Part shown: positions 1 to 64,000 of the stretch, in pieces
Position numbering within the stretch: position 1 is the stretch's first letter
Layout of the letters: each line of letters begins with the position of its first letter
Source of the DNA: Fidelibacterota bacterium SCGC AAA003-L08
GTDB taxonomy: Bacteria > Fidelibacterota > Marinisomatia > SCGC-AAA003-L08 > D37C17
Length of the DNA stretch: 64,000 bases
Assembly: GCA_000405805.1 (NCBI GenBank)
Contig: ASPJ01000001.1
Span: 36,591-100,590 of the forward strand
Direction: 5' to 3'
Translations under genes and position numbers: made by a program
Notes under the pieces: model-generated
What the model was told of the DNA's origin: nothing
The model's database searches: none
What the model saw: the letters and a program-made list of their open reading frames with translations, nothing else

Positions 1-577
1 TTTTTATATCTTCAATTCTATTTTCAGTATCTAGGGGGTGCATTTCAAGGGATGCTAATCGTAACATAAAACGAGGCCCAACAAATTTATTTTTTTTCTC
101 ATGATCACGTAAAACATGACAAACATTTTGACATAAATAACACTCTATACATTTTCTAAATTCTTGCACTCTATCTACATCTCGTTGCATAAATCGATGA
201 TTTCCATCAGCATCTCGCTCGCGAGGTTTAAATGGAGCAATTTTTTTGTTTTGCTCATAATTCCAAGATACATCAGTAACTAAATCTTTAATAATAGGGA
301 ATGTTTTAATTGGACGGATTGTAATGGTTTCATCTTCCCCATACTCATTTAGTCGAGTCATACAGCCAAGTTTAGGCTTCCCATTAATTTCCACACTACA
401 TGAACCACATTTGCCTGCTTTACAGTTCCAACGAGCAGCTAAATTACTATCATGAAGTTTTTGTATTTCGTGTACAACATCTAAAACAACCATTCCTTTA
501 TCAACTTCAATAGAATAATCATGCAATTTTCCTCCTTCAGGAGTTCCTTTCCATACACTAAATTTACGTTCACTCAT
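1..577 (-). CDS. sdhB: succinate dehydrogenase/fumarate reductase iron-sulfur subunit (first ~192 codons; gene continues beyond window start)
   Basis: Not in the ORF track because there is no stop in the window. My minus-strand translation from the ATG at 577 reads MSERKFSVWKGTPEGGKLHDYSIEVDKGMVVLDVVHEIQ...WNCKAGKCGSCSVEINGKPKLGCMT...FRKCIECYLCQNVCHV. It has a 2Fe-2S motif (C-x4-C-x2-C-x11-C) and a ferredoxin-type C-x2-C-x2-C-x3-C motif. The start overlaps the sdhA stop (ATGA). Confidence 0.85.
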   Translation of the reverse strand, partial: MSERKFSVWKGTPEGGKLHDYSIEVDKGMVVLDVVHEIQKLHDSNLAARWNCKAGKCGSCSVEINGKPKLGCMTRLNEYGEDETITIRPIKTFPIIKDLVTDVSWNYEQNKKIAPFKPRERDADGNHRFMQRDVDRVQEFRKCIECYLCQNVCHVLRDHEKKNKFVGPRFMLRLASLEMHPLDTENRIEDIK

Positions 578-2399
578 TATTTTCCTCTAATTCTTCTAGT
601 GAGGAAAATGCTATTTTTGATAGATGTTCTGGTGGAGTAGAACGCATCTCTTTTCTTGTTTCCATTTTACCATCAGTCCCTTTTTTAATGATTACATTAT
701 ATTCTAACCCGTTCTTTGTTTCATCAGGGTAATCTAAGCGAGTATGGCCACCTCTACTTTCTTCTCGTATAAGAGCTGATTTTGCAACAGCTTCTGATGC
801 AATAATAATATTTGATAAATCAATAGCAGCATTCCATCCTGGATTATATTGAGATGCTGGATGAGCCTTAACTTCTTGAATATCTACTTTTAAAGTTTCA
901 ATTTTTTCGATACCTTCAATTAATTCTTTTTCTTCTCTAACAATACCAACATGATTATTCATTATTTTCTGGAGATTTTCATGAATTAAAAATGGATTCT
1001 TTCCTTCCTCTTTATTTAAAATATCAGTAGCATTACGAATAATATTTTCAATTTCTTGTTCACTAGTTGACTCTAATCGGTTTTTTTGACAATATTTTGA
1101 AGCATAATCACCAGAAAGCTTTCCAAAGACTAATAAATCAGATAATGAATTTCCACCTAATCGATTTGCTCCATGTAATCCCGCAGCACATTCCCCACAG
1201 GCATATAAGCCAGGGACATTCGTACTTTGAGTTTCGTGGTCAACTTTAATTCCTCCCATGAAATAATGTAAGGTTGGCCCCACTTCCATTGGGTCTGCCG
1301 TAATATCTACTTCAGCAAGCTCCTTAAATTGATGATACATTGAAGGCAACTTTTTCTTTATATGTTCTGCAGATTGTCTAGAGGCTATATCTAAATATGC
1401 GCCACCATTTTTTGATCCACGTCCTTCTTTTACTTCATTCATAATTGCTTTAGCAACAACATCTCGTGTTAATAGCTCAGGAGGCCTTCTTGCTTCTTTA
1501 TCTCCATCTAACCAGCGGTCTGCTTCTTCAATTGTATCAGCTGTTTCAGAGGCAAATTTTTCAGGAATATAATTAAACATAAAACGTTCATTTTTATTAT
1601 TAAGTAAAATTCCTCCTTCTCCACGCACACCTTCTGTTACCAAAATCCCCTTTACAGATGGGGGCCAAATCATTCCAGTAGGATGAAATTGTGTGAATTC
1701 TAGATCCATTAGTTCTGCTCCAGCTCGATAAGCCATTGCCAAACCATCCCCAGTATATTCCCAAGAATTTGATGTTACAGACCAAGCCCTTCCAGCACCT
1801 CCTGTGGCAAAAATAATTGCTTTAGCTTTAAAAATAACAAACCTTCCAGTCTCTCTCCAATAAGCAACAAGCCCACTAACTTTTCCATTGTTTTTTAGAA
1901 CATCTAAGGCAATACATTCCATGTGTATTGCAATACCTTGATGAATACAAAAATCTTGTAAGGTACGAATCATTTCTAGACCTGTTCTATCTCCAACATG
2001 GGCTAGTCTGGGATAGCGGTGTCCTCCGAAATTTCGTTGATTAATCAATCCATCCTCTGTTCGATCAAAAACTGCACCCATATCTTCTAATTCTCTTACT
2101 CTATCAGGGGCCTCTTTTGCATGGAGCTCAGCCATACGCCATTGATTTAAGAACTTTCCACCTCTCATTGTGTCCCTAAAATGTATTTTCCAATTATCAC
2201 GAGAGTCCACATTCCCTAAGGCTGCAGCCATTCCCCCTTCAGCCATAACAGTATGTGCTTTTCCTAATAATGATTTTGAAATCATTCCAGTATTCATACC
2301 TTGTTTTGCACATTCTATAGCAGCTCTTATCCCGGCACCACCTGCTCCAACAACAAGAACATCATGTTCAATGGTTTGTATTTCTTTAACATCTAACAT
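570..2399 (-). CDS. sdhA: succinate dehydrogenase/fumarate reductase flavoprotein subunit
   Basis: 609-aa ORF. It has an N-terminal FAD fold (VLVVGAGGAGIRAA), the covalent-FAD His region (KAHTVMAEGGMAA), RGEGG, and C-terminal ESRGGHTRLDYP. It is flanked by anchor and Fe-S subunit genes with overlapping start/stop codons. Confidence 0.95.
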   Translation of the reverse strand: MLDVKEIQTIEHDVLVVGAGGAGIRAAIECAKQGMNTGMISKSLLGKAHTVMAEGGMAAALGNVDSRDNWKIHFRDTMRGGKFLNQWRMAELHAKEAPDRVRELEDMGAVFDRTEDGLINQRNFGGHRYPRLAHVGDRTGLEMIRTLQDFCIHQGIAIHMECIALDVLKNNGKVSGLVAYWRETGRFVIFKAKAIIFATGGAGRAWSVTSNSWEYTGDGLAMAYRAGAELMDLEFTQFHPTGMIWPPSVKGILVTEGVRGEGGILLNNKNERFMFNYIPEKFASETADTIEEADRWLDGDKEARRPPELLTRDVVAKAIMNEVKEGRGSKNGGAYLDIASRQSAEHIKKKLPSMYHQFKELAEVDITADPMEVGPTLHYFMGGIKVDHETQSTNVPGLYACGECAAGLHGANRLGGNSLSDLLVFGKLSGDYASKYCQKNRLESTSEQEIENIIRNATDILNKEEGKNPFLIHENLQKIMNNHVGIVREEKELIEGIEKIETLKVDIQEVKAHPASQYNPGWNAAIDLSNIIIASEAVAKSALIREESRGGHTRLDYPDETKNGLEYNVIIKKGTDGKMETRKEMRSTPPEHLSKIAFSSLEELEENNE

Positions 2400-3181
2400 T
2401 AATTATTCCAAGTATTTAAATCGGTAATAACACCTTTTGAAACTAGCATAACATATAAATCAGTCAATGCAACCCAAATCATGCTAGCCCATGCCCAGAG
2501 CATATGTTTTGAATTTAATAATGAAACTTTTTTCCATGCTTTATATTTAATTTTTTCATTACCTGCCGGACATGTAAAACAATCCTCTTTTCCACCAATT
2601 AAATGCCTAAAAGCATGGCAACCAAATGCATAAAAAGCAAGTAGTGTAGGATTAATCAACAAAATAATAGTTCCAATACCAATACCAAATGTTCCATCCC
2701 TAAAAAGTCCATGGTAGCCATCATAATACAATATAAGTATATATAAAAGCGCTATATAAAGTGTATAACGATGTAAGTTTTGAATTATTAGGAATCCTGT
2801 TTCCCCTTTATAATTTTTTTGTTTAATCCCTTCAACAGCACACGCAGGAGGAGATAGAAAAAATGATCGATAATAAAATTTGCGATAATAATAACACGTC
2901 ATTCTAAAAGATAATGGGAAAATTAGAATAAAGATTGCAGGCGATTTAGGAATCCAATTTGGAACCCATGTAGGCCAAGATCCAAACCAGGAATGGTCTA
3001 ATCCATGGCCAGCAGGATTTTCAAAAAGAAGGGGCGAATAAAAAGGTGAAAGATAATTGTCAGCAACAAAATTTTCTCCTGAAAACGCACGCCATGTTGT
3101 ATAAATAACAAAACATAAAAACCCAAAGGCAGTTAGAGTTGGCTCTATCCACCATTTATCAGTTCTTTGTGTTGCTAACAT
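2399..3181 (-). CDS. single-subunit membrane anchor of succinate dehydrogenase (non-canonical; resembles the actinobacterial Sdh1-type SdhC)
   Basis: 260-aa polytopic membrane ORF directly upstream of sdhA, overlapping it by 1 nt. It starts KWWIEPTLTAF and carries a Cys/His cluster, GCHAFRH-x7-CFTCPAG, near the last helices. The gene order anchor-flavoprotein-FeS matches Sdh1-type operons as I recall them. Confidence 0.6.
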   Translation of the reverse strand: MLATQRTDKWWIEPTLTAFGFLCFVIYTTWRAFSGENFVADNYLSPFYSPLLFENPAGHGLDHSWFGSWPTWVPNWIPKSPAIFILIFPLSFRMTCYYYRKFYYRSFFLSPPACAVEGIKQKNYKGETGFLIIQNLHRYTLYIALLYILILYYDGYHGLFRDGTFGIGIGTIILLINPTLLAFYAFGCHAFRHLIGGKEDCFTCPAGNEKIKYKAWKKVSLLNSKHMLWAWASMIWVALTDLYVMLVSKGVITDLNTWNN

Positions 3182-3191
3182 TTTTTATTAT

Positions 3192-3608
3192 CTAAAATGG
3201 TAAATCATCCTGAGAGAATGGTTGTTCTTCTGCAGGCTCTACATCATTAGAAGATGTAGTTGGAGGAGATGCCTCTACATCATTAGAAGATGTAGTTGGA
3301 GGAGATGTCGTAGAGGTAGCACTTTCATTTGGACTATCTGCAACGGGTTCTGCAGGATTATCTTTATTATATTCATCCACAGCCATGGTATTTAATTTTT
3401 CTCTTAAACTTTCACGGACATTTTCTGTTAACCAAATAGTATCATGATACTCATCATCATTTCCTTTTTGGCTAGGGAAACCTACAAAAAATCCATTAAT
3501 TCCATTTACTAATTTAAACCCTTTAATAATGAATCCTTCATCTGTAGCCACATCAAAAAAAGCAGTTAATTTCCCCCAACTTCCTTTTCTCATATTCATG
3601 ATTTTCAT
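3192..3608 (-). CDS. SpoVG-like nucleic-acid-binding protein with P/T/S-rich tandem-repeat linker and SSB-like acidic C-terminal tip
   Basis: The core GKLTAFFDVATDEGFIIKGFKLVNGINGFFVGFPSQKGNDDEYHDTIWLTENVRESLREKL follows the SpoVG pattern (xAFASVTxDxxFVVxxLKVIxGxNGLFVAMPSxK...DIAHPI). The C-terminus reads ...SPPTTSSNDVEASPPTTSSNDVEPAEEQPFSQDDLPF. The ORF track extends to a TTG at 3632, but the ATG at 3608 sits 5 nt after a perfect GGAGG. There is a 10-nt gap to the sdhC-like gene. Confidence 0.65.
   Translation of the reverse strand: MKIMNMRKGSWGKLTAFFDVATDEGFIIKGFKLVNGINGFFVGFPSQKGNDDEYHDTIWLTENVRESLREKLNTMAVDEYNKDNPAEPVADSPNESATSTTSPPTTSSNDVEASPPTTSSNDVEPAEEQPFSQDDLPF
3237..3308 (-). repeat. 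in-frame tandem duplication, 2 x 36 nt (35/36 identical), encoding (A/T)SPPTTSSNDVE twice
   Basis: Plus-strand unit ctctacatcattagaagatgtagttggaggagatgc at 3237-3272 is repeated at 3273-3308 with one mismatch. It lies inside the SpoVG-like ORF linker. Confidence 0.9.
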
Positions 3609-3755
3609 AATTGCCTCCAAATTTGTTTTCAAATCTAATCATATTTAGCTTACTTAGGCAATTTACAAATTATAAAATATCAAAAATTATTACAAATTCA
3701 ACAATCAATTTTGTAAGTTATTACTTTCCAATTACAAATTAATTTAGGTATCATA

Positions 3756-6460
3756 ATGAAGCAGGCATATTTCTTTGGCAAAGGACAAGCTGACGGAAAA
3801 TCTTCTGACAGTAAACTGTTAGGTGGTAAAGGTGCTAATTTAGCAGAAATGACGAAGATAGGACTACCTGTTCCCCCTGGATTTACTATTACCACAGAAT
3901 GCTGTATTGAATATTTGAAAAAAAATCAATTTTCTGATATATTAGAAGATGATGTTCATAATATGATACGTAAAATAGAATCAATTATGGGGAACCAATT
4001 TGGAAATATTAAAACCCCACTACTACTTTCAGTGCGATCAGGGGCGAGACAATCAATGCCAGGCATGATGGAGACTGTTTTAAATGTTGGGTTAACTGAA
4101 AAAACAATTCCCGGATTAATTAAAATATTTAAAGATAAAAGATTTGTTTATGATGCATATCGTAGATTAATCATGATGTATTCTGATGTTGTTATGGAGA
4201 AGGCAGAAGGAATAGTCATCCCTAATGGGCAGTTATCTATTCGTGAAGAACTTGAAGTTATTATGGAAGATATTAAAACTAAAAACAATATAACTTATGA
4301 TTCTGAGCTTTCGGCTAATCAACTTAAAGAAATGTCTTTACTTTTTAAAAAGAAAATCAAATTAAAATTAGGAAAAAGATTCCCGGATAATCCTAAAAAA
4401 CAATTATGGGGAGCCATTGAAGCAGTATTTAAATCTTGGAATGGAAAAAGAGCTATTCATTATAGGAAAATTGAAAAAATTCCAAATCATTGGGGCACCG
4501 CTGTTAATGTCCAGGCAATGGTATTTGGAAACTTAGGCAATCAATCAGGTACTGGAGTTGCTTTTACGCGTAATCCTTCAACTGGATCGAATCAATTCTA
4601 TGGCGAATGGTTAATTAATGCACAGGGAGAGGATGTAGTTTCGGGTATCAGAACCCCAAATCCAATTAATCATTATAGTCGCAATAAAGAATCGAAAGGT
4701 CTGCCTAATTTAGAGATTAGTTTTCCAAATATATATTCTCAATTAATTAAGATAAAAGATATATTAGAAGATCATTTTAAAGATATGCAAGATATTGAGT
4801 TTACATTTCAGAATAATATTCTATGGATGCTACAAACACGAAGAGGCAAGCGTAATGGGCGGGCTGCATTAAATATTGCTATGGATATGTTGAAAAAGAA
4901 ATTAATATCAGAAGCAGAGGCAATTAATAGAGTAAGCACAAATAATTTAGAAGAAATCATGCATCCAATGATTAACCCTGAAAAAGAAAAAAATCATAAA
5001 ATATTAGCCTCTGGATTACCGGCGGGGCCAGGTGGAGCTTGTGGCCAAATTGTCTTAGATGCAGACGCTGCTGAAATTTTAAACAAAAAAGGTCATTCAG
5101 TGATATTGATTCGTAATGAAACATCCCCTGAAGATATACATGGCATGCATGCATCCCAAGGAATATTAACTGCCAAGGGTGGGATGACATCTCATGCAGC
5201 ACTTGTTGCACGTGGATGGGGAAAATGTTGTATTGTTGGCTGTTCAAGTATGATTATTGATTTAAATAATAAATTAGTTACTATTGGTGGAGAAGAATTG
5301 AAAGAAGGTGATTGGATTTCTTTAAATGGATCAACGGGTAATATTTATAAAGATCAAATGGATTTAATTAATCCTGATTTAGCAAATGATAAAATTTTTA
5401 AACAGTTTTTGAATTTGTGCGATAAACATAGGACAATTAAAATTAGAACCAATGTAGATACTCCATTAGATGCTAAACAGGCATTAAAGTTTAAATGTGA
5501 AGGAGTAGGCCTTTGCAGAACAGAACATATGTTCTTTGAACCAGACAGAATTACTGCTATGAGAGAAATGATTTTAGCTGAGAACTCTAAAGATAGGAAG
5601 AAAGCTGTTATGGAGTTATTACCCTATCAAAAACAGGATTTTTATGATTTATTAAAAGTAATGTCAGGTCTACCCGTAACAATACGTTTATTGGACCCTC
5701 CTTTACATGAGTTTTTACCTCAAACTGAAGAACAAATATTACATTTAGCTGATGAGATGGGAATTACATCAAAAACTATTTATGATCGCATTGACTCATT
5801 GCATGAACTTAATCCAATGTTAGGCCATCGAGGGTGCAGATTGGGGATAGTGTATCCAGAAATAACTATTATGCAAGCTCAAGCAATTTTTGAAGCATGT
5901 GCAGAATTAATGAACGATGGTTTTTATCCAATTCCAGAGATAATGGTTCCCCTTGTAGGATCAGTAAATGAATTTTCAGACCAAAAATCTCTTATAGTAA
6001 GAAAAGCAAAACAAGTAGAAAAAAAATGGGTATTAAAATTAATTATTTAATTGGGACAATGATAGAATTACCAAGAGCATGTTTAGTTGCTGATCAAATT
6101 GCAGAATCCGCAGATTTCTTCTCATTTGGGACGAATGATTTGACACAGACAACCTTTGGATTTTCAAGAGATGATATAGGTAGTTTCTTGCCAGATTATT
6201 TAGAGCAAAATATTTTAGCAGAAGATCCATTTCAAACTATTGATATACAAGGGGTAGGCTCTTTATTGCAGATAGCAATTCATAAAGGTCGATTAGTTAA
6301 TCCAGAAATTAAAATTGGAATATGTGGAGAGCATGGTGGAGATTCTCAATCGGTAGTATTCTTTGACCAAATTAATTTAGATTATGTAAGTTGTTCTCCT
6401 TATAGAATCCCTATTTCAAAACTTGCTGCGGCACAATCAGCATTGTTAGCCAACCATTAA
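3756..6460 (+). CDS. ppdK: pyruvate, phosphate dikinase, split into two ORFs (3756-6050 and 6026-6460) by a single-base frameshift in an A8 run
   Basis: The N-terminus [43 protein letters not shown] matches PPDK. The phospho-His region is [21 protein letters not shown]. The C-terminal PEP-utilizer region (GTMIELPRA...[20 protein letters not shown]) is in the second frame. Adding one A to the run at 6019-6026 gives the continuous reading ...[25 protein letters not shown]. Confidence 0.9.
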
Positions 6461-6541
6461 ATGTAACAATTCTTAACGATTTGATATTTTTTGTTGAAAA
6501 AAGAAAAATATTGTATAACTTTGCAGTAACGTAATAAGAGG

Positions 6542-8251
6542 ATGATTATGAAAAGGGTATTATTATTTTTAATGGTTTTATGTTCTAGTTTATTTTCTTC
6601 TACAGATTTTACTGAGGAAGAAAAAAGAGAATTAGGGAATCAAGCAATGCATCAGATGATGCAAAAAATTTGGACTGAAGCAATGGAAGCAAAATCAGCA
6701 TATAATAATGGCGTTTTTAATACACGTGAAGAATATCTTGAGAATGTATGTTCAACAGCTCCAGTAGCTCCTCCAGGTGTTTTTCACATTCATGCAGATG
6801 TTTCAAGTGAATTAGCAGCTGGAGATCCATCAGCATCAGTTTATATATCATGGGATGGCCAAGATAGTTGGTCTAATTATGTTGCCAGTCCTTTGGATCC
6901 TGAACTTGTGGGCCCTGGATATGAAAATACATGGGGACTAGAAACACCTAGCATAGGGACTTCTGCTGATTGGTATTTAGCAGGGACAGTTAATTCCGAA
7001 GCCCTTGGGTATGATTATGGCACTATTTTATTGAGTGGTTCCCCGCATAATGCAGATCAAATAGGTGTTCCATTGCCCCCAAATTTGTATGGATTATTAG
7101 CTGAAGATGAAAGTGGAGATGCATCGTCTGCTCAAGATATATTAAATATTAAAGGAAGTTACTATGATGATGGAGGTACTTTGGAAGATGGGTCTGGGGA
7201 TGGTGCTGAAAGATTTTATATGTCTATGGAAATTAATGGTGGTTGTTGTGATGAAGGAGGACTTTTTGGTCCTTGGTATCTTTATGGTGTAGGTATTGTA
7301 AACCCAGATTCAGAAACTCCAGTTGCATATGCTATTGGTTATGGAGATGGTGGTTTTGGTCAATTATTACCTGGGTTATTAAAAATTACAGGGGATCTTT
7401 CAACAGGAGAAATTGATGGATTTGATTATATAACAACAGATATTAACTATAATACTAACGGTGATTTTATGCAAGCTACGACATTAATGTCGTATATTAC
7501 AAATGATGCAGATTGGGGCGACTGGCCAAATTCTGTATATGGTTTTATTGCTTTAGGAGTTACTGTAGAAGCATCTTTAGATGGGTTAGATGTAGCTGCA
7601 GATATTAAAGATGAGACTTCACCGGGGTTATTTATTATGAATTCTATACATCAAGTTGGGAATAATGTTTTTGAGTTGGATGATTTATCATTTGATTCTG
7701 ATAATATGATATTATCTACAACATATAGTGATGAAGATGGTAATCTACCATGGTTTAAATCAATACAAATATGTGAAAATGTAGGAGGATTTTGTTATTT
7801 CCAGGAAGTTCCTATTCCAGATAGCCATACATATGAAGATGGCGTTATTTTTTCTGCTGATGTTACTAAATATATAACAGGATATTGTGCTTCTAATATT
7901 TTTGGAGAAGATGATTTGGATTTTGATAATGAAGAATCATGTACAGCTGCTGATGGAACGTGGTATGCTCCTATCCCAGATGGAGAATATGTAGCAAAGT
8001 TCGCATTTGCTGATGGAGAATATAATCCTAATGATGTTGAATATTTAGATATTACTATAGGTGAAGGTGGAACGGGATGTGCCTTGGTAGGAGACGTTAA
8101 TGAAGATGACACATTAAATATATTAGATGTAGTATTACTAGTGAACCTTATATTAAGCGGAAGTGATGCTGAGTGTGGTGATGCGAATGGAGATGATACA
8201 ACTAATATATTAGATGTAGTATTATTGGTAAATATTATCCTTGCTGGATAA
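6542..8251 (+). CDS. secreted acidic protein of unknown function with C-terminal dockerin-like module
   Basis: 569 aa with signal peptide MIMKRVLLFLMVLCSSLFSS. The body is D/G/E-rich with no motif I recognise. The C-terminus is GDVNEDDTLNILDVVLLVNLILSG...GDANGDDTTNILDVVLLVNIILAG. Confidence 0.6.
   Translation: MIMKRVLLFLMVLCSSLFSSTDFTEEEKRELGNQAMHQMMQKIWTEAMEAKSAYNNGVFNTREEYLENVCSTAPVAPPGVFHIHADVSSELAAGDPSASVYISWDGQDSWSNYVASPLDPELVGPGYENTWGLETPSIGTSADWYLAGTVNSEALGYDYGTILLSGSPHNADQIGVPLPPNLYGLLAEDESGDASSAQDILNIKGSYYDDGGTLEDGSGDGAERFYMSMEINGGCCDEGGLFGPWYLYGVGIVNPDSETPVAYAIGYGDGGFGQLLPGLLKITGDLSTGEIDGFDYITTDINYNTNGDFMQATTLMSYITNDADWGDWPNSVYGFIALGVTVEASLDGLDVAADIKDETSPGLFIMNSIHQVGNNVFELDDLSFDSDNMILSTTYSDEDGNLPWFKSIQICENVGGFCYFQEVPIPDSHTYEDGVIFSADVTKYITGYCASNIFGEDDLDFDNEESCTAADGTWYAPIPDGEYVAKFAFADGEYNPNDVEYLDITIGEGGTGCALVGDVNEDDTLNILDVVLLVNLILSGSDAECGDANGDDTTNILDVVLLVNIILAG
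8090..8248 (+). repeat. dockerin-like duplicated Ca-loop/helix module (copy 1 of 7 in window)
   Basis: The two segments are GDVNEDDTLNILDVVLLVNLIL and GDANGDDTTNILDVVLLVNIIL. The two halves are also similar at the DNA level (aatatattagatgtagtattaYtRgtRaaY). Confidence 0.75.
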
Positions 8252-8277
8252 GCATTGCATAATATCTTAATATAATT

Positions 8278-8312
8278 AAAAAGCCTCTTTATTAATTAAA
8301 GAGGCTTTTTTT
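8278..8312. terminator. bidirectional rho-independent terminator between convergent genes
   Basis: Stem aaagcctcttt (8280-8290) pairs with aaagaggcttt (8298-8308) around a 7-nt loop. An A-run lies on the left and a T-run (8306-8312) on the right. Confidence 0.8.
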
Positions 8313-8336
8313 ATATATGTATTGTTTTACAATTAA

Positions 8337-9266
8337 TTATTCTATGAATTCACCTTCACCCAGGATATCTTCTAAATTCCATTCACCAGAACTAATTTTA
8401 TCTTTAGCAATATTCAGAATTTGAGATTGAGCTCCTTCTACTTCTCTTTTTGCAACAGGTGTTTCAATAGGTGAAAACATAGCTTGTTTCTTTTGGGGAA
8501 GAAATTCTACAACCCTATTGACCGTTTCATTTTCATAGCCTTTTAATGCTTTTGCCATTAAATCGACATCTAAATCTGGATTAGACCAAAATTCTGAAGC
8601 AACTCCTTCTGGTAATGAATTAATCAAATCATCAAATGAAATATAATGTTTTTTAATTTCAGCATATAAAGCAGGATCATCTGATTGTACTTGTCCAAGG
8701 TATTGTTTAGCTTCACTTTCCGGGAGATTACTTAATATTGTAGCAATACTTTTTCCTCCTCCACGTGAAAATTCTTTAGGTCCAGGTATAAAAGCAGCTT
8801 TATTTTCTAGTTCTCGTGCCATATCTACAACTGCTTCCAAGGGGATATCATTTAAATTCCCTATTTGGATAATAACTTTATTTTTTAATCCAATATCTAG
8901 TTTATCAAGAAATTTCATTTGTCTTTCAGGAGTTATTTGTTCAATTGCTAAAGCAATAATCTTTACTTCCTCTTTAGATAATAGATAAAAAATCTGCTCA
9001 TCATTTAAGTCTCGGATAAATTTAAATACATCATCTGGCTCAGGTTTATTTCTATATTGATTAGACATCATTTTAAAGTAATATTCTTCCATAATCAATT
9101 TTTTTGTAGCTGTAGGAGTATGTTGTAGTTCTATAGATCGTACTCTTAATTTCAACATATCAGATTCACTTATTGAATTAAATAGTGGCATTGCTAATTG
9201 TTCGCCTAATATTTGCAATAATATTGCTGCTTTATCAAAACCAGAGTAATTTTCTAAATTAGTCAT
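8337..9266 (-). CDS. fliG: flagellar motor switch protein FliG homologue
   Basis: 309 aa. The match runs across N, M and C domains: GFDKAAILLQILGEQLAMPLF (N), the GGGKSIATILSNL linker/ARM region, DPALYAEIKKHYISFDDL (compare MFVFEDL), DLMAKALKG..ETVNRVVEFLPQKKQAMF, and REVEGAQSQILNIAKDKISSGEW (compare VEEAQQxIVxxxRxLxxxGEI). A TAATG stop/start overlap links it to the upstream FliF-like gene. Confidence 0.85.
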   Translation of the reverse strand: MTNLENYSGFDKAAILLQILGEQLAMPLFNSISESDMLKLRVRSIELQHTPTATKKLIMEEYYFKMMSNQYRNKPEPDDVFKFIRDLNDEQIFYLLSKEEVKIIALAIEQITPERQMKFLDKLDIGLKNKVIIQIGNLNDIPLEAVVDMARELENKAAFIPGPKEFSRGGGKSIATILSNLPESEAKQYLGQVQSDDPALYAEIKKHYISFDDLINSLPEGVASEFWSNPDLDVDLMAKALKGYENETVNRVVEFLPQKKQAMFSPIETPVAKREVEGAQSQILNIAKDKISSGEWNLEDILGEGEFIE

Positions 9267-10504
9267 TATTCTTCTCCTTCAGTTTCAGCATTGTCCGCAT
9301 CTTTAGGGCTTCCATCATCCATCCAATCTTTTATTATTTGAGTAGCACCTTCTTTTTGGCTTGCAGACATTGCAATTGAAGATTGACGAAGAGCTTTTAA
9401 CTCTGAAGAAAGCACACTTTCATCTACATTTGCGGCTGTTCCTCCTGGATAGGATGATTGAGATACACCTGCATTAGCTGAAGATGACTGTACTTCTGAA
9501 GTTGTATCAGTTTCATTTGTTTGAACAGTATCATTTGAATTATTATTAGGATCTTTTGGCTTTAAATAAACAACTGACTTTTTATTGATTAGTATCATTA
9601 GGAACGCAATTGCAGATAATGCAAGCAAAAATATTCCCCCACCAATAAGCCATCCAGATATTCCGCCACTACTACCTCCGCCTTCCAAGGCATTTCCACC
9701 TGTTTGACTATTAATTTGCGCATCTTTTTCAGCTATGACTTGTGCAGTTAAATCGTCAACTTTTTCTTGATTTTTTTGGAAGCTCTGTTCTCTGTCATCT
9801 TCTAAAAAAGCTAATCGAATTGAATCTTTAGTTGATAAATAAATTGCCCAAGTTTGTAATTCATTTTCTGAATCTTCAAGTTGAGCCTTTAAATCAGCAA
9901 GCTGTAAGTTTAATTCAACCATTTGATCTTTTCTAGCCTGATCTTTCATATCATTTAACTCTTTTCGGAGTTTTTCAATTTCTGAATCTTCATTATTTTT
10001 ACTATTAAAATTCATTGTTTCAATAGTTATGCAATCATCACATTGTGCTGTCTGTGGAATAATTCCTTTTATTAAAGATTCAATCATTTTTTCATTAGCA
10101 CCATTAGCTAGAGAGGGTTCAATCCAAACTTCAATATCAATTTCATTTATTATATAATCATCTGCACCCAACCTTCTATTAGAAGTGGATTGATTATTAT
10201 TAGAGATTCCTTTTGAGCCTGATAGTGGTACTCCAGGGAGGTATTCCATTCCTCTATTATTCACTTTAGGAGTATTTTTAGATTTATTATTAAGTAAATC
10301 TTTATATCTACCAATTTCAAGATTAACAATCACAACAAATCTATCTTTATTCTTATCAAGCGTTTTTTCAAGTTCAGAATAAATTTTCTCTTTTAATGAA
10401 TTCTCAAGATTTATCTTTTGAGTAAAAGATTCTAAATTCTGAGGGAATAAAATCCCAATTGTTAAAATTAAAACGATACTACTAATATATTTTTTCATAT
10501 TCAT
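9266..10504 (-). CDS. shortened FliF/SctJ-like ring protein (one RBM-like domain, coiled coil, TM helix, cytoplasmic tail with FliG-binding-like C-terminal helix)
   Basis: 412 aa. Layout: N-terminal signal/anchor (ISSIVLILTIGILF); beta-alpha-beta segments RFVVIVNLEIG and IDIEVWIEPSL..EKMIESLIKGIIP..CITIETMNF typical of ring-building motifs; a coiled coil (EIEKLRKELNDMKDQARKDQMVELNLQLADLKAQLEDSENELQ); a TM helix (GWLIGGGIFLLALSAIAFLMILI); and a tail ending QKEGATQIIKDWMDDG, which resembles the FliF C-terminal VIRQWM helix. Its position immediately upstream of fliG is canonical for fliF. Confidence 0.6.
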   Translation of the reverse strand: MNMKKYISSIVLILTIGILFPQNLESFTQKINLENSLKEKIYSELEKTLDKNKDRFVVIVNLEIGRYKDLLNNKSKNTPKVNNRGMEYLPGVPLSGSKGISNNNQSTSNRRLGADDYIINEIDIEVWIEPSLANGANEKMIESLIKGIIPQTAQCDDCITIETMNFNSKNNEDSEIEKLRKELNDMKDQARKDQMVELNLQLADLKAQLEDSENELQTWAIYLSTKDSIRLAFLEDDREQSFQKNQEKVDDLTAQVIAEKDAQINSQTGGNALEGGGSSGGISGWLIGGGIFLLALSAIAFLMILINKKSVVYLKPKDPNNNSNDTVQTNETDTTSEVQSSSANAGVSQSSYPGGTAANVDESVLSSELKALRQSSIAMSASQKEGATQIIKDWMDDGSPKDADNAETEGEE

Positions 10505-10535
10505 TGTTAATGCTCTCCTAAGCCAACTTAATTAT

Positions 10536-11225
10536 TTAATAATTTGGTCCTATAATAATCTTAATACGTCTATTTTTCCTCTTTAAATCTCTTGTTCCAT
10601 TCATTGAGTCGATTAGTGCTCGATCAACATCTCCTCCTCGCCTTTGATTCCATGTCACCCCCACTGGCCATGTATCAGCGTAACCCGAAGGACTTAATCT
10701 GGTGAAATTTACACCTTTATCAATTAAATATTTAACAACTTCTGAAGCTCGAGCTGTTGATAGTTCCCAGTTTGAAGGATATTTGTTTGCCATTTTACCT
10801 CGCATCAAATCATTATCAGTATGTCCTTCAATTAAAATTGGTCTAAGATCACCTTCTTCAGTTAATACATCTTGTATTGCTCTATCTAGAACCTCTTTTA
10901 ATTTTGGTTGTAATTCAACTTGAGAGCTTTCAAAACAGATATCTCCATCAATTTCTAATGCAATTCCTCGAGGGTCCTGTGAGACAGTTGCTGTTGAATC
11001 CATATTTAGTTCTTCAATCATTTTTTCAAATTCTTTTTTAATTTCGCCTAGATCTTTTGATTCACCTTTTTTATCACCTTCAGCAAACTCTGCTAACTTA
11101 ACTGGGTCAAGAGTTGATAGAGAAAAAAGTAACACAAAGAAAGCAAACAACAAAGTCATCATATCAGAATATGTTGCAAACCAACCAGGTAATCCTCCTC
11201 CGTCTTTTTTATTTTTCTTACCCAT
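10536..11225 (-). CDS. motB: flagellar-type stator protein MotB (OmpA-like peptidoglycan-binding domain)
   Basis: 229 aa. The N-terminal TM carries the conserved channel Asp (GWFATYSDMMTLLFAFFVLLFSLS). The OmpA-like C-domain reads ILIEGHTDN...NWELSTARASEVVKYL...SPSGYADTWP. It lies 3 nt downstream of motA. Confidence 0.85.
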   Translation of the reverse strand: MGKKNKKDGGGLPGWFATYSDMMTLLFAFFVLLFSLSTLDPVKLAEFAEGDKKGESKDLGEIKKEFEKMIEELNMDSTATVSQDPRGIALEIDGDICFESSQVELQPKLKEVLDRAIQDVLTEEGDLRPILIEGHTDNDLMRGKMANKYPSNWELSTARASEVVKYLIDKGVNFTRLSPSGYADTWPVGVTWNQRRGGDVDRALIDSMNGTRDLKRKNRRIKIIIGPNY

Positions 11226-11228
11226 TTT

Positions 11229-12041
11229 TTATTCTTCGTCTAAGATCCTATCTTTACTATCTAAGAAAGCATTCAATTTATCTCGCATTAATATTGGATG
11301 AGTTTTATCATATAATAATTTTACTCCCTCAAGTATTAAAGCACTTTCAACTTCTTTATTTTCACTAATTCCTTCAAGCTTTGCAGCAAATGGTAAGAAT
11401 ATGAAATTAGCAAAAACAGAACCATATAGTGTTGTTATTAATGCGATAGCCATAGATTTCCCTAATTGTGCAGCTGGATTTACACCAGGAGCAGTTTCAC
11501 CACCCATTCCTGCAAGCATGAGTACAAGACCAATCAGTGTACCAATCATTCCAAAGGCTGGAGTATATTCACCCATAGTTTTCATTACCTTAGCTTGTCG
11601 CTCTTCTCGTATAGCTCTATTTTCTTCCATATTTTCTAGAATATCTACGATAACATCTTTTTTATAACCTCCAGCAACATAGTCACAGCCTATTTGTGAA
11701 GTCTTTAACCTAAATGCCATTGATTCAGGAGGACTTTCTAAAGATTTTTGAAGTTCACCTTTTTTATGAGATTCAGCTAAAGAAATAAAATCTTTCACAA
11801 TATCTGCTGGCGAATATGGATTATCAGATATTAATCTTTTTAAATTTTTAAATATTGATAGAACTTCTGATAACTTAAAGGCAATGGCAGTAGCTGCCAA
11901 GGCTCCTCCTACTACAATAAGCAAGCTAATACCAGACCATAATTTCATAATGGATAGACCTGCATCTGCTGCTGCTGCATAAGATGCATAGCTCATTAAT
12001 CCCAAACCTAATACAAAACCTATAATTGTTGCTAAATTCAT
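11229..12041 (-). CDS. motA: flagellar-type stator protein MotA/PomA (MotA/TolQ/ExbB channel family, 4-TM type)
   Basis: 270 aa with two N-terminal TM helices, a ~100-aa cytoplasmic loop, TM3 (YTPAFGMIGTLIGLVLML) and TM4 (MAIALITTLYGSVFANFIFLPFAAKLE). The two conserved prolines are present. Confidence 0.85.
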   Translation of the reverse strand: MNLATIIGFVLGLGLMSYASYAAAADAGLSIMKLWSGISLLIVVGGALAATAIAFKLSEVLSIFKNLKRLISDNPYSPADIVKDFISLAESHKKGELQKSLESPPESMAFRLKTSQIGCDYVAGGYKKDVIVDILENMEENRAIREERQAKVMKTMGEYTPAFGMIGTLIGLVLMLAGMGGETAPGVNPAAQLGKSMAIALITTLYGSVFANFIFLPFAAKLEGISENKEVESALILEGVKLLYDKTHPILMRDKLNAFLDSKDRILDEE

Positions 12042-12051
12042 ACTTTCTCTC

Positions 12052-13383
12052 CTAATCCTTTAATTGTGCTGAATTTAAACGCTCCTCTTTATAAGCGAGA
12101 AGTAATTCTTGAATTTCTTCAAATTCAGGGTCTAATTTTAATGCAATATTCCAATTCATAGTAGCTCGTTGAAAATCACCTAGTTTATAATAAATTGATC
12201 CTCTTCGTGCATATGCAAGGGCAATATTAGGGTTCAAATCAATTGCTTTATCAATTTCAGCTAAAGCATCTCGATATTCCTCTTCATAAAAATAACGTAA
12301 ACATCGAGTCAAATGTCTTGCAACTCTATTTGTAATTGATTGATTAGCTTGTTCTTTTAAGTAAAAAACTCGAGTTGAATCCATGAACATAGCAACTTTA
12401 TGCTGAAGCAATAAATTATTATCAGATAAAATTACAATTTCATTATTTATTAAATTAATTGAATCTTGTAAAGTACTAATTTGTTTTAATAATTCCAATT
12501 CCCTATTAGTAATATCATCAGGGAATTCAGATATATCTAACAAACTTGGTTTTGGTGCATTTGGAATATTCATTGTTAATCCCATACTAACAGCAGGTGC
12601 ATCTGGTTGTAATTGTTGATAATCATCGCCAAGTTTAGTTTCACTAGCAAACCCCCCTAGATTATTAATATGAGTCATACCAATAGACATACTATAATCA
12701 TTCGTAAATGGAATGATAGTTCCCATATTAATTCCATTCCCATCATATTCAACGATTAATTCCATCCCTCCATTCCGAGATAAATAGGGAGTATTTAAAT
12801 TAAAACCTAAAAATAAACCTGATCCACTAGATGAAATATTATCAGATGAATTAACATGTGGGTCATATTTTACTTTTCCAGTACCTGCGCCTACATTAAT
12901 TGACAGCGTGTAATTATCAAATGATTTTCTGCTTGTTAAAACACCAAAAAATGATATATCATCAATACGCATAACATCATTTCCATCCCTCCTATAGAGA
13001 ACGTCTTGAATTCCAGCAGATAAGGAAACATCTCCATGCTTAAATATTGATTTTTGAAAATGAAATCCTAGTTCTCCAACATTACTTGGGTCAATAATAT
13101 TACCAGCAGTTAGACCAAATGTAAATCCAGTCTTTGTTTGCATTCTGATAGAAGCAGAATTGCTACTTTTTCCGTAATTACTAGGATCAGCTGCAAAATT
13201 AATAATTTCAGAAGAGATACCTACAGAGAAAAAATAAGGGTTTTCATGATTAAATGCATAATTTGGTATACGCATCATATTCCCCGGTCGTGAAAATGCA
13301 ACTCTAGAATTAGCATTTACCATATTTAACATTATTGTTAAAATAAATAAAGATATAAATAGTTGTTTATAGTTATTAATCAT
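12052..13383 (-). CDS. secreted beta-rich (outer-membrane-barrel-like) protein with coiled coil and C-terminal TPR repeats, co-operonic with motAB
   Basis: 443 aa with signal-like N-terminus LFILTIMLNMVNA. About 270 aa is rich in G/S/N/aromatic alternating strands. A coiled coil (ELELLKQISTLQDSINLINNE) is followed by TPRs (ALAEIDKAIDLNPNIALAYARRGSIYYKLGDFQRATMNWNIALKLDPEF). There is a 10-nt gap to motA. Confidence 0.5.
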   Translation of the reverse strand: MINNYKQLFISLFILTIMLNMVNANSRVAFSRPGNMMRIPNYAFNHENPYFFSVGISSEIINFAADPSNYGKSSNSASIRMQTKTGFTFGLTAGNIIDPSNVGELGFHFQKSIFKHGDVSLSAGIQDVLYRRDGNDVMRIDDISFFGVLTSRKSFDNYTLSINVGAGTGKVKYDPHVNSSDNISSSGSGLFLGFNLNTPYLSRNGGMELIVEYDGNGINMGTIIPFTNDYSMSIGMTHINNLGGFASETKLGDDYQQLQPDAPAVSMGLTMNIPNAPKPSLLDISEFPDDITNRELELLKQISTLQDSINLINNEIVILSDNNLLLQHKVAMFMDSTRVFYLKEQANQSITNRVARHLTRCLRYFYEEEYRDALAEIDKAIDLNPNIALAYARRGSIYYKLGDFQRATMNWNIALKLDPEFEEIQELLLAYKEERLNSAQLKD

Positions 13384-13396
13384 TTTTTAAATATAA

Positions 13397-13945
13397 TTAT
13401 TTAAAACTTTTGTATTGTAGTTTCGCTAATTTATAATATTCACTATCTGGACAATTTGATATCAAATTATCTAAGTAAATATTTGTAGCGTGAATATTCC
13501 CTGTCTTTTTATTATATAGTGCGAGCAAAAAATATTTTTCATCAATAGGATAATTTTCTGATATAAACTCTAGACTATTAATAGCTTCTTTATATTTCCC
13601 TAATCTATATAATACATCTGAATAAATCATTCTATCTATATCAGTAAAAGATTTTTCTTCCCCGTAAATATTGTGAAAGTATTCTGCTAATTCAACATAT
13701 CTCTCACTAACATATAATATTTTAATTATATGATTTTGTGATAGATTGCTTTCCAGTAAATTAAATTCTGTTATATTAGTTGACTCTCTATATGCAGGCA
13801 TTATTTGAGTATCAGCAATCAATGGTTTTATAATATTTTCTTCATGCGTAGAGTTAGATGTAATACGAACACCTAAATCCCAAAGTATTACGTCATCTGC
13901 AAAAATAAATGTTAGAATTATTAATGAAGCTAATAGTCTATTCAT
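13397..13945 (-). CDS. small secreted TPR-like protein
   Basis: 182 aa with signal peptide MNRLLASLIILTFIFA and helical repeat segments such as YSDVLYRLGKYKEAINSLEFISENYP and YYKLAKLQY. It overlaps the upstream gene by 8 nt. Confidence 0.5.
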   Translation of the reverse strand: MNRLLASLIILTFIFADDVILWDLGVRITSNSTHEENIIKPLIADTQIMPAYRESTNITEFNLLESNLSQNHIIKILYVSERYVELAEYFHNIYGEEKSFTDIDRMIYSDVLYRLGKYKEAINSLEFISENYPIDEKYFLLALYNKKTGNIHATNIYLDNLISNCPDSEYYKLAKLQYKSFK

Positions 13946-14894
13946 ATTGTTCCCAGTCTATGGTATATGAGTAACCAATGAATGAGCCCATTGATTTTGG
14001 GACCATCAATTCAAATTCAGCAACGGCTCCTGGTAATATACTCGAATCGGAAGTTACCCCAGTTTTAAATGTATAATAAGATCCTCTTGCAAAAGCTGTT
14101 AAGGTCTCAACGTCACCATGCCAATTTTTGCGGAAGGTTACATTGATTTTTGCAAAATCACCTCTCTGCGTCCCAATATTTTTTATTTCTCCACTTAAGA
14201 TTGTATTCCCAGTTTTATCTTTTGTTTCTTGTATATCACCTATTAAAACTAACTGTGCTGTTATATTTTCTTTTCGCCGTTCTATAATATTAATACCTGA
14301 TTCATCATCATTTTGTACTTCTACTATTTCTATTTGATCTGGCGATAGGCTCCGTGTTTCTTCTTTAGCATCTTCGTCAATAATATTTTCAACTACACGA
14401 ACAATATCACTTCTATCAATTATTAATTTACCAATTAGGGTTTCTACTTTTACAACATCACGATCCTGATATACTATTTTCCCAAATACAGTTGTCCCAT
14501 TAGATAAAATTATTTCTTTATTATAGATTGTAAAAGGGTTTCCCCATACTTGGGATTTAGCACTTAATTCACGTAAATCAGCTTTATAATGATTAAGTTC
14601 AGCTTTGAGTTTTTTAATTTCAAGGTTTAATTCATTAATATGCAAATCACCATCTTGATAAGTTGAATTATCTACATCTAAATCATTTTCGGGGATATAT
14701 TCATCAAAAGCTTTCTGTTCATCTTCATTTTCAGTATCAGATGCATTATTGAATTCTTCTAACGTTTCTGATGAATTTTGTTTGTTACCCGAATCATCTA
14801 AATCAGGTTCTGAACTTCCCCCTCCACAAGCATTCAATAAAATAATGAGAGAAAAAATAGTCATTATATTTAAAACGATTTTATGTGTTTTCAT
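13938..14894 (-). CDS. lipoprotein with acidic linker, coiled coil and beta-rich C-terminal domain (first gene of the motAB-fliG operon)
   Basis: 318 aa with lipobox LLNAC-GGGSS, an acidic low-complexity stretch, a coiled coil (LNLEIKKLKAELNHYKADLRELS) and a beta-rich C-terminal half. No family recognised. Confidence 0.5.
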   Translation of the reverse strand: MKTHKIVLNIMTIFSLIILLNACGGGSSEPDLDDSGNKQNSSETLEEFNNASDTENEDEQKAFDEYIPENDLDVDNSTYQDGDLHINELNLEIKKLKAELNHYKADLRELSAKSQVWGNPFTIYNKEIILSNGTTVFGKIVYQDRDVVKVETLIGKLIIDRSDIVRVVENIIDEDAKEETRSLSPDQIEIVEVQNDDESGINIIERRKENITAQLVLIGDIQETKDKTGNTILSGEIKNIGTQRGDFAKINVTFRKNWHGDVETLTAFARGSYYTFKTGVTSDSSILPGAVAEFELMVPKSMGSFIGYSYTIDWEQYE

Positions 14895-15131
14895 ATTGCA
14901 AATATCCTAATTTATGTGTTTCAAATCAGATTTAACTATTAAATAGATTCAAAAAATATTAATAAAATAGCCAATAAAAAAATGTTTTCTGTTTAGAAAT
15001 TGTGCATGAAAAATACAATCATACAATATATAGTATATCTTGATAATTAATCATAAAATTAATGTTTGGTAGTTGCTTTAAATTCACCATCAAATTAAAT
15101 TATCATATCAGGTAATTGGAGAATATTCATA

Positions 15132-15506
15132 TTGATTTTAAATTTACTTAAATCAAAAATTCATAGAGCAACTGTTACTGAGGCCGATTTAAATTATATT
15201 GGGTCTATAACAATTGATGAGGCTCTTATGGATTCAGCAGGTATTATCGAATATGAGAAGGTTCATATTTTGAATATCACAAATGGCAATCGATTGGACA
15301 CATATGCAATTAAAGGTTCTAGGGGATCAGGCTGTATTAAAATCAATGGAGCTGCAGCGCATCATGTGAATGTGGATGATTTAATTATTTTAATTTCTTA
15401 TTGCCAGCTAGAAAATCATGAAATTAAATCACATGAGCCTAAAATTGTTCATGTTGATTCTAATAATAAAATTGTATCTATTTCAACACATGAATTAAGT
15501 ATTTAG
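15132..15506 (+). CDS. panD: aspartate 1-decarboxylase
   Basis: [25 protein letters not shown] contains the Gly-Ser self-processing site. The start is TTG, preceded by GGAG. The gene sits upstream of panB and panC. Confidence 0.93.
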
Positions 15507-15510
15507 CCTA

Positions 15511-16338
15511 ATGCCTCGTTATTCAATCAATACCATACAAAAATTTAAAGATAATAAAGAAAAATTTGCTACATTAACAGCCTATGATTATACTTCTGCC
15601 AGATTGCTAGATAGAGTAGGAATTCCATTAATACTTGTTGGGGATAGTGCCTCGATGGTTATGTATGGATATGATACAACAATCCCTGTATCTATGGATG
15701 AAATGCTATTAGTAACATCGGCTGTTGTAAGAGGATCTAAAGAAGCATTAATTGTAGCTGACATGCCATTTATGTCCTATCAATCTTCAATAGACAAGGC
15801 TTTAGAAAATGCCGGAAAATTTATTAAAAAATCTGGTGCAGGCGCAGTGAAGTTAGAAGGTGGAACGGAAGTGTGTAATATTATTTCTTCGATTGTTAAT
15901 ATTGGCATTCCTGTTATGGGACATATTGGATTAAAACCTCAATCTTTTCATCAAACTTCAGGATATAAAATCCAAGGGAAATCCATTAATGATGCAGAAA
16001 AAATTATGTTAGATGCTATAGAAGTGCAGAAAGCTGGAGTTTTTGCAATTGTTTTAGAAGGGATTCCTTCACAGCTTGCAGAAAAAATAACAGAGTCAGT
16101 ATCAATTCCTACAATAGGTATTGGGGCAGGCCCTTCTTGTGATGGACAAATTCAAGTTTTCCATGATATATTGGGATTATTTGATACATTTATTCCCAAA
16201 CACACAAAACAATTTGCAAATATTGGTAATTATATAGTTCAAGCAATAGAAGAATATAAAAAAGATGTAATATCAGGAGAATTCCCTACGGCAGATAATT
16301 GCATATCCATGGATAAGAATATTCTTGAAAAATTATAA
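15511..16338 (+). CDS. panB: 3-methyl-2-oxobutanoate hydroxymethyltransferase
   Basis: 275 aa. Motifs: TAYDYTSARLLDRVGIPLILVGDS..MV.YGY.TT, VVADMPFMSY, and KLEGG. Confidence 0.93.
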   Translation: MPRYSINTIQKFKDNKEKFATLTAYDYTSARLLDRVGIPLILVGDSASMVMYGYDTTIPVSMDEMLLVTSAVVRGSKEALIVADMPFMSYQSSIDKALENAGKFIKKSGAGAVKLEGGTEVCNIISSIVNIGIPVMGHIGLKPQSFHQTSGYKIQGKSINDAEKIMLDAIEVQKAGVFAIVLEGIPSQLAEKITESVSIPTIGIGAGPSCDGQIQVFHDILGLFDTFIPKHTKQFANIGNYIVQAIEEYKKDVISGEFPTADNCISMDKNILEKL

Positions 16339-17196
16339 ATGCAAATTATCAAATCAATTTCAGAATTTAATAAAGCAAGAAATACATTAATAGGATCTAT
16401 TGGTTTTATCCCAACAATGGGAGCTTTACATGAGGGACATTTATCTTTAATTAAAACTGCAAAATCATCATGTCAAAATACCATTGCAAGTATTTTTGTC
16501 AATCCTAAGCAATTTGCACCCAATGAAGACTTTAATAGTTATCCCAGAATGCTAGATCAAGATATCAATAAATTACGTTCTTTAAATATTGATATACTTT
16601 TTATACCATCAGAAGATGAAATATATAATAAAAACTCTCCAGATATTATTTATGATAATTATATGTTTGATATACTTGAAGGGAAGTCTCGCCCTGGATT
16701 TTTTAATGGAATATGTATCGTAGTTGCAAAATTGTTTGATATTGTTAAACCTACAGATGCATTTTTTGGAGAAAAAGATTTTCAGCAATTACGTATAATA
16801 GAGAAAATGTCTAGTGATTTAAATTATAATATTAATATCATCCCATGCAAAATTATCCGAGAGATAAATGGATTAGCAATGAGCTCCAGAAATAAACATT
16901 TATCTTCTAGTGAGGCAGAAAAATCAAAAATTATATTTAATACTTTAGAATTAGGCTTTACAATGATTAAGAATGATACGAAGGTGGTTGAAGATATTTA
17001 TGATATATTAAATAAAAAATTAAAGCAAGACTCTGTTATTAAATTAGATTATTTAAAAGTTGTTGATTATAACTCACTCATTGAATTTTCAGATTTTGTA
17101 AGTGATAATTTTGCTATATGTGTTGCTGGGTATATAAATCAAGTAAGATTAATTGATAATATTACTTATTTATATTCTGAAGATTCATCAATATAA
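16339..17196 (+). CDS. panC: pantoate--beta-alanine ligase
   Basis: 285 aa. Motifs: GFIPTMGALHEGHLSL, IFVNPKQF, FGEKDFQQL and MSSRN. It starts at the base after the panB stop. Confidence 0.93.
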   Translation: MQIIKSISEFNKARNTLIGSIGFIPTMGALHEGHLSLIKTAKSSCQNTIASIFVNPKQFAPNEDFNSYPRMLDQDINKLRSLNIDILFIPSEDEIYNKNSPDIIYDNYMFDILEGKSRPGFFNGICIVVAKLFDIVKPTDAFFGEKDFQQLRIIEKMSSDLNYNINIIPCKIIREINGLAMSSRNKHLSSSEAEKSKIIFNTLELGFTMIKNDTKVVEDIYDILNKKLKQDSVIKLDYLKVVDYNSLIEFSDFVSDNFAICVAGYINQVRLIDNITYLYSEDSSI

Positions 17197-18734
17197 TGAG
17201 TCCCCTTGCTATGTTGAGCCTCTATTGCAGATGACACAATAGCATTTGCAGTTTGAATACCATTTCTAAGACTGATAATTTCTGGATTTAGTTTAGTGCT
17301 TTGATAGAACCCCTCAATATCATTTTGTAGATTTCTTAAGATTTTTTGAGCTCTAAGTAGTCGTTGCCGAGTTCTCACTAACCCTACATAGTTCCACATG
17401 GTATGTTTGATACTGAGCCAATCCTGCGCAATTAATGCGGGATCAATTACGTCATTTTCTATTACCCAAGGCTGAATTGTAGGAAAATAATCATCGCCTT
17501 CTTGTTCAATAGTAGCATCTTTTCCTGCATTATATCCCCAAACTAAACACTCAAGCAATGATGTGCTAGCTAATCTATTAGCACCATGTACGCCTGTACA
17601 GGAAACTTCTCCTATTGCATAGAGTCTTTTTAATGATGTATGTCCATTTAAATTTACACCAATACCGCCACATGAATAATGGGCAGCAGGAACAACTGGG
17701 ATAGGCTCTTTGGTAATATCAATATTTTTTTCTATACAATGGGTATAAATATTGGGGAATCTATTTTTTATCCATTTTTGTTCTTTATGGGTAATATCAA
17801 GATATACACATGGATGATTATTTTTAAGCATAGTTCTATGAATACCACGAGCAACAATATCACGTGGAGCTAATGATCCCTTAGGATGGATTTTATCCAT
17901 AAATGGGGTCCCTGAATTATCAATAAGTATACCTCCCTCACCTCGAATTGCTTCAGAAATCAAAAATCGTTCTGTCCCATGATATAAGGCTGTTGGATGA
18001 AATTGTATATAATGTAAATTAAAACATCGAGCTCCAGCTCGCCATGCCATTGCAATACCATCACCATGGGATTCTAATGAATTGGTAGTATGTAAATAGA
18101 GTTGTCCAATACCACCCGTGGATAGTATAGTCCGTTTTGCATAAATAGGAGTCACTTCCCCATTTAAATTATTTAATACCATTGCGCCAAAACAGGCAGG
18201 TTTTTTATAAATATCTTTTGTATTTGTTGAATGGTGTGATAAAGTCAGTAAATCTACTGCAGTATAGTCTGTTAAAATTTCTAAATTTTCTAAATTTTCT
18301 AAATAATTCAATATTTTTGTTTGTATTGAATCCCCAGTTTTATCTTTAGAGTATAATATTCGTTGTTCAGAGTGTGAAGCCTCAGATGTTAACTCATAAC
18401 TTGTTTTATTTTTTGTTTGAGTAAAATCTATATTCAATTTATTAATTAAAATTTCTTTTACAAGCTTTGGCCCATCATTACATAATTTATTAACAGCTAA
18501 ATCCCATGAGTCATTATGACCTGCGTGAATGATATCTGATTTTAATTTTTTTGGAGAATCAGTAATTCCTTTATAGACAATTCCTCCCTGCGCATAAGGT
18601 GTATTTCCGCTTTTTAATGTTTTTGTTTTTGTAATCAGTATTATATTTTTCCCTGATTCAGCAGCAGCTATAGCAGCTGATGCACCAGCTAAGCCAGATC
18701 CGATAATTAATATATCTGTTTTTTTAGATTGCAT
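17166..18734 (-). CDS. nadB: L-aspartate oxidase
   Basis: 522 aa. Motifs: ILIIGSGLAGASAA, YAQGGI, FHPT, RGEGG, and GANRLASTSLLE. It is adjacent to nadC and nadA. The 3' end overlaps the panC 3' end by 31 nt (convergent). Confidence 0.92.
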   Translation of the reverse strand: MQSKKTDILIIGSGLAGASAAIAAAESGKNIILITKTKTLKSGNTPYAQGGIVYKGITDSPKKLKSDIIHAGHNDSWDLAVNKLCNDGPKLVKEILINKLNIDFTQTKNKTSYELTSEASHSEQRILYSKDKTGDSIQTKILNYLENLENLEILTDYTAVDLLTLSHHSTNTKDIYKKPACFGAMVLNNLNGEVTPIYAKRTILSTGGIGQLYLHTTNSLESHGDGIAMAWRAGARCFNLHYIQFHPTALYHGTERFLISEAIRGEGGILIDNSGTPFMDKIHPKGSLAPRDIVARGIHRTMLKNNHPCVYLDITHKEQKWIKNRFPNIYTHCIEKNIDITKEPIPVVPAAHYSCGGIGVNLNGHTSLKRLYAIGEVSCTGVHGANRLASTSLLECLVWGYNAGKDATIEQEGDDYFPTIQPWVIENDVIDPALIAQDWLSIKHTMWNYVGLVRTRQRLLRAQKILRNLQNDIEGFYQSTKLNPEIISLRNGIQTANAIVSSAIEAQHSKGTHYIDESSEYK

Positions 18735-19580
18735 TTATCTGAACTCTAATTTAATGTCACTGCTTTGTATTTGATGAGTAAGTGCACCAATGGAAATTCC
18801 ATCAATACCTGTATTTAGATAGGGTTGAATATTAGTCAAGTTTATTCCTCCAGATGCTTCAATAAAAATCTCCTTCCCATATTGATGAGAACGAATAATT
18901 TTAACAGCTTCTTTAATTTTTACAGGGTTCATATTATCAAGGAGGAATCCATTCACTCTATTTTTTAATCCTTCATGTATTTGATCTATAGTATCTACTT
19001 CTAATTCAACCCAGTATTTTCTGTCAATTTTTTTAAGGGTTGCAGATATTGAGCCTGCAGATTGAATATGATTATCTTTAATTAAGATTCCACTGGACAA
19101 ATCAAATCGATGATTATATCCGCCGCCACACTTAACAGCATATTTCTCAAATAGTCTCATGCCAGGTGTTGTTTTTCTAGTATCAAGAATTTTTACATTA
19201 AATGGCTCTGCTAGATCAACATATTTTTTTGTGTGTGTTGCAATACCACATAAACGCTGGATAATATTCAACATTACTCGTTCTCTTGCAAGTATTGATT
19301 GAGCATCTGCTATAATTGTTCCAATAATAGTATTTGAGGGTAGTAAATCTCCATCATTAACATTTACTTTAATTTTTCCATCAAAACAATGAGGGATTAT
19401 TTCCGATCCAGAAAATATTAATGGCTCCATGGTTATGATATCTGCTTCATTAATTTGATTATCTTCAACTATTGATTGAGTTGTAATATCTTTATAAGCT
19501 AAATCTTCTTCTAAAAAAGAGTTTATTTTTTTTATAATGGTATTTTTATCTAATTGATTATATTGTTTATAATTTTTCAA
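18735..19580 (-). CDS. nadC: nicotinate-nucleotide diphosphorylase (carboxylating), i.e. quinolinate phosphoribosyltransferase
   Basis: 281 aa. Motifs: DTRKTTPGMRLFEKYAVKCGGGYNHRFDLS, ILIKDNH, LDNM and EASGGIN. Confidence 0.92.
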   Translation of the reverse strand: MKNYKQYNQLDKNTIIKKINSFLEEDLAYKDITTQSIVEDNQINEADIITMEPLIFSGSEIIPHCFDGKIKVNVNDGDLLPSNTIIGTIIADAQSILARERVMLNIIQRLCGIATHTKKYVDLAEPFNVKILDTRKTTPGMRLFEKYAVKCGGGYNHRFDLSSGILIKDNHIQSAGSISATLKKIDRKYWVELEVDTIDQIHEGLKNRVNGFLLDNMNPVKIKEAVKIIRSHQYGKEIFIEASGGINLTNIQPYLNTGIDGISIGALTHQIQSSDIKLEFR

Positions 19581-20494
19581 CTAAGCTCCATCATTCTTTG
19601 AAGCGGTTTCAATGCTTTAATTCTTAATTCTTCTGACATAACTATCTCTGGCTGTAATGTATTCAGGGCAGTATACATTTTTTCAAGAGTGTTTAATCTC
19701 ATATAAGGACATTCATTGCATGCACAACCTTCATTATTAGGCAATGGAATAAATTCTTTATTAGGATTTTGTTTTTTCATTTGGTGGATTACTCCAGGTT
19801 CAGTTGCAATTATGAATTGTGTTTTCTCACTATCTTTTGCAAAATTAATTATAGAAGTAGTCGAACCAATATGGTCTGCATGCTTTAAAATATTCTCATC
19901 ACATTCAGGGTGGGCTAATAATTGTGCCTCAGGGTATCTTATTGATAGTTTTATTAATTCCTTTTCTGAGAAAATAACATGGACCTGACATGACCCATCC
20001 CATAATCGCAGTGGTCTATTTATTTTTTTTTGAAGATATGACCCTAAATATTTATCTGGAGCAAAAATTATTTTTTCATTAAGGGGGAGACTCTTTATTA
20101 TTTTTTCAGCATTTGATGATGTACATATAATATCAGACATTGCTTTTATTTCTGCAGAACAGTTAATATAACTAATTACAGTATGATCCGAATATTTAGT
20201 AGTCCATTTTCTAAATTCATTTTCTGGAGCACTATCTGCAAGGGAACACCCTGCATTTAAATCTGGCAGGAGGACTATCTTCTCAGGATTAAGAATTTTT
20301 GCTGTCTCACACATGAAATGGACACCACAAAATAAAATTACATCAGCATCTGTTTTCTGAGCATATTTAGCTAGAGCTAGGCTGTCACCCATATAATCAG
20401 CTAAATCTTGGACATCAGGATTTTGATAATAATGAGCTAGAATAACAGCATTATGCTGTTCTTTTAATTTTAAAATTTCATCTTTATAATTAAT
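19577..20494 (-). CDS. nadA: quinolinate synthase; proposed non-canonical ATT start 102 nt upstream of the ORF-track ATG
   Basis: The ORF-track product starts MGDSLALAKYA. The in-frame upstream sequence encodes I-NYKDEILKLKEQHNAVILAHYYQNPDVQDLADY, the conserved NadA N-terminus (compare T. maritima [22 protein letters not shown] as recalled). No ATG, GTG or TTG occurs between the in-frame TGA and 20392. GGAG at 20506-20503 lies 8 nt before the ATT at 20494. Confidence 0.85.
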   Translation of the reverse strand: MNYKDEILKLKEQHNAVILAHYYQNPDVQDLADYMGDSLALAKYAQKTDADVILFCGVHFMCETAKILNPEKIVLLPDLNAGCSLADSAPENEFRKWTTKYSDHTVISYINCSAEIKAMSDIICTSSNAEKIIKSLPLNEKIIFAPDKYLGSYLQKKINRPLRLWDGSCQVHVIFSEKELIKLSIRYPEAQLLAHPECDENILKHADHIGSTTSIINFAKDSEKTQFIIATEPGVIHQMKKQNPNKEFIPLPNNEGCACNECPYMRLNTLEKMYTALNTLQPEIVMSEELRIKALKPLQRMMELS

Positions 20495-20583
20495 TTTATA
20501 TTCTCCAAATATATTTAATAATCATATAATATAATTTATTAAAGAGATTTAAATTAATAGAACAAATAATAATTTCATATTAT

Positions 20584-20808
20584 ATGCTTAAAGATAGTAT
20601 TCACATAACATTGGGAATAATTTTAGTTCTTATTGGATTAATAGGAGGTTTAATACCTATTTTCCAAGGTTGGATATTTGGTATCCCTGGAATTATTATT
20701 TTAGCAAAATATTCTTCATCAATTAAAAGGATAATAGTTTTTTTATCTCAGCGATTTAAAATATTTAAAAAAATATTAGATAAAATAGAAAAATCAAAAA
20801 ATGAATAA
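20584..20808 (+). CDS. small two-TM membrane protein (possibly PGPGW-type)
   Basis: 74 aa. Two hydrophobic helices (ITLGIILVLIGLIGGLIPIF and GWIFGIPGIIILA) precede a basic tail. It overlaps the next gene by 8 nt. Confidence 0.4.
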   Translation: MLKDSIHITLGIILVLIGLIGGLIPIFQGWIFGIPGIIILAKYSSSIKRIIVFLSQRFKIFKKILDKIEKSKNE

Positions 20809-21952
20809 TAAAATTAAATCTTTATTTTTATTAGATAAAGAAATAACCTACTTAAACCATGGTTCATTTGGAGCATGTCCTAAGTCTATTTTTGATTCAC
20901 TTATTAGTTTCCAAACACAATTAGAGAATCAACCCGTACAATTTCTAGATGAAGATTCGAAAGAGTTAATGCTTAATAGTAGGAATAGTTTGGCAAAATT
21001 TATTGATTGTGACCCAGACAGTTTAGTTTTTTTTCAAAACCCAACAACGGCAATCAATGAAATTGTAAGAAGTCTTAAACTCAATAAAGGGGATGAGATT
21101 TTATCTACAGATCATGAATACGGAGCAATGGATAAAACATGGAATTTTATATGTAAAAAAACTGGGGCAAAACATATAAAATCTACTATTAAACTGCCCG
21201 TTGGAAACGAGCAAGTATTTTTAGATAATTTTTTATCTGGAGTAACAAAAAATACTAAAATATTTTTTTTAAGTCACATGACTAGTGCAACGGGGCTTTA
21301 TTTCCCTGTTGAAAAAATTTGCAAGTTTGCGAGAGAACATAATATTTTAATAATAATAGATGGAGCACATATACCCGGACATTTCCCTTTAAGTATTAAT
21401 ACTTTACAACCAGATATATATGTTGGGGCTTGTCATAAATGGTTGCTTTGTCCTAAGGGAGTTTCTTTTTTATATGTTAATAAAAAACATCAGGATAATA
21501 TTGACCCTCTTATTATCAGTTGGGGGTATGATTCGGAAGATCCATCAGATTACCCGGAATTTCAAGAACACCACTATTGGCAGGGGACACGAGATGTTAG
21601 TCCTTTTTTAACGATTCCAGATGCAATAAAATTTAGAAAAGATTATAATTGGGATATGGTCTCAAATGAATGTAAAAAAAATATTCTTAAAGCAAGAGAG
21701 GCAATTCATAATATTGTGGGGGGGGATCCATTGGTTGAAGATAATGTTGATAAATGGCTTGGACAAATGTGTAGTTTTCCTATTAATCATGATAATTTCA
21801 TTGACTTAAAAAGTTTATTAATAAATAAATATAAAATTGAAATACCCGTTGTGAAATGGAAAGATAGAATTTTGATGAGAATTTCATTAAATGGTTATAA
21901 CTCAAATAATGATGTTGATAAGTTATTGATAGTATTAAGGAAACTGGTTTAA
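20801..21952 (+). CDS. class V aminotransferase-fold PLP enzyme (isopenicillin-N-epimerase / cysteine desulfurase-like)
   Basis: 383 aa. Motifs: YLNHGSFGACP, IIDGAH, and the PLP-lysine context GACHKWLLCPKGVSFLY. Confidence 0.7.
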   Translation: MNNKIKSLFLLDKEITYLNHGSFGACPKSIFDSLISFQTQLENQPVQFLDEDSKELMLNSRNSLAKFIDCDPDSLVFFQNPTTAINEIVRSLKLNKGDEILSTDHEYGAMDKTWNFICKKTGAKHIKSTIKLPVGNEQVFLDNFLSGVTKNTKIFFLSHMTSATGLYFPVEKICKFAREHNILIIIDGAHIPGHFPLSINTLQPDIYVGACHKWLLCPKGVSFLYVNKKHQDNIDPLIISWGYDSEDPSDYPEFQEHHYWQGTRDVSPFLTIPDAIKFRKDYNWDMVSNECKKNILKAREAIHNIVGGDPLVEDNVDKWLGQMCSFPINHDNFIDLKSLLINKYKIEIPVVKWKDRILMRISLNGYNSNNDVDKLLIVLRKLV

Positions 21953-22038
21953 TAATTATCAACTATTTCCGCCCATAAATCAAACGTAGAGATTAGGCTA
22001 TGGTTTTATTATCTATTCCTTTAATAAAATTAAGAATA

Positions 22039-22881
22039 TTATCTGTCATCATAACAATGTTGCCTTGAGCAATAACCCCATTTCTTTTCACTTGGAATTT
22101 GTTTTTTTACACAGCCTGTAAAGTCATGACCAAAAGCACTACCTTGGCTAGTACTATAATATTGCCATCCCCCTGCCGTCCTATTACACCCAGACAAATT
22201 ACAAATACCATCTTCTCCCATACTCCCAATAAACCAGAAGCAAGAACCAAAAATTCCGATGAAAATAATTGTGAAAATCCATTTGCCTTTTGATCTCTTT
22301 TTAATTTTTCCTTCAGATGTAGGAATATTAATTTCACTATCTTCTGTAAAATTATCTGATTCAGATGATTTCAAAGCTTCTTCCTTCATAGCCTGCTTTG
22401 CATCTTTTGCCACCCCTTTTAATATATTTAATCCCGCTTTTACATCTCCTAATGATTTAGGTACTCCTGTTCCCTGGATTTTCTTTATATCAACAATATC
22501 TAAATTATCTGAATTTGGGTCAAAACCACATCCACGGGAATAATTAATTGTATCATCATTTAATTGTCCGTATCTCTTAATTTTTTTTACAATCCTTTTT
22601 GCAAGATTCTGCCAGGCATCTTTTAATTGTGGTCTAAATATGGTAATATGATCTGGAGTTGCATTTTCTAATTGTTGATAATTTATCTGGCATAACTCTA
22701 ACAGTTCTTCTTTATCTTCCATATCTTTTGGTAGAATAAATTGGTTAACATATTGAGATTTCTCATAAAATATTCTTTTATCTCTTTCTGAGTTTAATGG
22801 ATCAATAAAACTTTTTTTATCATCTTTATGCGAATCATCTATTTCTTGTAATTTAACAAGTAATTCTTCTGCATTTGGCAT
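22039..22881 (-). CDS. single-pass membrane protein with small Cys-rich extracytoplasmic C-terminal domain, unknown function
   Basis: 280 aa with no signal peptide. One TM helix (WIFTIIFIGIFGSCFWFIGSM) begins near residue 200. The C-terminal 55 aa holds 6 Cys (CNLSGCNRTAGGW...GCVKK...GYCSRQHC). Confidence 0.45.
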   Translation of the reverse strand: MPNAEELLVKLQEIDDSHKDDKKSFIDPLNSERDKRIFYEKSQYVNQFILPKDMEDKEELLELCQINYQQLENATPDHITIFRPQLKDAWQNLAKRIVKKIKRYGQLNDDTINYSRGCGFDPNSDNLDIVDIKKIQGTGVPKSLGDVKAGLNILKGVAKDAKQAMKEEALKSSESDNFTEDSEINIPTSEGKIKKRSKGKWIFTIIFIGIFGSCFWFIGSMGEDGICNLSGCNRTAGGWQYYSTSQGSAFGHDFTGCVKKQIPSEKKWGYCSRQHCYDDR

Positions 22882-22905
22882 TATACTCTTCCTTTTATTT
22901 AATAA

Positions 22906-23268
22906 TTATTTTTCTAGAAATCGATTATTAATTGATTCAAGAACTTCACGGTGTTTTGGAGTAGGGTCTAAATCCCAAGATTTTTGTGCTTCAATTTGAG
23001 CTTCCTTATCCCAGCCTTTTTTTGCGTATGTAATTGCCAAATTATGGTGTGCCTGAGACAATAATTCTATATCATCTTGACTCAATGCAGATATATCTTT
23101 TGAGAATAAATGTACAACTCGTTTAAATTCTCTTATAGCATTATCAAATTGCTCATACTCATAAAATTGTATACCTTCGTCCATCATTAGTTGGGCATTA
23201 CTTTTACATGCATTTAAGGCCAACAAGCAAAATAAGATAAATATAATATTTTTTATTAAGTAGTTCAT
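22906..23268 (-). CDS. small TPR lipoprotein
   Basis: 120 aa with lipobox LLALNAC and TPR-like helices (YEQFDNAIREFKRVV and HNLAITYAKKGWDKEAQIEAQKSWDLDP). Confidence 0.5.
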   Translation of the reverse strand: MNYLIKNIIFILFCLLALNACKSNAQLMMDEGIQFYEYEQFDNAIREFKRVVHLFSKDISALSQDDIELLSQAHHNLAITYAKKGWDKEAQIEAQKSWDLDPTPKHREVLESINNRFLEK

Positions 23269-23332
23269 TGATTATAATTATTAATTAGACTACAATTTGT
23301 ATGTTTTGGATTTAAAAAAACAAGATAAATTT

Positions 23333-24664
23333 TTACAATGAAGATATCACATCTCTAATTGCTTCTGCAAGATTATCAATTTGCCATGCTTCTATAGTTA
23401 GAGCAGGTGCAATTCTTACAGTACTATGATGTGTTTCTTTAGCATATACCCCACGCTTTAATAATTCAATAGAGACTATATGCCCATCTAGATTTTCATG
23501 ATTATGCATTTCAAATGCTGTTAATAATCCTTTTCCTCTAACCTCTTTGATTTTATCAGGGAATTCATCTTTTAAATCTAAATAGTGTTGCATTAATTGA
23601 GCGCCACGAATTCGAGCATTTTCAGCTAAATTCTGATCAAGGATTGATTTAACTGCATATACAGCTACTACAGATGCCAGTGGATAACCTCCAAAGGTTG
23701 AACCTTCTGATCCTGGAGTTAAAGTTTTTATGATCTCATCCTTCCCTGCAACAAAGGACACAGGCAGTATTCCACCACCAGCTGCCTTTCCACATCCCAT
23801 AAGATCAGGTTGAATATCATATAATTGATGAGCAAAATTTACTCCAGTTCTTCCATACCCAGTTTGCACTTCATCCATAGCTAATAAAATATTATATTGG
23901 TTACATAGTTCCCTTACCTTTGGCCAATAATCATTATCAGGGACTATAACTCCAGCCTCTCCTTGGATTGGTTCAGCCATAAAAGCAGCAATTTGGTCTC
24001 CTTTTTTAATAAAAATTTCTTCTAAAGCATTTAAATCATTAAATGGTACTAATTCAACTCCAGGTAAAAATGGACCAAAATTTTCTCTTGAATCAGGATC
24101 ATCAGAAAGAGATATAGCAGTCATAGATCTACCATGGAAATTGCCAGTGGCACCAATTATTATTGCTTGATCCTGTTTTATTTTTTTAATTGTATAACCC
24201 CAGCGTCTTGCAATTTTAAACATAAGGTCAGGTGCTTCTACTCCTGCAACTTTAGGAATTACACGATCCATATTAGTAAAATTGGTAATTGCTAATAGAA
24301 AAGCACTCATGTACTTATGCCTAATTGATCGAGGAACAGTTGGCAATTTTTCTACTGTCAGATGAGCAACTACAGAATCAACAATTATTTTATTTAATTG
24401 TCCTTGATTGACTGCAGAATAGCAACATAATCCATCAAGCAATTCTTCTTCAACATATTTTTCAACATCATTATTACTAGGTTTTCTACAAATCAATGTA
24501 GAAGAATCCTGAACATGAGATACTACAACATTTTCTAAAGGCTTATAGTTAAAACCTCCTCTAGTTTTTTCTATGTTTTCATGTTCATCAGGAGATAAAT
24601 CTCCTATTCGTGTTCCAAAAACAGTAAGGTTATCTCCATATCCTTCAATAGGTGATTTTTTCAT
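23333..24664 (-). CDS. rocD: class III aminotransferase, ornithine aminotransferase-like
   Basis: 443 aa. Motifs: YSAVNQGQ (compare YSAVNQGH), ARRWGY, GNFHGRS, EPIQGEAGV, DEVQTGYGRTG, and GKAAGGGILPVSFV (compare GKALSGGxYPVSAV). Confidence 0.6.
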   Translation of the reverse strand: MKKSPIEGYGDNLTVFGTRIGDLSPDEHENIEKTRGGFNYKPLENVVVSHVQDSSTLICRKPSNNDVEKYVEEELLDGLCCYSAVNQGQLNKIIVDSVVAHLTVEKLPTVPRSIRHKYMSAFLLAITNFTNMDRVIPKVAGVEAPDLMFKIARRWGYTIKKIKQDQAIIIGATGNFHGRSMTAISLSDDPDSRENFGPFLPGVELVPFNDLNALEEIFIKKGDQIAAFMAEPIQGEAGVIVPDNDYWPKVRELCNQYNILLAMDEVQTGYGRTGVNFAHQLYDIQPDLMGCGKAAGGGILPVSFVAGKDEIIKTLTPGSEGSTFGGYPLASVVAVYAVKSILDQNLAENARIRGAQLMQHYLDLKDEFPDKIKEVRGKGLLTAFEMHNHENLDGHIVSIELLKRGVYAKETHHSTVRIAPALTIEAWQIDNLAEAIRDVISSL

Positions 24665-24851
24665 TATGAATTTCCTTATTTTTAATGAGTAATTTTATAA
24701 TAATTTCTATTAGTTTATTTTTTTTATTATTACTGATTATAATTTTTCCAAATAAATTTTGATAATTAAGCCCTAGATTAATAATATTGATTATTTCTAT
24801 TGCCTTAAATTATAAAGGAACATAATATGCTTCCAAGCATAGATATGTATT

Positions 24852-27128
24852 ATGAAGCGTAAAATATTATATATATTATATTTTTATCTATTAGTTAGTT
24901 TTTTATTTTCATTTAGCGATGTAAATAATGAAAAAATAATAGAAAATTTAAAAAATAAATCAATTAGTCTAATAGAAGGTGAAAACTTTGAGTTAGCATT
25001 AGATTTGTATTTAAAAATATTAGAATTTGAAAAAAATATCTATTCGGATAATAGCATTCAATTAGCACATACATATGATCAGATTGCAGATTTATATATT
25101 AAATTGGATAATCAGTCGGCAGCCCTATCGTATGTAAAAAAATCTATTAACATATATGAAAAGAATATGCTCCAGCCAAAGGAAAAGCTACTATCTTCTC
25201 TTAAAGATATATCTATAATATATGAAAATCAGAATCAATATGATTTATTAGATAAGTCTGAGAAATTAATAAAATCATTAGAAAATATAAATGATTTATA
25301 TTCTATTAAAGATATTTTTGTAGAGATTGATAATTTAAATCAAACAAAAGAAGATACCGCATTTCAATTTATTGATTTAGCCCAATCCTATAGATATAGA
25401 GGGCTCTATTCCCAATCAGCAGAAAATTTTTCTAAAAGTTTAGATTTAAAGAATTCGAATCTAGATTTTAAATATTACTATGATTTAATTTTAGAAGATA
25501 CAACCTATAATCAAGAAATGATTAATGCCTTTGAATTTATAGCTGAAATTGATTCATCCTTCTATGGAAGTTATTTTTATTTATCATTACTACATAAACA
25601 GATTGGTAATCATAACCAATATATGGAATATATGGATAAATATATAAAGTACTCAGATAATAATGAAAAAGCACTGTATTTAAAAGCTATTGATCATTTT
25701 GAAAAACATAATTATATTGAATCTTTATTTATTTTTCAACAGATTTTAATTAATAATAAAAACAGCTTGTTTGCACGAGTAATGACAGCTAAATCCCTGT
25801 TTGCATTGAATTCATTTGAGAATGCAATAGAAGCATTCAAAATAGTATTAGTTAATGATCCTTATAATTTAGAATCACGATATCATTTAGGGATATCATA
25901 TATTCATTCTGATAAATATAATGCTGCAATAGAGGAATTAACTCAAGTATTATTATTATATCCAGATTATAAAGATACTTATTACTATCTGGGCTACTCA
26001 TATTTAATGATTAATGATGAAAATAAAGCGAAGGAATCATTAAATAGAGTAATATTAAATAATCCAGATAATGGGGATGCTCATTATCTATTGGGTACTA
26101 TTTATGAAAATATTCTAAATGAAGATAAGGCAATCAGTTCATATAATAATTCCATTAAATACTCTCCAGAAAATTTAGATGCATATAAAAAACTAGGATT
26201 GATTTTTTATAATCAAGAAGAATATAGAGATGCTATGGAATATTTGAGAAAATATATTATACATAATCCAGATAGTACTAATATTTTAAATACACTTGGA
26301 GATATCTTCATAAAAGAAAAAAGATACCAAGAAGTTGTAGATACTTATTATAAATTGATAAATATTAATGGAGACAATATAGACTATTATAATTATATAG
26401 CAGATGCATACTCCAATCTTAAAGATTATGAAAACTCAAAAAGAGTGTATTATAAAATTAATGAACTAGACAGCTTAAACATCAACTCATATATTAAATT
26501 AGGTGAGATTGCATTACAAGAAAACAATTATAATCAAGCAATCAATTTATTTTTATATGCTACAGAGTATAGTAATGATTCCATTGATTTACTTTACGCG
26601 TTAGCATTGGCATATGGCGAATCGGAATTATTTTTACAGTCAGCCATAACATTTCAACATATTCTAGATTTATATCCAGATAACCCTGAAATTAATTATC
26701 AACTAGCAGTAATTTATAAAGAGATGAATCTACATATATTAGCCATTAGCCATTTTAATAAGTATTTATATTTTTATGGTGAGGATCCAATGGCATTTTA
26801 TTTTTTGGGAGAGTCATATCTAAAAATAGAAGATTATCATAATGCTAAATTAGCATTTGAGAAATCTCATAAACTAAACTCAGGAGATTATAGGACTTTA
26901 TTCTACTTAGGTCTTGTTTCTCAAGAATTAAGTAATTACGAATCAGCTGCAAAATCATATAAGAAAGCAATTAGAATAAATTCAGATCATAGTTTATCTC
27001 ATTATAATTTAGGAATCAGCTACTTAGAACTAGGAAAAAAGCGCGAAGCTCAAAAAAAATTAGATATATTATTCATGTTGGATAAAACACTCTATGATTC
27101 TTTAAATGTAAGAATAAATTCCTTTTAG
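24852..27128 (+). CDS. large tetratricopeptide-repeat protein
   Basis: 758 aa with an N-terminal hydrophobic segment followed by many TPR units (for example AHYLLGTIYENILNEDKAISSYNNSIKYSPEN and SHYNLGISYLELGKKREAQKKLD). Confidence 0.7.
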   Translation: MKRKILYILYFYLLVSFLFSFSDVNNEKIIENLKNKSISLIEGENFELALDLYLKILEFEKNIYSDNSIQLAHTYDQIADLYIKLDNQSAALSYVKKSINIYEKNMLQPKEKLLSSLKDISIIYENQNQYDLLDKSEKLIKSLENINDLYSIKDIFVEIDNLNQTKEDTAFQFIDLAQSYRYRGLYSQSAENFSKSLDLKNSNLDFKYYYDLILEDTTYNQEMINAFEFIAEIDSSFYGSYFYLSLLHKQIGNHNQYMEYMDKYIKYSDNNEKALYLKAIDHFEKHNYIESLFIFQQILINNKNSLFARVMTAKSLFALNSFENAIEAFKIVLVNDPYNLESRYHLGISYIHSDKYNAAIEELTQVLLLYPDYKDTYYYLGYSYLMINDENKAKESLNRVILNNPDNGDAHYLLGTIYENILNEDKAISSYNNSIKYSPENLDAYKKLGLIFYNQEEYRDAMEYLRKYIIHNPDSTNILNTLGDIFIKEKRYQEVVDTYYKLININGDNIDYYNYIADAYSNLKDYENSKRVYYKINELDSLNINSYIKLGEIALQENNYNQAINLFLYATEYSNDSIDLLYALALAYGESELFLQSAITFQHILDLYPDNPEINYQLAVIYKEMNLHILAISHFNKYLYFYGEDPMAFYFLGESYLKIEDYHNAKLAFEKSHKLNSGDYRTLFYLGLVSQELSNYESAAKSYKKAIRINSDHSLSHYNLGISYLELGKKREAQKKLDILFMLDKTLYDSLNVRINSF

Positions 27129-27180
27129 ATAAATTTTCTTTGTAAATTTCCGACCGTATTTTTTATTTAAAGAGGAATTT

Positions 27181-27876
27181 ATGAAATATTTAATCCCCCC
27201 GAGTGAAGGTAAAAGTAAAGTTGTTTCAAAGGACATTTTTTTTTCTGATACAGATTTCAAATTTGTCCATCATGTAAACCAGGTAGTAAGATTATTAAGT
27301 TTAATTGATGATGAAGATTTAAGTTCTGTATATGGTACATCGCAAGAAAAAGCACTTGCTCTGCATAGACAGAATCAAGATATTTTTAATAGTAAATGTG
27401 CCTATGCTATTGAGAGATACACAGGCGTTGTATATGAACATTTGAGCTGGCAAACATTAGATAAAAAATCCCAGAATTTTCTTCAAGACAATATATATAT
27501 ATTCAGCGGATTATTTGGGATGCTTTCTCCAAAAACACTTATTCCAGAATATAAACTAAAGATGAATGTCTTATCATTACAATATCACTGGAGCCCAATA
27601 TTGACAGAAGAATTAAATAAAGAAGATTTAGTGATAGATTTATTACCTCAAGTTCATAGAAAAGCTTATAATAAAGGTAAAAATGTAATAATGATTGATT
27701 TTCAAGTTATTAAAAAGGGTAAAAAATCAGCTGCAGGACATTTTGGGAAAGCTGTAAAAGGTCAATTTATCCGTTATATAGCAGAAAATCAAATTACAAA
27801 TATTGATGATTTTGAGGGTTTTGAATATCAAGGTTTTAAATGGGACGGCAAAGCATTCCTAAAAGAAGATAATTAA
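27181..27876 (+). CDS. yaaA: YaaA/DUF328 family (peroxide-stress) protein
   Basis: 231 aa. Motifs: IPPSEGK, ERYTGVVYEHL, IFSGLFGMLSPKTLIPEYKLKM, and HFGKAVKGQFIRYI. Confidence 0.65.
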   Translation: MKYLIPPSEGKSKVVSKDIFFSDTDFKFVHHVNQVVRLLSLIDDEDLSSVYGTSQEKALALHRQNQDIFNSKCAYAIERYTGVVYEHLSWQTLDKKSQNFLQDNIYIFSGLFGMLSPKTLIPEYKLKMNVLSLQYHWSPILTEELNKEDLVIDLLPQVHRKAYNKGKNVIMIDFQVIKKGKKSAAGHFGKAVKGQFIRYIAENQITNIDDFEGFEYQGFKWDGKAFLKEDN

Positions 27877-27880
27877 AAAA

Positions 27881-28696
27881 TTAATCAAATATAATAGTCT
27901 TATTGTTATGCACAATAATTTTATATTCTAAATGAGATTTAACTGCTTTATATAAAACATTTCTTTCTATTTCTCTCCCTAATTGGATAATATTTTTTAT
28001 AGAATTTTTATGATTAATATGAATGACATTTTGTGCTATGATAGGTCCGTCGTCTAATTCATTTGTGACATAGTGTGCGGTAGCTCCAATAATCTTAACG
28101 CCTTTATTATAGGCTTGATGATATGGACGAGCCCCTTTAAATGCAGGTAAAAATCCGTGATGTATATTGATAATATTATTATTATATAATTTTACAATTT
28201 CTTTAGGTATAATTTGCATATATCTTGCTAAGATAATCAGTTCAATTTTTTGTTGTTTTAATGTTTGGAGAAGATTTTTGTTATCATTAATATGGATGAA
28301 ACTTATATCAAATTGTTTTGCAATAGAAGATAATTCATTATGATTACTAATAATGATGGGAAAATTACAATTCAATTCATCTGATTTATTTTTTATTAAT
28401 AAATCATAGATTGGCTCTTCTTCGGTAGTTCCTAGTATTGCAACATTTATTTTTTTATCCGGATCAAATAAGTAAAGTTTTCCCTCAAGTTCATCACTTA
28501 ATTCAGCAAGTTCATTTTCAGGAAATTGAGTATCATTATTTTCTGCAAAAATTCTAATATAAAATTTTGAATTTTCTTGGTCAACATGTTGTTCTATAGA
28601 TAATATATTATTATCAGATTGATATAGAATAGATGTTAATTGAGCAATAATACCTTTTTGGTCAGGACAAATTAATTGAATTATAATTTTTTTCAT
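27881..28696 (-). CDS. purU: formyltetrahydrofolate deformylase
   Basis: 271 aa. An N-terminal ACT-like domain (CPDQKGIIAQLTSILY) is followed by a formyltransferase core (LARYMQI, INIHHGFLPAFKGARPYHQA, GATAHYVTNELDDGPIIAQ). Confidence 0.9.
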   Translation of the reverse strand: MKKIIIQLICPDQKGIIAQLTSILYQSDNNILSIEQHVDQENSKFYIRIFAENNDTQFPENELAELSDELEGKLYLFDPDKKINVAILGTTEEEPIYDLLIKNKSDELNCNFPIIISNHNELSSIAKQFDISFIHINDNKNLLQTLKQQKIELIILARYMQIIPKEIVKLYNNNIINIHHGFLPAFKGARPYHQAYNKGVKIIGATAHYVTNELDDGPIIAQNVIHINHKNSIKNIIQLGREIERNVLYKAVKSHLEYKIIVHNNKTIIFD

Positions 28697-28742
28697 AAAA
28701 TAATATAGTGATTATATATTCTAAGTTTTAATAGTTTTAAAA

Positions 28743-29882
28743 CTACCTATATAAATTCATTTTTTCAGCATATATACGAGTTGTCTTTTCTAATATTGTA
28801 GGAGCCCCTTGATAGTTATGAGACCCAAAATATATATTAGTTTTGATTAATGCATGCCAAATAAAGAATATTAAGATTAGACCGTTTAAAGTATATTTTA
28901 ATATTTTTAGGTTAATTTTATTATTTATAATAATAAATGAACAAATTATTGCAATTCCATATGCTAAAAAATCACCAATACCATATAGATTGGTAATTGA
29001 ATTTGCAAAAACAAATATTAACAGTAAATATATCCAATCTAAATGTCTAATAGACTTAAAATAATCGTGCTTATTATTTATTTCACTTATTTTATCCTTA
29101 GTAGGCAAGTAATCTGTTAAAGATACTTTTTCTTTTAAAGGATTTGCATAAGAATAAGAAAGAGCGCTACTAGGACAGCCTGAAATACACATCATACAAG
29201 AAGTACAGTTTGTATTAGTTACTTTCTTAAAATTATTAATTTCATAATTCACATCAATACCTACTGGGCATGATGCAGTGCAATTATGACAATTGGTACA
29301 AGTACCTGTTTTACGAACTTTAAATAATGCTAAAGAATTAGGTATTTTTAAAAAAGCGCCCCAGGGACAAATAAAACGGCAAAATCCTTTTCTTCCAAGA
29401 AAATATATTATTAAAAATCCATCTACTATAAAAGTTAATGTACCAATTATATAACCAGGCAGGAATTCCCATATGTTAGGTTCATTTATTTTTACGGACA
29501 TTTCCCAGGGGAGATTAATTGCAAAAAATAAATTATTAATAATATATAGGTGTAATAATATAAATAAAGGTAAAAAAGTAACTAGTTTTGAGTCTATGGT
29601 TTTGGGTTGGATATTCATTTTTTTTAAAGCTAACCAAGCTAATTCTTGAATTGCTCCAAAGTGACATGCCCATCCACAAAAAAAACGGCCAAAAATCAAT
29701 GTAAAAACAAATGAAATAATCACTAATAATACTCCAGCATTAATTTTTCCAAGTTTGAGGAATGAGTGAAAAAATTCTTGAAAATCGACACTTCCAATTT
29801 TACTATCACCCCAATAGAATATATGAAGTAATATTAATATATGGATAAGGATTAAAGAGGCAATTCTAAATCTTTGTATCAT
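28743..29882 (-). CDS. polytopic membrane polyferredoxin (NapH/FixG-like 4Fe-4S binding protein)
   Basis: 379 aa with multiple TM helices. Motifs: CGWACHFGAIQE, CRFICPWGAFL, and two ferredoxin motifs (CTNCHNCTASCP and CTSCMMCISGCP). The start overlaps the stop of the upstream FG-GAP gene. Confidence 0.7.
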   Translation of the reverse strand: MIQRFRIASLILIHILILLHIFYWGDSKIGSVDFQEFFHSFLKLGKINAGVLLVIISFVFTLIFGRFFCGWACHFGAIQELAWLALKKMNIQPKTIDSKLVTFLPLFILLHLYIINNLFFAINLPWEMSVKINEPNIWEFLPGYIIGTLTFIVDGFLIIYFLGRKGFCRFICPWGAFLKIPNSLALFKVRKTGTCTNCHNCTASCPVGIDVNYEINNFKKVTNTNCTSCMMCISGCPSSALSYSYANPLKEKVSLTDYLPTKDKISEINNKHDYFKSIRHLDWIYLLLIFVFANSITNLYGIGDFLAYGIAIICSFIIINNKINLKILKYTLNGLILIFFIWHALIKTNIYFGSHNYQGAPTILEKTTRIYAEKMNLYR

Positions 29883-32263
29883 TAGTGGATTAGAATGAAT
29901 TCTACTAATTTAGTTAAATCCAGAACATCAAGTTCAGTTGAATAATCTAAATCTCCAGCCCAGAATTGTTTTTCATCAAAATCATAATAATTAGATAAAA
30001 TTTCATGAATTATCTGAACAACATCAACGATATTTACACTTTCATCAATATTTACATCACCTTTCATACCAACAAAGCCAATATTTTCCACTATTTTATA
30101 ACTTTGATTTAAATCAATAAAGCCAGATAAATAATCTATTTTTGGTTGATTAGTTAAAGTATCCATACTTGGCCATTTTATTATAATATTTTCTATAAAA
30201 CTACTCTCCCCAAGTCCAAAATGTAATTGCAACGGGTCCATGCTTCCATGCCCTTTACCAGCGATAACTTCTCTAAAATATGTTCCCATATCTGTTTCAA
30301 TAATTACTTTTGCTCCTATAGCAGATTTATTTGAATTTTCACTCCAACCTAAGTTAGATATTCCATATTGAGCACCTTCTAAATCAATTTTTAGCCAGGT
30401 GTTATTGTTCACCAAGGAATCTTGTGAAATATTTTCAAATAACAAGCTTGTATATTTATAACCTTGTGAATCAGGACCATGTCCATGGGCCATTAGTAAT
30501 CCAGGTGTAAACATATCCAATAGTCCATCATTATTATAATCTGCAGCAACTACATCTTGAGTTGCAGACATAAATAAAGGATTAAATGAATTATCCCAAA
30601 GATTATCTCCATTATTTAAATATATATCATCCTCGCGCTTAAAATTTGCTGCCCATAAATCAATTAAGCCATCATTATTAAAATCACCCCATCCAGCACC
30701 ATTACTTAGAGAATCTGATTCTATATTATATATATCAGCAACATTTATAAATTGGCCATCATCATTTCTGTATAATCTATTTTTACCCCAATTAGATAAA
30801 TATAAATCAAAATCTGAATCATTATCATAATCTCCCCATGCAGCACCATAGCCAGTACTTCCCTCGATTTCAATGGCACTATCATCTAAAGCTAGTTCTG
30901 AAGATTTTTGGATAAACATATTTTCGCCAAGATTTTCCTGATAAGTAACAGTTCCTGATTCTAGTGTAAGATGCTGATTTTCAAATAGCCAATTACCGCT
31001 GGGGTCATTATCACAATCATCTGGATCATCCATATCAGAGTTACATCCTTTTCTAGGAATGAATACATCTTGATCACCATCACCATCATAATCAGCAATA
31101 GCAAGAGTTCTAGATGAGCTATCATCATCATCACGACTAAATTCATAAGCTAATTCAAAAATGGGGGTTCCCTCATCATCTAATCCTTGATTTATATAAC
31201 AATAGAATTGACGATCTCCTGCTTTTTCTATTGCAATAATATCTAAATCTCCATCTAAATCAACATCCATTAAACCCTGACTATGTAAATCGTCCATTAA
31301 ATCTTCATCTAAATATTCAACAGTATCAAAATGATGATTTCCAAAGTTTAATAAAAGTCGATGATTACTTGTTTCATAATATCTCCATTTTAATATATCG
31401 GGGTATCCATTATTATCAACATCCCCCACTACAATTCCTTTCATCCCAGATTCATTAATATCTACTTCATCAGTTAATTCATAAAAATGATCGCCCCTAT
31501 TTTCAAAATAATGGGATTGAGTATATCCATAATACAAATCTAGATCTCCATCTAAATCAAAATCTGCAAATGTTCCCCCTTTAGCTTTCATTCGGGAGTA
31601 ATCACTGTTTATTGGGTGAACAAATGCACTAAATAATCCGCTAGACATATCTTGAGGGTCAACAATAATTTCATACTCTTCAGTTAAATCTGATGGAGGA
31701 AAAGTAATATCATCTAACCAAGCACAATCATCATCATCAGTTACACTACCATCTTTTACATAAGACCAACTTATAGTATGAACCCCTTCATCTAAAGGAT
31801 AGTAAATATATTTCCAGTCCCCACTAGAATCTTCAAATTCAGCTAATAGTTCACCATCTACAAAAAATTCCAAACCATCATAAAAACAATCATCTGGAGC
31901 AGAAGAAGAGCAATCTTCTGCATCGACTTTATAATAAAACTCTAATGGACCGGATTCATATACATCAATAGTAATATTAACGGTACTTGACTGATCATCC
32001 TCTATATCTCCTGAACGGATGCTATAAATTCCTGAATACACTTCATCGGAATCAAGTTCCCAATCGGAATCGCCAGTCAATTCAAAGTGAGCTTCATCTA
32101 ATTCATTATCCTCAAAGCTTATATATGATTGTCCCTCAGGAATAATATCCCTCAAATTACTATTGGTAACTAGGAAAAAAACTTGTGAAGATAGATTCCC
32201 AATTATTAATAGAAATAAAATAAACATAAATAAACGTAGATATTTGATTTTAAACCATTTCAT
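29882..32263 (-). CDS. secreted FG-GAP/VCBS-repeat protein with ASPIC/UnbV-like domain (CRTAC1-like) and C-terminal dockerin-like module
   Basis: 793 aa with a signal peptide. It has repeated Ca-binding FG-GAP loops (FDLDGDLDLY, GDVDNNGYPDIL, ADYDGDGDQDVF, GDYDNDSDFDLY, GDFNNDGLIDLW, ADYNNDGLLDMF). The UnbV-like segment is SAIGAKVIIETDMGTYFREVIAGKGHGSMDPLQLHFGLG. Confidence 0.75.
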   Translation of the reverse strand: MKWFKIKYLRLFMFILFLLIIGNLSSQVFFLVTNSNLRDIIPEGQSYISFEDNELDEAHFELTGDSDWELDSDEVYSGIYSIRSGDIEDDQSSTVNITIDVYESGPLEFYYKVDAEDCSSSAPDDCFYDGLEFFVDGELLAEFEDSSGDWKYIYYPLDEGVHTISWSYVKDGSVTDDDDCAWLDDITFPPSDLTEEYEIIVDPQDMSSGLFSAFVHPINSDYSRMKAKGGTFADFDLDGDLDLYYGYTQSHYFENRGDHFYELTDEVDINESGMKGIVVGDVDNNGYPDILKWRYYETSNHRLLLNFGNHHFDTVEYLDEDLMDDLHSQGLMDVDLDGDLDIIAIEKAGDRQFYCYINQGLDDEGTPIFELAYEFSRDDDDSSSRTLAIADYDGDGDQDVFIPRKGCNSDMDDPDDCDNDPSGNWLFENQHLTLESGTVTYQENLGENMFIQKSSELALDDSAIEIEGSTGYGAAWGDYDNDSDFDLYLSNWGKNRLYRNDDGQFINVADIYNIESDSLSNGAGWGDFNNDGLIDLWAANFKREDDIYLNNGDNLWDNSFNPLFMSATQDVVAADYNNDGLLDMFTPGLLMAHGHGPDSQGYKYTSLLFENISQDSLVNNNTWLKIDLEGAQYGISNLGWSENSNKSAIGAKVIIETDMGTYFREVIAGKGHGSMDPLQLHFGLGESSFIENIIIKWPSMDTLTNQPKIDYLSGFIDLNQSYKIVENIGFVGMKGDVNIDESVNIVDVVQIIHEILSNYYDFDEKQFWAGDLDYSTELDVLDLTKLVEFILIH
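29885..30061 (-). repeat. dockerin-like module (divergent copy, 2 of 7)
   Basis: The two segments are GDVNIDESVNIVDVVQIIHEIL and GDLDYSTELDVLDLTKLVEFIL. Confidence 0.6.
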
Positions 32264-32364
32264 AGTTGAAAGTTAATAATATATGTATATTCCTACTTGT
32301 TAAAATATGTTACCTAACTTAATTTAAGATATGCAATTATATATGAATTCAGCAAAGAATATTA

Positions 32365-32391
32365 ATAGCTCCCTCGAGGAGCTATTTTTTT
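32365..32391 (+). promoter_or_regulatory. terminator-like hairpin plus T7 run in the carA leader (candidate attenuator)
   Basis: Stem atagctcc (32365-32372) pairs with ggagctat (32378-32385) around a 5-nt loop, followed by ttttttt through 32391. No co-directional upstream gene needs terminating. The carA ATG lies at 32405. Confidence 0.45.
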
Positions 32392-32404
32392 GTCAAATAA
32401 TTTT

Positions 32405-33496
32405 ATGAATCAAGAGAAGAAATTAACAAAACTAATTCTAGAGAATGAAAAAGTATTTACAGGAAATAGTTTTGGTTTTTCAGGTGAGACCATCGGAGAA
32501 ATATGCTTTAATACTGGAATGACTGGTTATCAAGAAATTTTAACAGATCCTTCATATTGTGGCCAATTAGTAACAATGACCCAGCCTCATATTGGTAATT
32601 ACGGAGTTAATGAATCAGATATAGAAAGTAAAAATATTCAGGTCTCTGGTTTTATTATTAGACAAGAGGCAATTTCTCCATCAAATTATAGATCTACTAA
32701 ATCTATAGGGGAATATTTAGAAAAAAATAAAATTGTAGGTATTCAGGGCATTGATACGAGAATGTTAACACGTATCATTAGAAATGAAGGTGCCATGAAT
32801 GCAATTATTAGCAATAAAGATATAAATGAAAAATCATTATTAAGTAAATTAGCAAAAGCCCCTAATATGTCAGGTCTTGACCTTGCTAAGGTAGTGACAT
32901 GTAAAAAACCATATAATTTAAATGGTAAAAAATCAAGATTTAACGTTGTTGCAATTGACTATGGAATTAAAACAAATATAATACGACTATTAGAAAGTAA
33001 TGATTGTAGTGTGACCATAGTTCCCGCCCATACAACGACAGAAAAAATACTTAATTTAAATCCGGATGGAGTGTTCCTTTCTAATGGTCCTGGAGATCCA
33101 TCAGCTGTTAATTATGGTATTGAAGTTGTAAAAGAACTATTAGGAGTTAAACCAATTTTTGGTATTTGTTTAGGGCACCAAATATTAGCATTAGCACTAG
33201 GTGCAGAAACATATAAATTAAAATTTGGGCATAGAGGTTGTAACCACCCAGTGAAGAATTTGCTAAATGGAAAGATTGAAATTACTAGCCAAAATCATGG
33301 ATTTGCAGTTAAATCTGATTCATTACCAAAGCATGTAAAAATTACTCATATAAGTTTAAATGATGAAACGGTCGAGGGATTAGATTGTAAAAAATACTCA
33401 GCATTTTCAGTACAGTATCATCCAGAATCAAGTCCTGGCCCACATGATAGTCGTTATTTGTTTAATCATTTCATCAAGTTAATGGAAAAATTTTAA
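32405..33496 (+). CDS. carA: carbamoyl-phosphate synthase small (glutaminase) subunit
   Basis: Motifs: [26 protein letters not shown], the catalytic GICLGHQIL, and QYHPE. The ORF track begins at a TTG (32390) embedded in the T-run, so I prefer the ATG at 32405. Confidence 0.93.
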
Positions 33497-33497
33497 G

Positions 33498-36400
33498 ATG
33501 GCTAAACGTAATGATATAAAATCAATTATGATTATTGGAGCAGGCCCTATTATTATCGGTCAGGCATGTGAATTTGATTATTCTGGAACACAAGCATGTA
33601 AAGCACTAAGAGAAGAAGGATATAGAATTATATTAATAAATTCAAACCCAGCGACTATTATGACCGATAAAAATTTAGCTGATGCAACATATATAGAACC
33701 CATTACAATCGATTCCATTGAAGCAATTATTAAAAAAGAAAAGCCAGATGCTCTACTGCCAACGGTTGGAGGACAAACTGCGCTTGATGCAGCAGTTCAA
33801 CTTGAAAAGAAAGGAATCCTCAATAAGTATAATGTAGAGCTGATTGGAGCAAATATAGATGCAATTGAACAGGCAGAAGATAGAGAAAAATTTAAATTAT
33901 TAATGGATAGTATAGGTATTGAAACTGCTAAAGGCGGATTTGTGAAATCAACAGAAGACGCTAAAGGAATGATTGATAAAATTCCATTTCCAATGATTAT
34001 CAGGCCCTCATTCACTATGGGTGGCACTGGTGGTTCTGTAGCATATAATATTGAAGAATTTCAAGAAATGGTTGAAAACGGATTATCAGCAAGCCCTATA
34101 GGTGAAGTTTTAATTGAAGAATCATTATTGGGGTGGAAAGAATTTGAAATGGAAGTTGTAAGAGATGGGAATGATAATGCAATTATTGTTTGCTCAATTG
34201 AGAATATAGATCCAATGGGAGTACATACAGGGGATTCAATAACAGTTGCTCCATCTCAGACATTATCTGATAAAGAATATCAGATGATGAGGAATTGGTC
34301 TATAGAATGTTTGCGGGCAATTGGAGTAGATACGGGGGGATCAAATGTTCAATTCGCAGTTAACCCCATAGATGGAAGAATGATAATTATTGAAATGAAC
34401 CCTCGGGTAAGTCGGTCATCAGCATTAGCATCAAAAGCAACAGGATTTCCAATTGCAAAAGTTGCAGCTAAATTAGCAGTTGGATATACATTGGATGAAT
34501 TACCAAATGATATTACTGGAAAAACAAAGGCTGCATTTGAGCCAAGCATTGATTATGTAGTCACTAAAATTCCACGATTTGATTTTGAAAAATTCCCTAC
34601 ATCCTCTGGAATATTAGGAGTACAAATGCAGTCTGTTGGTGAAGCAATGGCTATTGGAAGAACTTTTAGAGAAAGTATTCAAAAAGCATATCGCTCATTA
34701 GAGGTTGGATTAGATGGAATGGATCCTAAAGAAACTCAATACAGAAAATTAGATCTAGGGAAATTAGGATATCCAACATCATTTAGATTGTTAAAGGTTA
34801 AACAAGCAATGGAAGAAGGCCATGAAGTTGGTGCCATTCATAAACAAACTAGTATTGACCCTTGGTTTTTAGATGAAATTAAAGCCCTTGTAGATTTTAA
34901 AAATCAATCAGTAGCTTTTAATAAAAAAAATATTCTACAATTAAAAAAAGAAGGATTTTCAGATAATCAGATTGCTAGAAAATTTAATAAAAGTGAATTA
35001 GATGTAAGAAATTTTAGAAAAGAGAATGGGGTTTTACCAACATACAAAGTTGTAGATACATGCGCTGCAGAATTTGAAGCATTAACCCCATATTGTTATT
35101 CTACATATGAAGAAGAAAATGAAATTGAACCACTAAAAGATAAGAAAATTATTATTTTAGGAGGTGGACCCAATAGAATAGGCCAAGGCATTGAATTTGA
35201 TTATTGTTGTGTGCAGGCTGTTTTTGGATTAAAAGAATTGGGATATAAAACCATTATGATTAACTGCAACCCTGAAACAGTATCAACAGATTTTGATATT
35301 GCAGATAGATTATATTTTGAACCATTAACTTTTGAAGATGTAATGAATGTGATAGACTTTGAAAAACCATATGGTGTTTTAGTACAATTTGGAGGGCAAA
35401 CACCACTGAATATAGCATCCAGATTACAACAACAAAAGGTTAAAATTATAGGAACAAGTCCTAAATCAATTGATTTGGCAGAGAATAGAAAAAAATTCGG
35501 TAAAATTTTAAAAAGATTAAATATTCCTGCTCCCAATTGGGGAACCGCTTTTTCTGTTGAAGATGCTCAAAAAATTGCTAATAAAATTAAATACCCAGTA
35601 TTAGTTAGACCATCATATGTACTTGGTGGCAGAGGAATGGAAATTGTATATGATGATGATGCGCTTAAAACTTTTGTTGGAAAAGCCGCATTAGTATCTG
35701 GAGATCACCCTATACTTATTGATGCATTTTTAGAAAATGCATTTGAATTTGATGTAGATGCTCTTTGTGATGGTAAAGATGTATTTATATCAGGAATTAT
35801 GCAACATATTGAAGAAGCAGGGATACATTCAGGAGATTCTTCATGTGTATTTCCACCGTATGAGCTCAGTCCATCTTGCAAAAAAACCATTGAAGATTAT
35901 ACAAAAAAAATGGCTATTAAATTAAATACAGTTGGTTTGATTAATATCCAATTTGCAGTTAAAGATGAAGTAGTATATGTTATTGAAGTGAATCCAAGAG
36001 CCAGTAGAACCATCCCATTTATTAGTAAGGTTATTAATATACCATTGGCCAAATTAGCAGCCCAGATAGGCACAGGAAAGAAAATTGCCAGCTTAAAATT
36101 AAAGAATAATCTTAGTAAAGGGCTGATTGCAATTAAAAAGCCAGTATTTCCATTTAATAAATTTCCAAATCAATCATTATTTTTATCTCCAGAGATGAAG
36201 TCCACTGGAGAAGTCATAGGCCTTGATTCTAATTTAGGTTCTGCATATGCAAAAGCAGCAATGGGTGCGGGTACTACGCTCCCAATCAAGGGGAATGTAT
36301 TTATGTCAGTTAATGAATCAGATAAAATGAAAATAATTCCAATTGCAAGAGACTTTCAAGAATTTGGGTTTAATATATATGCAACTAGTGGAACAGCAGC

Positions 36401-36686
36401 AGTATTAAAGGAGAATGGTGTAGATACCAAAGATATTTATAAAGTTGGCGAAGGAAGGCCGAATGTTGTAGATGCTATTAAAAACAATGAAGTCCAACTA
36501 GTAATCAACACTCCACTTGGCAAACAATCCCGATATGATGAATATGAAATAGGAAGAGCTGCAATTAAATATAAAATAACGGCAATTACAACTATTGAAG
36601 GGGCCCAGGCAGCAGTAAGAGCAGTAAGAAATATTAAATTTGGAAAATTAAACTATCAGAGTCTACAAGACATTTTTGATCGGTAA
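33498..36686 (+). CDS. carB: carbamoyl-phosphate synthase large subunit
   Basis: 1062 aa. It has a duplicated ATP-grasp architecture ([22 protein letters not shown] and [22 protein letters not shown]), [19 protein letters not shown], and a C-terminal MGS-like domain. Confidence 0.96.
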
Positions 36687-36694
36687 TTTAAAAT

Positions 36695-37647
36695 ATGCTT
36701 GAAGAAACATTATATCCACTAATAGATCCATACAATCAATTTTTTCTATCTGTTTCTGATATACATGAAATAAATATAGAACAGTATGGGAACCCAGATG
36801 GGAAGCCTGTTATTTTCTTGCATGGTGGCCCAGGTGGTGGTATTGAACCTATTTATGCGAGATATTTTGACCCTAAAAAATGGCGAATAATTATTTTTGA
36901 TCAAAGAGGGTGTGGGAAAAGTACTCCACATGCAGAATTAAAAGAAAATACTACATGGGATTTAGTATCAGATATTGAAAAAATTAGAGTAAAACTTTCG
37001 ATTGATAAATGGGTAGTATTTGGAGGAAGTTGGGGCTCTACCCTATCGCTTACATATTCAATTACCCATCCAGATCGATGTAAGGGTCTAATTTTAAGAG
37101 GAATTTTCCTACTTAGAAAAAAGAAATCAATTGGTTCTATCAAGAAGGGCCATCATACATCTACCCAGATGCATGGGAAAAATATCTTGAGCCTATTCCG
37201 GAGGATGAACGTAATAATTTAGTTCAGGCATATTACAAAAGGTTAACGTCTGATGATGAAAACGTAAGAATTGAAGCAGCAAAAGCATGGTCTATATGGG
37301 AAGCTAGTACCAGCAAGTTATATACCAGTAATAAATCATTACATCATTTTGGAGATCCCATGATTGCACAGGCGTTCGCACGAATTGAATGTCATTATTT
37401 TATCAATAAAGGATTTTTTGAATCAGATAATTGGCTTTTAGATAATACACATAAAATCAGCCACATCCCGACAGTCATTATTCAAGGCAGATATGATGTT
37501 GTATGTCCAATGATATCCGCATGGGAGCTACATAAATGTTTACCGGATGCGGAGTTTCATGTCATACAAGATGCTGGGCATTCAATGACTGAACCCGGGA
37601 TTGCAGCTTGTTTAGTTAAGTATACTGATAAGTTTGCAAACATATAA
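36695..37647 (+). CDS. pip: prolyl (proline) iminopeptidase, interrupted by a single-base frameshift in an A6 run
   Basis: Frame 1 reads GNPDGKPVIFLHGGPGGG...DQRGCGKS...FGGSWGSTL...LILRGIFLLRKK and then terminates. My translation of the next frame from 37123 continues EINWFYQEGPSYIYPDAWEKYLEPIPEDERNNLVQAYYKRL...IIQGRYDVVCP...DAGHS. Adding one A to the run at 37117-37122 restores LRKKEINWFYQEG. Confidence 0.88.
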
Positions 37648-37748
37648 TCTCTTCGAGTTTTAATCAAAATATATAATATGATATACTTCATTTGGTAATT
37701 ACGATAAATTGATTAAATTATGCCCTGACCTTTGGGAGGAGGAGAATT

Positions 37749-39320
37749 ATGAAAAAATTAATTCAAACAACAAAATATTTTATTACTACATGTATGATAT
37801 TCTCATTTGCTCAAGCGCAGTGGTCTTCTGACCCTGCATCTCCACAGTTATTAGGCAGTGGTGTTCAGGCACAAGTTAAGGCTACCTCTGATGGAGGTGT
37901 ATATGTTGCATGGCTTACTGACATGGGTGATTATCATGTGTATCTGCAACGATTTGACGCAATGGGAGTAGCACAATTCGATGATGGCGGCATGTTAGTG
38001 AGTGATAACTCGAATGCATCATGGATTGCTGTTTTTCATATGAATCTTGATGTAGATAGTGATGATAATGCAATTATTACCGTTTTAGATGAGAGGTCAG
38101 GACCATGGAATGTATATGCTTATAAGATTTCATCAAGCGGTTCTATGCTATGGGGAGATGATGGAATATCAGTTTCGAATTCCAATCAGACGAATTATTC
38201 TCCTCGATTAGCAATCTTACCAGATAATAGTGCTGTGGTTGCATGGTCTCCTAATTCAACTACTGTTGAAATTCAAAGGATTTCTGCTGGTGGTGAATTG
38301 ATGTGGGGCGGTGGCATTCTTATTCAAGATAATAATGAATCTCTGATGTCCCCTCAACCAATTGTTGATTCAAATGGTAATGTACTGGTTCAATGGATTG
38401 GACAATCAGGACCATTCTGGGCTGCTGATAGTAAATTATATTTGCAGAAGTATGATCTTGATGGAAATGCTCAGTGGAACAACCCAGCGTTGGCAGGTGG
38501 ACCAGTTGTATTCCCTATGGGAAACTGGTCACAAGGATTAATTAGAGATGATAATGGTGGCAGTTTTTCTTCATGGACAAAAATGTCAGGGAATGTACAA
38601 TCTTCTTTTACTCAACATATCAATACTGATGGAGAGTTATCTTGGACTAATGGAGTTGAATTTTCTAGTAATTCCAGTAGTTTTCGGATGTCACCTCGTT
38701 TAGCTGTTTCTGAAGATTCTCAGGAATTGATGGCGGTATGGAATCAATCAAATAGTAGTCAATCTCAGGGTGGTGTATATGCGCAGCGCTTAGATGAAAA
38801 TGGTGATCGTCTTTGGAGTTCTTCTGGCATGGCAGTAGTTCCTTTGAACAGTAATTATGATTATTTAGATCTCTCCGTTGCAGGATTTGGAGATGATATA
38901 ATTACGGCTTATATTCAACAAAGTGTAAACATGTCTGGTGATATTTATGCTTCTTATCTTAATTCAGATGGTGAGCATGCTTGGTCAGAGCCGGTAACTT
39001 TGACAACCTCTGGAAATGCAAAATCAGACATGTCTACTGGTAAGGGACAAGAATGTCTTTTTATTGCTTGGACTGAAAATGGCAATGTTTATGCACACTC
39101 TCTAAGAGTTGATGGCACACTAGGAGCAGCAGATTCTTTTATTCCGGGGGATGTTAATGGCGATGAACTAATAAATGTAATAGATATAGTTGCACTGGTT
39201 TCTTTTATTCTTCAAACAGATATTCCTTCAGACTCCGAATATCTTGCCGGAGATTTTAATGGAGATGGTAATTTAAATGTTTTGGATATCGTTGATATTA
39301 TTGCGTTAATCTTAAGCTAA
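37749..39320 (+). CDS. secreted repeat (beta-propeller-like) protein of unknown function with C-terminal dockerin-like module
   Basis: 523 aa with signal peptide ...CMIFSFAQA. A periodic ~55-60 aa unit ends in G-x-x-x-W (GSMLWGDDGISV, GELMWGGGILI, GNAQWNNPALAG, GELSWTNGVEF, GDRLWSSSGMAV, GEHAWSEPVTL). Confidence 0.6.
   Translation: MKKLIQTTKYFITTCMIFSFAQAQWSSDPASPQLLGSGVQAQVKATSDGGVYVAWLTDMGDYHVYLQRFDAMGVAQFDDGGMLVSDNSNASWIAVFHMNLDVDSDDNAIITVLDERSGPWNVYAYKISSSGSMLWGDDGISVSNSNQTNYSPRLAILPDNSAVVAWSPNSTTVEIQRISAGGELMWGGGILIQDNNESLMSPQPIVDSNGNVLVQWIGQSGPFWAADSKLYLQKYDLDGNAQWNNPALAGGPVVFPMGNWSQGLIRDDNGGSFSSWTKMSGNVQSSFTQHINTDGELSWTNGVEFSSNSSSFRMSPRLAVSEDSQELMAVWNQSNSSQSQGGVYAQRLDENGDRLWSSSGMAVVPLNSNYDYLDLSVAGFGDDIITAYIQQSVNMSGDIYASYLNSDGEHAWSEPVTLTTSGNAKSDMSTGKGQECLFIAWTENGNVYAHSLRVDGTLGAADSFIPGDVNGDELINVIDIVALVSFILQTDIPSDSEYLAGDFNGDGNLNVLDIVDIIALILS
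39147..39317 (+). repeat. dockerin-like module (3 of 7)
   Basis: The two segments are GDVNGDELINVIDIVALVSFIL and GDFNGDGNLNVLDIVDIIALIL. Confidence 0.75.
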
Positions 39321-39350
39321 CAGGCTATATCTAATTAAATAAAAATTTAT

Positions 39351-41606
39351 ATGTCAAAAATTTATATCAGTTTATTTTTAATAACTAGCTTGCTGTTTTC
39401 AGTAGAACTAGTTGTAGAGCCTTATCTCCAAAATGCCACCCCAAATTCAATGCATGTATTATGGGAAACTGATTCAAATTCACAGAGTGTTGTTGAATGG
39501 GGATTATATGTTTTTTTATCAGAGTCTACTACAGGCTCATCATTTAGTAATTATGGAAGTTCACGTATCCATACGGTGGAACTTACAGATTTAGAACCGA
39601 ATACGCAATACTACTATAGGGTTGTGGTTGGGAATTATGAAAGTTACTCAGATTTATATAGTTTTATTACCCCACCGGACCCTTCATCAGAAGCAGATTT
39701 TCGTATAGTAGCGATGAGTGACATGCAAAGAGATAGTTCAAACCCAAATAAATTCAATGAGGTAATTCATGATGGAGTGATTGATTACATTTCTGAAGAG
39801 TATAGCGATAATTTAGAAGCAGAACTTGCCATGGTACTGGTTACCGGAGATCTTGTTGTTACTGGAACATCTTACTATCAGTGGCAGGATCATTTTTTTG
39901 GTCCATCAGAAGATTTATTTTCTCATGTCCCATTATATCCAGTATTTGGAAATCATGAGCAAAATACTGATTATTTTACAAACTACTTTCATCTTCCAGA
40001 TAATGGAACTCCAGGGTATGAAGAACATTGGTATTATACTGATTATTCTAATTTACGAGTGATTGGTCTTGATTCTAATGGGGGGTATCAGGTTCAGGTT
40101 CAGCTTGATTGGCTTGAAGAAGTTCTATCAGATGCATGTTCTAACGATTACATTGATTTTGTTTTTGCACATCTCCATCACCCTTATAAATCAGAGTTAT
40201 GGACTCCTGGTGAGAGCAACTATACGGGAGATGTAATTGAACGTATGGAAAATTTTACAGATCAATGTGGGAAACCAAGTATTCATTTCTTTGGGCACAC
40301 ACATGGTTATTCTAGGGGACAATCTAAAGATCATGATCATCTATGGGTGAATGTTGCCACTGCTGGAGGTGCAATTGATTACTGGGGAGAATGGCCTCAG
40401 GTAGATTATGATGAATTCACGGTTACCCAAGATGAATGGGGTTTTGTTCTGGTAGATGTTCAAGCTGGAGATAATCCAAAATTTACGCTTCAAAGAATCA
40501 GTCGAGGGAATGAATATCAATTCAGAGATAATGAATTGCGTGACGAAGTAATTATTCGTTTAAATAATTCTATTCCAGATCAACCAACAGGACTATTCCC
40601 AGAAGGACAAGAAGATCCCGATTTTCTTATACTAAGCGCAAGTGATTTCTCAGATGAAGATGGTGATCAGCCAATGGCAGCAGAATGGTCTATCTATGAT
40701 GAAGACTGCAATTTATTTTCAGAACCAGTTATAAATGAATTCATTAATATGAATAATTGGTATTATTATGAAAATACACAAGAATCTATGGAGCTTACAG
40801 AATTATCAATTACAGCAGGATTAAGCGCAAACAGTTCTTACTGCTGGGCTGTTAGATATAGAGATACCAGTCTTGGATGGAGTGAATGGTCTGATCCTCT
40901 TTCATTTACAACTGGAGAATCACAGTATTCTGAAAACCTGCTGTTTAATCCAGGGGCTGAATCAGGGGTAGAAGACTGGATTACTACGGAGGGATATATG
41001 GAATCTCTTGGAGAGTATGTATGTGATGGAATCCAGCCACATAGTGGTGATTATTATTTTATAGTAGGAGCATTATGTAATACAGCTACCTATGCAGAAG
41101 CATATCAAGAAATTAATATATCTGAATATGAAGATTGCATCAATGATGAGCTAGCCTATGTAAACTATGGGGGCTATCTATCTGACTGGGGAGGAAGTGA
41201 TCATCCAGAACTAACGGTTGCTTTTATTGATGAAAATGGAGATGAAATTGATAGACCTGAAACTATGGGTACATATAATTCATTTTGGACATTATTTTCA
41301 AATGATTATCTAATTCCTGTAGGTACACATTCAGTTCAAATGATTTTAATGGGAACTCGATATGCTGGAGATGATAATGATAGTTATTTTGATGATTTAT
41401 TTTTACGAATTTTTCAAGATCAAGACTGTTTAGGTACTTTAGGAGACCTAAACCAGGATGATACAATTAATGTTTTAGATGTCATATTATTAGCTAATTT
41501 AATTTTAGATGGAGTTAATAATTCTAATTTGGGAGATATGAACAATGATAATCAAATTAATATTTTAGATGTGATTATTCTTGTAAATATTATTTTAAAT
41601 CCTTAA
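39351..41606 (+). CDS. secreted purple-acid-phosphatase-like metallophosphoesterase with extra C-terminal domains and dockerin-like module
   Basis: 751 aa with a signal peptide. It has an N-terminal PAP/FN3-like domain (EPYLQNATPNSMHVLWETD...LEPNTQYYYRV). The metallophosphoesterase motifs are RIVAMSDMQ, VTGDLV, FGNHE, AHLHHP and GHTHGY. Confidence 0.75.
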   Translation: MSKIYISLFLITSLLFSVELVVEPYLQNATPNSMHVLWETDSNSQSVVEWGLYVFLSESTTGSSFSNYGSSRIHTVELTDLEPNTQYYYRVVVGNYESYSDLYSFITPPDPSSEADFRIVAMSDMQRDSSNPNKFNEVIHDGVIDYISEEYSDNLEAELAMVLVTGDLVVTGTSYYQWQDHFFGPSEDLFSHVPLYPVFGNHEQNTDYFTNYFHLPDNGTPGYEEHWYYTDYSNLRVIGLDSNGGYQVQVQLDWLEEVLSDACSNDYIDFVFAHLHHPYKSELWTPGESNYTGDVIERMENFTDQCGKPSIHFFGHTHGYSRGQSKDHDHLWVNVATAGGAIDYWGEWPQVDYDEFTVTQDEWGFVLVDVQAGDNPKFTLQRISRGNEYQFRDNELRDEVIIRLNNSIPDQPTGLFPEGQEDPDFLILSASDFSDEDGDQPMAAEWSIYDEDCNLFSEPVINEFINMNNWYYYENTQESMELTELSITAGLSANSSYCWAVRYRDTSLGWSEWSDPLSFTTGESQYSENLLFNPGAESGVEDWITTEGYMESLGEYVCDGIQPHSGDYYFIVGALCNTATYAEAYQEINISEYEDCINDELAYVNYGGYLSDWGGSDHPELTVAFIDENGDEIDRPETMGTYNSFWTLFSNDYLIPVGTHSVQMILMGTRYAGDDNDSYFDDLFLRIFQDQDCLGTLGDLNQDDTINVLDVILLANLILDGVNNSNLGDMNNDNQINILDVIILVNIILNP
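41442..41603 (+). repeat. dockerin-like module (4 of 7)
   Basis: The two segments are GDLNQDDTINVLDVILLANLIL and GDMNNDNQINILDVIILVNIIL. Confidence 0.75.
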
Positions 41607-41615
41607 AAATATATT

Positions 41616-42743
41616 ATGAATCAAGTAGTAGAAAAAAAGCAGGCTTTAGATACAAAAAAAGATCAATCAGAAATTCTATTATTGGTAAGTACCAGTAAAG
41701 GTGGATTCATATATTATTCAAATCCTGAAAGATTAGTGTGGGAAATTAACGGACCACATTTATTAGGGTCAATCATTCATCATATGATTTTGGATTATCG
41801 AACAAATAAAACAATTTTAATGGCAGCAAAGACCAGAGAACATGGTGTTACAATATTTAGAACAACAAATTTTGGAAAAACATGGATACCAGCAATACAA
41901 CCTCCCCAGAACAAGGACATAGATTTAGCTCATATTTTTAGAATTACTCCTGGACATGATTCAGAGCCGGGCGTTTGGTATGCAGGGACGTCTCCTCAAG
42001 GGCTATATAGAAGTGCCGATGATGGGGCAACTTGGAATAGCATAAAAGGGTTTGATAATAATTCAGTTATCCAGAGTGTAATTAAAAATCAATCTAAAGA
42101 GTTATTAAAATATCAGAAATTACATTCAATTTTAATTAATCCAGATAATAAAGAACATATTATTATTGGTATGGCCCATGGGGGAGTATTTGAAAGCAAG
42201 GACTATGGTGAAACTTGGAGCTCATTAAATCATAATTTATCTAATAATGATAGACAAAATTCTTATTGTTTATTAAGCCATCCATTAGATTGCAACTTAT
42301 TATTTCAACAAAATCAAGCAGGCATATATAAGATTAATTTAGGAGATAAAAAATGGGAGCATATTGGTAAAACACTTGATATAGGTGATGTTGGATTTTC
42401 ATTATGCTTAGATCCTAATGACATGAATAAAATCTGGGCATTCCCTATGGAGGGGACGGATATATGGTCTCGGGTATGTTCTAATGGTCAGCCAGCTGTA
42501 TATTGTAGCCAAAATAGCGGAAAATCATGGTATAGACAGGACATTGGGTTCCCAATATGGAATGCATGGTTTACAGTTTTAAGCAGATGCATGGTTGTAG
42601 ATAATTTGAAAAATGCGGGTCTATATTTAGGGACTACTAGCGGTTCTGTTTGGCTTAGTAATAATGGCGGAAATAGCTGGAGACAAATATTAGCTCATCT
42701 TCCTAAAATATATTCATTAGAAATTGGATATGTTAATCATTAA
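41616..42743 (+). CDS. BNR/Asp-box repeat beta-propeller protein (no signal peptide)
   Basis: 375 aa with five S-x-D-x-G-x-T/S-W-type boxes: TTNFGKTW, SADDGATW, SKDYGETW, SQNSGKSW and SNNGGNSW. Confidence 0.65.
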   Translation: MNQVVEKKQALDTKKDQSEILLLVSTSKGGFIYYSNPERLVWEINGPHLLGSIIHHMILDYRTNKTILMAAKTREHGVTIFRTTNFGKTWIPAIQPPQNKDIDLAHIFRITPGHDSEPGVWYAGTSPQGLYRSADDGATWNSIKGFDNNSVIQSVIKNQSKELLKYQKLHSILINPDNKEHIIIGMAHGGVFESKDYGETWSSLNHNLSNNDRQNSYCLLSHPLDCNLLFQQNQAGIYKINLGDKKWEHIGKTLDIGDVGFSLCLDPNDMNKIWAFPMEGTDIWSRVCSNGQPAVYCSQNSGKSWYRQDIGFPIWNAWFTVLSRCMVVDNLKNAGLYLGTTSGSVWLSNNGGNSWRQILAHLPKIYSLEIGYVNH

Positions 42744-42772
42744 TTTTCAATAGATAGAAGGACTCATATATA

Positions 42773-43273
42773 ATGAATAATAATTTCATCAAAAAAGCAA
42801 AATCTATTAAAGTAGTTGCTACTGATATTGATGGAGTATGGACTGATTCGGGGATGTATTATACTGCTTCTGGAGAAAAAATGAAGTGTTTTTCAACATA
42901 TGATGGGATGGGAGTACAATTACTAAGAGAGTTAGGGATACCTACTATTATCCTTACTAGTGAAAATTCAGAAATTGTTTTACGCCGAGCGGAGAAACTT
43001 CAGATCAAAAATGTATACATTAATGAAAAAGAAAAACTCAGAAGAATGATTGAAGTTTGCAGAGAATTAGATGTATCAATGAATGAGGTTGCATATATAG
43101 GTGACGATATCAACGATTTATCATTATTAGAGAAAGTTGGCTTATCTGCGATGCCTCCAAACAGTCCTGCTCGACATTTGTTTTCTCCTGATTATCTAAC
43201 AGAAAAATCTGGGGGACATGGTGCTTTCAGGGAATTTATTGATCAGATAATCGAGGTAAAAAATACTAATTAA
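42773..43273 (+). CDS. kdsC: KdsC-family HAD phosphatase (3-deoxy-D-manno-octulosonate 8-phosphate phosphatase-like)
   Basis: 166 aa. Motifs: VVATDIDGVWTDSGMYY, FSTYDGMGVQLL, IILTSENS, and AYIGDDINDL. Confidence 0.7.
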   Translation: MNNNFIKKAKSIKVVATDIDGVWTDSGMYYTASGEKMKCFSTYDGMGVQLLRELGIPTIILTSENSEIVLRRAEKLQIKNVYINEKEKLRRMIEVCRELDVSMNEVAYIGDDINDLSLLEKVGLSAMPPNSPARHLFSPDYLTEKSGGHGAFREFIDQIIEVKNTN

Positions 43274-44147
43274 AAATATCTATTTCTTTTGGAAGAATAT
43301 TTATTGAGCAAGGTGTTGTTCCAATGATTTCACCATCAACAATAAGCTCTGTATTGATTTTTGGTTTAATAGTCAGTTGATTAGCCTGATGATAGTTTAC
43401 TACAGGATCATCAATATGTTTTCCAGAAAATATTTTTGGAAATAGTTTGAATAATTTCAATCGAGTAGTTTTTTTAACTGTAATTACATCAATCAGTCCA
43501 TCATCTATTTGAGCTTTGGGAGCAATTTTCATCCCCTTACCAGTATGGATGGTATTACAACATAATATAAATGAGTAATCATCTGATATATCCCTGTCAT
43601 CAATAATTAAATCACTATGTCGTTCTTTAAATCGAATAATTTCAATAAGGGAAGCAATATTGTAGCGTTGAGGACCGAGCCATCTCATTTTTTCAGCTAG
43701 TATATTTATGTCTGGTGGCATACCCCAGCCAGTTACATTGTAGGAGTAGATTTTTTTATCATGAGTAATAATTTCCATTAAATCAATTTTACGAGTTTTG
43801 AATGCACTTATTTTTTCAGCTGCATCTAGAGGATTTAAACAATTCATATCATGCATAAATGAATTTCCAGTACCAGCAGGGATTAATCCAATAGGCAATT
43901 GCTCATTATCAGCACGATTCATCATTCCATTTATCACCTCATGCATAGTTCCATCACCACCGATGACACATATCCCTAAAAATTCATCTATATCAATTGA
44001 ATTAGTGATTTCATAAGGGTGATTTTGGTGAGTAGTTTGAATGATATGATGATTAATATGTTTAAAGATATTTAAAATATTATTATAGATTTTTTTACCC
44101 TGTTTTTTACCACTATAAGGGTTGGTAATAATAAGTAAGGGTTTCAT
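43266..44147 (-). CDS. diacylglycerol-kinase-fold lipid kinase (YegS/BmrU family)
   Basis: 293 aa. Motifs: LIITNPYSGKKQG, VIGGDGTMHEVINGM, and IPAGTGNSF. It overlaps the kdsC 3' end by 8 nt (convergent). Confidence 0.75.
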   Translation of the reverse strand: MKPLLIITNPYSGKKQGKKIYNNILNIFKHINHHIIQTTHQNHPYEITNSIDIDEFLGICVIGGDGTMHEVINGMMNRADNEQLPIGLIPAGTGNSFMHDMNCLNPLDAAEKISAFKTRKIDLMEIITHDKKIYSYNVTGWGMPPDINILAEKMRWLGPQRYNIASLIEIIRFKERHSDLIIDDRDISDDYSFILCCNTIHTGKGMKIAPKAQIDDGLIDVITVKKTTRLKLFKLFPKIFSGKHIDDPVVNYHQANQLTIKPKINTELIVDGEIIGTTPCSINILPKEIDIFN

Positions 44148-44157
44148 GAATTAATAT

Positions 44158-44865
44158 TTATGGAATAATTTTCTTTAATTTAAGAATCATATTCCCAATA
44201 TTAGTTTTTAGTTCAATCTTGACAGGGATTCTTTTTTCATCATCTGAAAACCAAGCAGTCATGTATCCATTCTCTTTGAATATATCTTCACCATTATTAG
44301 AATAGGGGACGACTTTAATACAGTTATATTTTCCAGCAGGGACTTTTATTTTTTCTTTCCCTTTGACCTCAGTTATTAAAGATGTTATTTCATCAATACC
44401 TAGAATATGATAGTCGTACTTTTTTCCTTTTGTCAAATCTTTATTTCGGAGATTATATATAATCGATATTGGATCAAACAATAGTTTGTCATTTTCTATA
44501 ATTTTATCTTTTGTAATAATGTTAAAGTTAGAATCAATTACTGCAGAATAACTTCTTTTCCAGTTTCCTTCATGAACTTTTTTCTCTATTCCCTTCAAAG
44601 AAAAGTCATCAGGATTAACAGTAAGTTTTATTTGATCACGAACTTTATATAGTTTGTCTAGGAATTTGCTAGACGCAACCAAAGTATTAATAGTCAATTC
44701 ATTATCACTATTTATTTCGGACGATATTGTAGCTTTCCCAACATTAATAAATCTAAATCCTAGAGTATAGATGAACTCCTCAGAAAACAAACAAGAGATG
44801 AGTAATATAATAATAAGCTTATTCACACGACGGAGCAACCCAACCTCCTTTATTATATTCTTCAT
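44158..44865 (-). CDS. DUF3108-like secreted beta-barrel protein
   Basis: 235 aa with an N-terminal hydrophobic segment. The pattern ...VPAGKYNCIKVVPY...GYMTAWFSDDEKRIPVKIELKTNIGNMILKL matches my recollection of DUF3108. It lies downstream of waaA. Confidence 0.5.
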   Translation of the reverse strand: MKNIIKEVGLLRRVNKLIIILLISCLFSEEFIYTLGFRFINVGKATISSEINSDNELTINTLVASSKFLDKLYKVRDQIKLTVNPDDFSLKGIEKKVHEGNWKRSYSAVIDSNFNIITKDKIIENDKLLFDPISIIYNLRNKDLTKGKKYDYHILGIDEITSLITEVKGKEKIKVPAGKYNCIKVVPYSNNGEDIFKENGYMTAWFSDDEKRIPVKIELKTNIGNMILKLKKIIP

Positions 44866-44868
44866 TGT

Positions 44869-46122
44869 TTATCCTTTATCTAGTATTTTTATTATTTTTG
44901 TACTAGCATTCAATTTATTTTTTATATATTGGAAACCATAGGTTTGCATTTTTAAAAGATTTTCTTCATCTGCAGTTAATTTAAATACATTTAATAATTC
45001 TTCTGAATTATTTATTTGATGACCTATTTTAAGTTCTGTTATTTCTACTGCTTCATCTAGAATATTTATTTTAGGGCCATAACAAACAATACACTTTTGA
45101 GCTAGTGGTTCAATTACAGAATGAACACCAGTTGAAAACCCAGATCCAACATATGCAATATCAGCATATCTATAAAGATCCGGGAGGATGCCAATAGAAT
45201 TGATTATAATACAATCATAATCCTGAATTTGTTTATTATCAGACTCAGATAGATAAATATAGGTCATATTAATTGCGTTTAACATAGATTCTATTTCTGC
45301 AAGGCTATTTGCATTAACCTCATGAGGAACAATGATATATTTTGCGTTTTTTTTAAAATTATATATAGCATTTTTAACAATAGGTAAATCAGCAGTATCT
45401 ATGCTTCCTAAAATTATATATTGAGATCCATTATTAAGTTTTTCCAGCGAGGAATCATTAGGTTGGTTTTTTGTCCGATAAAATATTTGATCAAATCTAG
45501 AATCTCCGGTAACTATTATTTTATTATTTGAAATTATTTTTGACAATGTTTCTTTTAGTTGACTTGAAGCAGTCAAAATTTTATCAAATTTATTGAATAT
45601 AAATTTATTAAACGATTTAGCGAGGGGATATAGACGTTTTGATTCATTGTATAAATTTGCATTAATTAGGTAACATTTAATATTTAATAATTTTGCGACA
45701 ACTAAATGATGAGGCCATATATCATGCCTTGTAGTCAAATATATTTTTGGTTTAAATGAATTTAAAAATAAAAATGCTGACCATGGAAAATCTAAAGGAT
45801 GATAACAGGATACGTCAAACAGATTATTATCATATTCATATTCATAAATAGTGGGAGACTGGAATGTTTGAACAATAAAATATTTATTTCTATCCATTTC
45901 TCTAAGGATTGGTTTCAATTGCTCAAATTCACCAGCGGAAGCAGCATGCATAATAATAATATCTTTACCAGAAGAGTGTTTATCCAGATATTTCTTAGCC
46001 TTACTTCTGGTAACAAATCCATTAATTAAATTTTTGCGTATTTTCTGATTAATTAATGATAATAGTAATACCAATATAATTACTACAGGCAATAATAGTA
46101 GATATACTATATATAAAATCAT
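44869..46122 (-). CDS. waaA: 3-deoxy-D-manno-octulosonic acid (Kdo) transferase
   Basis: 417 aa with an N-terminal TM. IIIMHAASAGEFEQLKPIL corresponds to the WxHxxSxGE signature. The rest has a GT-B-like C-terminal half (GGSF-type region YVGSGFSTGVHSVIEP). Confidence 0.8.
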   Translation of the reverse strand: MILYIVYLLLLPVVIILVLLLSLINQKIRKNLINGFVTRSKAKKYLDKHSSGKDIIIMHAASAGEFEQLKPILREMDRNKYFIVQTFQSPTIYEYEYDNNLFDVSCYHPLDFPWSAFLFLNSFKPKIYLTTRHDIWPHHLVVAKLLNIKCYLINANLYNESKRLYPLAKSFNKFIFNKFDKILTASSQLKETLSKIISNNKIIVTGDSRFDQIFYRTKNQPNDSSLEKLNNGSQYIILGSIDTADLPIVKNAIYNFKKNAKYIIVPHEVNANSLAEIESMLNAINMTYIYLSESDNKQIQDYDCIIINSIGILPDLYRYADIAYVGSGFSTGVHSVIEPLAQKCIVCYGPKINILDEAVEITELKIGHQINNSEELLNVFKLTADEENLLKMQTYGFQYIKNKLNASTKIIKILDKG

Positions 46123-46128
46123 ATGTTT

Positions 46129-47469
46129 TTATTTTGCTAAGGACCCCATTGGATCCCAAGGTGGTAATGTCTGTGGTTCACTATCAAATATTGCGAGTAT
46201 ATCTTTCGGCAAATATTTTTTATCTACAACAACTTCATAATTATATTGATCAAACCATTTATCAGTCATTAGATAATAGCCTTTGTCACCACCTTTATCG
46301 CCCCAGCTATTTTCAACGCGCCATTTTTTAGGTTTATCTTTTATAATATCTACACCTGTAAACAACATTGCATGAGTCATTACACTCTCACCATATTCTA
46401 GGCGTGTTGCTTTGTTCATGCCAAAGGATATATCAAATAAATTTTCATAATCAAAGATATCTAAATCCATAACACCCTTGGTATAGTTAAGCCATTTTCC
46501 AACATCACACCCAAACCAGACTGCTTCATTTTTGGATAATGATTTGATAGCTGCTTTTTTAAGTTCATTAATTCCAACATTTGCATATTTAATAATATCA
46601 CCATCAACTACATTCCCTAAGTAATTAACTGTATAGAGTTCATTCATTTTTTTATTGGACATTGGACAGTGAATTAAACATACTTTATCTTTTAGTTTTA
46701 ATCCCATATGATTTTCTACGAATGATAATGGAGTAATATTTTCAAATCGTTGAAATTTTTTCTTTTTATTAGTAAAAGCCCAGTCAAATTTTTCAGGTGG
46801 AGTTCCAAGGAACATACATAGCATTGAATATATGGTACACATCATATCAGTTTTATTTTTCCGTAATGTTTCAATTTTAGTTCCAGTTTTATAATCTTTC
46901 CTAAGTATGCTTGCATATTCTCTAAGTTTTCTAGTAAGTAATACATTCATAAATCTAGAATTACTACTTTGATAACTCTCAGGCATTACAGACTGTGGAA
47001 CGGCTCCATATTTTTCAATTAGGTTTGTAAACATATCCCATTGTCCACCATCATTTACAGGTTCACTAAGTAGCCAGCCCATTAGTCGGCTCTCATAGGA
47101 TTCATCTAAAGTTGAAAGGATATTTTCTAAGAAGTAATTTGATTTTTCAAGTTTATCAAAGAACATGAAATAATTTTGAGAAAACTCAAAATTTTTCAAT
47201 TTATGTTTTCTGCAAACAGAAATTCGCATGAGATTTAAGCCCGCAAACCCCCAACATCTTCCACTGGATTTCTGATTAGTAACTTTATTAAGCTGTCCTT
47301 TAATTATGGTAGAAAAATCATGATTAATTCTACTATAAGCATCCCAATTTGTCGCAATATCATTTAAATTACTAATGGTAAGTGCATTTCTAGTGATTCT
47401 AAGTTTATCATTTTTTGAAAAAGTTTTCTTAAATGATTTGATATCTTTTTTAGCAATTGAAGGCTTCAT
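46129..47469 (-). CDS. pepC: aminopeptidase C (bleomycin hydrolase-type C1 cysteine peptidase)
   Basis: 446 aa. The active-site Cys context is NQKSSGRCWGFAGLN, followed by THAMLFTGVD and ENSWG. Confidence 0.88.
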   Translation of the reverse strand: MKPSIAKKDIKSFKKTFSKNDKLRITRNALTISNLNDIATNWDAYSRINHDFSTIIKGQLNKVTNQKSSGRCWGFAGLNLMRISVCRKHKLKNFEFSQNYFMFFDKLEKSNYFLENILSTLDESYESRLMGWLLSEPVNDGGQWDMFTNLIEKYGAVPQSVMPESYQSSNSRFMNVLLTRKLREYASILRKDYKTGTKIETLRKNKTDMMCTIYSMLCMFLGTPPEKFDWAFTNKKKKFQRFENITPLSFVENHMGLKLKDKVCLIHCPMSNKKMNELYTVNYLGNVVDGDIIKYANVGINELKKAAIKSLSKNEAVWFGCDVGKWLNYTKGVMDLDIFDYENLFDISFGMNKATRLEYGESVMTHAMLFTGVDIIKDKPKKWRVENSWGDKGGDKGYYLMTDKWFDQYNYEVVVDKKYLPKDILAIFDSEPQTLPPWDPMGSLAK

Positions 47470-49058
47470 TATATATCCTTTATAGTTATTATATTTCCTG
47501 TATTCAATATATTCTTTGGATCAAAAGCAAGTTTGCATTTTTGAACTTGGTTTATTGCTTCCTGTCCATAACATTCATAAAAATCTATTGTTTTTCTTTT
47601 TCCCGTACCATGTTCTGCAGAATAGACCCCATCTAATTCTGCAGATTTTCGAATAATTTGTCTATACAAATCATTAATAATCAAGGCTTCTTCTTTATTA
47701 TAAATTACATGAAAATGAAGATGACAATCACCTAAATGTCCAAACAATAAGTATTCAATATTATTTTCTCTAAGAATTCTATGGGAGAATTGAATAAAAT
47801 CATTGAAATTTTTATAAGGGACAATGGTATCAGTAATAATACTTATTGCATCTAGTTCTTTAGTTTTTTCTAAAGCTTTAACAGGCATAGAATGTCTAGC
47901 TTCAAAAAATATTCTCCAATTATCAGCAGTATTAAGTAGAAAAACATTATCATCCTTAATTCCACAATCTGAATCATCTAGTAGTTGCACCCATTTTTCA
48001 ATGACTTCATCAATAGAGTTATTAAAAATAGGGTATTGAAGATAGATTCCAACAGATGACTCTGTTTTAAAAAGTTTCTCTTTGTGTTCCATATAGTTTT
48101 GACAGTTATAACCAAAATATTCAAGTGCGTTTAGTTGATATAATATATTCTGTTGTTTTAGGTAACCGCGCAGTTTAATAGCATCATTTTCCGATGGTAG
48201 TGTTATAAATAAATCTAGAAAATCTTTTGGTGAATCTGCGAGATTAAATTCTACATCTATAATAAGTGCAAAAACCCCTTCACTGCCTATAATTAAATCA
48301 ATAAAATCAAGTTCCTCCTCTGCTGCCGTAAATGGTCCGCTTGCATTTTTGATTTTTGGCCGATGATAACTAGGGGCCTCAACAATAATCTTTTTGTCAT
48401 CGCATATTAAAATAAACTTGGCATCATTCGTAATATAGTCACCACGGGTTATATTAGTTATATATCCGTTGGTCAGAAGTATTTTTAAACGATTTACCCA
48501 ATGCCGCGTAGCTCCTTTATCTCCAGGGATAAACCCTGAGGCATTACATGATATTGTTCCTCCAACAAGAGCATCTTTCCTACTAGTAGGATCAACGGGA
48601 TAATACAATTTTTTATTACTTAATTGCAGAATGTCATTCCTCATATCTTCTAAAATAGTTCCTACTGAAGTTTTAGCAGTTTTATTCTCTATATCAACTT
48701 GAGTGTTAGGTTTTTTTATATTAATTATAGATAGAACTAAGCCACCCTTAGGAGTTGCACTACCTGTTAAATTTGTTCTTCCCGCTGATATTGTTACATT
48801 AATATTTAATAGATTGCATATATATAATATTATAGCGCATTGTTTCTCATTTATAGGTCTTGCTAAAAAATCAGCATTACCAGGCATATTTGACCAATCC
48901 CTTTCAAAACTAGATACAATATCAGAATCGTCAGTAATATCAATCAAAAATTTATCAGACAAGAAACCACATAGTGAAAAACTAGAAGTTTTTATACAAT
49001 CATCTATCAATATTTTTTCATGATTAGTAATTTTCGTCTGGAATTTTATAATATTCAT
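47469..49058 (-). CDS. FAD-linked oxidase (GlcD/D-lactate dehydrogenase family)
   Basis: 529 aa. The FAD_binding_4-like region is VTISAGRTNLTGSATPKGGLVLSI. The C-terminal motifs are FGHLGDCHLHFHV and SAEHGTGKRK. Confidence 0.7.
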   Translation of the reverse strand: MNIIKFQTKITNHEKILIDDCIKTSSFSLCGFLSDKFLIDITDDSDIVSSFERDWSNMPGNADFLARPINEKQCAIILYICNLLNINVTISAGRTNLTGSATPKGGLVLSIINIKKPNTQVDIENKTAKTSVGTILEDMRNDILQLSNKKLYYPVDPTSRKDALVGGTISCNASGFIPGDKGATRHWVNRLKILLTNGYITNITRGDYITNDAKFILICDDKKIIVEAPSYHRPKIKNASGPFTAAEEELDFIDLIIGSEGVFALIIDVEFNLADSPKDFLDLFITLPSENDAIKLRGYLKQQNILYQLNALEYFGYNCQNYMEHKEKLFKTESSVGIYLQYPIFNNSIDEVIEKWVQLLDDSDCGIKDDNVFLLNTADNWRIFFEARHSMPVKALEKTKELDAISIITDTIVPYKNFNDFIQFSHRILRENNIEYLLFGHLGDCHLHFHVIYNKEEALIINDLYRQIIRKSAELDGVYSAEHGTGKRKTIDFYECYGQEAINQVQKCKLAFDPKNILNTGNIITIKDI

Positions 49059-49152
49059 TGATACAATTTAATAATAATAAGGGCAACAGAGAATTAATTA
49101 ATAAATGATTTGTAGGATTTTTCTATTAGTTAATAAATTAGAGGCATGTTAT

Positions 49153-49224
49153 GGCCCGTTCGTCTAGTGGTTAGGACTCAGGGTTTTCATCTCTGCAACA
49201 GGAGTTCGATTCTCCTACGGGCTA
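49153..49224 (+). tRNA. tRNA-Glu (anticodon UUC), no encoded CCA
   Basis: Manual cloverleaf: acceptor GGCCCGT/ACGGGCT; D arm GTCT-AGTGGTTA-GGAC; anticodon stem CAGGG/CTCTG with loop TTTTCAT (TTC at positions 34-36); variable loop CAAC; T arm AGGAG-TTCGATT-CTCCT; discriminator A. Total 72 nt. Confidence 0.9.
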
Positions 49225-49225
49225 C

Positions 49226-49259
49226 AATTAACCCCCATACACTGGGGGTTAATTATTTT
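49226..49259 (+). terminator. rho-independent terminator after tRNA-Glu
   Basis: A perfect 12-bp stem, aattaaccccca (49226-49237) with tgggggttaatt (49243-49254), encloses loop tacac and is followed by atttt. Confidence 0.8.
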
Positions 49260-49330
49260 CATGTATTTAATTCAGTCTGTAACACATTGTAATTCTTTTC
49301 ATAAAAGTTGATATTTTTATTATAAATTAG

Positions 49331-51256
49331 ATGGTTATGAGAGTATTATTTATATACATATTAATAATGTCATTTTCTTATGCAGATTTGAATAAACCGA
49401 GCTCTGAAGAGAACTTAAGATATATACATATTTTATTTGAATGGGACCAAGAGCCCAATGCAATTAGCTATAATTTGCAAGCCTCAACAGGGCAATCATT
49501 TAATAATATAATCTTAAATATTGAAGAATTAACGACATCCTATATTGATACAGAAAATTTTAGTTGGAATGATAACTATTACTGGAGAGTACGACCAATG
49601 TATAGTGATGGAAACGATGGTGCTTGGATTGAAACATCATCTTTTTCTATAGAAGATACTCAGCTAACTAACTTAGATGTAGATATATACAATGAAGATC
49701 TTATCCAAGATGGAGTAATGATGTATAGTCAATTTTCTCCATTTTTTGCAGTAGGGGTCATTGATAAGTTTGGTAATGAAATTTGGAATACTTCTACAGG
49801 TTATATGAACCATATCAGTGATTATGGAGAACTATATGGAGTAAATGAAGAAGGTATTAAATTTAATTTTGACCATGAAGTATTATGGCAAAGTCCACAA
49901 GGGACTCCAATAGATTCTCATGAGGTAAAACAAATACCAAATGGTAATTTCATGGCGTTTGTTCCTACATTTCAACAAGGGCCAATACCACTAGGTGATT
50001 GGACTGGTTTAGCCCAAAGTTTTGGATATCAAGCTGATGGTGTTACGGATGAATTTTGGTGGATGGGCTTACGGATTGTTGAATTTGACAAGGAAACGAG
50101 TGAAGAAGTCTGGAGTTGGGAACCCTTTGAACATTTTAACATGGATGATTATGACCAATATGGAGGAATGTGGTGGGAAGCAATATTTAATGGAGTATTT
50201 GATTGGATGCATACCAATGCTTTTCACTTTGATGAAGAGGAAAGTGTTATTTATGTATCTCATCGTCATTTATCAAGAATTAGCAAGATAGCATATCCAT
50301 CAGGAGAAGTAATATGGAATATGGGATTACCTGCAGAATATGGTACGGGCGATGATAATATCTGTACGGATTTACTTTTTAGTTTTCAACATCATATCCA
50401 ATTAATGGATGATGGGACATTACTATTTTTTGATAATGGGAATATAAGTAATGTTATTACAGATGATGAAACACCAATAACACGTATTCGAAGGATTCAA
50501 GTCATTGATGATAGCTACTGTGAAACTGTTTGGCAATATGACCTACCACCAAACCTTCATGGTTTGGGGATGGGTAGCGTTCAATTATTAGAAAATGAAA
50601 ATTATTTTATTTACACTTTTGGCAGTGGACTTAATAATGGAGAATGTAGTGTTCTTGAAATAACTCCTGATGGAGATATGGTATGGAAAGCAACATCGCA
50701 AAATTCAAATGCTGCATGGTACAGATCATATAAAATACCTTCAATACATCCAAGTGCATTTAGCGTGGTTGCTGATGGATATACCATAAATGAAGATAAT
50801 AGTGATATTATTGAGATGTCCAGCAATTCTCTAGAGTTTACTATATATAATAAAAGTGGTTTTACTCAACCCTATCTTTATCAATTGTCTGATTTAACTG
50901 ATGGTGGACCTCAGATGTTTAATTATGAAGAAGGAGAAATTACTTTAGAACCAGATGAAAGTATAAATCTATCTTTCTTAACAGCAAGTTCAAGCCTTGA
51001 ATCGACTACTATTAGTTTATCTGTTTGGCCAACACATCATAGCTATGCTGCTAAAGAACTGATGTTTTCTGTTATTTCTGTGGTAGAGTCTGGAGATATC
51101 AATGGTGATGATACTATCAATGTGTTAGATGTTGTTCTACTTGTAAATATGATTTTAGATTCAACGGAGTTTTCAAGTACTGCTGATTTAAATGGAGACA
51201 ATGTTGTAAATGTTCTTGATGTGGTATTACTTGTTAATCTTATCTTAGGGACTTAG
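49331..51256 (+). CDS. secreted arylsulfotransferase (ASST)-like beta-propeller protein with C-terminal dockerin-like module
   Basis: 641 aa with a signal peptide. An N-terminal FN3-like segment (YNLQAS...YYWRVRP) is followed by ASST-like motifs: DSHEVKQIPNGNFMAF, DWMHTNAFHFDEEESVIYVSHRHLSRISKI, and FSFQHHIQLMDDGTLLFFDNGN. Confidence 0.55.
   Translation: MVMRVLFIYILIMSFSYADLNKPSSEENLRYIHILFEWDQEPNAISYNLQASTGQSFNNIILNIEELTTSYIDTENFSWNDNYYWRVRPMYSDGNDGAWIETSSFSIEDTQLTNLDVDIYNEDLIQDGVMMYSQFSPFFAVGVIDKFGNEIWNTSTGYMNHISDYGELYGVNEEGIKFNFDHEVLWQSPQGTPIDSHEVKQIPNGNFMAFVPTFQQGPIPLGDWTGLAQSFGYQADGVTDEFWWMGLRIVEFDKETSEEVWSWEPFEHFNMDDYDQYGGMWWEAIFNGVFDWMHTNAFHFDEEESVIYVSHRHLSRISKIAYPSGEVIWNMGLPAEYGTGDDNICTDLLFSFQHHIQLMDDGTLLFFDNGNISNVITDDETPITRIRRIQVIDDSYCETVWQYDLPPNLHGLGMGSVQLLENENYFIYTFGSGLNNGECSVLEITPDGDMVWKATSQNSNAAWYRSYKIPSIHPSAFSVVADGYTINEDNSDIIEMSSNSLEFTIYNKSGFTQPYLYQLSDLTDGGPQMFNYEEGEITLEPDESINLSFLTASSSLESTTISLSVWPTHHSYAAKELMFSVISVVESGDINGDDTINVLDVVLLVNMILDSTEFSSTADLNGDNVVNVLDVVLLVNLILGT
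51092..51253 (+). repeat. dockerin-like module (5 of 7)
   Basis: The two segments are GDINGDDTINVLDVVLLVNMIL and ADLNGDNVVNVLDVVLLVNLIL. Confidence 0.75.
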
Positions 51257-51261
51257 CTAAT

Positions 51262-52554
51262 ATGAAACGATTATTATTTATATTTCTTTTATCACATATA
51301 TTTTCACAATATAATATCGAAAATGCATTTCCGAATCTATCGTTTGAGGATCCAGTAGGAATATATCATGCCAATGATGGAACTAATCGATTGTTTGTAG
51401 TCGAACAGGAAGGGCGAATAAAAGTATTTGATAATAGTCCATCAGTAAATAATGCAGATATGTTTTTAGACATTACATCCCTTGTTGATCAAGATGGTGG
51501 ATATACAGAAGAAGGATTATTAGGGTTAGCTTTTCATCCTGATTTTGAAGAAAATGGATATTTCTATGTAAACTATACTGAACATGGACCTAGAAGAAAT
51601 GTAATAGCAAGATATATGGTGAGTGATACAGACCCAAATGAAGCAAATTATAGTTCATCAGAGATTATATTAGAAGTTAACCAGCCATATACAAATCATA
51701 ATGGTGGGCAAATATCATTTGGACCAGATGATGGGTACTTATATATTACTTTTGGAGATGGTGGATCAGCGGGAGATCCTCAAGGGAATGGGCAGAATCT
51801 ATCAACTCTATTGGGCTCACTTATTCGTATTGATATTGATAATCCCTCTGGCGGATTAAATTATGGGATACCTTCTGATAATCCGTTTATTGCTCCACTA
51901 GCTGCGCGAGATGAAATCTATGCGTATGGATTACGTAATATGTGGAGATTTAGTTGGGATTTAGAAACAGGATTTTTATGGGGTGCTGATGTAGGACAAT
52001 ATGAATATGAAGAAATTAATATTATAGAAACCGCTGGGAATTATGGTTGGAATATTATGGAAGGAACTAGCTGTTATGATAGTCCTAGCTGTGATGAAGA
52101 AGGATTAGAACCACCAATTTGGGAATATGAATTATATGTTGATGGAGTATGTTCTATAACAGGGGGGCATGTTTATAGAGGCCCAAGTTTATGGAGTTTA
52201 ACTGGAAAATATATTTATGGTGATTGGTGCACAGGAGATATATGGGCGCTTACTTATTCAGAGGATGGCGCCCACACTAATGAACATTTGATAACATCTG
52301 GAATTAATATTACTTCTTTTGGAGTAAGTCAAGATAATGAATTATTTATTTGTGCAAATAGCAGCATATATAAATTAACATCTGATTTAGGAGATGTTAA
52401 TGGTGATGATGAGTTAAATGTTTTAGATATTGTATCACTTGTAAATATCATACTATCTAATGGTTATACAGAATCAGCAGATTTAAATTCAGATAATATT
52501 ATTAATATTTTAGATGTAGTTTTATTAGTCAATGCTATTTTGGGTTCTAATTAA
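51262..52554 (+). CDS. secreted PQQ-dependent soluble sugar (glucose/sorbosone) dehydrogenase-like protein with C-terminal dockerin-like module
   Basis: 430 aa with a signal peptide. Motifs: RLFVVEQEGRIKVF, EEGLLGLAFHPDFEENGYFYVNYT, HNGGQISFGPDDGYLYITFGDGGSAGDP, YAYGLRNMWRFSWD, and DVGQYEYEEIN. Confidence 0.8.
   Translation: MKRLLFIFLLSHIFSQYNIENAFPNLSFEDPVGIYHANDGTNRLFVVEQEGRIKVFDNSPSVNNADMFLDITSLVDQDGGYTEEGLLGLAFHPDFEENGYFYVNYTEHGPRRNVIARYMVSDTDPNEANYSSSEIILEVNQPYTNHNGGQISFGPDDGYLYITFGDGGSAGDPQGNGQNLSTLLGSLIRIDIDNPSGGLNYGIPSDNPFIAPLAARDEIYAYGLRNMWRFSWDLETGFLWGADVGQYEYEEINIIETAGNYGWNIMEGTSCYDSPSCDEEGLEPPIWEYELYVDGVCSITGGHVYRGPSLWSLTGKYIYGDWCTGDIWALTYSEDGAHTNEHLITSGINITSFGVSQDNELFICANSSIYKLTSDLGDVNGDDELNVLDIVSLVNIILSNGYTESADLNSDNIINILDVVLLVNAILGSN
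52390..52551 (+). repeat. dockerin-like module (6 of 7)
   Basis: The two segments are GDVNGDDELNVLDIVSLVNIIL and ADLNSDNIINILDVVLLVNAIL. Confidence 0.75.
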
Positions 52555-52578
52555 TTCTTAATTTTCCTATTATAAATC

Positions 52579-54396
52579 ATGAGAAAAAATAACTTTAGAA
52601 ATATTGCAATCATTGCGCATGTAGATCATGGTAAGACTACTTTAGTGGATGGTCTCTTACATCAGAGTGGCACATTTAAAAGTCATGAAAACATTGCTGA
52701 TAGAATAATGGATTCAATGGATATTGAAAAAGAACGTGGTATTACTATTACTGCAAAAAATACCTCTGTATTTTATAATGATATTAAAATTAACATTGTA
52801 GATACGCCTGGTCATGCAGATTTTGGTGGTGAGGTTGAAAGAAGTTTGAATTTAGTTGACGGGGTATTATTACTGGTTGATGCTAGTGAAGGACCTTTAC
52901 CTCAAACTCGATTTGTATTACAAAAAGCATTGTTAAAAGATTTACCTATTATACTTATTATCAATAAAATTGATCGATCTGATTCTAGGATTGAAGAAGT
53001 GGTGAATGAGGTGTATGATTTATTTATTGATTTAGATGCAAATGACAAACAGATTGAGTTTCCTATTATTTATACCAATGCAAAAGAGCGAGTTGCTCAT
53101 ATTGAAATGGGTGATGATTCAAAGGACTTATTTCCTTTATTTGATTTAATTATTGAAAAATTTCCAGGTCCATTAGCTACAGATGATCACGTAGCTCAAT
53201 TCTTGATTACTAATATTAGTTATGATTCATATGTTGGTCAGGTTGCAGTAGGAAGGCTTGGAAATGGAATTTTGGAAATTAATAAACGTTATAGTCTTTG
53301 TGGAGAAAATCAAATTATATATGATCAAAAATTATCTGCTTGTTATACATTTAGCGGACTTAAAAAAATTAAAGTTGATAAATTGGAAGCGGGTGATATC
53401 ATTGCAATTGCAGGTATAGAAAATATTACTATTGGTGATACAATATCCTGTAATGAAAAACCAGACCCCTTACCTAGGATTAGCATTGATGAGCCTACAG
53501 TATCTATGTTTTTTCATGTTAATGATGGACCATTTGCAGGTAAAGAAGGAAAATATTTAACCTCTCGAAATTTAAGTGATAGGCTGCAAAAAGAAATTTT
53601 AGGAAATGTATCTTTGCAAGTGAAACTTACAGATAAAACTGATGTATTTGAAGTATGTGGACGAGGAGAATTGCAAATGGCAGTATTAATAGAAACGATG
53701 CGTCGCGAAGGTTATGAATTCATGGTTTCAAAACCACAAGTAATTACAAAAGAAGAAAATGGCCAAACATTAGAACCTATTGAAGCTATATATTTAGATT
53801 TAGAGGAGGATCATGTGGGGACCATTACAGAAAAACTATCTATACGTAAAGGTCGGATGATAAATCTTCAAAATAATGGTTATGGTAGAGTTACATTAGA
53901 ATTTAAAATTCCATCCCGTGGATTAATTGGTTTTAGAAGCCAATTTTTAACAGATACTAAAGGGTCAGGTATTATGAATACATTATTTGATTCATATGCT
54001 CCTTGGAGTGGAAGAATTCCGCAACGTAATAGTGGGGTTTTGCTTGCAGATAGACCAGGGAAAGTAACTCCTTATGCTTGCCTTGGAATGGTAGATAGAG
54101 GGGAAATGTTTGTTAATGTTGGCACAGAAGTTTATAAGGGGATGATTATTGGTGAACGTAATCGTACAGGTGATATAGATATTAATATAATCCGTGAAAA
54201 AAAATTAACTAATATGAGAGCTTCTTCATCAGATGCAACGGTAGTACTTAGACCCCCTCAAAATTTATCACTAGATCAATGTATTGAGTTTATAGCAGAA
54301 GATGAATTAATAGAAATTACTCCCAGTAATATTCGAATGAGAAAGATGGAACTAGATATTAATAAACGTTTGGCTATGAGGAAAAAAGATAAATAA
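52579..54396 (+). CDS. typA: translational GTPase TypA/BipA
   Basis: 605 aa. Motifs: RNIAIIAHVDHGKTTLVD, DTPGHADFGGEVER and NKID. The EF-G-like domain order and C-terminal region are typical of BipA. Confidence 0.93.
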   Translation: MRKNNFRNIAIIAHVDHGKTTLVDGLLHQSGTFKSHENIADRIMDSMDIEKERGITITAKNTSVFYNDIKINIVDTPGHADFGGEVERSLNLVDGVLLLVDASEGPLPQTRFVLQKALLKDLPIILIINKIDRSDSRIEEVVNEVYDLFIDLDANDKQIEFPIIYTNAKERVAHIEMGDDSKDLFPLFDLIIEKFPGPLATDDHVAQFLITNISYDSYVGQVAVGRLGNGILEINKRYSLCGENQIIYDQKLSACYTFSGLKKIKVDKLEAGDIIAIAGIENITIGDTISCNEKPDPLPRISIDEPTVSMFFHVNDGPFAGKEGKYLTSRNLSDRLQKEILGNVSLQVKLTDKTDVFEVCGRGELQMAVLIETMRREGYEFMVSKPQVITKEENGQTLEPIEAIYLDLEEDHVGTITEKLSIRKGRMINLQNNGYGRVTLEFKIPSRGLIGFRSQFLTDTKGSGIMNTLFDSYAPWSGRIPQRNSGVLLADRPGKVTPYACLGMVDRGEMFVNVGTEVYKGMIIGERNRTGDIDINIIREKKLTNMRASSSDATVVLRPPQNLSLDQCIEFIAEDELIEITPSNIRMRKMELDINKRLAMRKKDK

Positions 54397-54425
54397 ATTA
54401 TAAGAAGAAGGGGGGGCATGTTTAT

Positions 54426-54641
54426 ATGAAAGCAGCAAAAACAGCAACATTGTTAGGACTTATTGGAGTTAGCTTAGTATTCTTCAGTGATTTTATTACA
54501 TTTTTTAGAGTCTTGGAACATGCAAAGGTATTATCTATTTGCATGGGTATTCTTAATCTTACTGGACTTGGATTATTATTAACATTCTTTATAAAGATGT
54601 TTATCTATTACAGCAGACGATTATCCAATAGCAATCAATAA
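54426..54641 (+). CDS. small two-TM membrane protein, unknown function
   Basis: 71 aa with two hydrophobic helices (ATLLGLIGVSLVFFSDFITFF and ICMGILNLTGLGLLLTFFIKMFIY). Confidence 0.35.
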   Translation: MKAAKTATLLGLIGVSLVFFSDFITFFRVLEHAKVLSICMGILNLTGLGLLLTFFIKMFIYYSRRLSNSNQ

Positions 54642-54680
54642 AAATTATATTTAATGTTAGTTATTGGGAATTTATGATTT

Positions 54681-56066
54681 TTGATGATTAGAATTATGAA
54701 GAATTTTTTCACATATTATTTATTTTTAATTATTGGATTAAGTAGTTATCTACTTGGGCAGATGCTTCCTTATGAAGAACCATCGTTGATTCAAAATAGA
54801 TATAGCGGACACATTCCAACACGTTCAATTTCAGCAGATAATATTAATCAAGCATTGGATATTGATATTATTAACAATGGAAGTTTAGATAGGGTTAATA
54901 ATAATACTCATATATTTTATACATTGAATTTATCTGAGGATAATATTTATGATTTATCATTTGATTATCAAAATATACCAATGGGTAGCAAACTATTTAT
55001 CATTGAAGAAAATAAATTTTTAGGACCATTATTATTATCTGGTACAGATAATTTAGTTCAAAGAGTATCTGGTAGAGATTTAACATTAGAAATTATTTTT
55101 CCATCAAATCATATTGGTAATCCGAAATTTAAATTAGCAAAAATATCATTCAAAGACAAAGAAACAGCAAACATTAAAAATGATTTTTTAATTAATAAAA
55201 GTAATCGTGAACCAGTGATACTAGTTACCGGTTTTTGGCCTCCCACCAATGAAATGATAAGACATTTCAGCCAGAATATATTTTTAAATGGAAACTGGGA
55301 AGGTGAAAACTGGCAAGATAGAGGATATAATATTATATCCTATTTTCCAGAATTCACAAATCCAGATTGTGATAATTGTGGACAAGGATATGGGGATTTA
55401 GAAGTTGATTATCAAGATACCTCCGTAGATTTCTGGGATATTGTAGAGGAACACTCCCCAGTTGCAATTATTACATTTAGCAGGGGATACATAAATTACA
55501 GCTGGGAGCTTGAATTTAATTTTTATAATAGGACCAATTGGTATCCAGATTATTCAACCCCTACTCTTCCAACTCCAAATCCTCCAGATGATAGTGTGGA
55601 ATCATATTACCTAAGGAACTCAACACTCCCAATGGATAATATTATGAATGAAGTTAATGCAGCAGACCTTGGATTGGATTCTTATATAGATGCTACTGGA
55701 GACCCAGGTCATTTTGTTTCAGAGTTTATGGGCTATCATGGTGTATGGTATCATGATATTAATATTGAGTCCTGTTATGTTGCAGGGCATATTCATGTGG
55801 GTGGATTAATTGATTGGGATACAGCTAGAGAGGCAACCGAGATTTCAATTTTAAAGACTATTGATTATTTAGATCAGTTTTCCTATACTGAAGGTGATGT
55901 AAATGCAGATGGTACTATTGATATATTAGATTTAGTTATTGTTGTCAATGTTATTTTAGGATCAGAAGAACTTAGTTTAATTGAAAGCTATGCTGCAGAT
56001 ATGAATCTGGATGGTGTAATTAATATCCAAGACATCATTTTGATTATAAACTTAATATTAAATTAA
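54681..56066 (+). CDS. secreted protein with possible pyroglutamyl-peptidase (C15)-like fold and C-terminal dockerin-like module
   Basis: 461 aa with a signal/anchor sequence. By-eye similarity to Pcp: PVILVTGFWPP (compare LLTGFDPFGG), SWELEFN (Glu position), GDPGHFVSEFMGY (compare AGTFVCNHLFY, with Ser replacing Cys), and AGHIHVG (compare GFIHIP). This is a weak call from memory alignment only. Confidence 0.4.
   Translation: MMIRIMKNFFTYYLFLIIGLSSYLLGQMLPYEEPSLIQNRYSGHIPTRSISADNINQALDIDIINNGSLDRVNNNTHIFYTLNLSEDNIYDLSFDYQNIPMGSKLFIIEENKFLGPLLLSGTDNLVQRVSGRDLTLEIIFPSNHIGNPKFKLAKISFKDKETANIKNDFLINKSNREPVILVTGFWPPTNEMIRHFSQNIFLNGNWEGENWQDRGYNIISYFPEFTNPDCDNCGQGYGDLEVDYQDTSVDFWDIVEEHSPVAIITFSRGYINYSWELEFNFYNRTNWYPDYSTPTLPTPNPPDDSVESYYLRNSTLPMDNIMNEVNAADLGLDSYIDATGDPGHFVSEFMGYHGVWYHDINIESCYVAGHIHVGGLIDWDTAREATEISILKTIDYLDQFSYTEGDVNADGTIDILDLVIVVNVILGSEELSLIESYAADMNLDGVINIQDIILIINLILN
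55893..56063 (+). repeat. dockerin-like module (7 of 7)
   Basis: The two segments are GDVNADGTIDILDLVIVVNVIL and ADMNLDGVINIQDIILIINLIL. Confidence 0.75.
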
Positions 56067-56150
56067 TATTCCCAATTTATCTGAATTACGATAACTTTTT
56101 GAAGATTATAAAAAAGATTCTAAATTATTCATTCCAAAAAGAGAGACAAT

Positions 56151-57932
56151 TTGTTAGACATTAAACATAATATCAATAATCTTCGTAGTTGGATGGAAGA
56201 AAAAAATATAGATGCTCTGATTATTCCACATCAGGATGAATATCTATCTGAATATCTTCCTCCTCAGAATGAAAGATTACATTGGGCAACTGGATTTACT
56301 GGATCTGCTGGTATTGCTATTGTAGGTAAAGACAAAGCTAGTATTTTTGTTGATGGAAGATATACAGTCCAAGTTCAGGAACAGGTTGATAAAGATATTT
56401 TTGAGATACTCCATATCACTGATAATCCTTATATGGATTGGATTAAGGATAATTTTTCTAAAGATTCAAAAATTGGATATGATCCAAAATTAAATACTCC
56501 AGTATGGCTGGATTATGCTTCAAAAAAACTAGAAAATTATAATCTTACATCTTTGGATGAAAATCCAATTGATTTATTATGGAATAATCGTCCATCATCT
56601 AAAGTTGATAAAGCATTATTGCTATCTGAAAATTATACGGGTGAATCAAGTGAATCAAAAAGAAATAAAATTGCAGAGAAAATAAAATCAAGTGGAAATG
56701 ATTGTGCATTTATATCAAAATTAGATTCTATAATGTGGTTATTAAATATTAGAGGCAATGATATTCCCTGTAATCCAGTTTTACTTTGTTCTGGGATAAT
56801 TCATTCTGATTCATCATTTGATTTATATATTGATTTAAATAAAATTCCAATGGGACTTGATAGCCATGTAGGCGAGAATGTTAGAATTCATGATTTAGAT
56901 ACATTTAATGATATTAAGAATAAAGATGAGAATAAAAAAATTATGTTTGATAATAATTCAAGCAATCTTTGGAGCTATAATATTTTTAAATTAGCAGGTT
57001 ACGAAACTATTAAAAGTCAAGATCCATGCTCTCTACCAAAGGCATGTAAAAATGATGTTGAAATAAATGGCATGAAAGACTGCCATGTTCGTGATGGAGT
57101 TGCAGTATCAAAATTTTTATACTGGATAGATCAGCAAGTAGCTTCTGATAATTTAATAGATGAAGAAGAATTAGCATCTAAACTAGATTCACTTCGTTCA
57201 GAACAAGATCTTTTTAAAGGGCTTAGTTTTGGAACAATATCAGCTGCAGGAAGTAATGCAGCTATGTGTCATTATAGCCATAAAAATAGTAAAATCCCTG
57301 GGAAATTAGAAATGGGTTCAATTTATTTGGTAGATAGTGGTGGTCAATACTTAGATGGAACAACAGATATAACTAGAACTGTTGCTATTGGGGATGTATC
57401 AGATGAGATTAAAAGATCATTCACATTAGTTTTGAAAGGCCATATATCGCTTGGATCTGTAATTTTTCCAAAAGGTACTTCAGGTCATCAATTAGATTCA
57501 CTTGCTAGACAATATCTATGGGAATATGGACTTGACTATGATCATGGCACTGGCCATGGTGTAGGCCATTTCTTAAATGTACATGAAGGACCTCAGGGTG
57601 TTGGAAAAGGAGGAAGTAATGTCCCCCTTGAAAATGGGATGGTAATATCTAATGAACCTGGATATTATTTAGAAAATCAGTATGGAATTCGATGTGAAAA
57701 TTTAGTGTTTGTTAAAAAACATGAAAATAAAAACAGAGGTTCATTTTTTGAATTTGAAGATTTAACTATGGCTCCATTTGATAAAAGACTATTTGACAGG
57801 GACCTTCTCACTGATTCAGATATTATCTGGATAAATAATTATCATGAGAAAGTATATAATAGCGTTTCTAAAGATTTAGATAATCAGGAAGAAATAGACT
57901 GGCTAAAGCAGGCAACCAGTCCAATTCATTAG
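56151..57932 (+). CDS. pepP: Xaa-Pro aminopeptidase (M24B, three-domain aminopeptidase P type)
   Basis: 593 aa with a TTG start and creatinase-like N-domains. The metal-ligand motifs are YLVDSGGQYLDGTTDITRT, HGTGHGVGHFLNVHEGP, SNEPGYY and RCEN. Confidence 0.85.
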   Translation: MLDIKHNINNLRSWMEEKNIDALIIPHQDEYLSEYLPPQNERLHWATGFTGSAGIAIVGKDKASIFVDGRYTVQVQEQVDKDIFEILHITDNPYMDWIKDNFSKDSKIGYDPKLNTPVWLDYASKKLENYNLTSLDENPIDLLWNNRPSSKVDKALLLSENYTGESSESKRNKIAEKIKSSGNDCAFISKLDSIMWLLNIRGNDIPCNPVLLCSGIIHSDSSFDLYIDLNKIPMGLDSHVGENVRIHDLDTFNDIKNKDENKKIMFDNNSSNLWSYNIFKLAGYETIKSQDPCSLPKACKNDVEINGMKDCHVRDGVAVSKFLYWIDQQVASDNLIDEEELASKLDSLRSEQDLFKGLSFGTISAAGSNAAMCHYSHKNSKIPGKLEMGSIYLVDSGGQYLDGTTDITRTVAIGDVSDEIKRSFTLVLKGHISLGSVIFPKGTSGHQLDSLARQYLWEYGLDYDHGTGHGVGHFLNVHEGPQGVGKGGSNVPLENGMVISNEPGYYLENQYGIRCENLVFVKKHENKNRGSFFEFEDLTMAPFDKRLFDRDLLTDSDIIWINNYHEKVYNSVSKDLDNQEEIDWLKQATSPIH

Positions 57933-58162
57933 TTTTTTTTCTTAAGAATTTTCATTATATCTTTATATCCTCTAATAGTAAAAATTAAAAACATAATAAT
58001 AAATGCAATCAGTCCTAATATAAATGTTATTTGCCATAGAAATTTCCAGGTCATGATATAATATCTTGTATCAGTAGTATTGTTTATTCCATTATATAAT
58101 GAAAGAAGTAATGGAAAACTCATTATTACAAAGAATATATTCTCTAAAATATTTTTATTCAT
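57929..58162 (-). CDS. small two-TM membrane protein translationally coupled to the upstream symporter gene
   Basis: The ORF track gives 57929-58198. The internal ATG at 58162 overlaps the symporter stop by 8 nt and removes a non-hydrophobic leader. The helices are IFFVIMSFPLLLSLY and ITFILGLIAFIIMFLIFTI. Confidence 0.4.
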   Translation of the reverse strand: MNKNILENIFFVIMSFPLLLSLYNGINNTTDTRYYIMTWKFLWQITFILGLIAFIIMFLIFTIRGYKDIMKILKKKN

Positions 58163-59594
58163 GGGCTTCTTTTTTTGGGAAAACAATAGATCCTGCAATC
58201 ATCATGAATATAGTAATGAATAAACTTAATAATCCTATTTCTTCCGGAGGGAGATTAATTTGAAAAGCTTTTCGAATAGGCTCTAACCCTAGTAATGCAG
58301 ATAATCCTCCTAGGAGCGCTAATATAGCTCCCATCTCAGATGCTTTTTCCCAATACAGACCTGCAATCAAGACAGTAATTGCCCCTGAAAAATAAATAGC
58401 TCCAGTAATTGACAGGTAATCCCAAATGGAATCTGTTCCTTCATAAAATAATCCCCAGTATAATATATACAGCCCCAATATAACAATAATGAAACGGCTA
58501 ATATTTATTTTGGTTATAGAAGATAAGTTTTTCTTAGTCAGAGGGTCAATGATGTCATTGGTAATAATAGTACTCCAGCATAATAAATAGCTATCATGGG
58601 TACTCATAAACGCAGACAGCATCCCAGCAGTTACCAGGCCTAATAAACCTATGGGAAGAATTTCACGTAGATAATTAGGCATCAAAATAAGTTTATCTGT
58701 TCCAGAATCTGGATTAAGATAAATAACAGCACATATTCCAATAAAACATGGAATCATGAATCTTATTAAGAATGATATAGATGACCAAATATATTGTTTT
58801 TTTACTATTTCAGAATTTTCCATGGTGAGAGCTCTTGTAATTGCAGTAGGCCATACAACAGCACTTACGAATGCTAGAATCATTTGCCATATAACATATG
58901 GAGATCCTCTAGATAATAATGGATTATATGATTTATCTGGAAATTTCGAGATACTATCAAAAATCTTATTCCATCCAATTTCTGAAATAGAATAGAATAC
59001 ACAGAATATTAATCCAAGAGATAAAACAACAAATTGGAAATAATCAGTAATAATAACAGAAAGCATTCCACCCATCATGGTATATATAAGCACTATAATA
59101 AGCAATATAATCATAATTAATTTCAATATTTCATCATTTGCATCTAATCCAAATATTCCCTGAATAAATTTTGCTCCTACATTTAAGAAGATTCCCATAT
59201 TCAACATCCCACCGACAACTAGAAGTATAGATCCAATTAATCTTACTTTAGGCCCAAATCGTTTTTGATAATATTCCGGGATACTTTTTATATTGAAATT
59301 TCTTAACTTGACAATTACAAAACCGCTCAGTCCTACTGCGAGGGTTACAATAAATCCCATTAACCCAATATGAAAAGCTGAGAAATAATCCTTGGCACCC
59401 GTTTGCGCATTATACATAACAGTAATAAGCCCTAATTCAGTTCCCAGCATGCTTGTAACTCCTAGAGAGAGAGGTATTTTCTGATCAGCTATCATAAAAT
59501 TTGAAAAACTATTTATATGCTTACGCATTAATATGCCTACAGAAAATACCAAAGATAAATATATTATTATTATTGTTAAATCAATCCAATGCAT
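58155..59594 (-). CDS. sodium:solute symporter family (SSF) transporter
   Basis: 479 aa with ~12-13 TM helices. The SSF-like N-terminus is LTIIIIYLSLVFSVGILMRK. The overall pattern is typical of the SSS family. The substrate is not inferable. Confidence 0.7.
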   Translation of the reverse strand: MHWIDLTIIIIYLSLVFSVGILMRKHINSFSNFMIADQKIPLSLGVTSMLGTELGLITVMYNAQTGAKDYFSAFHIGLMGFIVTLAVGLSGFVIVKLRNFNIKSIPEYYQKRFGPKVRLIGSILLVVGGMLNMGIFLNVGAKFIQGIFGLDANDEILKLIMIILLIIVLIYTMMGGMLSVIITDYFQFVVLSLGLIFCVFYSISEIGWNKIFDSISKFPDKSYNPLLSRGSPYVIWQMILAFVSAVVWPTAITRALTMENSEIVKKQYIWSSISFLIRFMIPCFIGICAVIYLNPDSGTDKLILMPNYLREILPIGLLGLVTAGMLSAFMSTHDSYLLCWSTIITNDIIDPLTKKNLSSITKINISRFIIVILGLYILYWGLFYEGTDSIWDYLSITGAIYFSGAITVLIAGLYWEKASEMGAILALLGGLSALLGLEPIRKAFQINLPPEEIGLLSLFITIFMMIAGSIVFPKKEAHE

Positions 59595-59598
59595 ATCA

Positions 59599-61245
59599 CT
59601 AGTTCATATAACCAAGAGATTTAATTTTATTAATAATTTTTTCTATAAGTATTTCTGGATCTTCTTGACTTGAATCAATTGAAATATCTGGATTTTTAGG
59701 TTCTTCATAAGGATCGCTAATCCCTGTAAACTCTTTTATAATTCCTTTTCTTGCAAGTGCATATAAACCTTTAGAATCTCTTTTTTCACAGATATCTAAT
59801 GGGGTTGAGACAAATACCTCTATGTATCCACCATAATTAGATATTAACTCTTTATTAAATGTTCGGTCTGATTCATAGGGGGCAATAGGGGCACATATTG
59901 CAATGCCTCTATTTTTAGTGATTTCACTTGCAACATATCCTATTCTTTTTACATTGATAGATCGATGTTCTTTTGTAAATCCAAGTTCACTAGATAAATG
60001 TTGTCTTACTAAATCTCCATCTAAGAGTGTAACAGGGCGAGTCCCTTCTTCTAGAAATTTTGTCATTAATGCATTGGCTAAAGTAGATTTCCCTGACCCA
60101 GAAAGCCCTGTAAAAAATATAGTAAGACCTCTATTAGTTTTTTCTGGGATTGATTTCTTTAGTTCTTTTTCAATCTCAGGATAAGTAAACCATTCAGGTA
60201 GATTTTCTCCTGAATCTAATTTTTTTCTAAGGTCTGTCCCAGATATATTTAATGAGGTGAGTCCATTAGGGACTTCATCAATAGGCATATACTCATTTTT
60301 TTCTTTCACATATACCATCATCTTAAAAGGAACCATTTTAATATTTATTTTATTTTCATATTTAACTAACAAATCTTGAGCTTCATATGGACCATAGAAT
60401 GGAGTTCCATTACTATTAGATCCAGGGCCAGCATGATCCCTACCTATAATAATATGAGTACAACCATAATTTTTTCGAATCAGTGCATGCCATAGAGCTT
60501 CCCGTGGTCCTGCCATTCTCATAGATAATGGAAGTAATGATAACATAACTGACCCATCAGGATATTTTTTTATTATTTCATTATAACAACGTACTCGTGT
60601 GAAATAGTCAACATCACCAGGTTTTGTCATACCAACTACTGGATGAATTAATAAATTAGCATTATTCTCTTTTGCAGCTAAATGGGTGATTTCTACATGA
60701 GCTCTATGCATAGGGTTACGTGTCTGAAACGCAACTACTTTATCCCAACCCATTTCTAAAATTTTTTCTTTTACTTCATTCGGAGTTAATCTCAACTTCA
60801 TATAATCATAATGTTTGGGTTTTTGTATAGCTCTTATTCTTCCACCAATATACCAGTCATTAGTCTGGTTAAATAGATAGTTTACTCCTGGATGTTCTAA
60901 ACTATCAGTATTATAAACTTTTAGTGCTTCATTTTTTTTATTAGGTTGCCATTTCGATTCTATATCTAGTATTGCAATTGCAAACCCTTCTTTATCTCGC
61001 AATGTGATTGAATTATCTTGACTAATAGTATTTATAAATTCATCATCTACATCAAGGACAATTGGAATGGGCCATATAGATCCATCAGATAATTTCATGT
61101 TCTCTATAACATCATTATAATCAGATTCATTAAGGAAACCAGAAACAGGATTAAAGCTTCCATCAATGAGCATTTCTAGATCACAAATTTGTCGATCTGT
61201 CAATACCCAGTTTTTATAATTATTTGATTCAATTTTATTGTTCAT
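59599..61245 (-). CDS. sat: bifunctional sulfate adenylyltransferase (ATP sulfurylase) / adenylylsulfate kinase (PAPS synthesis)
   Basis: 548 aa. ATP-sulfurylase motifs are FQTRNPMHRAHVE, HPVVGMTKPGDVD and IIGRDHAG. The C-terminal APS kinase has P-loop FFTGLSGSGKST plus LLDGDLVR. Confidence 0.9.
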   Translation of the reverse strand: MNNKIESNNYKNWVLTDRQICDLEMLIDGSFNPVSGFLNESDYNDVIENMKLSDGSIWPIPIVLDVDDEFINTISQDNSITLRDKEGFAIAILDIESKWQPNKKNEALKVYNTDSLEHPGVNYLFNQTNDWYIGGRIRAIQKPKHYDYMKLRLTPNEVKEKILEMGWDKVVAFQTRNPMHRAHVEITHLAAKENNANLLIHPVVGMTKPGDVDYFTRVRCYNEIIKKYPDGSVMLSLLPLSMRMAGPREALWHALIRKNYGCTHIIIGRDHAGPGSNSNGTPFYGPYEAQDLLVKYENKINIKMVPFKMMVYVKEKNEYMPIDEVPNGLTSLNISGTDLRKKLDSGENLPEWFTYPEIEKELKKSIPEKTNRGLTIFFTGLSGSGKSTLANALMTKFLEEGTRPVTLLDGDLVRQHLSSELGFTKEHRSINVKRIGYVASEITKNRGIAICAPIAPYESDRTFNKELISNYGGYIEVFVSTPLDICEKRDSKGLYALARKGIIKEFTGISDPYEEPKNPDISIDSSQEDPEILIEKIINKIKSLGYMN

Positions 61246-61280
61246 AGTTCCTTCATTATTTATTAATTAGACACATGTAT

Positions 61281-62018
61281 TTAAACAAGGTTAATTTTAT
61301 ATTTTTCCATTTGTTTATAATAACCCATGCATTCATCTAACAAAGCATGAAGATTATCAGGTAATTCTTCTTTTTTTTGTTTAGGTTTAGAGAATGTAGT
61401 TGTTTCTATAACATTCTTATACCAATATTTTCCCCATATCCCATCAGAATCACGGGGGCCTTTTGGCCATTCCAACATTTGATTTAAAAAGGGAATTTCT
61501 AATAGATTACATAATTTATTCAGCATTAATTTAGGATTTTTTAATATATCTTCTGAACTAATTACTATTGGGGGTTTTTTTGTTTTCTTTATTATATAAT
61601 TCAATATATATAATTGTTGGGGGAGACCGATTAGTTCAGGAGTAACATCTTTATGAATTTTTAAGTAGGATAAAATGACTTGTTCTGGATTTCGAATTAA
61701 AAAACAATTAGTAGTATTAATCGTCCAATCTAAGGGTTGATTATCTATCCAGTGATGAGTCATTAATTTTTGATACCAGATATTTTTATTATTTGGAATA
61801 GGTCCTGTTAATACATCTGCAATATTATTCCAAGACGAATTATATTTTTCAATAACCTTTTTGTATATAGGATGTTTTATACCTGTATTTTTTAAAAAGA
61901 AGGAATAGAAAGGCTCATCAATTACAGCAGTATCAGATCTATTCTCAAAGGATCTCATCAATGCAGTAGATATATTTCGTGGTCCTGACCACATGGAGAG
62001 TCTTTTTTTATTATTCAT
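61281..62018 (-). CDS. sulfotransferase-like P-loop protein (homologous to the N-terminal domain of plant BCAT-like proteins, from recollection)
   Basis: 245 aa. Motifs: MWSGPRNISTALMRSFENRSDTAVIDEPFYSFFL, LIRNPEQVILSY, MLEWPKGP, and DGIWGKYWYKNV. It overlaps the upstream class IV aminotransferase gene by 8 nt. Confidence 0.45.
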   Translation of the reverse strand: MNNKKRLSMWSGPRNISTALMRSFENRSDTAVIDEPFYSFFLKNTGIKHPIYKKVIEKYNSSWNNIADVLTGPIPNNKNIWYQKLMTHHWIDNQPLDWTINTTNCFLIRNPEQVILSYLKIHKDVTPELIGLPQQLYILNYIIKKTKKPPIVISSEDILKNPKLMLNKLCNLLEIPFLNQMLEWPKGPRDSDGIWGKYWYKNVIETTTFSKPKQKKEELPDNLHALLDECMGYYKQMEKYKINLV

Positions 62019-62931
62019 TGTTTGAATATAATTTAGTTATTTTATTTTTATATAGATTAAAGAGTTTTTTTGTAAGAGGTCCCCTTGTACCACTACCAAT
62101 TAAATGATTATCAACATCAATAACAGGTATCACTCCAGCAAAGGTTCCAGTAACAAATGCTTCATCAGCTTCATATACATTCTCTAGCCTAAAGTTTTTT
62201 TCAACAAGATTAATATTTTTTTCTTTGCAAATTTCAATTATTTTCATTCGAGTAACACCATTTAGACAGTAGTTTCCCTTTGAGGTAATAACTTCATCAT
62301 TTTTGACTATAAAAAAGTTAGTAGAGTTGCATGTAGAAACATAACCATCTATATCTAACATAAGTCCTTCATCTACATTTTTATCAATTGCCTCCAAGCA
62401 AGCAGCTATACAATTAAATTTACTTAACGAATTAATTTTAGGATCTTGATTAGAGCCAGTTCCCCTGATGGTATCCACTGATGCAAGTTTTATTCCATTA
62501 GTATTTATTTTTTCATTTGCTATTTTATATTCAGGAATTATCACAAGGCTAATAGGTCCTACATTTGCACTTGGATGCTGATAAGGGGTAAACTTTTCTC
62601 CTCTAGATATAATAATACGCATATGTACTCCCGAGGACATTTGATTTTCTTTAATGACTTTATCTATTATATTGGTTAATTCCTCCTTTGAATAAGGGAT
62701 ATCTATATGAATTTGTTTAGCGCCATCATACAACCTTGTCAAATGCTCATTTAGAAAACATAATTTTCCATTATGAAGGCGGATACCTTCCCATACTCCA
62801 TCGCCTAATAGAAATCCACTATCAAAAACAGATATTTTTGCAGTACTTCTATTATAAATTTCTCCATTTATATAGATTTTTATATTTTTATTTCGTTCAT
62901 CTTGAATATAAGAATGAGTATTGTTTTCCAT
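62011..62931 (-). CDS. class IV (branched-chain/D-amino-acid type) PLP aminotransferase-fold enzyme
   Basis: 306 aa. Motifs: AKISVFDSGFLLGDGVWEGIRLHNGKLCFLNEHLTRLYDGAK, STNFFIVK, GVTR, and EAFVTGT. Confidence 0.75.
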   Translation of the reverse strand: MENNTHSYIQDERNKNIKIYINGEIYNRSTAKISVFDSGFLLGDGVWEGIRLHNGKLCFLNEHLTRLYDGAKQIHIDIPYSKEELTNIIDKVIKENQMSSGVHMRIIISRGEKFTPYQHPSANVGPISLVIIPEYKIANEKINTNGIKLASVDTIRGTGSNQDPKINSLSKFNCIAACLEAIDKNVDEGLMLDIDGYVSTCNSTNFFIVKNDEVITSKGNYCLNGVTRMKIIEICKEKNINLVEKNFRLENVYEADEAFVTGTFAGVIPVIDVDNHLIGSGTRGPLTKKLFNLYKNKITKLYSNNE

Positions 62932-63040
62932 AGATTTATATTAATTTTGATACTAATAAATTCCTAATAGTTAATTAATAAATCATAAATATAAATTGTG
63001 ATAGTTTGTATCAGAGATAATTAATTATGTATATTTTGAG

Positions 63041-64000
63041 ATGATAAGAATATTAATTATTATAATAATAATAAATTTTTGTTCAGCTCTTAATTATAGC
63101 GAGGACATTTCGCCAATAATATATAATAATTGCACTTCATGCCACAGGGTTAATGAAATAGGAGCATTTTTACCGTTAACTAATTATTCTGAAGTTAATG
63201 AAAATAAATATTGGATTGCTTATGCAATTGAGGGGACAGATGATCGGCACGGAGACCCAGTAATGCCTCCATGGCCACCCGACAGATCATTTAGTACATT
63301 TATTGATGAACGTTATTTAACAGATCAACAAGTTCATGATTTTCTAGATTGGATTGATTTAGGTGCTCCTCAAGGCGACCCTGTATTAGAAGCTGAAATG
63401 CCAGATTTCCCAGATGGGTCATCAATTGGAGAACCTGATGTAGTTTTTGAACTTGAAGAGCCATATTTTATTGAGGGTAATGGTGAAGATAATTATAGAT
63501 GTTTTGTTATCCCAACAGGGTTTTCTGAAGATAAAGAAATTGCAGCAATTGAATTTAGGCCAGATAATAAAGAAGCCGTACATCATTCAATAATTACTGT
63601 AGTACCATCAGGATATGCAAATAATATAGATAATGAAGATTCAGAATATGGTTATGAATGCTATGGAGGATTTAACTTAGATATATTAACACCTCTTGTT
63701 GAGGGATATGCACCTGGAATGAGAACTTCCCTTTATCCAGAGGGGATAGGAGATGTAATCCCCGCTAATTCAGATTTGATTGTACAAATGCATTATGCAC
63801 CTTTAGATACTGATCAAATAGATCAGTCATCAATTAATATATTTTTTAAAGATGAACCTATAGAAAGATATATTCAAAATCAGCAGTATGCTAATCCATT
63901 TTTTTTACTACCACCCAATGTAATAACTGAAGTTAGGGATTCAATTGAAGTTACGGCAGATGTCAGCTTGATTCAGATACTCCCTCATTCGCATTTACTT
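63041..64000 (+). CDS. secreted copper type II ascorbate-dependent monooxygenase (PHM/DBH)-like protein with N-terminal CxxCH segment; 3' end beyond window
   Basis: Not in the ORF track because there is no stop. My translation gives 320 codons without a stop: MIRILIIIIIINFCSALNYSEDISPIIYNNCTSCHRVNEIG...YRCFVIP...AVHHSIITVV...LIVQMHYAPL...ILPHSHLL. The HH, H and HxH spacing resembles the CuH/CuM ligands of PHM. Confidence 0.6.
   Translation, partial: MIRILIIIIIINFCSALNYSEDISPIIYNNCTSCHRVNEIGAFLPLTNYSEVNENKYWIAYAIEGTDDRHGDPVMPPWPPDRSFSTFIDERYLTDQQVHDFLDWIDLGAPQGDPVLEAEMPDFPDGSSIGEPDVVFELEEPYFIEGNGEDNYRCFVIPTGFSEDKEIAAIEFRPDNKEAVHHSIITVVPSGYANNIDNEDSEYGYECYGGFNLDILTPLVEGYAPGMRTSLYPEGIGDVIPANSDLIVQMHYAPLDTDQIDQSSINIFFKDEPIERYIQNQQYANPFFLLPPNVITEVRDSIEVTADVSLIQILPHSHLL

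What the first reader, a model, noticed from the sequence alone, without database searches (positions are those of the whole stretch)
6542..56066. Seven unrelated exoproteins share a C-terminal duplicated dockerin-like module; no cohesin partner visible
Seen: seven ORFs with N-terminal signal peptides end in the same 53-59 aa module. Module coordinates are 8090-8248, 29885-30061 (minus strand), 39147-39317, 41442-41603, 51092-51253, 52390-52551 and 55893-56063.

Each module has two copies of G/A-D-[VILM]-N-x-D-x-x-[ILV]-[ND]-[IV]-[LIQ]-D-[VIL]-[VI]-x-[LI]-[VI]-N-x-I-L joined by an 8-14 residue linker. This is the duplicated Ca-binding loop plus helix pattern of type I dockerins.

The passenger domains are diverse and not obviously carbohydrate-active:
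- PQQ sugar dehydrogenase
- purple-acid-phosphatase-like phosphoesterase
- ASST-like propeller
- FG-GAP/ASPIC protein
- a W-repeat propeller
- a C15-like fold
- an acidic protein of unknown function

That is 7 of about 55 genes in this window. Dockerins outside cellulosomes are known to exist, but their partners are mostly unknown.

Inference: this organism uses the module as a general tag, either for cell-surface display on an unidentified cohesin-like anchor or as a sorting signal.
Basis: partly seen in the sequence, partly recalled or inferred. Interest (0 to 1): 0.7.

Follow-up and report, generated by a model that had tools for sequence, protein, structure and literature searches.

The report
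Dockerin-tagged secreted proteins in SAR406
Seven unrelated secreted enzymes of an abundant ocean bacterium (Marinimicrobia/SAR406) all end in a genuine dockerin, a small calcium-binding plug known from cellulose-degrading complexes, so this bacterium probably clips much of its secreted enzyme set onto an anchor that is not encoded in this window.

Summary
Exactly seven ORFs in the window end in a 53-59 aa duplicated module. All seven have signal peptides and are strongly acidic. The module is a genuine type I dockerin: Pfam Dockerin_1 scores 5 of 7 above threshold, a module profile hits only dockerins in the PDB, and an AlphaFold model (pLDDT 94) superposes on solved dockerins at about 1 Å.

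The organism is a low-GC Candidatus Neomarinimicrobiota (SAR406). In close relatives, 56 of 137 ORFs of at least 250 aa around the same locus carry the tag, so it is a lineage-wide default tag and not a chance cluster. No cohesin is encoded in the window.

In relatives, dockerins sit upstream of true T9SS sorting domains in the same protein, which argues against the dockerin being the secretion signal. I found a Pfam-invisible ~100-aa β-sandwich module whose best structural matches are cohesins. It occurs in lipoproteins and in giant T9SS-anchored multi-copy proteins, one of them in a Marinimicrobia relative. A canonical cohesin occurs in one related marine contig. Neither is shown to bind these dockerins.

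Similar non-cellulosomal systems are already proposed for Cloacimonadota and Planctomycetes. This is a new variant of a known kind, of moderate interest.

The parts
6542..8251 (+). Gene p1: signal peptide + acidic passenger of unknown family (569 aa) + C-terminal dockerin (module 8090-8248)
   Evidence: ORF. Dockerin_1 23.4 bits against GA 22.9. Clade HMM E 2e-21. PDB sequence hits are to the dockerin only. Signal peptide and D+E/K+R of 96/14.
29882..32263 (-). Gene p2: signal peptide + FG-GAP repeats + ASPIC/UnbV domain (793 aa) + C-terminal dockerin with a degenerate second repeat (module 29885-30061)
   Evidence: FG-GAP_3 6e-27 and UnbV_ASPIC 3e-13; Pfam misses the dockerin, but the clade HMM gives E 3e-25. 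The second repeat shares only 4 of 22 residues with the first. The gene overlaps by 1 nt the start of a downstream polyferredoxin membrane gene at 28743-29882.
37749..39320 (+). Gene p3: signal peptide + passenger of unknown family (523 aa) + C-terminal dockerin (module 39147-39317)
   Evidence: Dockerin_1 34.4 bits. PDB hits are dockerins only. The module also weakly matches the C-terminus of NCBIfam NF045500 Omp28_seleno.
39351..41606 (+). Gene p4: signal peptide + purple-acid-phosphatase N-domain + calcineurin-like metallophosphoesterase (751 aa) + C-terminal dockerin (module 41442-41603)
   Evidence: Pur_ac_phosph_N 7e-17 and Metallophos 4e-11. Dockerin_1 scores 21.5 bits, just under GA 22.9. 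Clade HMM E 1e-19.
49331..51256 (+). Gene p5: signal peptide + arylsulfotransferase (ASST)-like propeller (641 aa) + C-terminal dockerin (module 51092-51253)
   Evidence: Arylsulfotrans 5e-18 and Dockerin_1 34.2 bits. The orthologue in L024 is 70% identical and keeps the dockerin.
51262..52554 (+). Gene p6: signal peptide + PQQ-type glucose/sorbosone dehydrogenase (430 aa) + C-terminal dockerin (module 52390-52551)
   Evidence: GSDH 4e-46 and Dockerin_1 27.3 bits. There are 7,991 homologues; the top 120 are all about 430 aa and at least 70% identical, from ocean metagenomes, and many are annotated PF00404+PF07995.
54681..56066 (+). Gene p7: signal peptide + passenger of unknown family (461 aa) + C-terminal dockerin (module 55893-56063)
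   Evidence: Dockerin_1 44.6 bits, the best of the seven. This sequence was the first row of the alignment used for the AF2 model. The L024 orthologue is 76% identical and keeps the dockerin. In relative L001/L051 the syntenic slot after bipA is occupied by the scaffoldin-like gene.

Best explanation
The seven modules are bona fide type I dockerins: two Ca2+-binding F-hand loops, each followed by a helix. In this low-GC Marinimicrobia (SAR406) clade they serve as the standard C-terminal tag of soluble, acidic, Sec-exported proteins of many kinds (redox enzyme, phosphatase, sulfotransferase-like, FG-GAP/ASPIC, unknowns; in relatives also C25 and S8 peptidases, CotH/LTD, HmuY, GH18). The most likely mechanism is the one known for dockerins. 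After export, the tag binds non-covalently and Ca2+-dependently to a common receptor module on a cell-envelope-anchored protein, so the enzymes stay attached to the cell instead of diffusing away. The receptor is not encoded in this window. By analogy with FCB-group relatives it is expected to be a cohesin or cohesin-like β-sandwich held on the cell by a T9SS C-terminal domain or a lipid anchor. Shown: the identity and fold of the tag, its C-terminal position, its abundance in the clade, and its independence from T9SS sorting domains. Inferred: the binding itself, the receptor's identity, the surface location, and how the tagged proteins cross the outer membrane.
For: Dockerin identity: Pfam, a PDB profile search hitting 27 dockerins and nothing else, and an AF2 model at pLDDT 93.8 with Foldseek TM 0.85-0.91 and rmsd about 1 Å to dockerins solved in cohesin complexes. 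The Ca-ligand positions D1, N3, D5, N/D9 and D12 are conserved at roughly 80-100% over 81 unique clade modules. The helix positions that contact cohesin in type I dockerins (10/11 = [VI][LQ], 17/18 = [VI]N) are near-uniform in both repeats, as expected for many proteins sharing one partner in a dual-binding mode. General tag: 7 of 45 window ORFs; 56 of 137 ORFs of at least 250 aa in 15 related loci. The signal-peptide proteins without the tag are membrane, porin or TonB-like proteins or M16 peptidases. Orthologues retain the tag. The modules are anciently diverged at 53-70% nucleotide identity. Not a T9SS signal: L001/L051, the L054 C25 peptidase, L058, L063, P0273, P0332 and P0345 all carry an internal dockerin plus a separate terminal Por_Secre_tail/TIGR04183 domain. 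Anchors exist in relatives: the L001/L051 Marinimicrobia protein has 3-4 cohesin-like modules + dockerin + T9SS CTD, right next to bipA and dockerin genes. A Pfam Cohesin hit above GA lies in the L058 cluster. Precedent: Ca. Stygibacter (Cloacimonadota) has dockerin-tagged S8, C25 and GH enzymes plus a cohesin scaffoldin with a T9SS CTD (PMC8542988). The 'planctosome' is a second precedent (PMC6461901).
Against: No cohesin or cohesin-like module is encoded in the 64-kb window or in the closest relative's 22-kb locus, L024. The rest of the genome could not be scanned. No binding has been demonstrated or modelled. The tagged proteins have only a Sec signal and no recognisable outer-membrane translocation signal, so their final compartment (surface or periplasm) is unknown. 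Several passengers (GSDH, ASST) are typically periplasmic enzymes in other bacteria (general knowledge). Many genomes are known to have dockerins without cohesins (general knowledge from the non-cellulosomal dockerin literature, cited in PMC8542988 and PMC6461901).
Confidence: 0.6

Rival explanations
1. The dockerin-like tail is a C-terminal secretion or sorting signal. It would be recognised by an outer-membrane translocon or sortase-like system, in the way the T9SS CTD is in other FCB-group bacteria, and would not be a docking module.
For: The module is always at the extreme C-terminus, 0-4 residues from the stop. The lineage belongs to the FCB group, where C-terminal tags direct T9SS export. 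Passengers in relatives (C25 gingipain-like, S8, HmuY, CotH/LTD) are typical T9SS-cargo types. The window proteins show no other outer-membrane export signal.
Against: The fold is an α-helical Ca-binding dockerin, not the β-sandwich of T9SS CTDs. None of the seven hits Por_Secre_tail or TIGR04183. At least seven proteins in relatives carry the dockerin internally plus a genuine terminal CTD, so the dockerin does not replace the CTD there. Classical cellulosomal dockerins are also C-terminal, so position alone does not discriminate.
Confidence: 0.12
2. The tag binds no dedicated protein receptor. It would act as a Ca2+-dependent adhesive or stabilising module that sticks the enzymes to LPS, capsule or particles, or drives self-association. 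This is the 'orphan dockerin' situation seen in many genomes.
For: No cohesin is present in the window or the nearest relative's locus. The helices are unusually hydrophobic (LDVVLLVNIIL), which could favour non-specific or membrane association. Dockerin-only genomes are known (general knowledge).
Against: The strong and symmetric conservation of the putative contact positions across 81 divergent modules points to one shared, specific partner. Relatives encode cohesin and cohesin-like, surface-anchored multi-module proteins alongside the same dockerin type.
Confidence: 0.15
3. The tagged enzymes never leave the periplasm. The dockerin would tether them to a lipoprotein receptor on the periplasmic face of a membrane, concentrating periplasmic enzymes in a tiny streamlined cell.
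For: The proteins have only Sec signal peptides. GSDH- and ASST-type enzymes are periplasmic in model bacteria (general knowledge). The cohesin-like module occurs in many small lipoproteins, and lipoproteins face the periplasm by default in diderm bacteria.
Against: The same module and dockerin types also occur in proteins with T9SS CTDs, which end up on the cell surface. Peptidases, chitinase and CotH/LTD cargo in relatives imply extracellular substrates.
Confidence: 0.1

Closest known systems
Type I dockerins of clostridial cellulosomes (e.g. C. thermocellum CelS 1DAQ, Xyn10B 1OHZ/2CCL)
   Same: Same Pfam family and the same duplicated F-hand + helix architecture. The predicted three-helix fold superposes at about 1 Å. 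Both are C-terminal on signal-peptide proteins, and both show near-symmetric repeats suggesting a dual-binding mode.
   Different: The host is a Gram-negative, free-living oligotrophic marine bacterium. None of the seven cargo proteins is a recognisable carbohydrate-active enzyme. The contact positions are hydrophobic/Asn ([VI][LQ] at 10/11, [VI]N at 17/18) instead of Ser-Thr and Lys-Arg. No scaffoldin is encoded nearby.
Cellulosome-like complex proposed for Ca. Stygibacter (Cloacimonadota), PMC8542988
   Same: It belongs to the FCB group. Signal-peptide enzymes carry C-terminal dockerins, including S8 and gingipain-like C25 peptidases as in the Marinimicrobia loci. Its scaffoldin is anchored through a T9SS C-terminal domain, as in L001, L058 and L063.
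   Different: Stygibacter has a clear 3,755-aa scaffoldin with canonical tandem cohesins and CBMs, and only a handful of tagged polymer-degrading enzymes. Here the tag is on a much larger and functionally broader share of secreted proteins. The only multi-module anchor seen in a Marinimicrobia relative uses a module that Pfam does not recognise as a cohesin.
'Planctosome' proposed for freshwater Planctomycetes (Nemodlikiaceae), PMC6461901
   Same: A non-cellulosomal cohesin-dockerin system in planktonic bacteria, proposed to hold peptidases on the outer membrane. LTD domains are involved there, and LTD-dockerin proteins occur in the Marinimicrobia loci.
   Different: It is in a different phylum, involves few components with canonical cohesins, and has no T9SS. 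It is not a proteome-wide tag.
T9SS type A C-terminal sorting domain (Por_Secre_tail, TIGR04183)
   Same: It occupies the same architectural slot, the C-terminal tag on diverse secreted proteins of FCB-group bacteria, and has similar cargo classes (C25, S8, HmuY-like).
   Different: It is an unrelated fold (β-sandwich versus Ca-binding helices). None of the seven window proteins matches it. In relatives both tags occur in one protein with the dockerin upstream of the CTD.

Membership tests
Type I dockerin (Pfam PF00404 Dockerin_1) | Significant match to the family HMM | tested here: met
   Five of 7 score above the gathering score of 22.9 (23.4-44.6 bits), one scores 21.5 bits, and one is not reported by Pfam. 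A profile of the seven matches 27 PDB sequences, all dockerins, the best being 1DAQ at 9.7e-8.
Type I dockerin (Pfam PF00404 Dockerin_1) | Two tandem ~22-residue segments, each a Ca2+-binding loop (D1, N/D3, D5, N/D9, D12) followed by a helix | tested here: met
   The pattern is present in 13 of 14 segments. The second segment of the 29885-30061 module is degenerate. The ligand positions are conserved at roughly 80-100% in 81 clade modules.
Type I dockerin (Pfam PF00404 Dockerin_1) | Three-helix dockerin fold | tested here: met
   AF2 gives pLDDT 93.8 with helices at 19-29, 37-43 and 53-64. The top 34 Foldseek hits are all dockerins, for example 2ccl_B at TMt 0.90 and rmsd 1.0, and 1ohz_B at 0.91 and 0.9.
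Type I dockerin (Pfam PF00404 Dockerin_1) | Ca2+-dependent high-affinity binding to a cohesin | not testable with these tools
   No complex prediction or experiment was available.
Cellulosome / cohesin-dockerin multi-enzyme complex | A cohesin-bearing scaffoldin encoded by the same organism | tested here: inconclusive
   There is no Pfam Cohesin, marine-cohesin HMM hit or cohesin-like-module HMM hit in the window. Relative L001/L051 has a T9SS-anchored protein with a cohesin-like module. A canonical Cohesin (26.4 bits against GA 24.1) occurs on L058, whose taxonomy is uncertain.
Cellulosome / cohesin-dockerin multi-enzyme complex | Dockerin-borne subunits are mainly plant-cell-wall / carbohydrate-active enzymes | tested here: not met
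   None of the 7 passengers hits a glycoside hydrolase, lyase, esterase or CBM family. Relatives carry peptidases, CotH, HmuY and one GH18.
T9SS C-terminal sorting domain (PF18962 / TIGR04183) | C-terminal ~75-aa β-sandwich matching the CTD models | tested here: not met
   There are no Por_Secre_tail or TIGR04183 hits in the seven proteins. The models do detect true CTDs in L001, L054, L058 and P0251.
Cohesin (PF00963), asked of the ~100-aa 'X' module found in relatives | Sequence match to cohesin HMMs or profiles | tested here: not met
   Pfam reports nothing for the L001 copies at E<=10. One of 38 diverse copies hits Cohesin at E 0.12. The module HMM against the PDB finds no cohesin at E<=10. 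hhalign gives probability 0.1% against CipA Coh2 and 1.5% against a 7-sequence cohesin alignment.
Cohesin (PF00963), asked of the ~100-aa 'X' module found in relatives | Nine-stranded β-sandwich jelly-roll fold | tested here: inconclusive
   In the AF2 model of lipoprotein P0247, residues 67-174 have pLDDT about 90 and nine strands. The top Foldseek hits are cohesins from complexes (6kgf_A, 5n5p, 5nrm_A, 2vn5, 4uyp; probability 0.97-1.0), but TM is only 0.45-0.52 and CBM2 domains score similarly.
Cohesin (PF00963), asked of the ~100-aa 'X' module found in relatives | Binds a dockerin | not testable with these tools
   Only indirect evidence exists: tandem repetition, surface anchors, and co-occurrence with dockerins in the same proteins and loci.

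The most novel reading that the evidence does not exclude
SAR406 and related marine FCB bacteria may run a general 'enzyme display' system. Most soluble secreted proteins would carry a hydrophobic-faced type I dockerin that plugs into a previously unrecognised, Pfam-invisible, compact (~100 aa) cohesin-like receptor module. That family has about 2,490 sequence clusters and is found as single-copy lipoproteins and as T9SS-anchored giants with up to 13 tandem copies, some carrying their own dockerin like adaptor scaffoldins. One of the ocean's most abundant bacterial lineages would thereby keep its exoenzymes cell-bound.
Probability: 0.25. Interest if true: 0.8.

Novelty: new variant of a known kind. 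Interest (0 to 1): 0.58.

Why it matters
Marinimicrobia (SAR406) are among the most abundant uncultured bacteria of the ocean interior. How tiny free-living cells profit from secreted enzymes without losing them to diffusion is a long-standing question in marine carbon cycling. A proteome-wide dockerin tag would give a concrete and testable answer, namely non-covalent tethering to an envelope anchor. It would also extend cohesin-dockerin biology well beyond polysaccharide degradation, to phosphatases, redox enzymes and proteases. The tag is a simple sequence handle for predicting the cell-associated exoproteome of this clade in metagenomes and metaproteomes. I found no open-access paper that mentions dockerins together with Marinimicrobia, SAR406 or Marinisomatota. 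If the cohesin-like module proves to be the receptor, it would define a large new family of protein-docking modules.

Tried and rejected
- **Exact-sequence contig look-ups** for window proteins, meant to extend the genome beyond 64 kb, failed or returned only a 4-kb contig. No genome-wide census was therefore possible.
- **Homology search with the dockerin profile** returned only short metagenome fragments, which say nothing about architectures.
- **The three unassigned passengers and the L001 N-terminus** had no PDB sequence hits other than dockerin or CTD.
- **Single-sequence search for T9SS CTDs** in the loci found only the L001 copy. This method is insensitive.
- **Sequence tests linking the new module to cohesin** were all negative or insignificant, so I do not call it a cohesin.
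- **NCBIfam** has no model for the module.
- **The first metagenome scan**, with the lipoprotein family, found nothing. The second recovered essentially the same gene on a TARA contig.
- **Taxonomic placement of L054, L058 and L061-L063** by comparison with the Marinimicrobia loci was inconclusive.
- **Rejected: a chance cluster.** The HMM statistics and the abundance in relatives rule it out.
- **Rejected: recent copy-paste.** The modules share only 53-70% nucleotide identity.
- **Rejected: the module is a T9SS CTD.** Fold and HMM tests both exclude it.
- **Proximity of dockerin genes to module-bearing genes** is treated as weak evidence, because dockerin genes are so dense in these genomes.

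Full report
**1. The observation**

I built a profile HMM from the seven modules and ran it over every stop-to-stop ORF in all six frames. It recovers exactly these seven (domain E 1e-19 to 3e-25), and the next best hit has E 0.15. Each module ends 0-2 residues before the stop codon of a long ORF.

All seven proteins start with a hydrophobic signal-peptide-like segment. All are strikingly acidic (D+E / K+R from 60/20 to 162/41), whereas neighbouring cytoplasmic proteins are balanced.

Pfam confirms four passengers: GSDH, purple-acid-phosphatase N-domain + metallophosphoesterase, ASST, and FG-GAP + ASPIC.

**2. What the module is**

- Pfam Dockerin_1 scores five of the seven above its gathering score. 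One scores 21.5 against 22.9 bits. It misses the FG-GAP/ASPIC protein, whose second repeat is degenerate (4 of 22 identical to the first, against 10-17 of 22 in the others).
- A profile of the seven matches 27 distinct PDB sequences, all of them dockerins. The best is the C. thermocellum CelS dockerin.
- An AlphaFold2 model from the seven-sequence alignment has mean pLDDT 93.8 and three helices.
- The first 34 Foldseek matches in the PDB are all dockerins. Type I dockerins from cohesin complexes match at TM 0.85-0.91 and rmsd about 1 Å.

The module is therefore a genuine type I dockerin and not a β-sandwich sorting domain.

**3. Organism and abundance**

The window is 31% GC and otherwise encodes ordinary housekeeping genes: sdhA, ppdK, carAB, nadABC, panBC, typA/bipA and pepP. 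Relatives of its BipA are Candidatus Neomarinimicrobiota (SAR406) MAGs, and the closest is 90% identical.

In the 15 closest loci the clade HMM finds 1-9 modules each, up to about 5 per 10 kb. Nearly all lie at the C-terminus. The non-Marinimicrobia loci, and the more distant BipA relatives, have none.

Of 137 ORFs of at least 250 aa in those loci, 56 carry the module. The signal-peptide-like ORFs without it are membrane proteins, porin or TonB-like proteins, or M16 peptidases. These loci are syntenic with only one part of the window; four of the window's seven genes lie outside that part.

Orthologues of the tagged proteins keep the tag. The GSDH-dockerin fusion has thousands of homologues in ocean metagenomes, and the best 120 are all full-length. 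The modules share only 26-66% amino-acid and 53-70% nucleotide identity, so this is an old, maintained feature.

The second refutation criterion, rarity, is thus not met, although the rest of this particular genome could not be read.

**4. Docking tag or sorting signal?**

In relatives the tag ends gingipain-like C25 and S8 peptidases, CotH/LTD proteins, an HmuY-like protein and a GH18. These cargo classes usually carry a T9SS C-terminal domain in Bacteroidota.

The tag is not that domain. None of the seven proteins hits Por_Secre_tail or TIGR04183. Several proteins in relatives carry an internal dockerin followed by a separate, bona fide T9SS domain: L001/L051, the C25 peptidase of L054, L058, L063, P0273, P0332 and P0345. 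This argues against the dockerin being the T9SS signal and places at least some dockerins on the cell surface.

Across 81 unique clade modules the Ca-ligand positions are conserved at roughly 80-100%. The helix positions that contact cohesin in characterised type I dockerins are almost uniform and the same in both repeats: [VI][LQ] at 10/11 and [VI]N at 17/18. That is what one expects if many proteins share one partner.

**5. Search for the partner**

The window has no cohesin by any of three tests:
- Pfam on all 45 ORFs of at least 150 aa.
- An HMM of marine cohesin segments.
- An HMM of the module described next.

In the Marinimicrobia MAG NAT74 (L001), and independently on a TARA contig (L051, 99% identical), the gene directly after bipA sits in the slot occupied in the window by the 54681-56066 gene. 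It encodes, in order:
- a signal peptide;
- three clear copies and one degenerate copy of a ~100-aa module, with Cys-rich linkers;
- an internal dockerin;
- a T9SS type A sorting domain.

Neither Pfam nor NCBIfam recognises the module.

A profile search found small lipoproteins that consist of a lipobox, a Cys-rich linker and one copy of the module. An exhaustive HMMER search found 2,490 representative clusters. These include:
- giants with up to 13 tandem copies ending in T9SS domains;
- many lipoproteins;
- proteins that combine the module with a C-terminal or internal SAR406-type dockerin.

An AF2 model of one lipoprotein gives a confident nine-stranded β domain. Its best Foldseek matches are cohesins from cohesin-dockerin complexes (probability 0.97-1.0). 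However, TM is only 0.45-0.52, and CBM2 domains score about as well.

All sequence-level tests for cohesin homology are negative or insignificant. The cohesin query I used was verified as identical to 1OHZ_A.

The module also occurs between a trypsin-like domain and a dockerin in P0385, which fits a CBM-like or spacer role equally well.

A canonical Pfam Cohesin hit above threshold does occur on L058. That is a 9.9-kb marine contig labelled thaumarchaeal, but it carries three T9SS-domain genes. The cohesin sits in a four-gene cluster with a Dockerin+CTD protein and a module-bearing lipoprotein. The taxonomy of L058, L054 and L061-L063 could not be fixed.

Because dockerin genes are so dense in these genomes, proximity alone is weak evidence.

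**6. Comparison with what is known**

Non-cellulosomal cohesin-dockerin systems have already been proposed for two groups:
- Ca. Stygibacter (Cloacimonadota, FCB group): dockerin-tagged S8, C25 and GH enzymes, plus a cohesin scaffoldin anchored by a T9SS domain (PMC8542988).
- Planktonic Planctomycetes: the 'planctosome' (PMC6461901).

I found no open-access paper that links dockerins with Marinimicrobia, SAR406 or Marinisomatota.

The present case shares the parts and probably the logic of those systems. It differs in lineage and in scale, since the tag appears on a large share of soluble secreted proteins. It also differs in cargo breadth, with no CAZyme among the seven. Finally, the only multi-module anchor seen in a Marinimicrobia relative uses a module that is not a recognisable cohesin.

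**7. Verdict**

The most likely mechanism is Ca-dependent docking of secreted enzymes to an envelope-anchored cohesin or cohesin-like receptor encoded elsewhere in the genome (confidence about 0.6). The rivals are:
- a sorting signal (0.12);
- partner-less adhesion (0.15);
- periplasmic tethering (0.10).

The most novel reading not excluded is that the Pfam-invisible module is a new cohesin-like receptor family (probability about 0.25). I rate the finding a new variant of a known kind, of moderate interest.

Noticed in passing
window 8337-14894 (- strand): A seven-gene operon next to the first dockerin gene. It encodes a lipoprotein (13938-14894), a small secreted protein, a secreted TPR protein, MotA/ExbB-like, MotB(plug)+OmpA-like, a 412-aa secreted protein with no family, and a FliG-like protein with N, M and C domains. 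No other flagellar gene is in the window, so this is a stator/rotor-like set without a flagellum in view.
   Followed up: no
L001:4938-7538; L058:6275-8959; P0242-P0250; many of P0251-P0400: Cys-rich linker units of the type C..(D/E)(A/E)CG(V/I)C(G/N)GDG..C separate the β-sandwich modules. In L058 6275-8959 they form a repeat region of several hundred residues with dozens of cysteines in front of a T9SS domain. Pfam reports nothing for them.
   Followed up: partly
L058 (GCA_013390385.1, JACASV010000043.1): This contig is deposited in a 'Marine Group I thaumarchaeote' MAG. It carries three genes with T9SS Por_Secre_tail domains, a dockerin and a cohesin, so it is almost certainly a mis-binned bacterial (FCB-type) contig.
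   Followed up: partly
L017-L023, L037: BipA genes on long contigs labelled Candidatus Actinomarina / Actinomarinales / Actinomycetota, including two 1-Mb contigs, are 72-74% identical over their full length to the Marinimicrobia BipA. That is far above the roughly 50% seen for other phyla. It suggests either transfer between two streamlined marine lineages or mislabelling.
   Followed up: no
window 28743-29882 (-) and 29882-32263 (-): The FG-GAP/ASPIC-dockerin gene overlaps by one base the start of a membrane polyferredoxin gene (Fer4_5, Fer4_10; NapH/MauN-like), which suggests co-transcription of a secreted ASPIC protein with a redox membrane protein.
   Followed up: no
window 36695-37222 (+): A 175-aa alpha/beta-hydrolase ORF covers only positions 1-102 of the 245-position Abhydrolase_1 profile and is followed by a 527-bp gap before the next gene. 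It may be a truncated gene or pseudogene.
   Followed up: no
window 59599-62018 (-) and 49331-51256 (+): A bifunctional ATP-sulfurylase/APS-kinase (PAPS synthesis) and a cytoplasmic sulfotransferase lie 8 kb from the secreted ASST-like dockerin protein. This may reflect a sulfation/desulfation theme.
   Followed up: no
window 39147-39317; NCBIfam NF045500: The last ~60 positions of the NCBIfam model 'Omp28-related selenoprotein' weakly match the dockerin of the 37749 gene (E 0.003). That curated family therefore apparently ends in the same kind of tag.
   Followed up: no
L063:10001-18790 (P0252): A 2,929-aa T9SS-anchored protein contains seven copies of a 248-aa unit spaced exactly 248 residues apart, with identical HMM scores. 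They are near-identical tandem repeats, each holding one β-sandwich module.
   Followed up: no
window 41616-42743 (+): A Sortilin/Vps10 (BNR-type) repeat protein lies immediately downstream of the phosphatase-dockerin gene. From the called start it has neither a signal peptide nor a dockerin.
   Followed up: no

What the first reader, a model, noticed from the sequence alone, without database searches (positions are those of the whole stretch)
8337..14894. Stand-alone stator plus minimal rotor operon (envelope trio - MotA - MotB - mini-FliF - FliG) with no other flagellar genes in 64 kb
Seen in sequence:
- Seven minus-strand ORFs are packed with gaps of only 3-31 nt or overlaps (8-nt overlap at 13938-13945; TAATG overlap at 9266). 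A strong bidirectional terminator at 8278-8312 closes the operon.
- 11229-12041 has the 4-TM MotA/PomA layout with both conserved prolines (YTPAFGMIGTLIGL; FIFLPFAAKLE).
- 10536-11225 has the MotB TM with the ion-conducting Asp (ATYSDMMTLLFAFF) and an OmpA-like PG-binding domain.
- 8337-9266 matches FliG through its N, M and C domains.
- 9266-10504 is a cut-down FliF-like protein.
- The three leading genes encode a lipoprotein, a TPR protein and a beta-rich/TPR protein.

Not seen: fliH/I/J after fliG, fliM/N, export gate, rod, hook, flagellin or che genes. The flanks are ppdK, a dockerin protein, and the pan and nad genes.

Established knowledge: MotAB are 5:2 ion-driven rotary motors that push on FliG. 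Related 5:2 motors (ExbBD, TolQR, GldLM, ZorAB) have been recruited to non-flagellar tasks, but none of those uses FliG. TPR-rich periplasmic scaffolds for stators are known (MotX in Vibrio; PflA/PflB in Campylobacter).

Inference: this is either a piece of a dispersed flagellar regulon with a strongly reduced MS ring, or a flagellum-independent rotor-stator module coupled to envelope proteins. The second would be a previously undescribed system.
Basis: partly seen in the sequence, partly recalled or inferred. Interest (0 to 1): 0.85.

Follow-up and report, generated by a model that had tools for sequence, protein, structure and literature searches.

The report
Flagellar-type motor core without a flagellum
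A marine SAR406 (Marinimicrobia) bacterium carries a tight seven-gene operon that joins the flagellar stator (MotAB) and a stripped-down rotor (FliG plus a one-domain FliF) to outer-membrane proteins, and the same kit occurs in Fibrobacteres and other phyla, so it looks like an undescribed ion-driven machine that is not a flagellum.

Summary
Seven packed minus-strand genes at 8337-14894 end at a 14-bp hairpin.

What the genes encode:
- FliG N, M and C domains, MotA_ExbB, and MotB_plug plus OmpA all pass Pfam cut-offs.
- The "mini-FliF" matches no HMM. Its predicted fold is closest to FliF MS-ring structures. Its C-terminal motif matches the FliG-binding end of Vibrio FliF. In other phyla it is naturally fused to FliG.
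- The "beta-rich/TPR" protein is predicted as an outer-membrane barrel followed by a long helix and TPRs.

The operon is syntenic in about 23 Marinimicrobia species, with FliG identity down to 34%, and is under purifying selection (dN/dS 0.04-0.24). A related module (FliF::FliG fusion, TPR protein, about 360-aa beta-rich protein, MotAB) occurs in Fibrobacteraceae and in MAGs labelled Pseudomonadales, Elusimicrobia, Bacteroidota and others.

Both lineages of this FliG lack the EHPQR FliM-binding motif. The Marinimicrobia copies keep the stator-facing charges. No flagellar, chemotaxis or type III genes lie in the 64 kb or in the fetched flanks.

The best reading is a flagellum-independent stator-rotor machine that spans the envelope. 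Its output is unknown. I could not check whole genomes for flagellar genes. I found no paper describing it.

The parts
13938..14894 (-). Gene 1: lipoprotein (lipobox LLNAC), 318 aa. It has a coiled coil, a small SH3-like beta domain and a conserved C-terminal beta domain ending in FIGYSYxIDWE. This is the first gene of the operon.
   Evidence: ORF. No Pfam or PDB-sequence family for the core. Some relatives add an N-terminal CarboxypepD_reg domain. Present in every related locus with enough flank, at 38-75% identity. dN/dS 0.11.
13397..13945 (-). Gene 2: small secreted TPR protein, 182 aa, with a YbgF/TPR_6-like ending. It is a variable accessory: its slot holds 0, 1 or 2 such genes in relatives.
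   Evidence: Weak TPR_6 hit, E 3.5e-4. Slot content varies between loci.
12052..13383 (-). Gene 3: predicted outer-membrane beta-barrel (about residues 50-274), fused to a long helix (291-366) and a C-terminal TPR module (363-432).
   Evidence: AF2 model with mean pLDDT 68. Best Foldseek PDB matches are OmpG, FapF, Tsx and KdgM. TPR Pfam hits. The TPR end is homologous to the TPR proteins encoded next to FliF::FliG fusions in other phyla (blastp 7e-14 to 5e-5). dN/dS 0.10.
11229..12041 (-). Gene 4: MotA/PomA-type stator A subunit, 270 aa.
   Evidence: MotA_ExbB 73.6 bits. Best solved relatives are the Clostridium sporogenes MotA (3.5e-31) and PomA (3e-25). The RK...E charges and both prolines are conserved across the family. 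dN/dS 0.05.
10536..11225 (-). Gene 5: MotB-type stator B subunit, 229 aa, with the TM Asp, a plug and an OmpA-like peptidoglycan-binding domain.
   Evidence: MotB_plug 58.2 and OmpA 55.0 bits. Best solved relative is the C. sporogenes MotB, 1.6e-28. The Asp and the plug segment are invariant across the family.
9266..10504 (-). Gene 6: reduced FliF-like protein, 412 aa. Order of parts: signal peptide or TM, one ring-building motif (alpha-beta-beta-alpha-beta) with a disordered insert, a roughly 100-residue helix, a TM helix (285-307), a disordered linker, and a conserved C-terminal helix carrying the FliF-type GxP...W motif.
   Evidence: No HMM hit. AF2 secondary structure. The top 14 Foldseek PDB hits are FliF MS-ring entries. 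The tail profile's two best PDB hits are the C-terminus of Vibrio FliF, E 0.0086. One homologue carries a precomputed PF08345 hit. The same architecture is fused to FliG in about 70 cluster representatives.
8337..9266 (-). Gene 7: FliG-like rotor protein, 309 aa, with N, M and C domains. The EHPQR motif is absent, the GGG linker is kept and the torque-helix charges are kept.
   Evidence: Pfam FliG_N, M and C above cut-off. Only FliG chains match in the PDB. Motif alignments. dN/dS 0.04.
8278..8310 (.). Bidirectional intrinsic-terminator-like hairpin that closes the operon and the convergent dockerin gene.
   Evidence: 14-bp stem, 5-nt loop, T-runs on both strands.
14895..15131 (-). AT-rich 237-bp divergent intergenic region shared with panD. 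This is the presumed promoter region of the operon.
   Evidence: Sequence. There is one 9/12 sigma-70-like match at 15046-15018, but promoter-like matches in the region are no more frequent than in shuffles. This is an inference from position only.

Best explanation
The operon encodes a non-flagellar machine that spans the cell envelope and is built on the flagellar torque-generating core.

Proposed mechanism:
1. MotA and MotB form a peptidoglycan-anchored, ion-conducting stator.
2. The stator pushes on the C-terminal domain of a FliG-like protein.
3. FliG is tethered by its N domain to the cytoplasmic tail of a reduced FliF. That FliF crosses the inner membrane once (if its N-terminal hydrophobic segment is a cleaved signal peptide) or twice, and carries one ring-building motif plus a long helix in the periplasm.
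4. The periplasmic end meets an outer-membrane barrel protein through that protein's helix and TPR module, together with a lipoprotein.
5. Ion flow at the inner membrane is thereby turned into movement, most likely rotation of a FliF/FliG ring, that does work at or in the outer membrane.

There is no FliM/FliN switch, no export gate, and no rod, hook or filament.

Shown: the identity of the parts, their conserved linkage, the gene fusions that tie them together, conservation of the interface residues, and purifying selection.

Inferred: ring assembly, rotation, the contact between the FliF-like periplasmic part and the TPR/barrel protein, and any output. The output (surface-protein movement, secretion or outer-membrane maintenance) is unknown.
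For: Parts:
- FliG N/M/C, MotA_ExbB, and MotB_plug plus OmpA pass Pfam cut-offs.
- The closest solved relatives are flagellar stators and FliG only.
- FliF-likeness of gene 6: alpha-beta-beta-alpha-beta motif, helix and TM in the AF2 model. The top 14 Foldseek PDB hits are FliF rings, E 1e-5 to 4e-3. The 48-column tail profile has its two best hits among 177,635 PDB sequences on the last residues of Vibrio FliF, E 0.0086.
- Gene 3 is predicted as an outer-membrane barrel plus helix plus TPR.

Linkage:
- The same gene order holds in about 23 of 29 GTDB species loci and in L030.
- About 70 of the top 150 cluster representatives hit by this FliG are natural FliF-like::FliG fusions with the same tail motif.
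- Those fusions sit beside a TPR protein homologous to the gene 3 TPR end, beside a beta-rich protein of about 210 or 360 aa, and in three loci beside MotA and MotB.
- Barrel and TPR are one protein here and two elsewhere. FliF and FliG are two proteins here and one elsewhere.

Interfaces: the MotA RK...E charges, the prolines, the MotB Asp and the plug are conserved. The FliG torque-helix charges and the FliG_N fold are conserved in Marinimicrobia.

Not a flagellum:
- EHPQR is lost in both the Marinimicrobia and the fusion families, with a shared Arg-to-Gly change.
- NCBIfam flagellar equivalogs score 81 against a cut-off of 227, 141 against 341 and 119 against 283.
- No flagellar, che or T3SS gene was found among the ORFs scanned in the 64 kb window or in the fetched flanks.
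- In an ocean MAG survey, the nrfA community that was almost entirely Marinisomatota was classed non-motile, having fewer than two of fliG, fliM and fliN.

Not decaying: dN/dS is 0.04-0.24.
Against: - No whole genome of a carrier could be searched, so a flagellar gene set elsewhere is not excluded for this organism.
- The FliF assignment has no significant sequence-profile support for the periplasmic domain. It rests on a medium-confidence model: mean pLDDT 60, and about 65-73 in the RBM part.
- TM-scores of the fold matches are low, 0.15-0.55.
- The tail match is short, 17 residues, with E 0.009.
- No contact between inner- and outer-membrane parts was modelled.
- The roughly 360-aa partner in other phyla shows no detectable homology to the barrel of gene 3.
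- In three fusion loci MotAB is not adjacent.
- The NJ tree of FliG is too weak to place the family relative to flagellar FliG.
Confidence: 0.7

Rival explanations
1. It is one scattered piece of an ordinary flagellar regulon. The organism is flagellated, the other 30-odd genes lie elsewhere, and the short FliF is a lineage-specific reduced MS ring. The TPR, barrel and lipoprotein genes would be periplasmic stator scaffolds like MotX/MotY, FlgO/P/T or PflA/B.
For: - The stator is of the flagellar (PomA/MotP-like) type and has a plug.
- FliG has all three domains.
- One partner protein in another phylum gives a sub-threshold FlgO hit, E 8.5e-4.
- Genome-wide absence of flagellar genes was not tested here.
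Against: - FliG lacks EHPQR, so it has no obvious FliM dock.
- The FliF-like protein lacks the two SctJ-like ring-building motifs. From my own knowledge of MS-ring structures, those motifs surround the export gate in flagella. Here only one RBM is seen.
- The module is conserved in Fibrobacteraceae. As I recall, the cultured members of that group are non-flagellate.
- Marinisomatota-dominated communities were classed as lacking at least two of fliG, fliM and fliN.
- No flagellar neighbour was found in any of the fetched loci whose flanks were annotated.
Confidence: 0.1
2. The parts do assemble, but nothing rotates as a ring. MotAB acts as an energiser, as ExbBD or TolQR do. The FliG and FliF-like proteins would be an adaptor that passes a conformational pull to the outer-membrane TPR/barrel protein, or a sensor that gates the channel.
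For: - Other 5:2 motors deliver work to the outer membrane without a large rotor (established knowledge; reviewed in PMC9389320, listed).
- The accessory gene 2 has a YbgF/CpoB-like TPR_6 signature.
- In some fusion loci MotAB is not adjacent.
- Fusion-family FliG often lacks the basic torque-helix residue.
Against: - A ring-building motif that resembles FliF RBM3 and a full FliG with the stator-facing charges are exactly the elements that form the turning ring in flagella.
- The stator has the flagellar cytoplasmic interface and plug rather than the compact ExbB/TolQ form: its best relatives are flagellar stators, and ExbB scores E 0.033.
Confidence: 0.15
3. It is a decaying remnant of a lost flagellum with no present function.
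For: Two other genes in the window are split by frameshifts at homopolymer runs, so some gene decay or sequence error is present.
Against: - All seven ORFs are intact.
- Order and content are kept across a phylum, with FliG identity falling to 34%.
- dN/dS is 0.04-0.24.
- Functional residues are invariant.
Confidence: 0.02

Closest known systems
Bacterial flagellar motor core (MotA5B2 stator, FliG, FliF MS ring)
   Same: - Homologous MotA, MotB (with plug, Asp and OmpA domain) and FliG (N/M/C).
- The FliF-type C-terminal tail motif.
- An RBM3-like fold.
- The stator-rotor charge pairs are kept.
   Different: - FliG has no EHPQR motif.
- FliF has one RBM instead of three, plus a long helix.
- No FliM/N, export apparatus, rod, hook or filament genes are linked.
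- It is linked instead to an outer-membrane barrel/TPR protein and a lipoprotein.
- All flagellar equivalog HMMs score below their cut-offs.
[quoted passage not shown]
   Same: A reduced FliF naturally joined to FliG in bacteria regarded as non-flagellate. It shows that FliF/FliG can persist outside a flagellum.
   Different: The chlamydial protein is about 330 aa, keeps an SctJ-like RBM2, carries only a FliG_M-like region and is discussed as a partner of the injectisome. No MotAB, TPR or barrel partners are reported for it. I did not compare the sequences directly.
Type IX secretion / gliding motor (GldLM/PorLM driving the GldKN/PorKN ring)
   Same: The idea: a 5:2 ion-driven motor in the inner membrane passes rotation across the periplasm to an outer-membrane-associated assembly. 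It is found in the same FCB superphylum.
   Different: No sequence relationship was found, and no GldL/M/K/N families were hit. In the T9SS the B subunit itself is the shaft and there is no FliG.
Tol-Pal and ExbBD-TonB energisers
   Same: A MotA_ExbB-family channel plus an OmpA-like peptidoglycan binder and TPR accessory proteins that link the two membranes.
   Different: The A subunit is clearly of the flagellar type (PomA/MotP 141 bits, against ExbB at E 0.033). There is no TolA, TolB or TonB. FliG and a FliF-like protein are present.
Periplasmic stator scaffolds of high-torque flagella (MotX/MotY, FlgO/P/T, PflA/PflB)
   Same: TPR or beta-rich envelope proteins encoded with, or acting on, stators. 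One partner in another phylum has a sub-threshold FlgO match.
   Different: No significant homology of genes 1-3 to these proteins was found. Those scaffolds surround a complete flagellar basal body.

Membership tests
Bacterial flagellum (motor as part of a flagellar apparatus) | FliG with N, M and C domains | tested here: met
   Pfam FliG_N 35.8, FliG_M 37.4 and FliG_C 53.5 bits, all above the gathering scores. Only FliG chains match in the PDB.
Bacterial flagellum (motor as part of a flagellar apparatus) | FliG EHPQR motif that docks FliM | tested here: not met
   In the alignment with five canonical FliG sequences, EHPQ...R is replaced by E-x-x-x...G in all Marinimicrobia and fusion members.
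Bacterial flagellum (motor as part of a flagellar apparatus) | FliF with SctJ-like RBM1 and RBM2 plus RBM3 (Pfam YscJ_FliF) | tested here: not met
   No YscJ_FliF hit at E<=1. No PDB sequence-profile hit. The model shows one RBM only, closest to FliF RBM3.
Bacterial flagellum (motor as part of a flagellar apparatus) | FliF C-terminal FliG-binding tail | tested here: met
   The tail profile's best two PDB hits are the C-terminus of Vibrio FliF, E 0.0086, over 17 residues. One homologue has PF08345. Natural fusions to FliG exist. Binding itself was not tested.
Bacterial flagellum (motor as part of a flagellar apparatus) | NCBIfam equivalog scores for FliG, MotA and MotB | tested here: not met
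   fliG 80.9 against 226.7. PomA/MotP about 141 against 341-394. MotD 118.6 against 283.
Bacterial flagellum (motor as part of a flagellar apparatus) | Linked or genomic FliM/N, FlhA/B, FliPQR, FliI, rod, hook and flagellin genes | tested here: inconclusive
   None among the ORFs scanned in the 64-kb window or in the gene tables of related loci. Whole genomes could not be searched. There is indirect published support for absence of FliM/N in Marinisomatota.
5:2 ion-driven motors (MotAB / PomAB / ExbBD / TolQR / GldLM / ZorAB) | MotA_ExbB channel domain with conserved TM3 and TM4 prolines | tested here: met
   PF01618 73.6 bits. PAxGM and F(L/N)P are invariant in 24 sequences.
5:2 ion-driven motors (MotAB / PomAB / ExbBD / TolQR / GldLM / ZorAB) | B subunit with a single TM carrying the ion-binding Asp | tested here: met
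   The Asp in T(F/Y)(A/S)DMMTLL is invariant. MotB_plug 58.2 bits.
5:2 ion-driven motors (MotAB / PomAB / ExbBD / TolQR / GldLM / ZorAB) | A5B2 stoichiometry and rotation of A around B | not testable with these tools
   Needs a multimer model or cryo-EM.
Type IX secretion / gliding motor | GldL/PorL, GldM/PorM, GldK and GldN homologues | tested here: not met
   No such Pfam or NCBIfam families were hit by any of the seven proteins. The only T9SS hit is the generic OmpA part of PorE.
Chlamydiaceae FliF-FliG fusion | About 330-aa protein with RBM2-like and second RBM-like parts and a cytosolic FliG_M-like end | not tested
   Known from PMC4768692. No chlamydial sequence was available to align. 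The architecture differs: the fusions seen here are 560-780 aa with full FliG.

The most novel reading that the evidence does not exclude
This is a previously undescribed, widely distributed class of ion-driven rotary machine. A ring of a one-domain FliF plus FliG is turned by MotAB and coupled through the periplasm to an outer-membrane barrel/TPR complex, in bacteria without flagella (Marinimicrobia, Fibrobacteres and others). It would be the first non-flagellar use of FliG with its stator. It might be a surviving sister or precursor of the flagellar motor from before a type III export apparatus was placed inside the ring.
Probability: 0.45. Interest if true: 0.92.

Novelty: new variant of a known kind. 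Interest (0 to 1): 0.82.

Why it matters
From my own knowledge, every known use of FliG is as the torque-receiving ring of a flagellum, and every known non-flagellar 5:2 motor works without FliG.

A conserved FliG, mini-FliF and MotAB kit wired to outer-membrane proteins in non-flagellate phyla would matter in four ways:
- It would add a new kind of envelope machine to one of the most abundant uncultured ocean lineages, and to the cellulose degrader Fibrobacter.
- It would give a natural minimal rotor-stator system (about five proteins) for structural and single-molecule work.
[quoted passage not shown]" (raised again in PMC12199754) experimentally testable.
- It would warn that surveys using fliG or motAB as motility markers will mis-score these phyla.

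Tried and rejected
Searches that found nothing:
- Sequence-profile search of the mini-FliF family against PDB sequences gave only coiled-coil noise.
- Pfam and NCBIfam on the mini-FliF and the lipoprotein found no family.
- Profile search of the lipoprotein family against PDB sequences gave keratin-like coiled-coil noise only.
- Profile search of the roughly 360-aa partner family against PDB found nothing.
- hhalign of the gene 3 family and the gene 1 family against that partner family showed no relation. The barrel equivalence between phyla therefore remains an analogy.

Analyses that were too weak or failed:
- The neighbour-joining tree of FliG domains is too weak, at about 22% identity between groups and with only five canonical FliG sequences. 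It does not say whether the family branches inside or outside flagellar FliG. One earlier script run for this tree failed.
- Walking out from the window along its contig found only short duplicate contigs.
- The supplement of the flagellar-loss survey held only tip labels for Marinimicrobia and Fibrobacter, with no gene table.

Literature: ten full-text searches found no description of the module.

Considered and rejected:
- A Tol-Pal or ExbBD identity, because the A subunit is of the flagellar type.
- A T9SS identity, because no Gld/Por families were hit.
- A link to T9SS as the output of the machine. This was left as speculation because no T9SS gene is linked.

Full report
**What is in the sequence.**
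They are separated by 31, 3, 10 and 13 nt. There is an 8-nt overlap at 13938-13945 and a TAATG stop/start overlap at 9266. A perfect 14-bp hairpin with T-runs on both strands at 8278-8310 closes the operon against the convergent dockerin gene. Upstream lies a 237-bp AT-rich divergent region shared with panD. The sigma-70-like matches there are no better than chance.

**What the proteins are.**
- Pfam scores FliG_N, FliG_M and FliG_C (35.8, 37.4 and 53.5 bits), MotA_ExbB (73.6), MotB_plug (58.2) and OmpA (55.0) above their curated cut-offs.
- The only solved relatives of the last gene are FliG chains.
- The stator proteins are closest to the Clostridium sporogenes MotA and MotB and to PomAB. 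This is a flagellar-type stator, with a plug, and not an ExbB/TolQ-type channel.
- The NCBIfam flagellar equivalogs are all hit, but far below their cut-offs.
- The third gene is predicted (mean pLDDT 68) as a beta-barrel at about residues 50-274, then a 75-residue helix and a TPR module. Its best PDB fold matches are the outer-membrane barrels OmpG, FapF, Tsx and KdgM.
- The first gene is a lipoprotein with a coiled coil, a small beta domain and a strongly conserved C-terminal beta domain. Neither Pfam nor PDB sequences name it.
- The second gene is a small TPR_6-like protein. Its slot holds none, one or two such genes in relatives.

**Is gene 6 a FliF?**
Four independent observations support the label.
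1. *Architecture.* In 22 related loci the protein has an N-terminal hydrophobic segment, an alpha-beta segment, a variable insert, a beta-alpha-beta segment, a long helix, a second TM helix, a disordered linker and a conserved C-terminal helix.
2. *Fold.* The AF2 model is of medium quality (mean pLDDT 60, and 65-73 in the RBM part). Its top 14 Foldseek PDB hits are all FliF MS-ring structures, mainly the RBM3/collar part, which is also an RBM with an insertion. E-values run from 1e-5 to 4e-3. PrgK appears further down the list.
3. *Tail.* A 48-column profile of the tail, searched against 177,635 PDB sequences, has its two best hits on the extreme C-terminus of Vibrio FliF (EPELAAQVVKNWMNDNG, E 0.0086). 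From my own knowledge, that segment is the one that binds FliG_N. One homologue also carries a precomputed PF08345 (YscJ_FliF_C) hit.
4. *Natural fusions.* An exhaustive HMMER search with this FliG found 26 close representatives of about 310 aa. After them came about 70 proteins of 560-780 aa, mostly ranking above the few canonical-length (about 330-aa) FliG sequences in the list. These proteins join a signal or TM segment, a roughly 180-residue periplasmic RBM-like part, a TM helix, the same GxP...W tail motif and a complete FliG in one chain.

I therefore accept "reduced FliF", with the proviso that the periplasmic homology is at fold level only.

**Conservation and spread.**
The organism is a Marinimicrobia (SAR406, Marinisomatota) bacterium. 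In 29 species-level loci from GTDB genomes, the order lipoprotein, (TPR), barrel-TPR, MotA, MotB, FliF-like, FliG is kept wherever the contig reaches far enough. That covers about 23 loci, with FliG identity falling to 34%. The flanks are housekeeping genes such as pan, nad and ppdK. Against the 90%-identical relative L001, dN/dS is 0.04 (FliG), 0.05 (MotA), 0.10-0.11 (MotB, barrel-TPR, lipoprotein) and 0.24 (FliF-like). dS is near saturation, so these values are rough.

Outside the phylum, the fusion proteins come from MAGs labelled Fibrobacterales, Fibrobacteraceae, Elusimicrobia, Deltaproteobacteria, Saccharospirillaceae/Pseudomonadales, Bacteroidota and Pseudomonadota. They are annotated only as hypothetical or "FliG C-terminal domain-containing".

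Their neighbourhoods repeat the theme:
- Two Fibrobacter-lineage loci read: fusion, roughly 370-aa beta-rich protein, TPR protein, MotA, MotB. The second of these lies next to a Fib_succ_major gene.
- A Pseudomonadales-labelled locus reads: 352-aa protein, TPR protein, fusion, MotA, MotB.
- Four further loci keep the TPR protein beside the fusion, and three of those also have a beta-rich protein of about 210 or 370 aa. None of the four has an adjacent MotAB.

The TPR proteins are homologous to the C-terminal TPR module of gene 3 (blastp 7e-14, 2e-9, 7e-9 and 5e-5). Barrel and TPR are one protein in Marinimicrobia and two elsewhere. FliF and FliG are two proteins in Marinimicrobia and one elsewhere. 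Such alternating fusions are strong evidence that these parts work together. The roughly 360-aa partners are related to each other but not detectably to the gene 3 barrel. One of them gives a sub-threshold FlgO hit, and a 212-aa partner gives a weak OMP_b-brl hit.

**Why this is not an ordinary flagellar motor.**
- In an alignment with five canonical FliG sequences, the EHPQ...R motif is replaced in every Marinimicrobia and fusion member. Only the Glu is kept, and the Arg position is a shared Gly, as in IGNL or MGNI. From my own knowledge, that motif is the FliM docking site.
- The MFxF hinge reads Y-x-x-F.
- The features needed to receive torque are kept in Marinimicrobia. These are the basic and acidic torque-helix positions (for example AKREVEGA), the Gly-rich linker and the FliG_N fold. 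On the stator side they are the MotA RK...E charges, both prolines, the MotB Asp and the plug.
- The FliF-like protein has one RBM instead of three. As I recall from MS-ring structures, the two missing SctJ-like RBMs are the ones that surround the export gate.
- Among the 47 window ORFs of at least 110 aa that were scanned with Pfam (the two pan genes next to panD were not), none is a flagellar, chemotaxis, T3SS or T9SS component. The listed flanks of related loci contain none either.
- Published surveys agree indirectly. A reconstruction of SAR406 genomes reports flagellar genes for other bins but not for SAR406. In an ocean oxygen-deficient-zone MAG set, motility required two of fliG, fliM and fliN. 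There, the nrfA community that was almost entirely Marinisomatota was classed non-motile.
- As I recall, cultured Fibrobacter is non-flagellate.

The absence of a flagellar set in this organism is therefore likely but not shown.

**Most likely mechanism.**
*Shown:* a flagellar-type stator, a FliG that keeps the stator interface and the FliF-binding domain but not the FliM dock, a FliF-like membrane protein with the FliG-binding tail and one ring-building motif, and outer-membrane and periplasmic partners, all co-inherited and in part fused.

*Inferred:*
- The FliF-like protein oligomerises through its RBM into a ring that carries a FliG ring on its cytoplasmic face.
- Peptidoglycan-anchored MotA5B2 units turn this ring.
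- The periplasmic part meets the helix/TPR arm of the barrel protein and the lipoprotein, so that work is delivered at the outer membrane. In Marinimicrobia this periplasmic part is extended by a 100-250-residue helix.

The invariant Gln just after the N-terminal hydrophobic segment resembles the signal-peptidase "Q-rule" that I recall for the Bacteroidetes group. If the segment is cleaved, the RBM ring would sit at the far end of a helical stalk, near the outer membrane. This point is speculative.

The output is unknown. Candidates are movement or release of surface proteins, secretion, or outer-membrane maintenance. I put 0.7 on "non-flagellar stator-rotor machine spanning the envelope", and roughly 0.5 on actual ring rotation coupled to an outer-membrane task.

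**Rivals.**
- *A scattered flagellar operon (0.1).* The evidence against it is the loss of EHPQR, the single RBM, the multi-phylum partners and the survey data. It stays open until genomes are searched.
- *A non-rotary energiser or adaptor in the manner of Tol or TonB (0.15).* This fits the outer-membrane link and the TPR_6 accessory. It does not explain why a ring-building motif and a full FliG with stator charges are kept.
- *A decaying relic (0.02).* Intact ORFs, phylum-wide synteny and low dN/dS contradict it.

**Comparison with what is known.**
It works like the flagellar torque generator and is built from homologues of it. It fails several defining features of a flagellar motor (EHPQR, three-RBM FliF, equivalog scores, linked apparatus genes), so I do not file it as a flagellum.

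The nearest published precedent I found is the short chlamydial FliF fused to a FliG_M-like region (PMC4768692). That protein differs in size and domains and has no MotAB, TPR or barrel partners reported. In concept the module resembles the T9SS/gliding motor, where a 5:2 motor drives an outer-membrane-associated ring, but it has no sequence relation to it.

A recent survey of MotAB diversity treats FIT-type stators as flagellar and, in the passages I searched, does not mention such a module. [quoted passage not shown] Ten full-text searches found no description of the module. The library lacks most subscription journals, so prior work cannot be excluded.

**Verdict.**
I rate it a new variant of a known kind: the flagellar rotor-stator core in a new, non-flagellar, envelope-spanning context. 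Interest is 0.82.

Noticed in passing
window 3756-6460 (+): ppdK is split into two overlapping ORFs, 3756-6050 and 6026-6460. Both hit PEP-utilizers_C (profile positions 6-167 and 172-291). The break lies at an A8 run at 6019-6027. Relatives have one 900-aa gene. This is a frameshift, either a sequencing or assembly error or a pseudogene.
   Followed up: partly
window 36695-37647 (+): An alpha/beta-hydrolase gene (looks like a proline iminopeptidase; not checked) is also broken. ORF 36695-37222 covers only profile positions 1-102 of Abhydrolase_1, and the C-terminal part continues in ORF 37360-37647. This second frameshift-like split in the same contig hints at homopolymer errors.
   Followed up: partly
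window 6542-8251, 37749-39320, 49331-51256, 51262-52554, 54681-56066 (+): Five secreted proteins end in a type I dockerin domain. One has an arylsulfotransferase domain and one a glucose/sorbosone dehydrogenase domain. No cohesin partner was seen in the window. This is unusual for a planktonic marine bacterium and may be a surface-display or sorting tag.
   Followed up: no
window 59599-62018 (-) and 49331-51256 (+): A sulfation gene set: a bifunctional ATP-sulfurylase/APS kinase, a sulfotransferase next to it, and a dockerin-tagged arylsulfotransferase elsewhere in the window.
   Followed up: no
window 24852-27128 (+) and 29882-32263 (-): A 758-aa protein made almost wholly of TPR repeats, and a 793-aa FG-GAP/ASPIC-UnbV protein. 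Neither is linked to the motor operon in relatives as far as seen.
   Followed up: no
L040 6243-7301; L033 11824-12930; L038 1871-2995; L036 6229-7338: The roughly 360-aa partner of the FliF::FliG fusions forms its own family, with an N-terminal alpha/beta domain followed by a beta-rich C-terminal half (ending in an aromatic residue in one member). One member gives a sub-threshold FlgO hit (PF17680, E 8.5e-4, 19.6 bits against a cut-off of 22.6). No PDB or other Pfam relative was found.
   Followed up: partly
L035 9197-9994; L037 1-1001: In two fusion loci the TPR partner is a lipoprotein whose N-terminal part looks like a PEGA-type beta domain (YINSDPSNARILY...GYTPI). This was judged by eye only.
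   Followed up: no
L015, L027, L029 (record titles): Three loci with the Marinimicrobia-type FliG come from MAGs labelled SAR86, Lentisphaeria and Thaumarchaeota. These are probably mis-binned contigs rather than real occurrences.
   Followed up: no
window 13938-14894 (-), residues 123-168: The small beta domain of the lipoprotein gives sub-threshold NCBIfam hits to Leptospira-specific families (LA_0442/LA_0875 N-terminal domain, E 2.2e-5, 24 bits against a cut-off of 43; LIC_13076 family). The meaning is unknown.
   Followed up: no

What the first reader, a model, noticed from the sequence alone, without database searches (positions are those of the whole stretch)
9266..10504. Mini-FliF: one ring-building motif, a long coiled coil, one TM helix and a FliG-docking-like tail in 412 aa
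Canonical FliF is about 530-570 aa with three periplasmic ring-building motifs between two TM helices. This ORF has a signal/anchor sequence and a single recognisable beta-alpha-beta RBM-like unit (RFVVIVNLEIG ... IDIEVWIEPSL-x8-EKMIESLIKGIIP-x9-CITIETMNF). That unit is interrupted by an N/S-rich insert. It is followed by a ~70-aa heptad-rich coiled coil, a G/S-rich hinge and one TM helix. The S/T/N-rich cytoplasmic tail ends QKEGATQIIKDWMDDG, which resembles the amphipathic C-terminal FliF helix (VIRQWM in Salmonella, as recalled) that inserts into the FliG N-domain. The stop overlaps the fliG start, as expected for a stoichiometric pair. A coiled coil replacing RBM3/the beta-collar is not an architecture I know from flagellar or injectisome rings.
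Basis: partly seen in the sequence, partly recalled or inferred. Interest (0 to 1): 0.7.

Follow-up and report, generated by a model that had tools for sequence, protein, structure and literature searches.

The report
Non-flagellar mini-FliF rotor protein, Marinimicrobia
This gene encodes a stripped-down relative of the flagellar base-ring protein FliF that, with FliG-, MotA- and MotB-like partners and an outer-membrane barrel protein, forms a seven-gene module conserved across the ocean phylum Marinimicrobia with no other flagellar genes nearby, so it looks like a flagellar-type motor core reused for an unknown, non-swimming job.

Summary
The ORF (9266-10504, minus strand, 412 aa) is real, and its described anatomy is confirmed. 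It has a signal-like N-terminus and one alpha-beta-beta-alpha-beta unit split by an N/S-rich insert. A predicted 95-residue helix, a G/S hinge, one TM helix and a conserved W-containing C-terminal helix follow. Its stop overlaps the start of a FliG-like gene (TAATG).

The retained motif is RBM3 itself, with the insert at the beta-collar position. RBM1, RBM2 and TM1 are the parts that are missing. The coiled coil is an expansion of the short RBM3-to-TM2 linker: 13 residues in Salmonella, 117 here.

Evidence:
- Relatives hit Pfam YscJ_FliF_C (best 1.5e-11).
- A subgroup profile hits solved FliF sequences colinearly at RBM3 and at the C-terminus.
- The top Foldseek matches are FliF S-ring structures.

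The gene sits in a seven-gene operon: lipoprotein, TPR-like protein, outer-membrane barrel with long helix and TPR, MotA, MotB, mini-FliF, FliG. The operon is syntenic in about 80 Marinimicrobia genomes. No other flagellar gene lies in the 64 kb window.

Best reading: an envelope-spanning, ion-driven, non-flagellar rotor-stator machine whose output is unknown. I found no description of it in the literature searched. Rotation, ring formation and the FliG contact are inferred, not shown.

The parts
10442..10504 (-). aa 1-21: signal-peptide-like N-terminus (K-rich n-region, 14-residue hydrophobic core, then Q22)
   Evidence: Read directly from the sequence. Q occupies the aligned position in 49 of 61 family members, after a small residue. 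Cleavage is inferred and was not tested.
10307..10441 (-). aa 22-66: first half of the RBM3-like unit (helix alpha1, strand beta1)
   Evidence: AlphaFold2 secondary structure. hhalign aligns aa 32-81 to E. coli FliF 237-285. The second most conserved 15-residue window is aa 27-41.
10157..10306 (-). aa 67-116: N/S-rich insert at the beta-collar position, containing the conserved MEYLPGVPLSG motif (G91 invariant)
   Evidence: pLDDT is below 50. Insert length ranges from 40 to 176 residues in the family. G91 is invariant in all 61 sequences. hhalign puts the related GLPIPGF motif on E. coli FliF YPGGVPGALSNQ.
10007..10156 (-). aa 117-166: second half of the RBM3-like unit (beta2, alpha2, beta3), with the C155-x-x-C158 pair
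   Evidence: AlphaFold2 secondary structure. High-GC relatives have ...RGDxLSImTASF here, aligned to FliF ...RGDSLNVVNSPF. C155 and C158 are invariant in the closer subgroup.
9707..9991 (-). aa 172-266: predicted continuous helix (coiled-coil stalk)
   Evidence: H172-266 with pLDDT of about 80-90. The segment from beta3 to the TM helix is 117 residues here, with a family median of 143 and a maximum of 218, against 13 residues in Salmonella FliF (PMC8092281).
9656..9706 (-). aa 267-283: G/S-rich hinge
   Evidence: Read from the sequence. pLDDT is below 50.
9584..9655 (-). aa 284-307: transmembrane helix, the equivalent of FliF TM2
   Evidence: Hydrophobic helix H284-307, conserved in position across the family.
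9554..9568 (-). aa 313-317: invariant juxtamembrane motif YLKPK (cytoplasmic side)
   Evidence: Invariant in the 35-sequence alignment. It is replaced by a PPPWMYPP-type motif in high-GC relatives. Its function is unknown.
9311..9430 (-). aa 359-398: conserved C-terminal helices with invariant W394, the putative FliG-N-domain docking element
   Evidence: This is the most conserved segment, and W394 is invariant in 61 sequences. The best PDB hit of the 44-residue profile is the extreme C-terminus of Vibrio FliF, residues 559-579, E=0.014. The match is colinear.
8337..9266 (-). FliG-like protein, 309 aa, with N, M and C domains
   Evidence: Pfam FliG_N 1.3e-8, FliG_M 2.9e-9, FliG_C 3.3e-14. Solved FliG 1lkv at 6e-14. 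The equivalents of E. coli K264 and R281 are conserved as K, and D288/D289 are deleted.
10536..11225 (-). MotB-like stator subunit, 229 aa (plug, TM helix with Asp21, OmpA-like peptidoglycan-binding domain)
   Evidence: Pfam MotB_plug 6.1e-16 and OmpA 1.1e-14. The best NCBIfam hits are MotD/MotS/MotB models, all below their cutoffs. The equivalent of E. coli D32 is conserved in 76 of 77 sequences.
11229..12041 (-). MotA/PomA-like stator subunit, 270 aa
   Evidence: Pfam MotA_ExbB 1.6e-20. NCBIfam MotP 4e-41 and PomA 5.5e-41, both below their cutoffs. The equivalents of P173 and P222 are invariant. The equivalent of E98 is E in 74 of 75 sequences but Q in this window.
12052..13383 (-). 443-aa outer-membrane beta-barrel, followed by a long helix and a TPR domain
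   Evidence: AlphaFold2 model, pLDDT 70.9: 13 beta strands across aa 52-273 (the model's element list), helix 293-366, TPR 370-432. The top Foldseek matches are OmpG, FapF, KdgM, Tsx and PorV barrels. Pfam finds TPR at 363-421.
13397..13945 (-). 182-aa exported TPR-like protein
   Evidence: N-terminal hydrophobic signal and weak TPR_6 and TPR_14 hits. Syntenic but divergent in the relatives.
13938..14894 (-). 318-aa lipoprotein, first gene of the operon
   Evidence: Lipobox-like LLNAC at aa 19-23. Highly conserved across the phylum, with E values of 1e-73 to 1e-82 in 58 or more loci. No informative family hit.
8278..8310 (.). Bidirectional hairpin terminator between the FliG-like gene and the convergent dockerin-domain gene
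   Evidence: A stem of 14 pairs followed by T runs on both strands.

Best explanation
The ORF encodes a reduced, re-engineered derivative of the flagellar MS-ring protein FliF.

Anatomy:
- The N-terminus looks like a cleavable signal peptide.
- The mature protein starts with one RBM3-type ring-building domain. A shortened loop sits where FliF has its beta-collar.
- A helical stalk of about 95 residues (about 14 nm) follows, then a flexible hinge and a single TM helix equivalent to FliF TM2.
- In the cytoplasm there is a disordered linker and then the conserved amphipathic C-terminal helices that in FliF co-fold with the FliG N-domain.

Proposed mechanism:
1. Many copies assemble through RBM3 into a periplasmic ring. 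Their stalks hold this ring well above the inner membrane.
2. Their C-termini recruit a ring of the FliG-like protein.
3. MotA/MotB-type ion-driven stator units, anchored to peptidoglycan, push on the FliG C-domain and turn the assembly, or at least apply force to it.
4. The distal RBM3 ring passes that motion to an outer-membrane complex. This complex would be made of the 443-aa barrel/long-helix/TPR protein, the 182-aa TPR-like protein and the 318-aa lipoprotein encoded upstream.

There is no export gate, rod, hook or filament. The machine is therefore a non-flagellar, envelope-spanning motor, and its output at the outer membrane is unknown.

Shown here: homology of the periplasmic domain and the C-terminus to FliF; the identity of the partners; the operon and its conservation across the phylum.

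Inferred: signal-peptide cleavage, ring formation, FliG docking, rotation, contact with the outer-membrane proteins, and the output.
For: FliF origin:
- 14 of 61 family members hit Pfam PF08345 YscJ_FliF_C. The best is 1.5e-11 at 45 bits, against a 23.8-bit cutoff, and the match lies at their N-terminal periplasmic domain.
- Those members are linked to the window protein by the family profile; P0157 scores 2.6e-21 over profile positions 7-425.
- The profile of the high-GC subgroup hits solved FliF sequences: 12dr_A at 3.3e-4 and Vibrio 8z5s_AA at 4.5e-3. The Vibrio hit has two colinear stretches, RBM3 (270-455) and the C-terminus (552-578).
- hhalign aligns positions 35-215 of that subgroup's profile to E. 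coli FliF 238-431, and window aa 32-81 to FliF 237-285.
- The top Foldseek matches of the model are FliF MS-ring/S-ring entries: 9a67, 7bk0, 8z5v, 8ftf and 6sd1.

C-terminus:
- It is the most conserved region and W394 is invariant.
- The best hit among 177,635 PDB sequences is the last helix of Vibrio FliF.
- E. coli FliF ends ...VVALVIRQWINNDHE, against ...GATQIIKDWMDDG here.

Partners:
- The FliG-like protein has N, M and C domains.
- The MotB-like protein has the plug, the conserved Asp and an OmpA domain. The MotA-like protein keeps both conserved Pro residues.
- The 443-aa protein is modelled as an outer-membrane barrel with a 74-residue helix and a TPR domain.

Operon and conservation:
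- The gene order is the same in about 80 Marinimicrobia genomes and in divergent subgroups.
- dN/dS is below 0.1 for all six genes tested.

Non-flagellar context:
- No other flagellar family was found in 64 kb.
- The only cultured member of the phylum is non-motile (PMC11652737).

Plausibility from the literature:
- RBM3 alone (Salmonella FliF 231-438) forms rings (PMC8786727).
- RBM1 and RBM2, the missing parts, form the inner M-ring around the export gate (PMC8092281).
Against: - The window protein itself reaches no Pfam, NCBIfam or PDB sequence threshold. The FliF link is transitive, through relatives.
- The AlphaFold2 model is poor in the periplasmic domain (pLDDT about 50-65). The Foldseek matches have high probability but low TM-scores and large rmsd.
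- The hit of the C-terminal profile is only borderline (E=0.014).
- The FliG torque helix has lost the D288/D289 pair. The equivalent of MotA R90 is not aligned, and the equivalent of MotA E98 is Q in this window. The stator-rotor interface may therefore work differently or not at all.
- No complex or ring prediction could be run.
- Absence of flagellar genes is shown only for this window and for about 10 kb either side in related loci, not for whole genomes.
- One paper reports 'flagellar assembly' genes in Marinimicrobia MAGs.
- It is unclear how a wide ring on long stalks would rotate beneath or through the peptidoglycan.
Confidence: 0.6

Rival explanations
1. It is the MS-ring protein of a genuine but highly divergent or reduced flagellum. 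The other flagellar genes would lie elsewhere in the genome.
For: - The MotA, MotB and FliG relatives are of the flagellar type, including the MotB plug.
- A metagenomic study lists 'flagellar assembly' genes in Marinimicrobia MAGs (bioRxiv 10.1101/2020.06.03.132969).
- Genome-wide gene content could not be checked here.
Against: - RBM1 and RBM2 are absent. These build the inner M-ring around the export gate.
- The RBM3 ring would sit about 14 nm or more from the membrane, which is incompatible with the known S-ring/rod geometry.
- The operon partners are an outer-membrane barrel/TPR protein and a lipoprotein, not flagellar proteins.
- No flagellar gene lies in 64 kb.
- In about 80 related genome loci, searched only with ten proteins of this window, the 10 kb flanks showed no further MotA/MotB/FliF/FliG-type gene apart from one extra MotA/MotB pair in L074. 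Other flagellar families were not looked for there.
- The cultured representative is non-motile.
- The 'flagellar assembly' calls in MAGs could simply be this fliG/motA/motB cluster.
Confidence: 0.12
2. It is an envelope-spanning force transducer or tether that does not rotate continuously. In a Tol-Pal- or Ton-like manner, MotAB ion flow would drive conformational work, or sense load, on an outer-membrane complex through the FliG/mini-FliF adaptor. The protein might act as a low oligomer rather than a large ring.
For: - The outer-membrane barrel, TPR and lipoprotein partners resemble the logic of Tol-Pal and Agl-Glt.
- The FliG charge pair D288/D289 is deleted, and the equivalent of MotA E98 is Q in this window.
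- A long coiled coil suggests dimers or trimers as readily as a 30-mer palisade.
Against: - RBM3 is a ring-forming module that oligomerises on its own in FliF.
- A full three-domain FliG and the FliF-type docking helix are retained under strong constraint. This is most simply explained by a FliG ring engaged by rotating MotA pentamers.
Confidence: 0.2
3. It is an anti-phage defence module of the Zorya type, which also uses MotAB-like proteins and a long coiled coil.
For: The MotB-like protein hits PADLOC ZorB models (1.1e-20) and the MotA-like protein hits ZorA weakly (9e-4).
Against: - Those hits reflect general MotAB homology. The other five proteins have no PADLOC hit.
- The NCBIfam hits to flagellar MotP/PomA are far stronger.
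- The coiled coil here is periplasmic and lies on the FliF-like protein, not on a cytoplasmic tail of the MotA-like protein.
- The operon sits in fixed housekeeping synteny (panD/panC, PPDK, sdh) in every genome examined. It is not in a variable island.
Confidence: 0.03
4. It is a decaying relic of an ancestral flagellum with no present function.
For: The FliF is reduced, and all components are divergent and score below curated cutoffs.
Against: - Intact ORFs and identical gene order are kept across the whole phylum, including very divergent lineages.
- dN/dS is below 0.1.
- Motifs are invariant (G91, W394, YLKPK), and new, conserved parts have been added, namely the coiled coil and the outer-membrane partners.
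Confidence: 0.03

Closest known systems
FliF, the flagellar MS-ring protein (Pfam PF01514 + PF08345; Salmonella, E. coli and Vibrio structures 6sd1, 7bk0, 8z5s)
   Same: - RBM3-type domain with an insertion at the beta-collar position.
- A TM helix after it.
- A cytoplasmic C-terminal W-containing helix region next to a translationally coupled fliG-type gene.
- MotAB-type stator genes alongside.
   Different: - No TM1 (a signal-peptide-like N-terminus instead), no RBM1 and no RBM2.
- The collar insert is shortened to about 50 residues in this lineage.
- A stalk of 117-218 residues replaces the 13-residue RBM3-to-TM2 linker.
- There is no export apparatus, rod, hook or C-ring (FliM/FliN) genes in the neighbourhood.
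- The operon partners are outer-membrane and periplasmic proteins unrelated to flagella.
SpoIIIAG, the sporulation channel ring (an RBM3-like domain with a beta-triangle insertion)
   Same: A single RBM of the RBM3 class with a beta insertion, forming a large ring on its own. A membrane anchor plus one ring domain is the whole periplasmic or intermembrane architecture. The relation between RBM3 and SpoIIIAG is stated in PMC8786727 and PMC8092281.
   Different: - SpoIIIAG has an N-terminal anchor, no FliG-binding tail, no stator and no coiled-coil stalk.
- It did not appear among the top 50 structure matches.
- It occurs in endospore formers.
GldLM/PorLM motor with the GldKN/PorKN ring (type IX secretion and gliding in Bacteroidota)
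   Same: The same superphylum (FCB). A MotAB-family ion-driven motor in the inner membrane is coupled by a long periplasmic shaft to an outer-membrane-associated complex, with no filament (PMC8986121 and PMC12421860, listed). This is the closest analogue in how the machine may work.
   Different: The shaft there is GldM/PorM, which is bound inside the motor itself. There is no FliG or FliF homologue and no separate rotor ring. The proteins are not homologous beyond the MotAB-family subunits.
Agl-Glt gliding machinery of Myxococcus (from my own knowledge, not checked here)
   Same: A TolQR/MotAB-family motor plus periplasmic TPR proteins, lipoproteins and outer-membrane beta-barrels, encoded together and spanning the envelope.
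   Different: No FliG/FliF-type rotor. The motor belongs to the Tol/Exb branch. It occurs in a different phylum.

Membership tests
FliF (flagellar MS-ring protein) | RBM3/beta-collar region matching Pfam PF08345 (YscJ_FliF_C) | tested here: met
   The window protein itself has no hit. However, 14 of 61 family members do, the best at 45.4 bits against a cutoff of 23.8. They are tied to the window protein by the family profile. hhalign and PDB profile hits fall on FliF 238-455, and the top Foldseek matches are FliF S-ring entries.
FliF (flagellar MS-ring protein) | RBM1-RBM2 region matching Pfam PF01514 (YscJ_FliF) | tested here: not met
   PF01514 is not among the families matched by any of the 61 members or by the window protein. 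Only about 30 residues lie between the signal-like N-terminus and the RBM3-like unit.
FliF (flagellar MS-ring protein) | Two TM helices flanking the periplasmic region | tested here: inconclusive
   The C-terminal TM helix is present (aa 284-307). The N-terminal hydrophobic stretch is only 14 residues and is followed by a small residue and then Q in 49 of 61 members, which looks like a signal peptide. No signal-peptide predictor was available.
FliF (flagellar MS-ring protein) | C-terminal cytoplasmic helices that bind the FliG N-domain | tested here: inconclusive
   This is the most conserved region and W394 is invariant. The best PDB hit is Vibrio FliF 559-579 at E=0.014. A FliG_N domain is present in the neighbouring protein. 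Binding was not predicted or measured.
FliF (flagellar MS-ring protein) | Curated whole-protein model (NCBIfam fliF equivalog) | tested here: not met
   No fliF model appears among the NCBIfam hits at E<=0.1.
FliF (flagellar MS-ring protein) | Encoded with and working in a flagellum (export gate, rod, hook, FliM/FliN) | tested here: not met
   None of these families is found in the 64 kb window. The about 80 related loci were searched only with ten proteins of this window, not for these families. Whole genomes could not be tested.
SctJ/PrgK (injectisome inner-ring lipoprotein) | N-terminal lipobox plus RBM1-RBM2 (PF01514) | tested here: not met
   There is no Cys after the signal region and no PF01514 hit. 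PrgK appears only at rank 34-43 of the structure matches, with E above 0.1.
SpoIIIAG | Single RBM3-class domain with a beta-triangle insertion, N-terminal anchor, sporulation operon | tested here: not met
   No SpoIIIAG chain appears among the top 50 structure matches. The anchor is C-terminal, and the operon context is MotAB/FliG.
Flagellar-type MotAB stator (context genes) | MotB plug, TM Asp, OmpA-like peptidoglycan-binding domain; MotA Pro173/Pro222 and the charged loop R90/E98 | tested here: inconclusive
   The plug, Asp21, the OmpA domain and both Pro residues are conserved. The equivalent of E98 is E in 74 of 75 relatives but Q in this window, and R90 is not aligned to a basic residue, although RK lies one position away. 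All curated NCBIfam cutoffs are missed.
FliG (context gene) | N, M and C domains; charged torque helix K264, R281, D288, D289, R297 | tested here: inconclusive
   All three Pfam domains score above their cutoffs. K264 aligns to K and R281 to K in 80 of 80 sequences. D288/D289 are deleted and R297 is not conserved. TIGR00207 scores 80.9 bits against a cutoff of 226.7.

The most novel reading that the evidence does not exclude
The seven-gene operon encodes a previously undescribed kind of bacterial rotary machine. It would use a flagellar-type rotor-stator core (mini-FliF RBM3 ring, FliG ring, MotAB) without any type III export apparatus or axial filament. A periplasmic palisade of coiled coils would act as drive shaft to an outer-membrane barrel/TPR complex. 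The machine is universal in the abundant deep-ocean phylum Marinimicrobia (SAR406, Fidelibacterota). It would show that the FliF-FliG-MotAB torque module can exist and be selected on its own, which bears directly on how the flagellar motor was assembled in evolution.
Probability: 0.45. Interest if true: 0.9.

Novelty: new variant of a known kind. Interest (0 to 1): 0.78.

Why it matters
FliF and FliG are, as far as I know, treated as flagellum-specific. Here they appear, reduced and remodelled, in a self-contained operon with stator genes and outer-membrane proteins, in every lineage sampled of a phylum whose one cultured member does not swim.

If the module works as proposed, several things follow:
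- It gives a natural minimal system for asking whether an RBM3 ring plus FliG plus MotAB is enough to make a rotor.
- It is a new example, besides GldLM/PorLM, Agl-Glt, Ton and Tol, of inner-membrane ion-motive force being carried to the outer membrane.
- It is a concrete data point for models of flagellar origins, because it is a torque module without a secretion module.
- It is a practical warning for metagenomics. The fliG/motA/motB annotations from this operon can be misread as 'flagellar assembly' or motility in Marinimicrobia genomes.

Tried and rejected
- Direct sequence searches with the window protein found nothing useful: Pfam, NCBIfam, and PDB by phmmer and by the 35-sequence profile.
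- hhalign against a single E. coli FliF sequence gave only low-probability matches: 7.7% for the broad alignment and 52% for the high-GC subgroup. Both fell in the right place. I did not build a proper FliF profile.
The scan was therefore run with the high-GC subgroup only. It returned only Marinimicrobia-labelled, FCB-group or unnamed bacterial genomes.
- The last structure job went to the 443-aa partner rather than to a trimmed RBM domain. The periplasmic domain therefore has only a low-confidence model.
- The first dN/dS script timed out. The second ran, but dS was saturated.
- PDB sequence searches for the 443-aa and 318-aa proteins gave only TPR hits or nothing.
- Ten literature searches found no description of this operon.
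- I considered and rejected a Zorya-type defence system, an injectisome SctJ or a SpoIIIAG, and a pseudogene relic.

Full report
**Observation**

The ORF at 9266-10504 (minus strand) is a 412-aa protein with an ATG start and an AGGAG ribosome-binding site.

The AlphaFold2 secondary structure matches those features: helix 3-48, strand 56-66, disordered 67-116, strand 117-128, helix 135-153, strand 159-163, one continuous helix 172-266, TM helix 284-307, helices 362-398. The helix is about 95 residues rather than about 70. A helix before the first strand completes an alpha-beta-beta-alpha-beta topology. The stop codon shares one base with the ATG of the next gene, as TAATG.

**Neighbourhood**

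The gene is sixth of seven co-directional, tightly packed genes on the minus strand, from 14894 down to 8337:
- a 318-aa lipoprotein;
- a 182-aa exported TPR-like protein;
- a 443-aa protein;
- a MotA/PomA-like protein;
- a MotB-like protein with plug and OmpA domains;
- the ORF itself;
- a 309-aa protein with FliG_N, FliG_M and FliG_C domains.

A bidirectional hairpin terminator follows at 8278-8310.

I modelled the 443-aa protein (pLDDT 70.9). It has 13 strands across aa 52-273, a single 74-residue helix (293-366) and a TPR domain. Its best structural matches are outer-membrane barrels: OmpG, FapF, KdgM, Tsx and PorV.

Pfam scans of essentially all other ORFs of 110 aa or more in the 64 kb window found only housekeeping and secreted-enzyme families. 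None is flagellar.

**Family and distribution**

The word-indexed search found 79 homologues. All are unnamed or 'hypothetical protein', and the named ones come from Candidatus Marinimicrobia. An exhaustive profile search of 1.84 billion cluster representatives found 294.

Longer, high-GC relatives of 509-566 aa were used to scan one genome per species. That scan returned 144 relatives, and 80 loci were kept. Those that carry a taxon name are labelled Marinimicrobia, Neomarinimicrobiota, Fidelibacterota or 'FCB group'; the rest are unnamed bacterial MAGs.

The same seven-gene order recurs in these loci, wherever the contig is long enough. It also recurs in two very divergent subgroups, which share the wider synteny as well: panD/panC on one side and a dockerin protein, PPDK and sdh on the other.

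Pairwise dN/dS is about 0.06-0.07 for six genes. dS is saturated, so this shows constraint only qualitatively.

**What the protein is**

The window protein alone matches nothing curated. The family, however, connects to FliF in four independent ways.

1. 14 of 61 members hit Pfam PF08345, the model of the second half of FliF's periplasmic region. The hits cover the domain directly after the signal sequence and score up to 45 bits against a cutoff of 23.8.
2. The subgroup profile hits solved FliF sequences at 3.3e-4 and 4.5e-3. The Vibrio hit has two colinear stretches, 270-455 (RBM3) and 552-578 (the C-terminal helix).
3. hhalign aligns positions 35-215 of the high-GC subgroup's profile with E. 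coli FliF 238-431. This includes ...RGDxLSImTASF against ...RGDSLNVVNSPF, and the GLPIPGF motif against YPGGVPGALSNQ. For the broad alignment, window aa 32-81 align with FliF 237-285.
4. The best Foldseek matches of the low-confidence model are FliF MS-ring and S-ring/RBM3 entries.

No member shows the RBM1-RBM2 family PF01514.

The single ring-building motif is therefore RBM3. The N/S-rich insert occupies the site of the beta-collar; it is 40-176 residues long in the family and 54 here.

In Salmonella FliF only 13 extended residues join the S-ring to TM2 (PMC8092281). Here that linker is 117 residues. The family median is 143 and the maximum 218, and most of the linker is one predicted helix. 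The coiled coil is an insertion in the linker. It does not replace RBM3.

The N-terminus has a short (14-residue) hydrophobic core followed by a small residue and then Q in 49 of 61 members. This looks like a signal peptidase I site with Gln at +1, a pattern I recall as typical of the Bacteroidota-related superphylum. That is my own knowledge and was not tested here.

**The C-terminus**

Residues 359-398 are the most conserved part of the protein. W394 and G91 are the only residues invariant in all 61 sequences.

A 44-residue profile of this region finds, as its best hit among 177,635 PDB sequences, the last helix of Vibrio FliF: ALVANEPELAAQVVKNWMNDN, E=0.014. E. coli FliF ends ...VVALVIRQWINNDHE.

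The neighbouring protein keeps a FliG_N domain. The known role of that domain is to bind this part of FliF, which is established knowledge about FliF-FliG. The interaction is therefore likely, but it was not computed.

**Stator and rotor residues**

By alignment with E. coli proteins and 75-80 relatives:
- MotB Asp32 is conserved, as D21.
- MotA Pro173 and Pro222 are conserved.
- The equivalent of MotA Glu98 is E in 74 of 75 sequences but Q in this window.
- FliG K264 and R281 are kept as Lys in all sequences.
- FliG D288/D289 are deleted and R297 is not kept.

The interface is recognisably flagellar in type but remodelled.

**Mechanism proposed**

RBM3 alone forms rings (PMC8786727). I therefore propose the following:
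- The protein forms a periplasmic RBM3 ring carried on a cage of helical stalks about 14 nm long.
- It is anchored by one TM helix per subunit.
- A FliG-like ring sits on its cytoplasmic tails.
- Peptidoglycan-anchored MotAB units drive the assembly.

The barrel protein's 74-residue helix (about 11 nm) and TPR domain would reach down from the outer membrane. Together with the stalk and the domains, this adds up to roughly the width of a periplasm, so the two halves could meet. This geometry is my inference.

The parts lost from FliF (TM1, RBM1, RBM2) are those that surround the export gate. That fits a machine without type III export. What the machine does at the outer membrane is unknown.

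**Rivals**

- A divergent true flagellum is disfavoured by the missing RBM1/2, the stalk geometry, the non-flagellar partners, the lack of flagellar neighbours and the non-motile cultured representative. It cannot be excluded without whole-genome content. One study does report 'flagellar assembly' genes in Marinimicrobia MAGs, which may be this very operon.
- A non-rotating force transducer or tether remains a serious alternative.
- A Zorya-type defence system and a decaying relic are unlikely.

**Novelty**

Ten full-text searches found no description of a FliF/FliG/MotAB module of this kind or of this operon in Marinimicrobia. A recent survey of MotAB diversity does not mention the phylum.

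I classify the protein as a new variant of FliF. It fails several defining FliF features, so it should not be annotated simply as FliF. I classify the operon as a candidate new non-flagellar motor.

Noticed in passing
window 3756-6460 (+): The pyruvate phosphate dikinase gene is split into two overlapping ORFs, 3756-6050 (764 aa) and 6026-6460 (144 aa). Relatives have one gene of about 890 aa at the same syntenic position (L083 14158-16839). This is a frameshift, which could be a sequencing error or a pseudogene.
   Followed up: partly
window 6542-8251, 37749-39320, 49331-51256, 54681-56066 (all +): Four secreted proteins end in a dockerin type I domain. The one convergent with the operon is syntenic in the low-GC relatives (L083-L085) but was not found next to the operon in the high-GC loci. 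What these dockerin-like tails bind in a planktonic Gram-negative is unclear.
   Followed up: partly
window 11229-12041 (-), MotA-like residue 98: This window's MotA-like protein has Gln at the position aligned with E. coli MotA Glu98, a rotor-contact residue. 74 of 75 relatives from other Marinimicrobia have Glu there.
   Followed up: no
window 9554-9568 (-), aa 313-317 of the ORF: An invariant YLKPK motif lies just after the TM helix on the cytoplasmic side in the low-GC subgroups. It is replaced by a proline-rich PPPWMYPP motif in the high-GC subgroups. Its function is unknown.
   Followed up: no
window 10031-10042 (-), aa 155-158 of the ORF: An invariant Cys-x-x-Cys pair lies in the loop before the last RBM strand, exactly where high-GC relatives and FliF have the RGD motif. 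It could be a periplasmic disulfide or a metal site.
   Followed up: no
L085 7023-8419 and 11499-12432: In one divergent lineage, on a 1.8 Mb contig, the barrel/TPR protein and the FliG-like protein are each called as two genes: 278 + 187 aa, and 184 aa (N and M domains) + 130 aa (C domain). This could be a real split or a set of assembly frameshifts.
   Followed up: no
L074 11203-12862: A second MotA/MotB-like pair lies about 6 kb downstream of the operon in one genome.
   Followed up: no
window 58155-62931 (-): A sulfate-activation and sulfotransferase cluster (ATP-sulfurylase/APS kinase fusion, sulfotransferase) lies next to a sodium:solute symporter. An arylsulfotransferase-like dockerin protein lies at 49331-51256. 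Together these suggest sulfated surface or secreted glycans.
   Followed up: no
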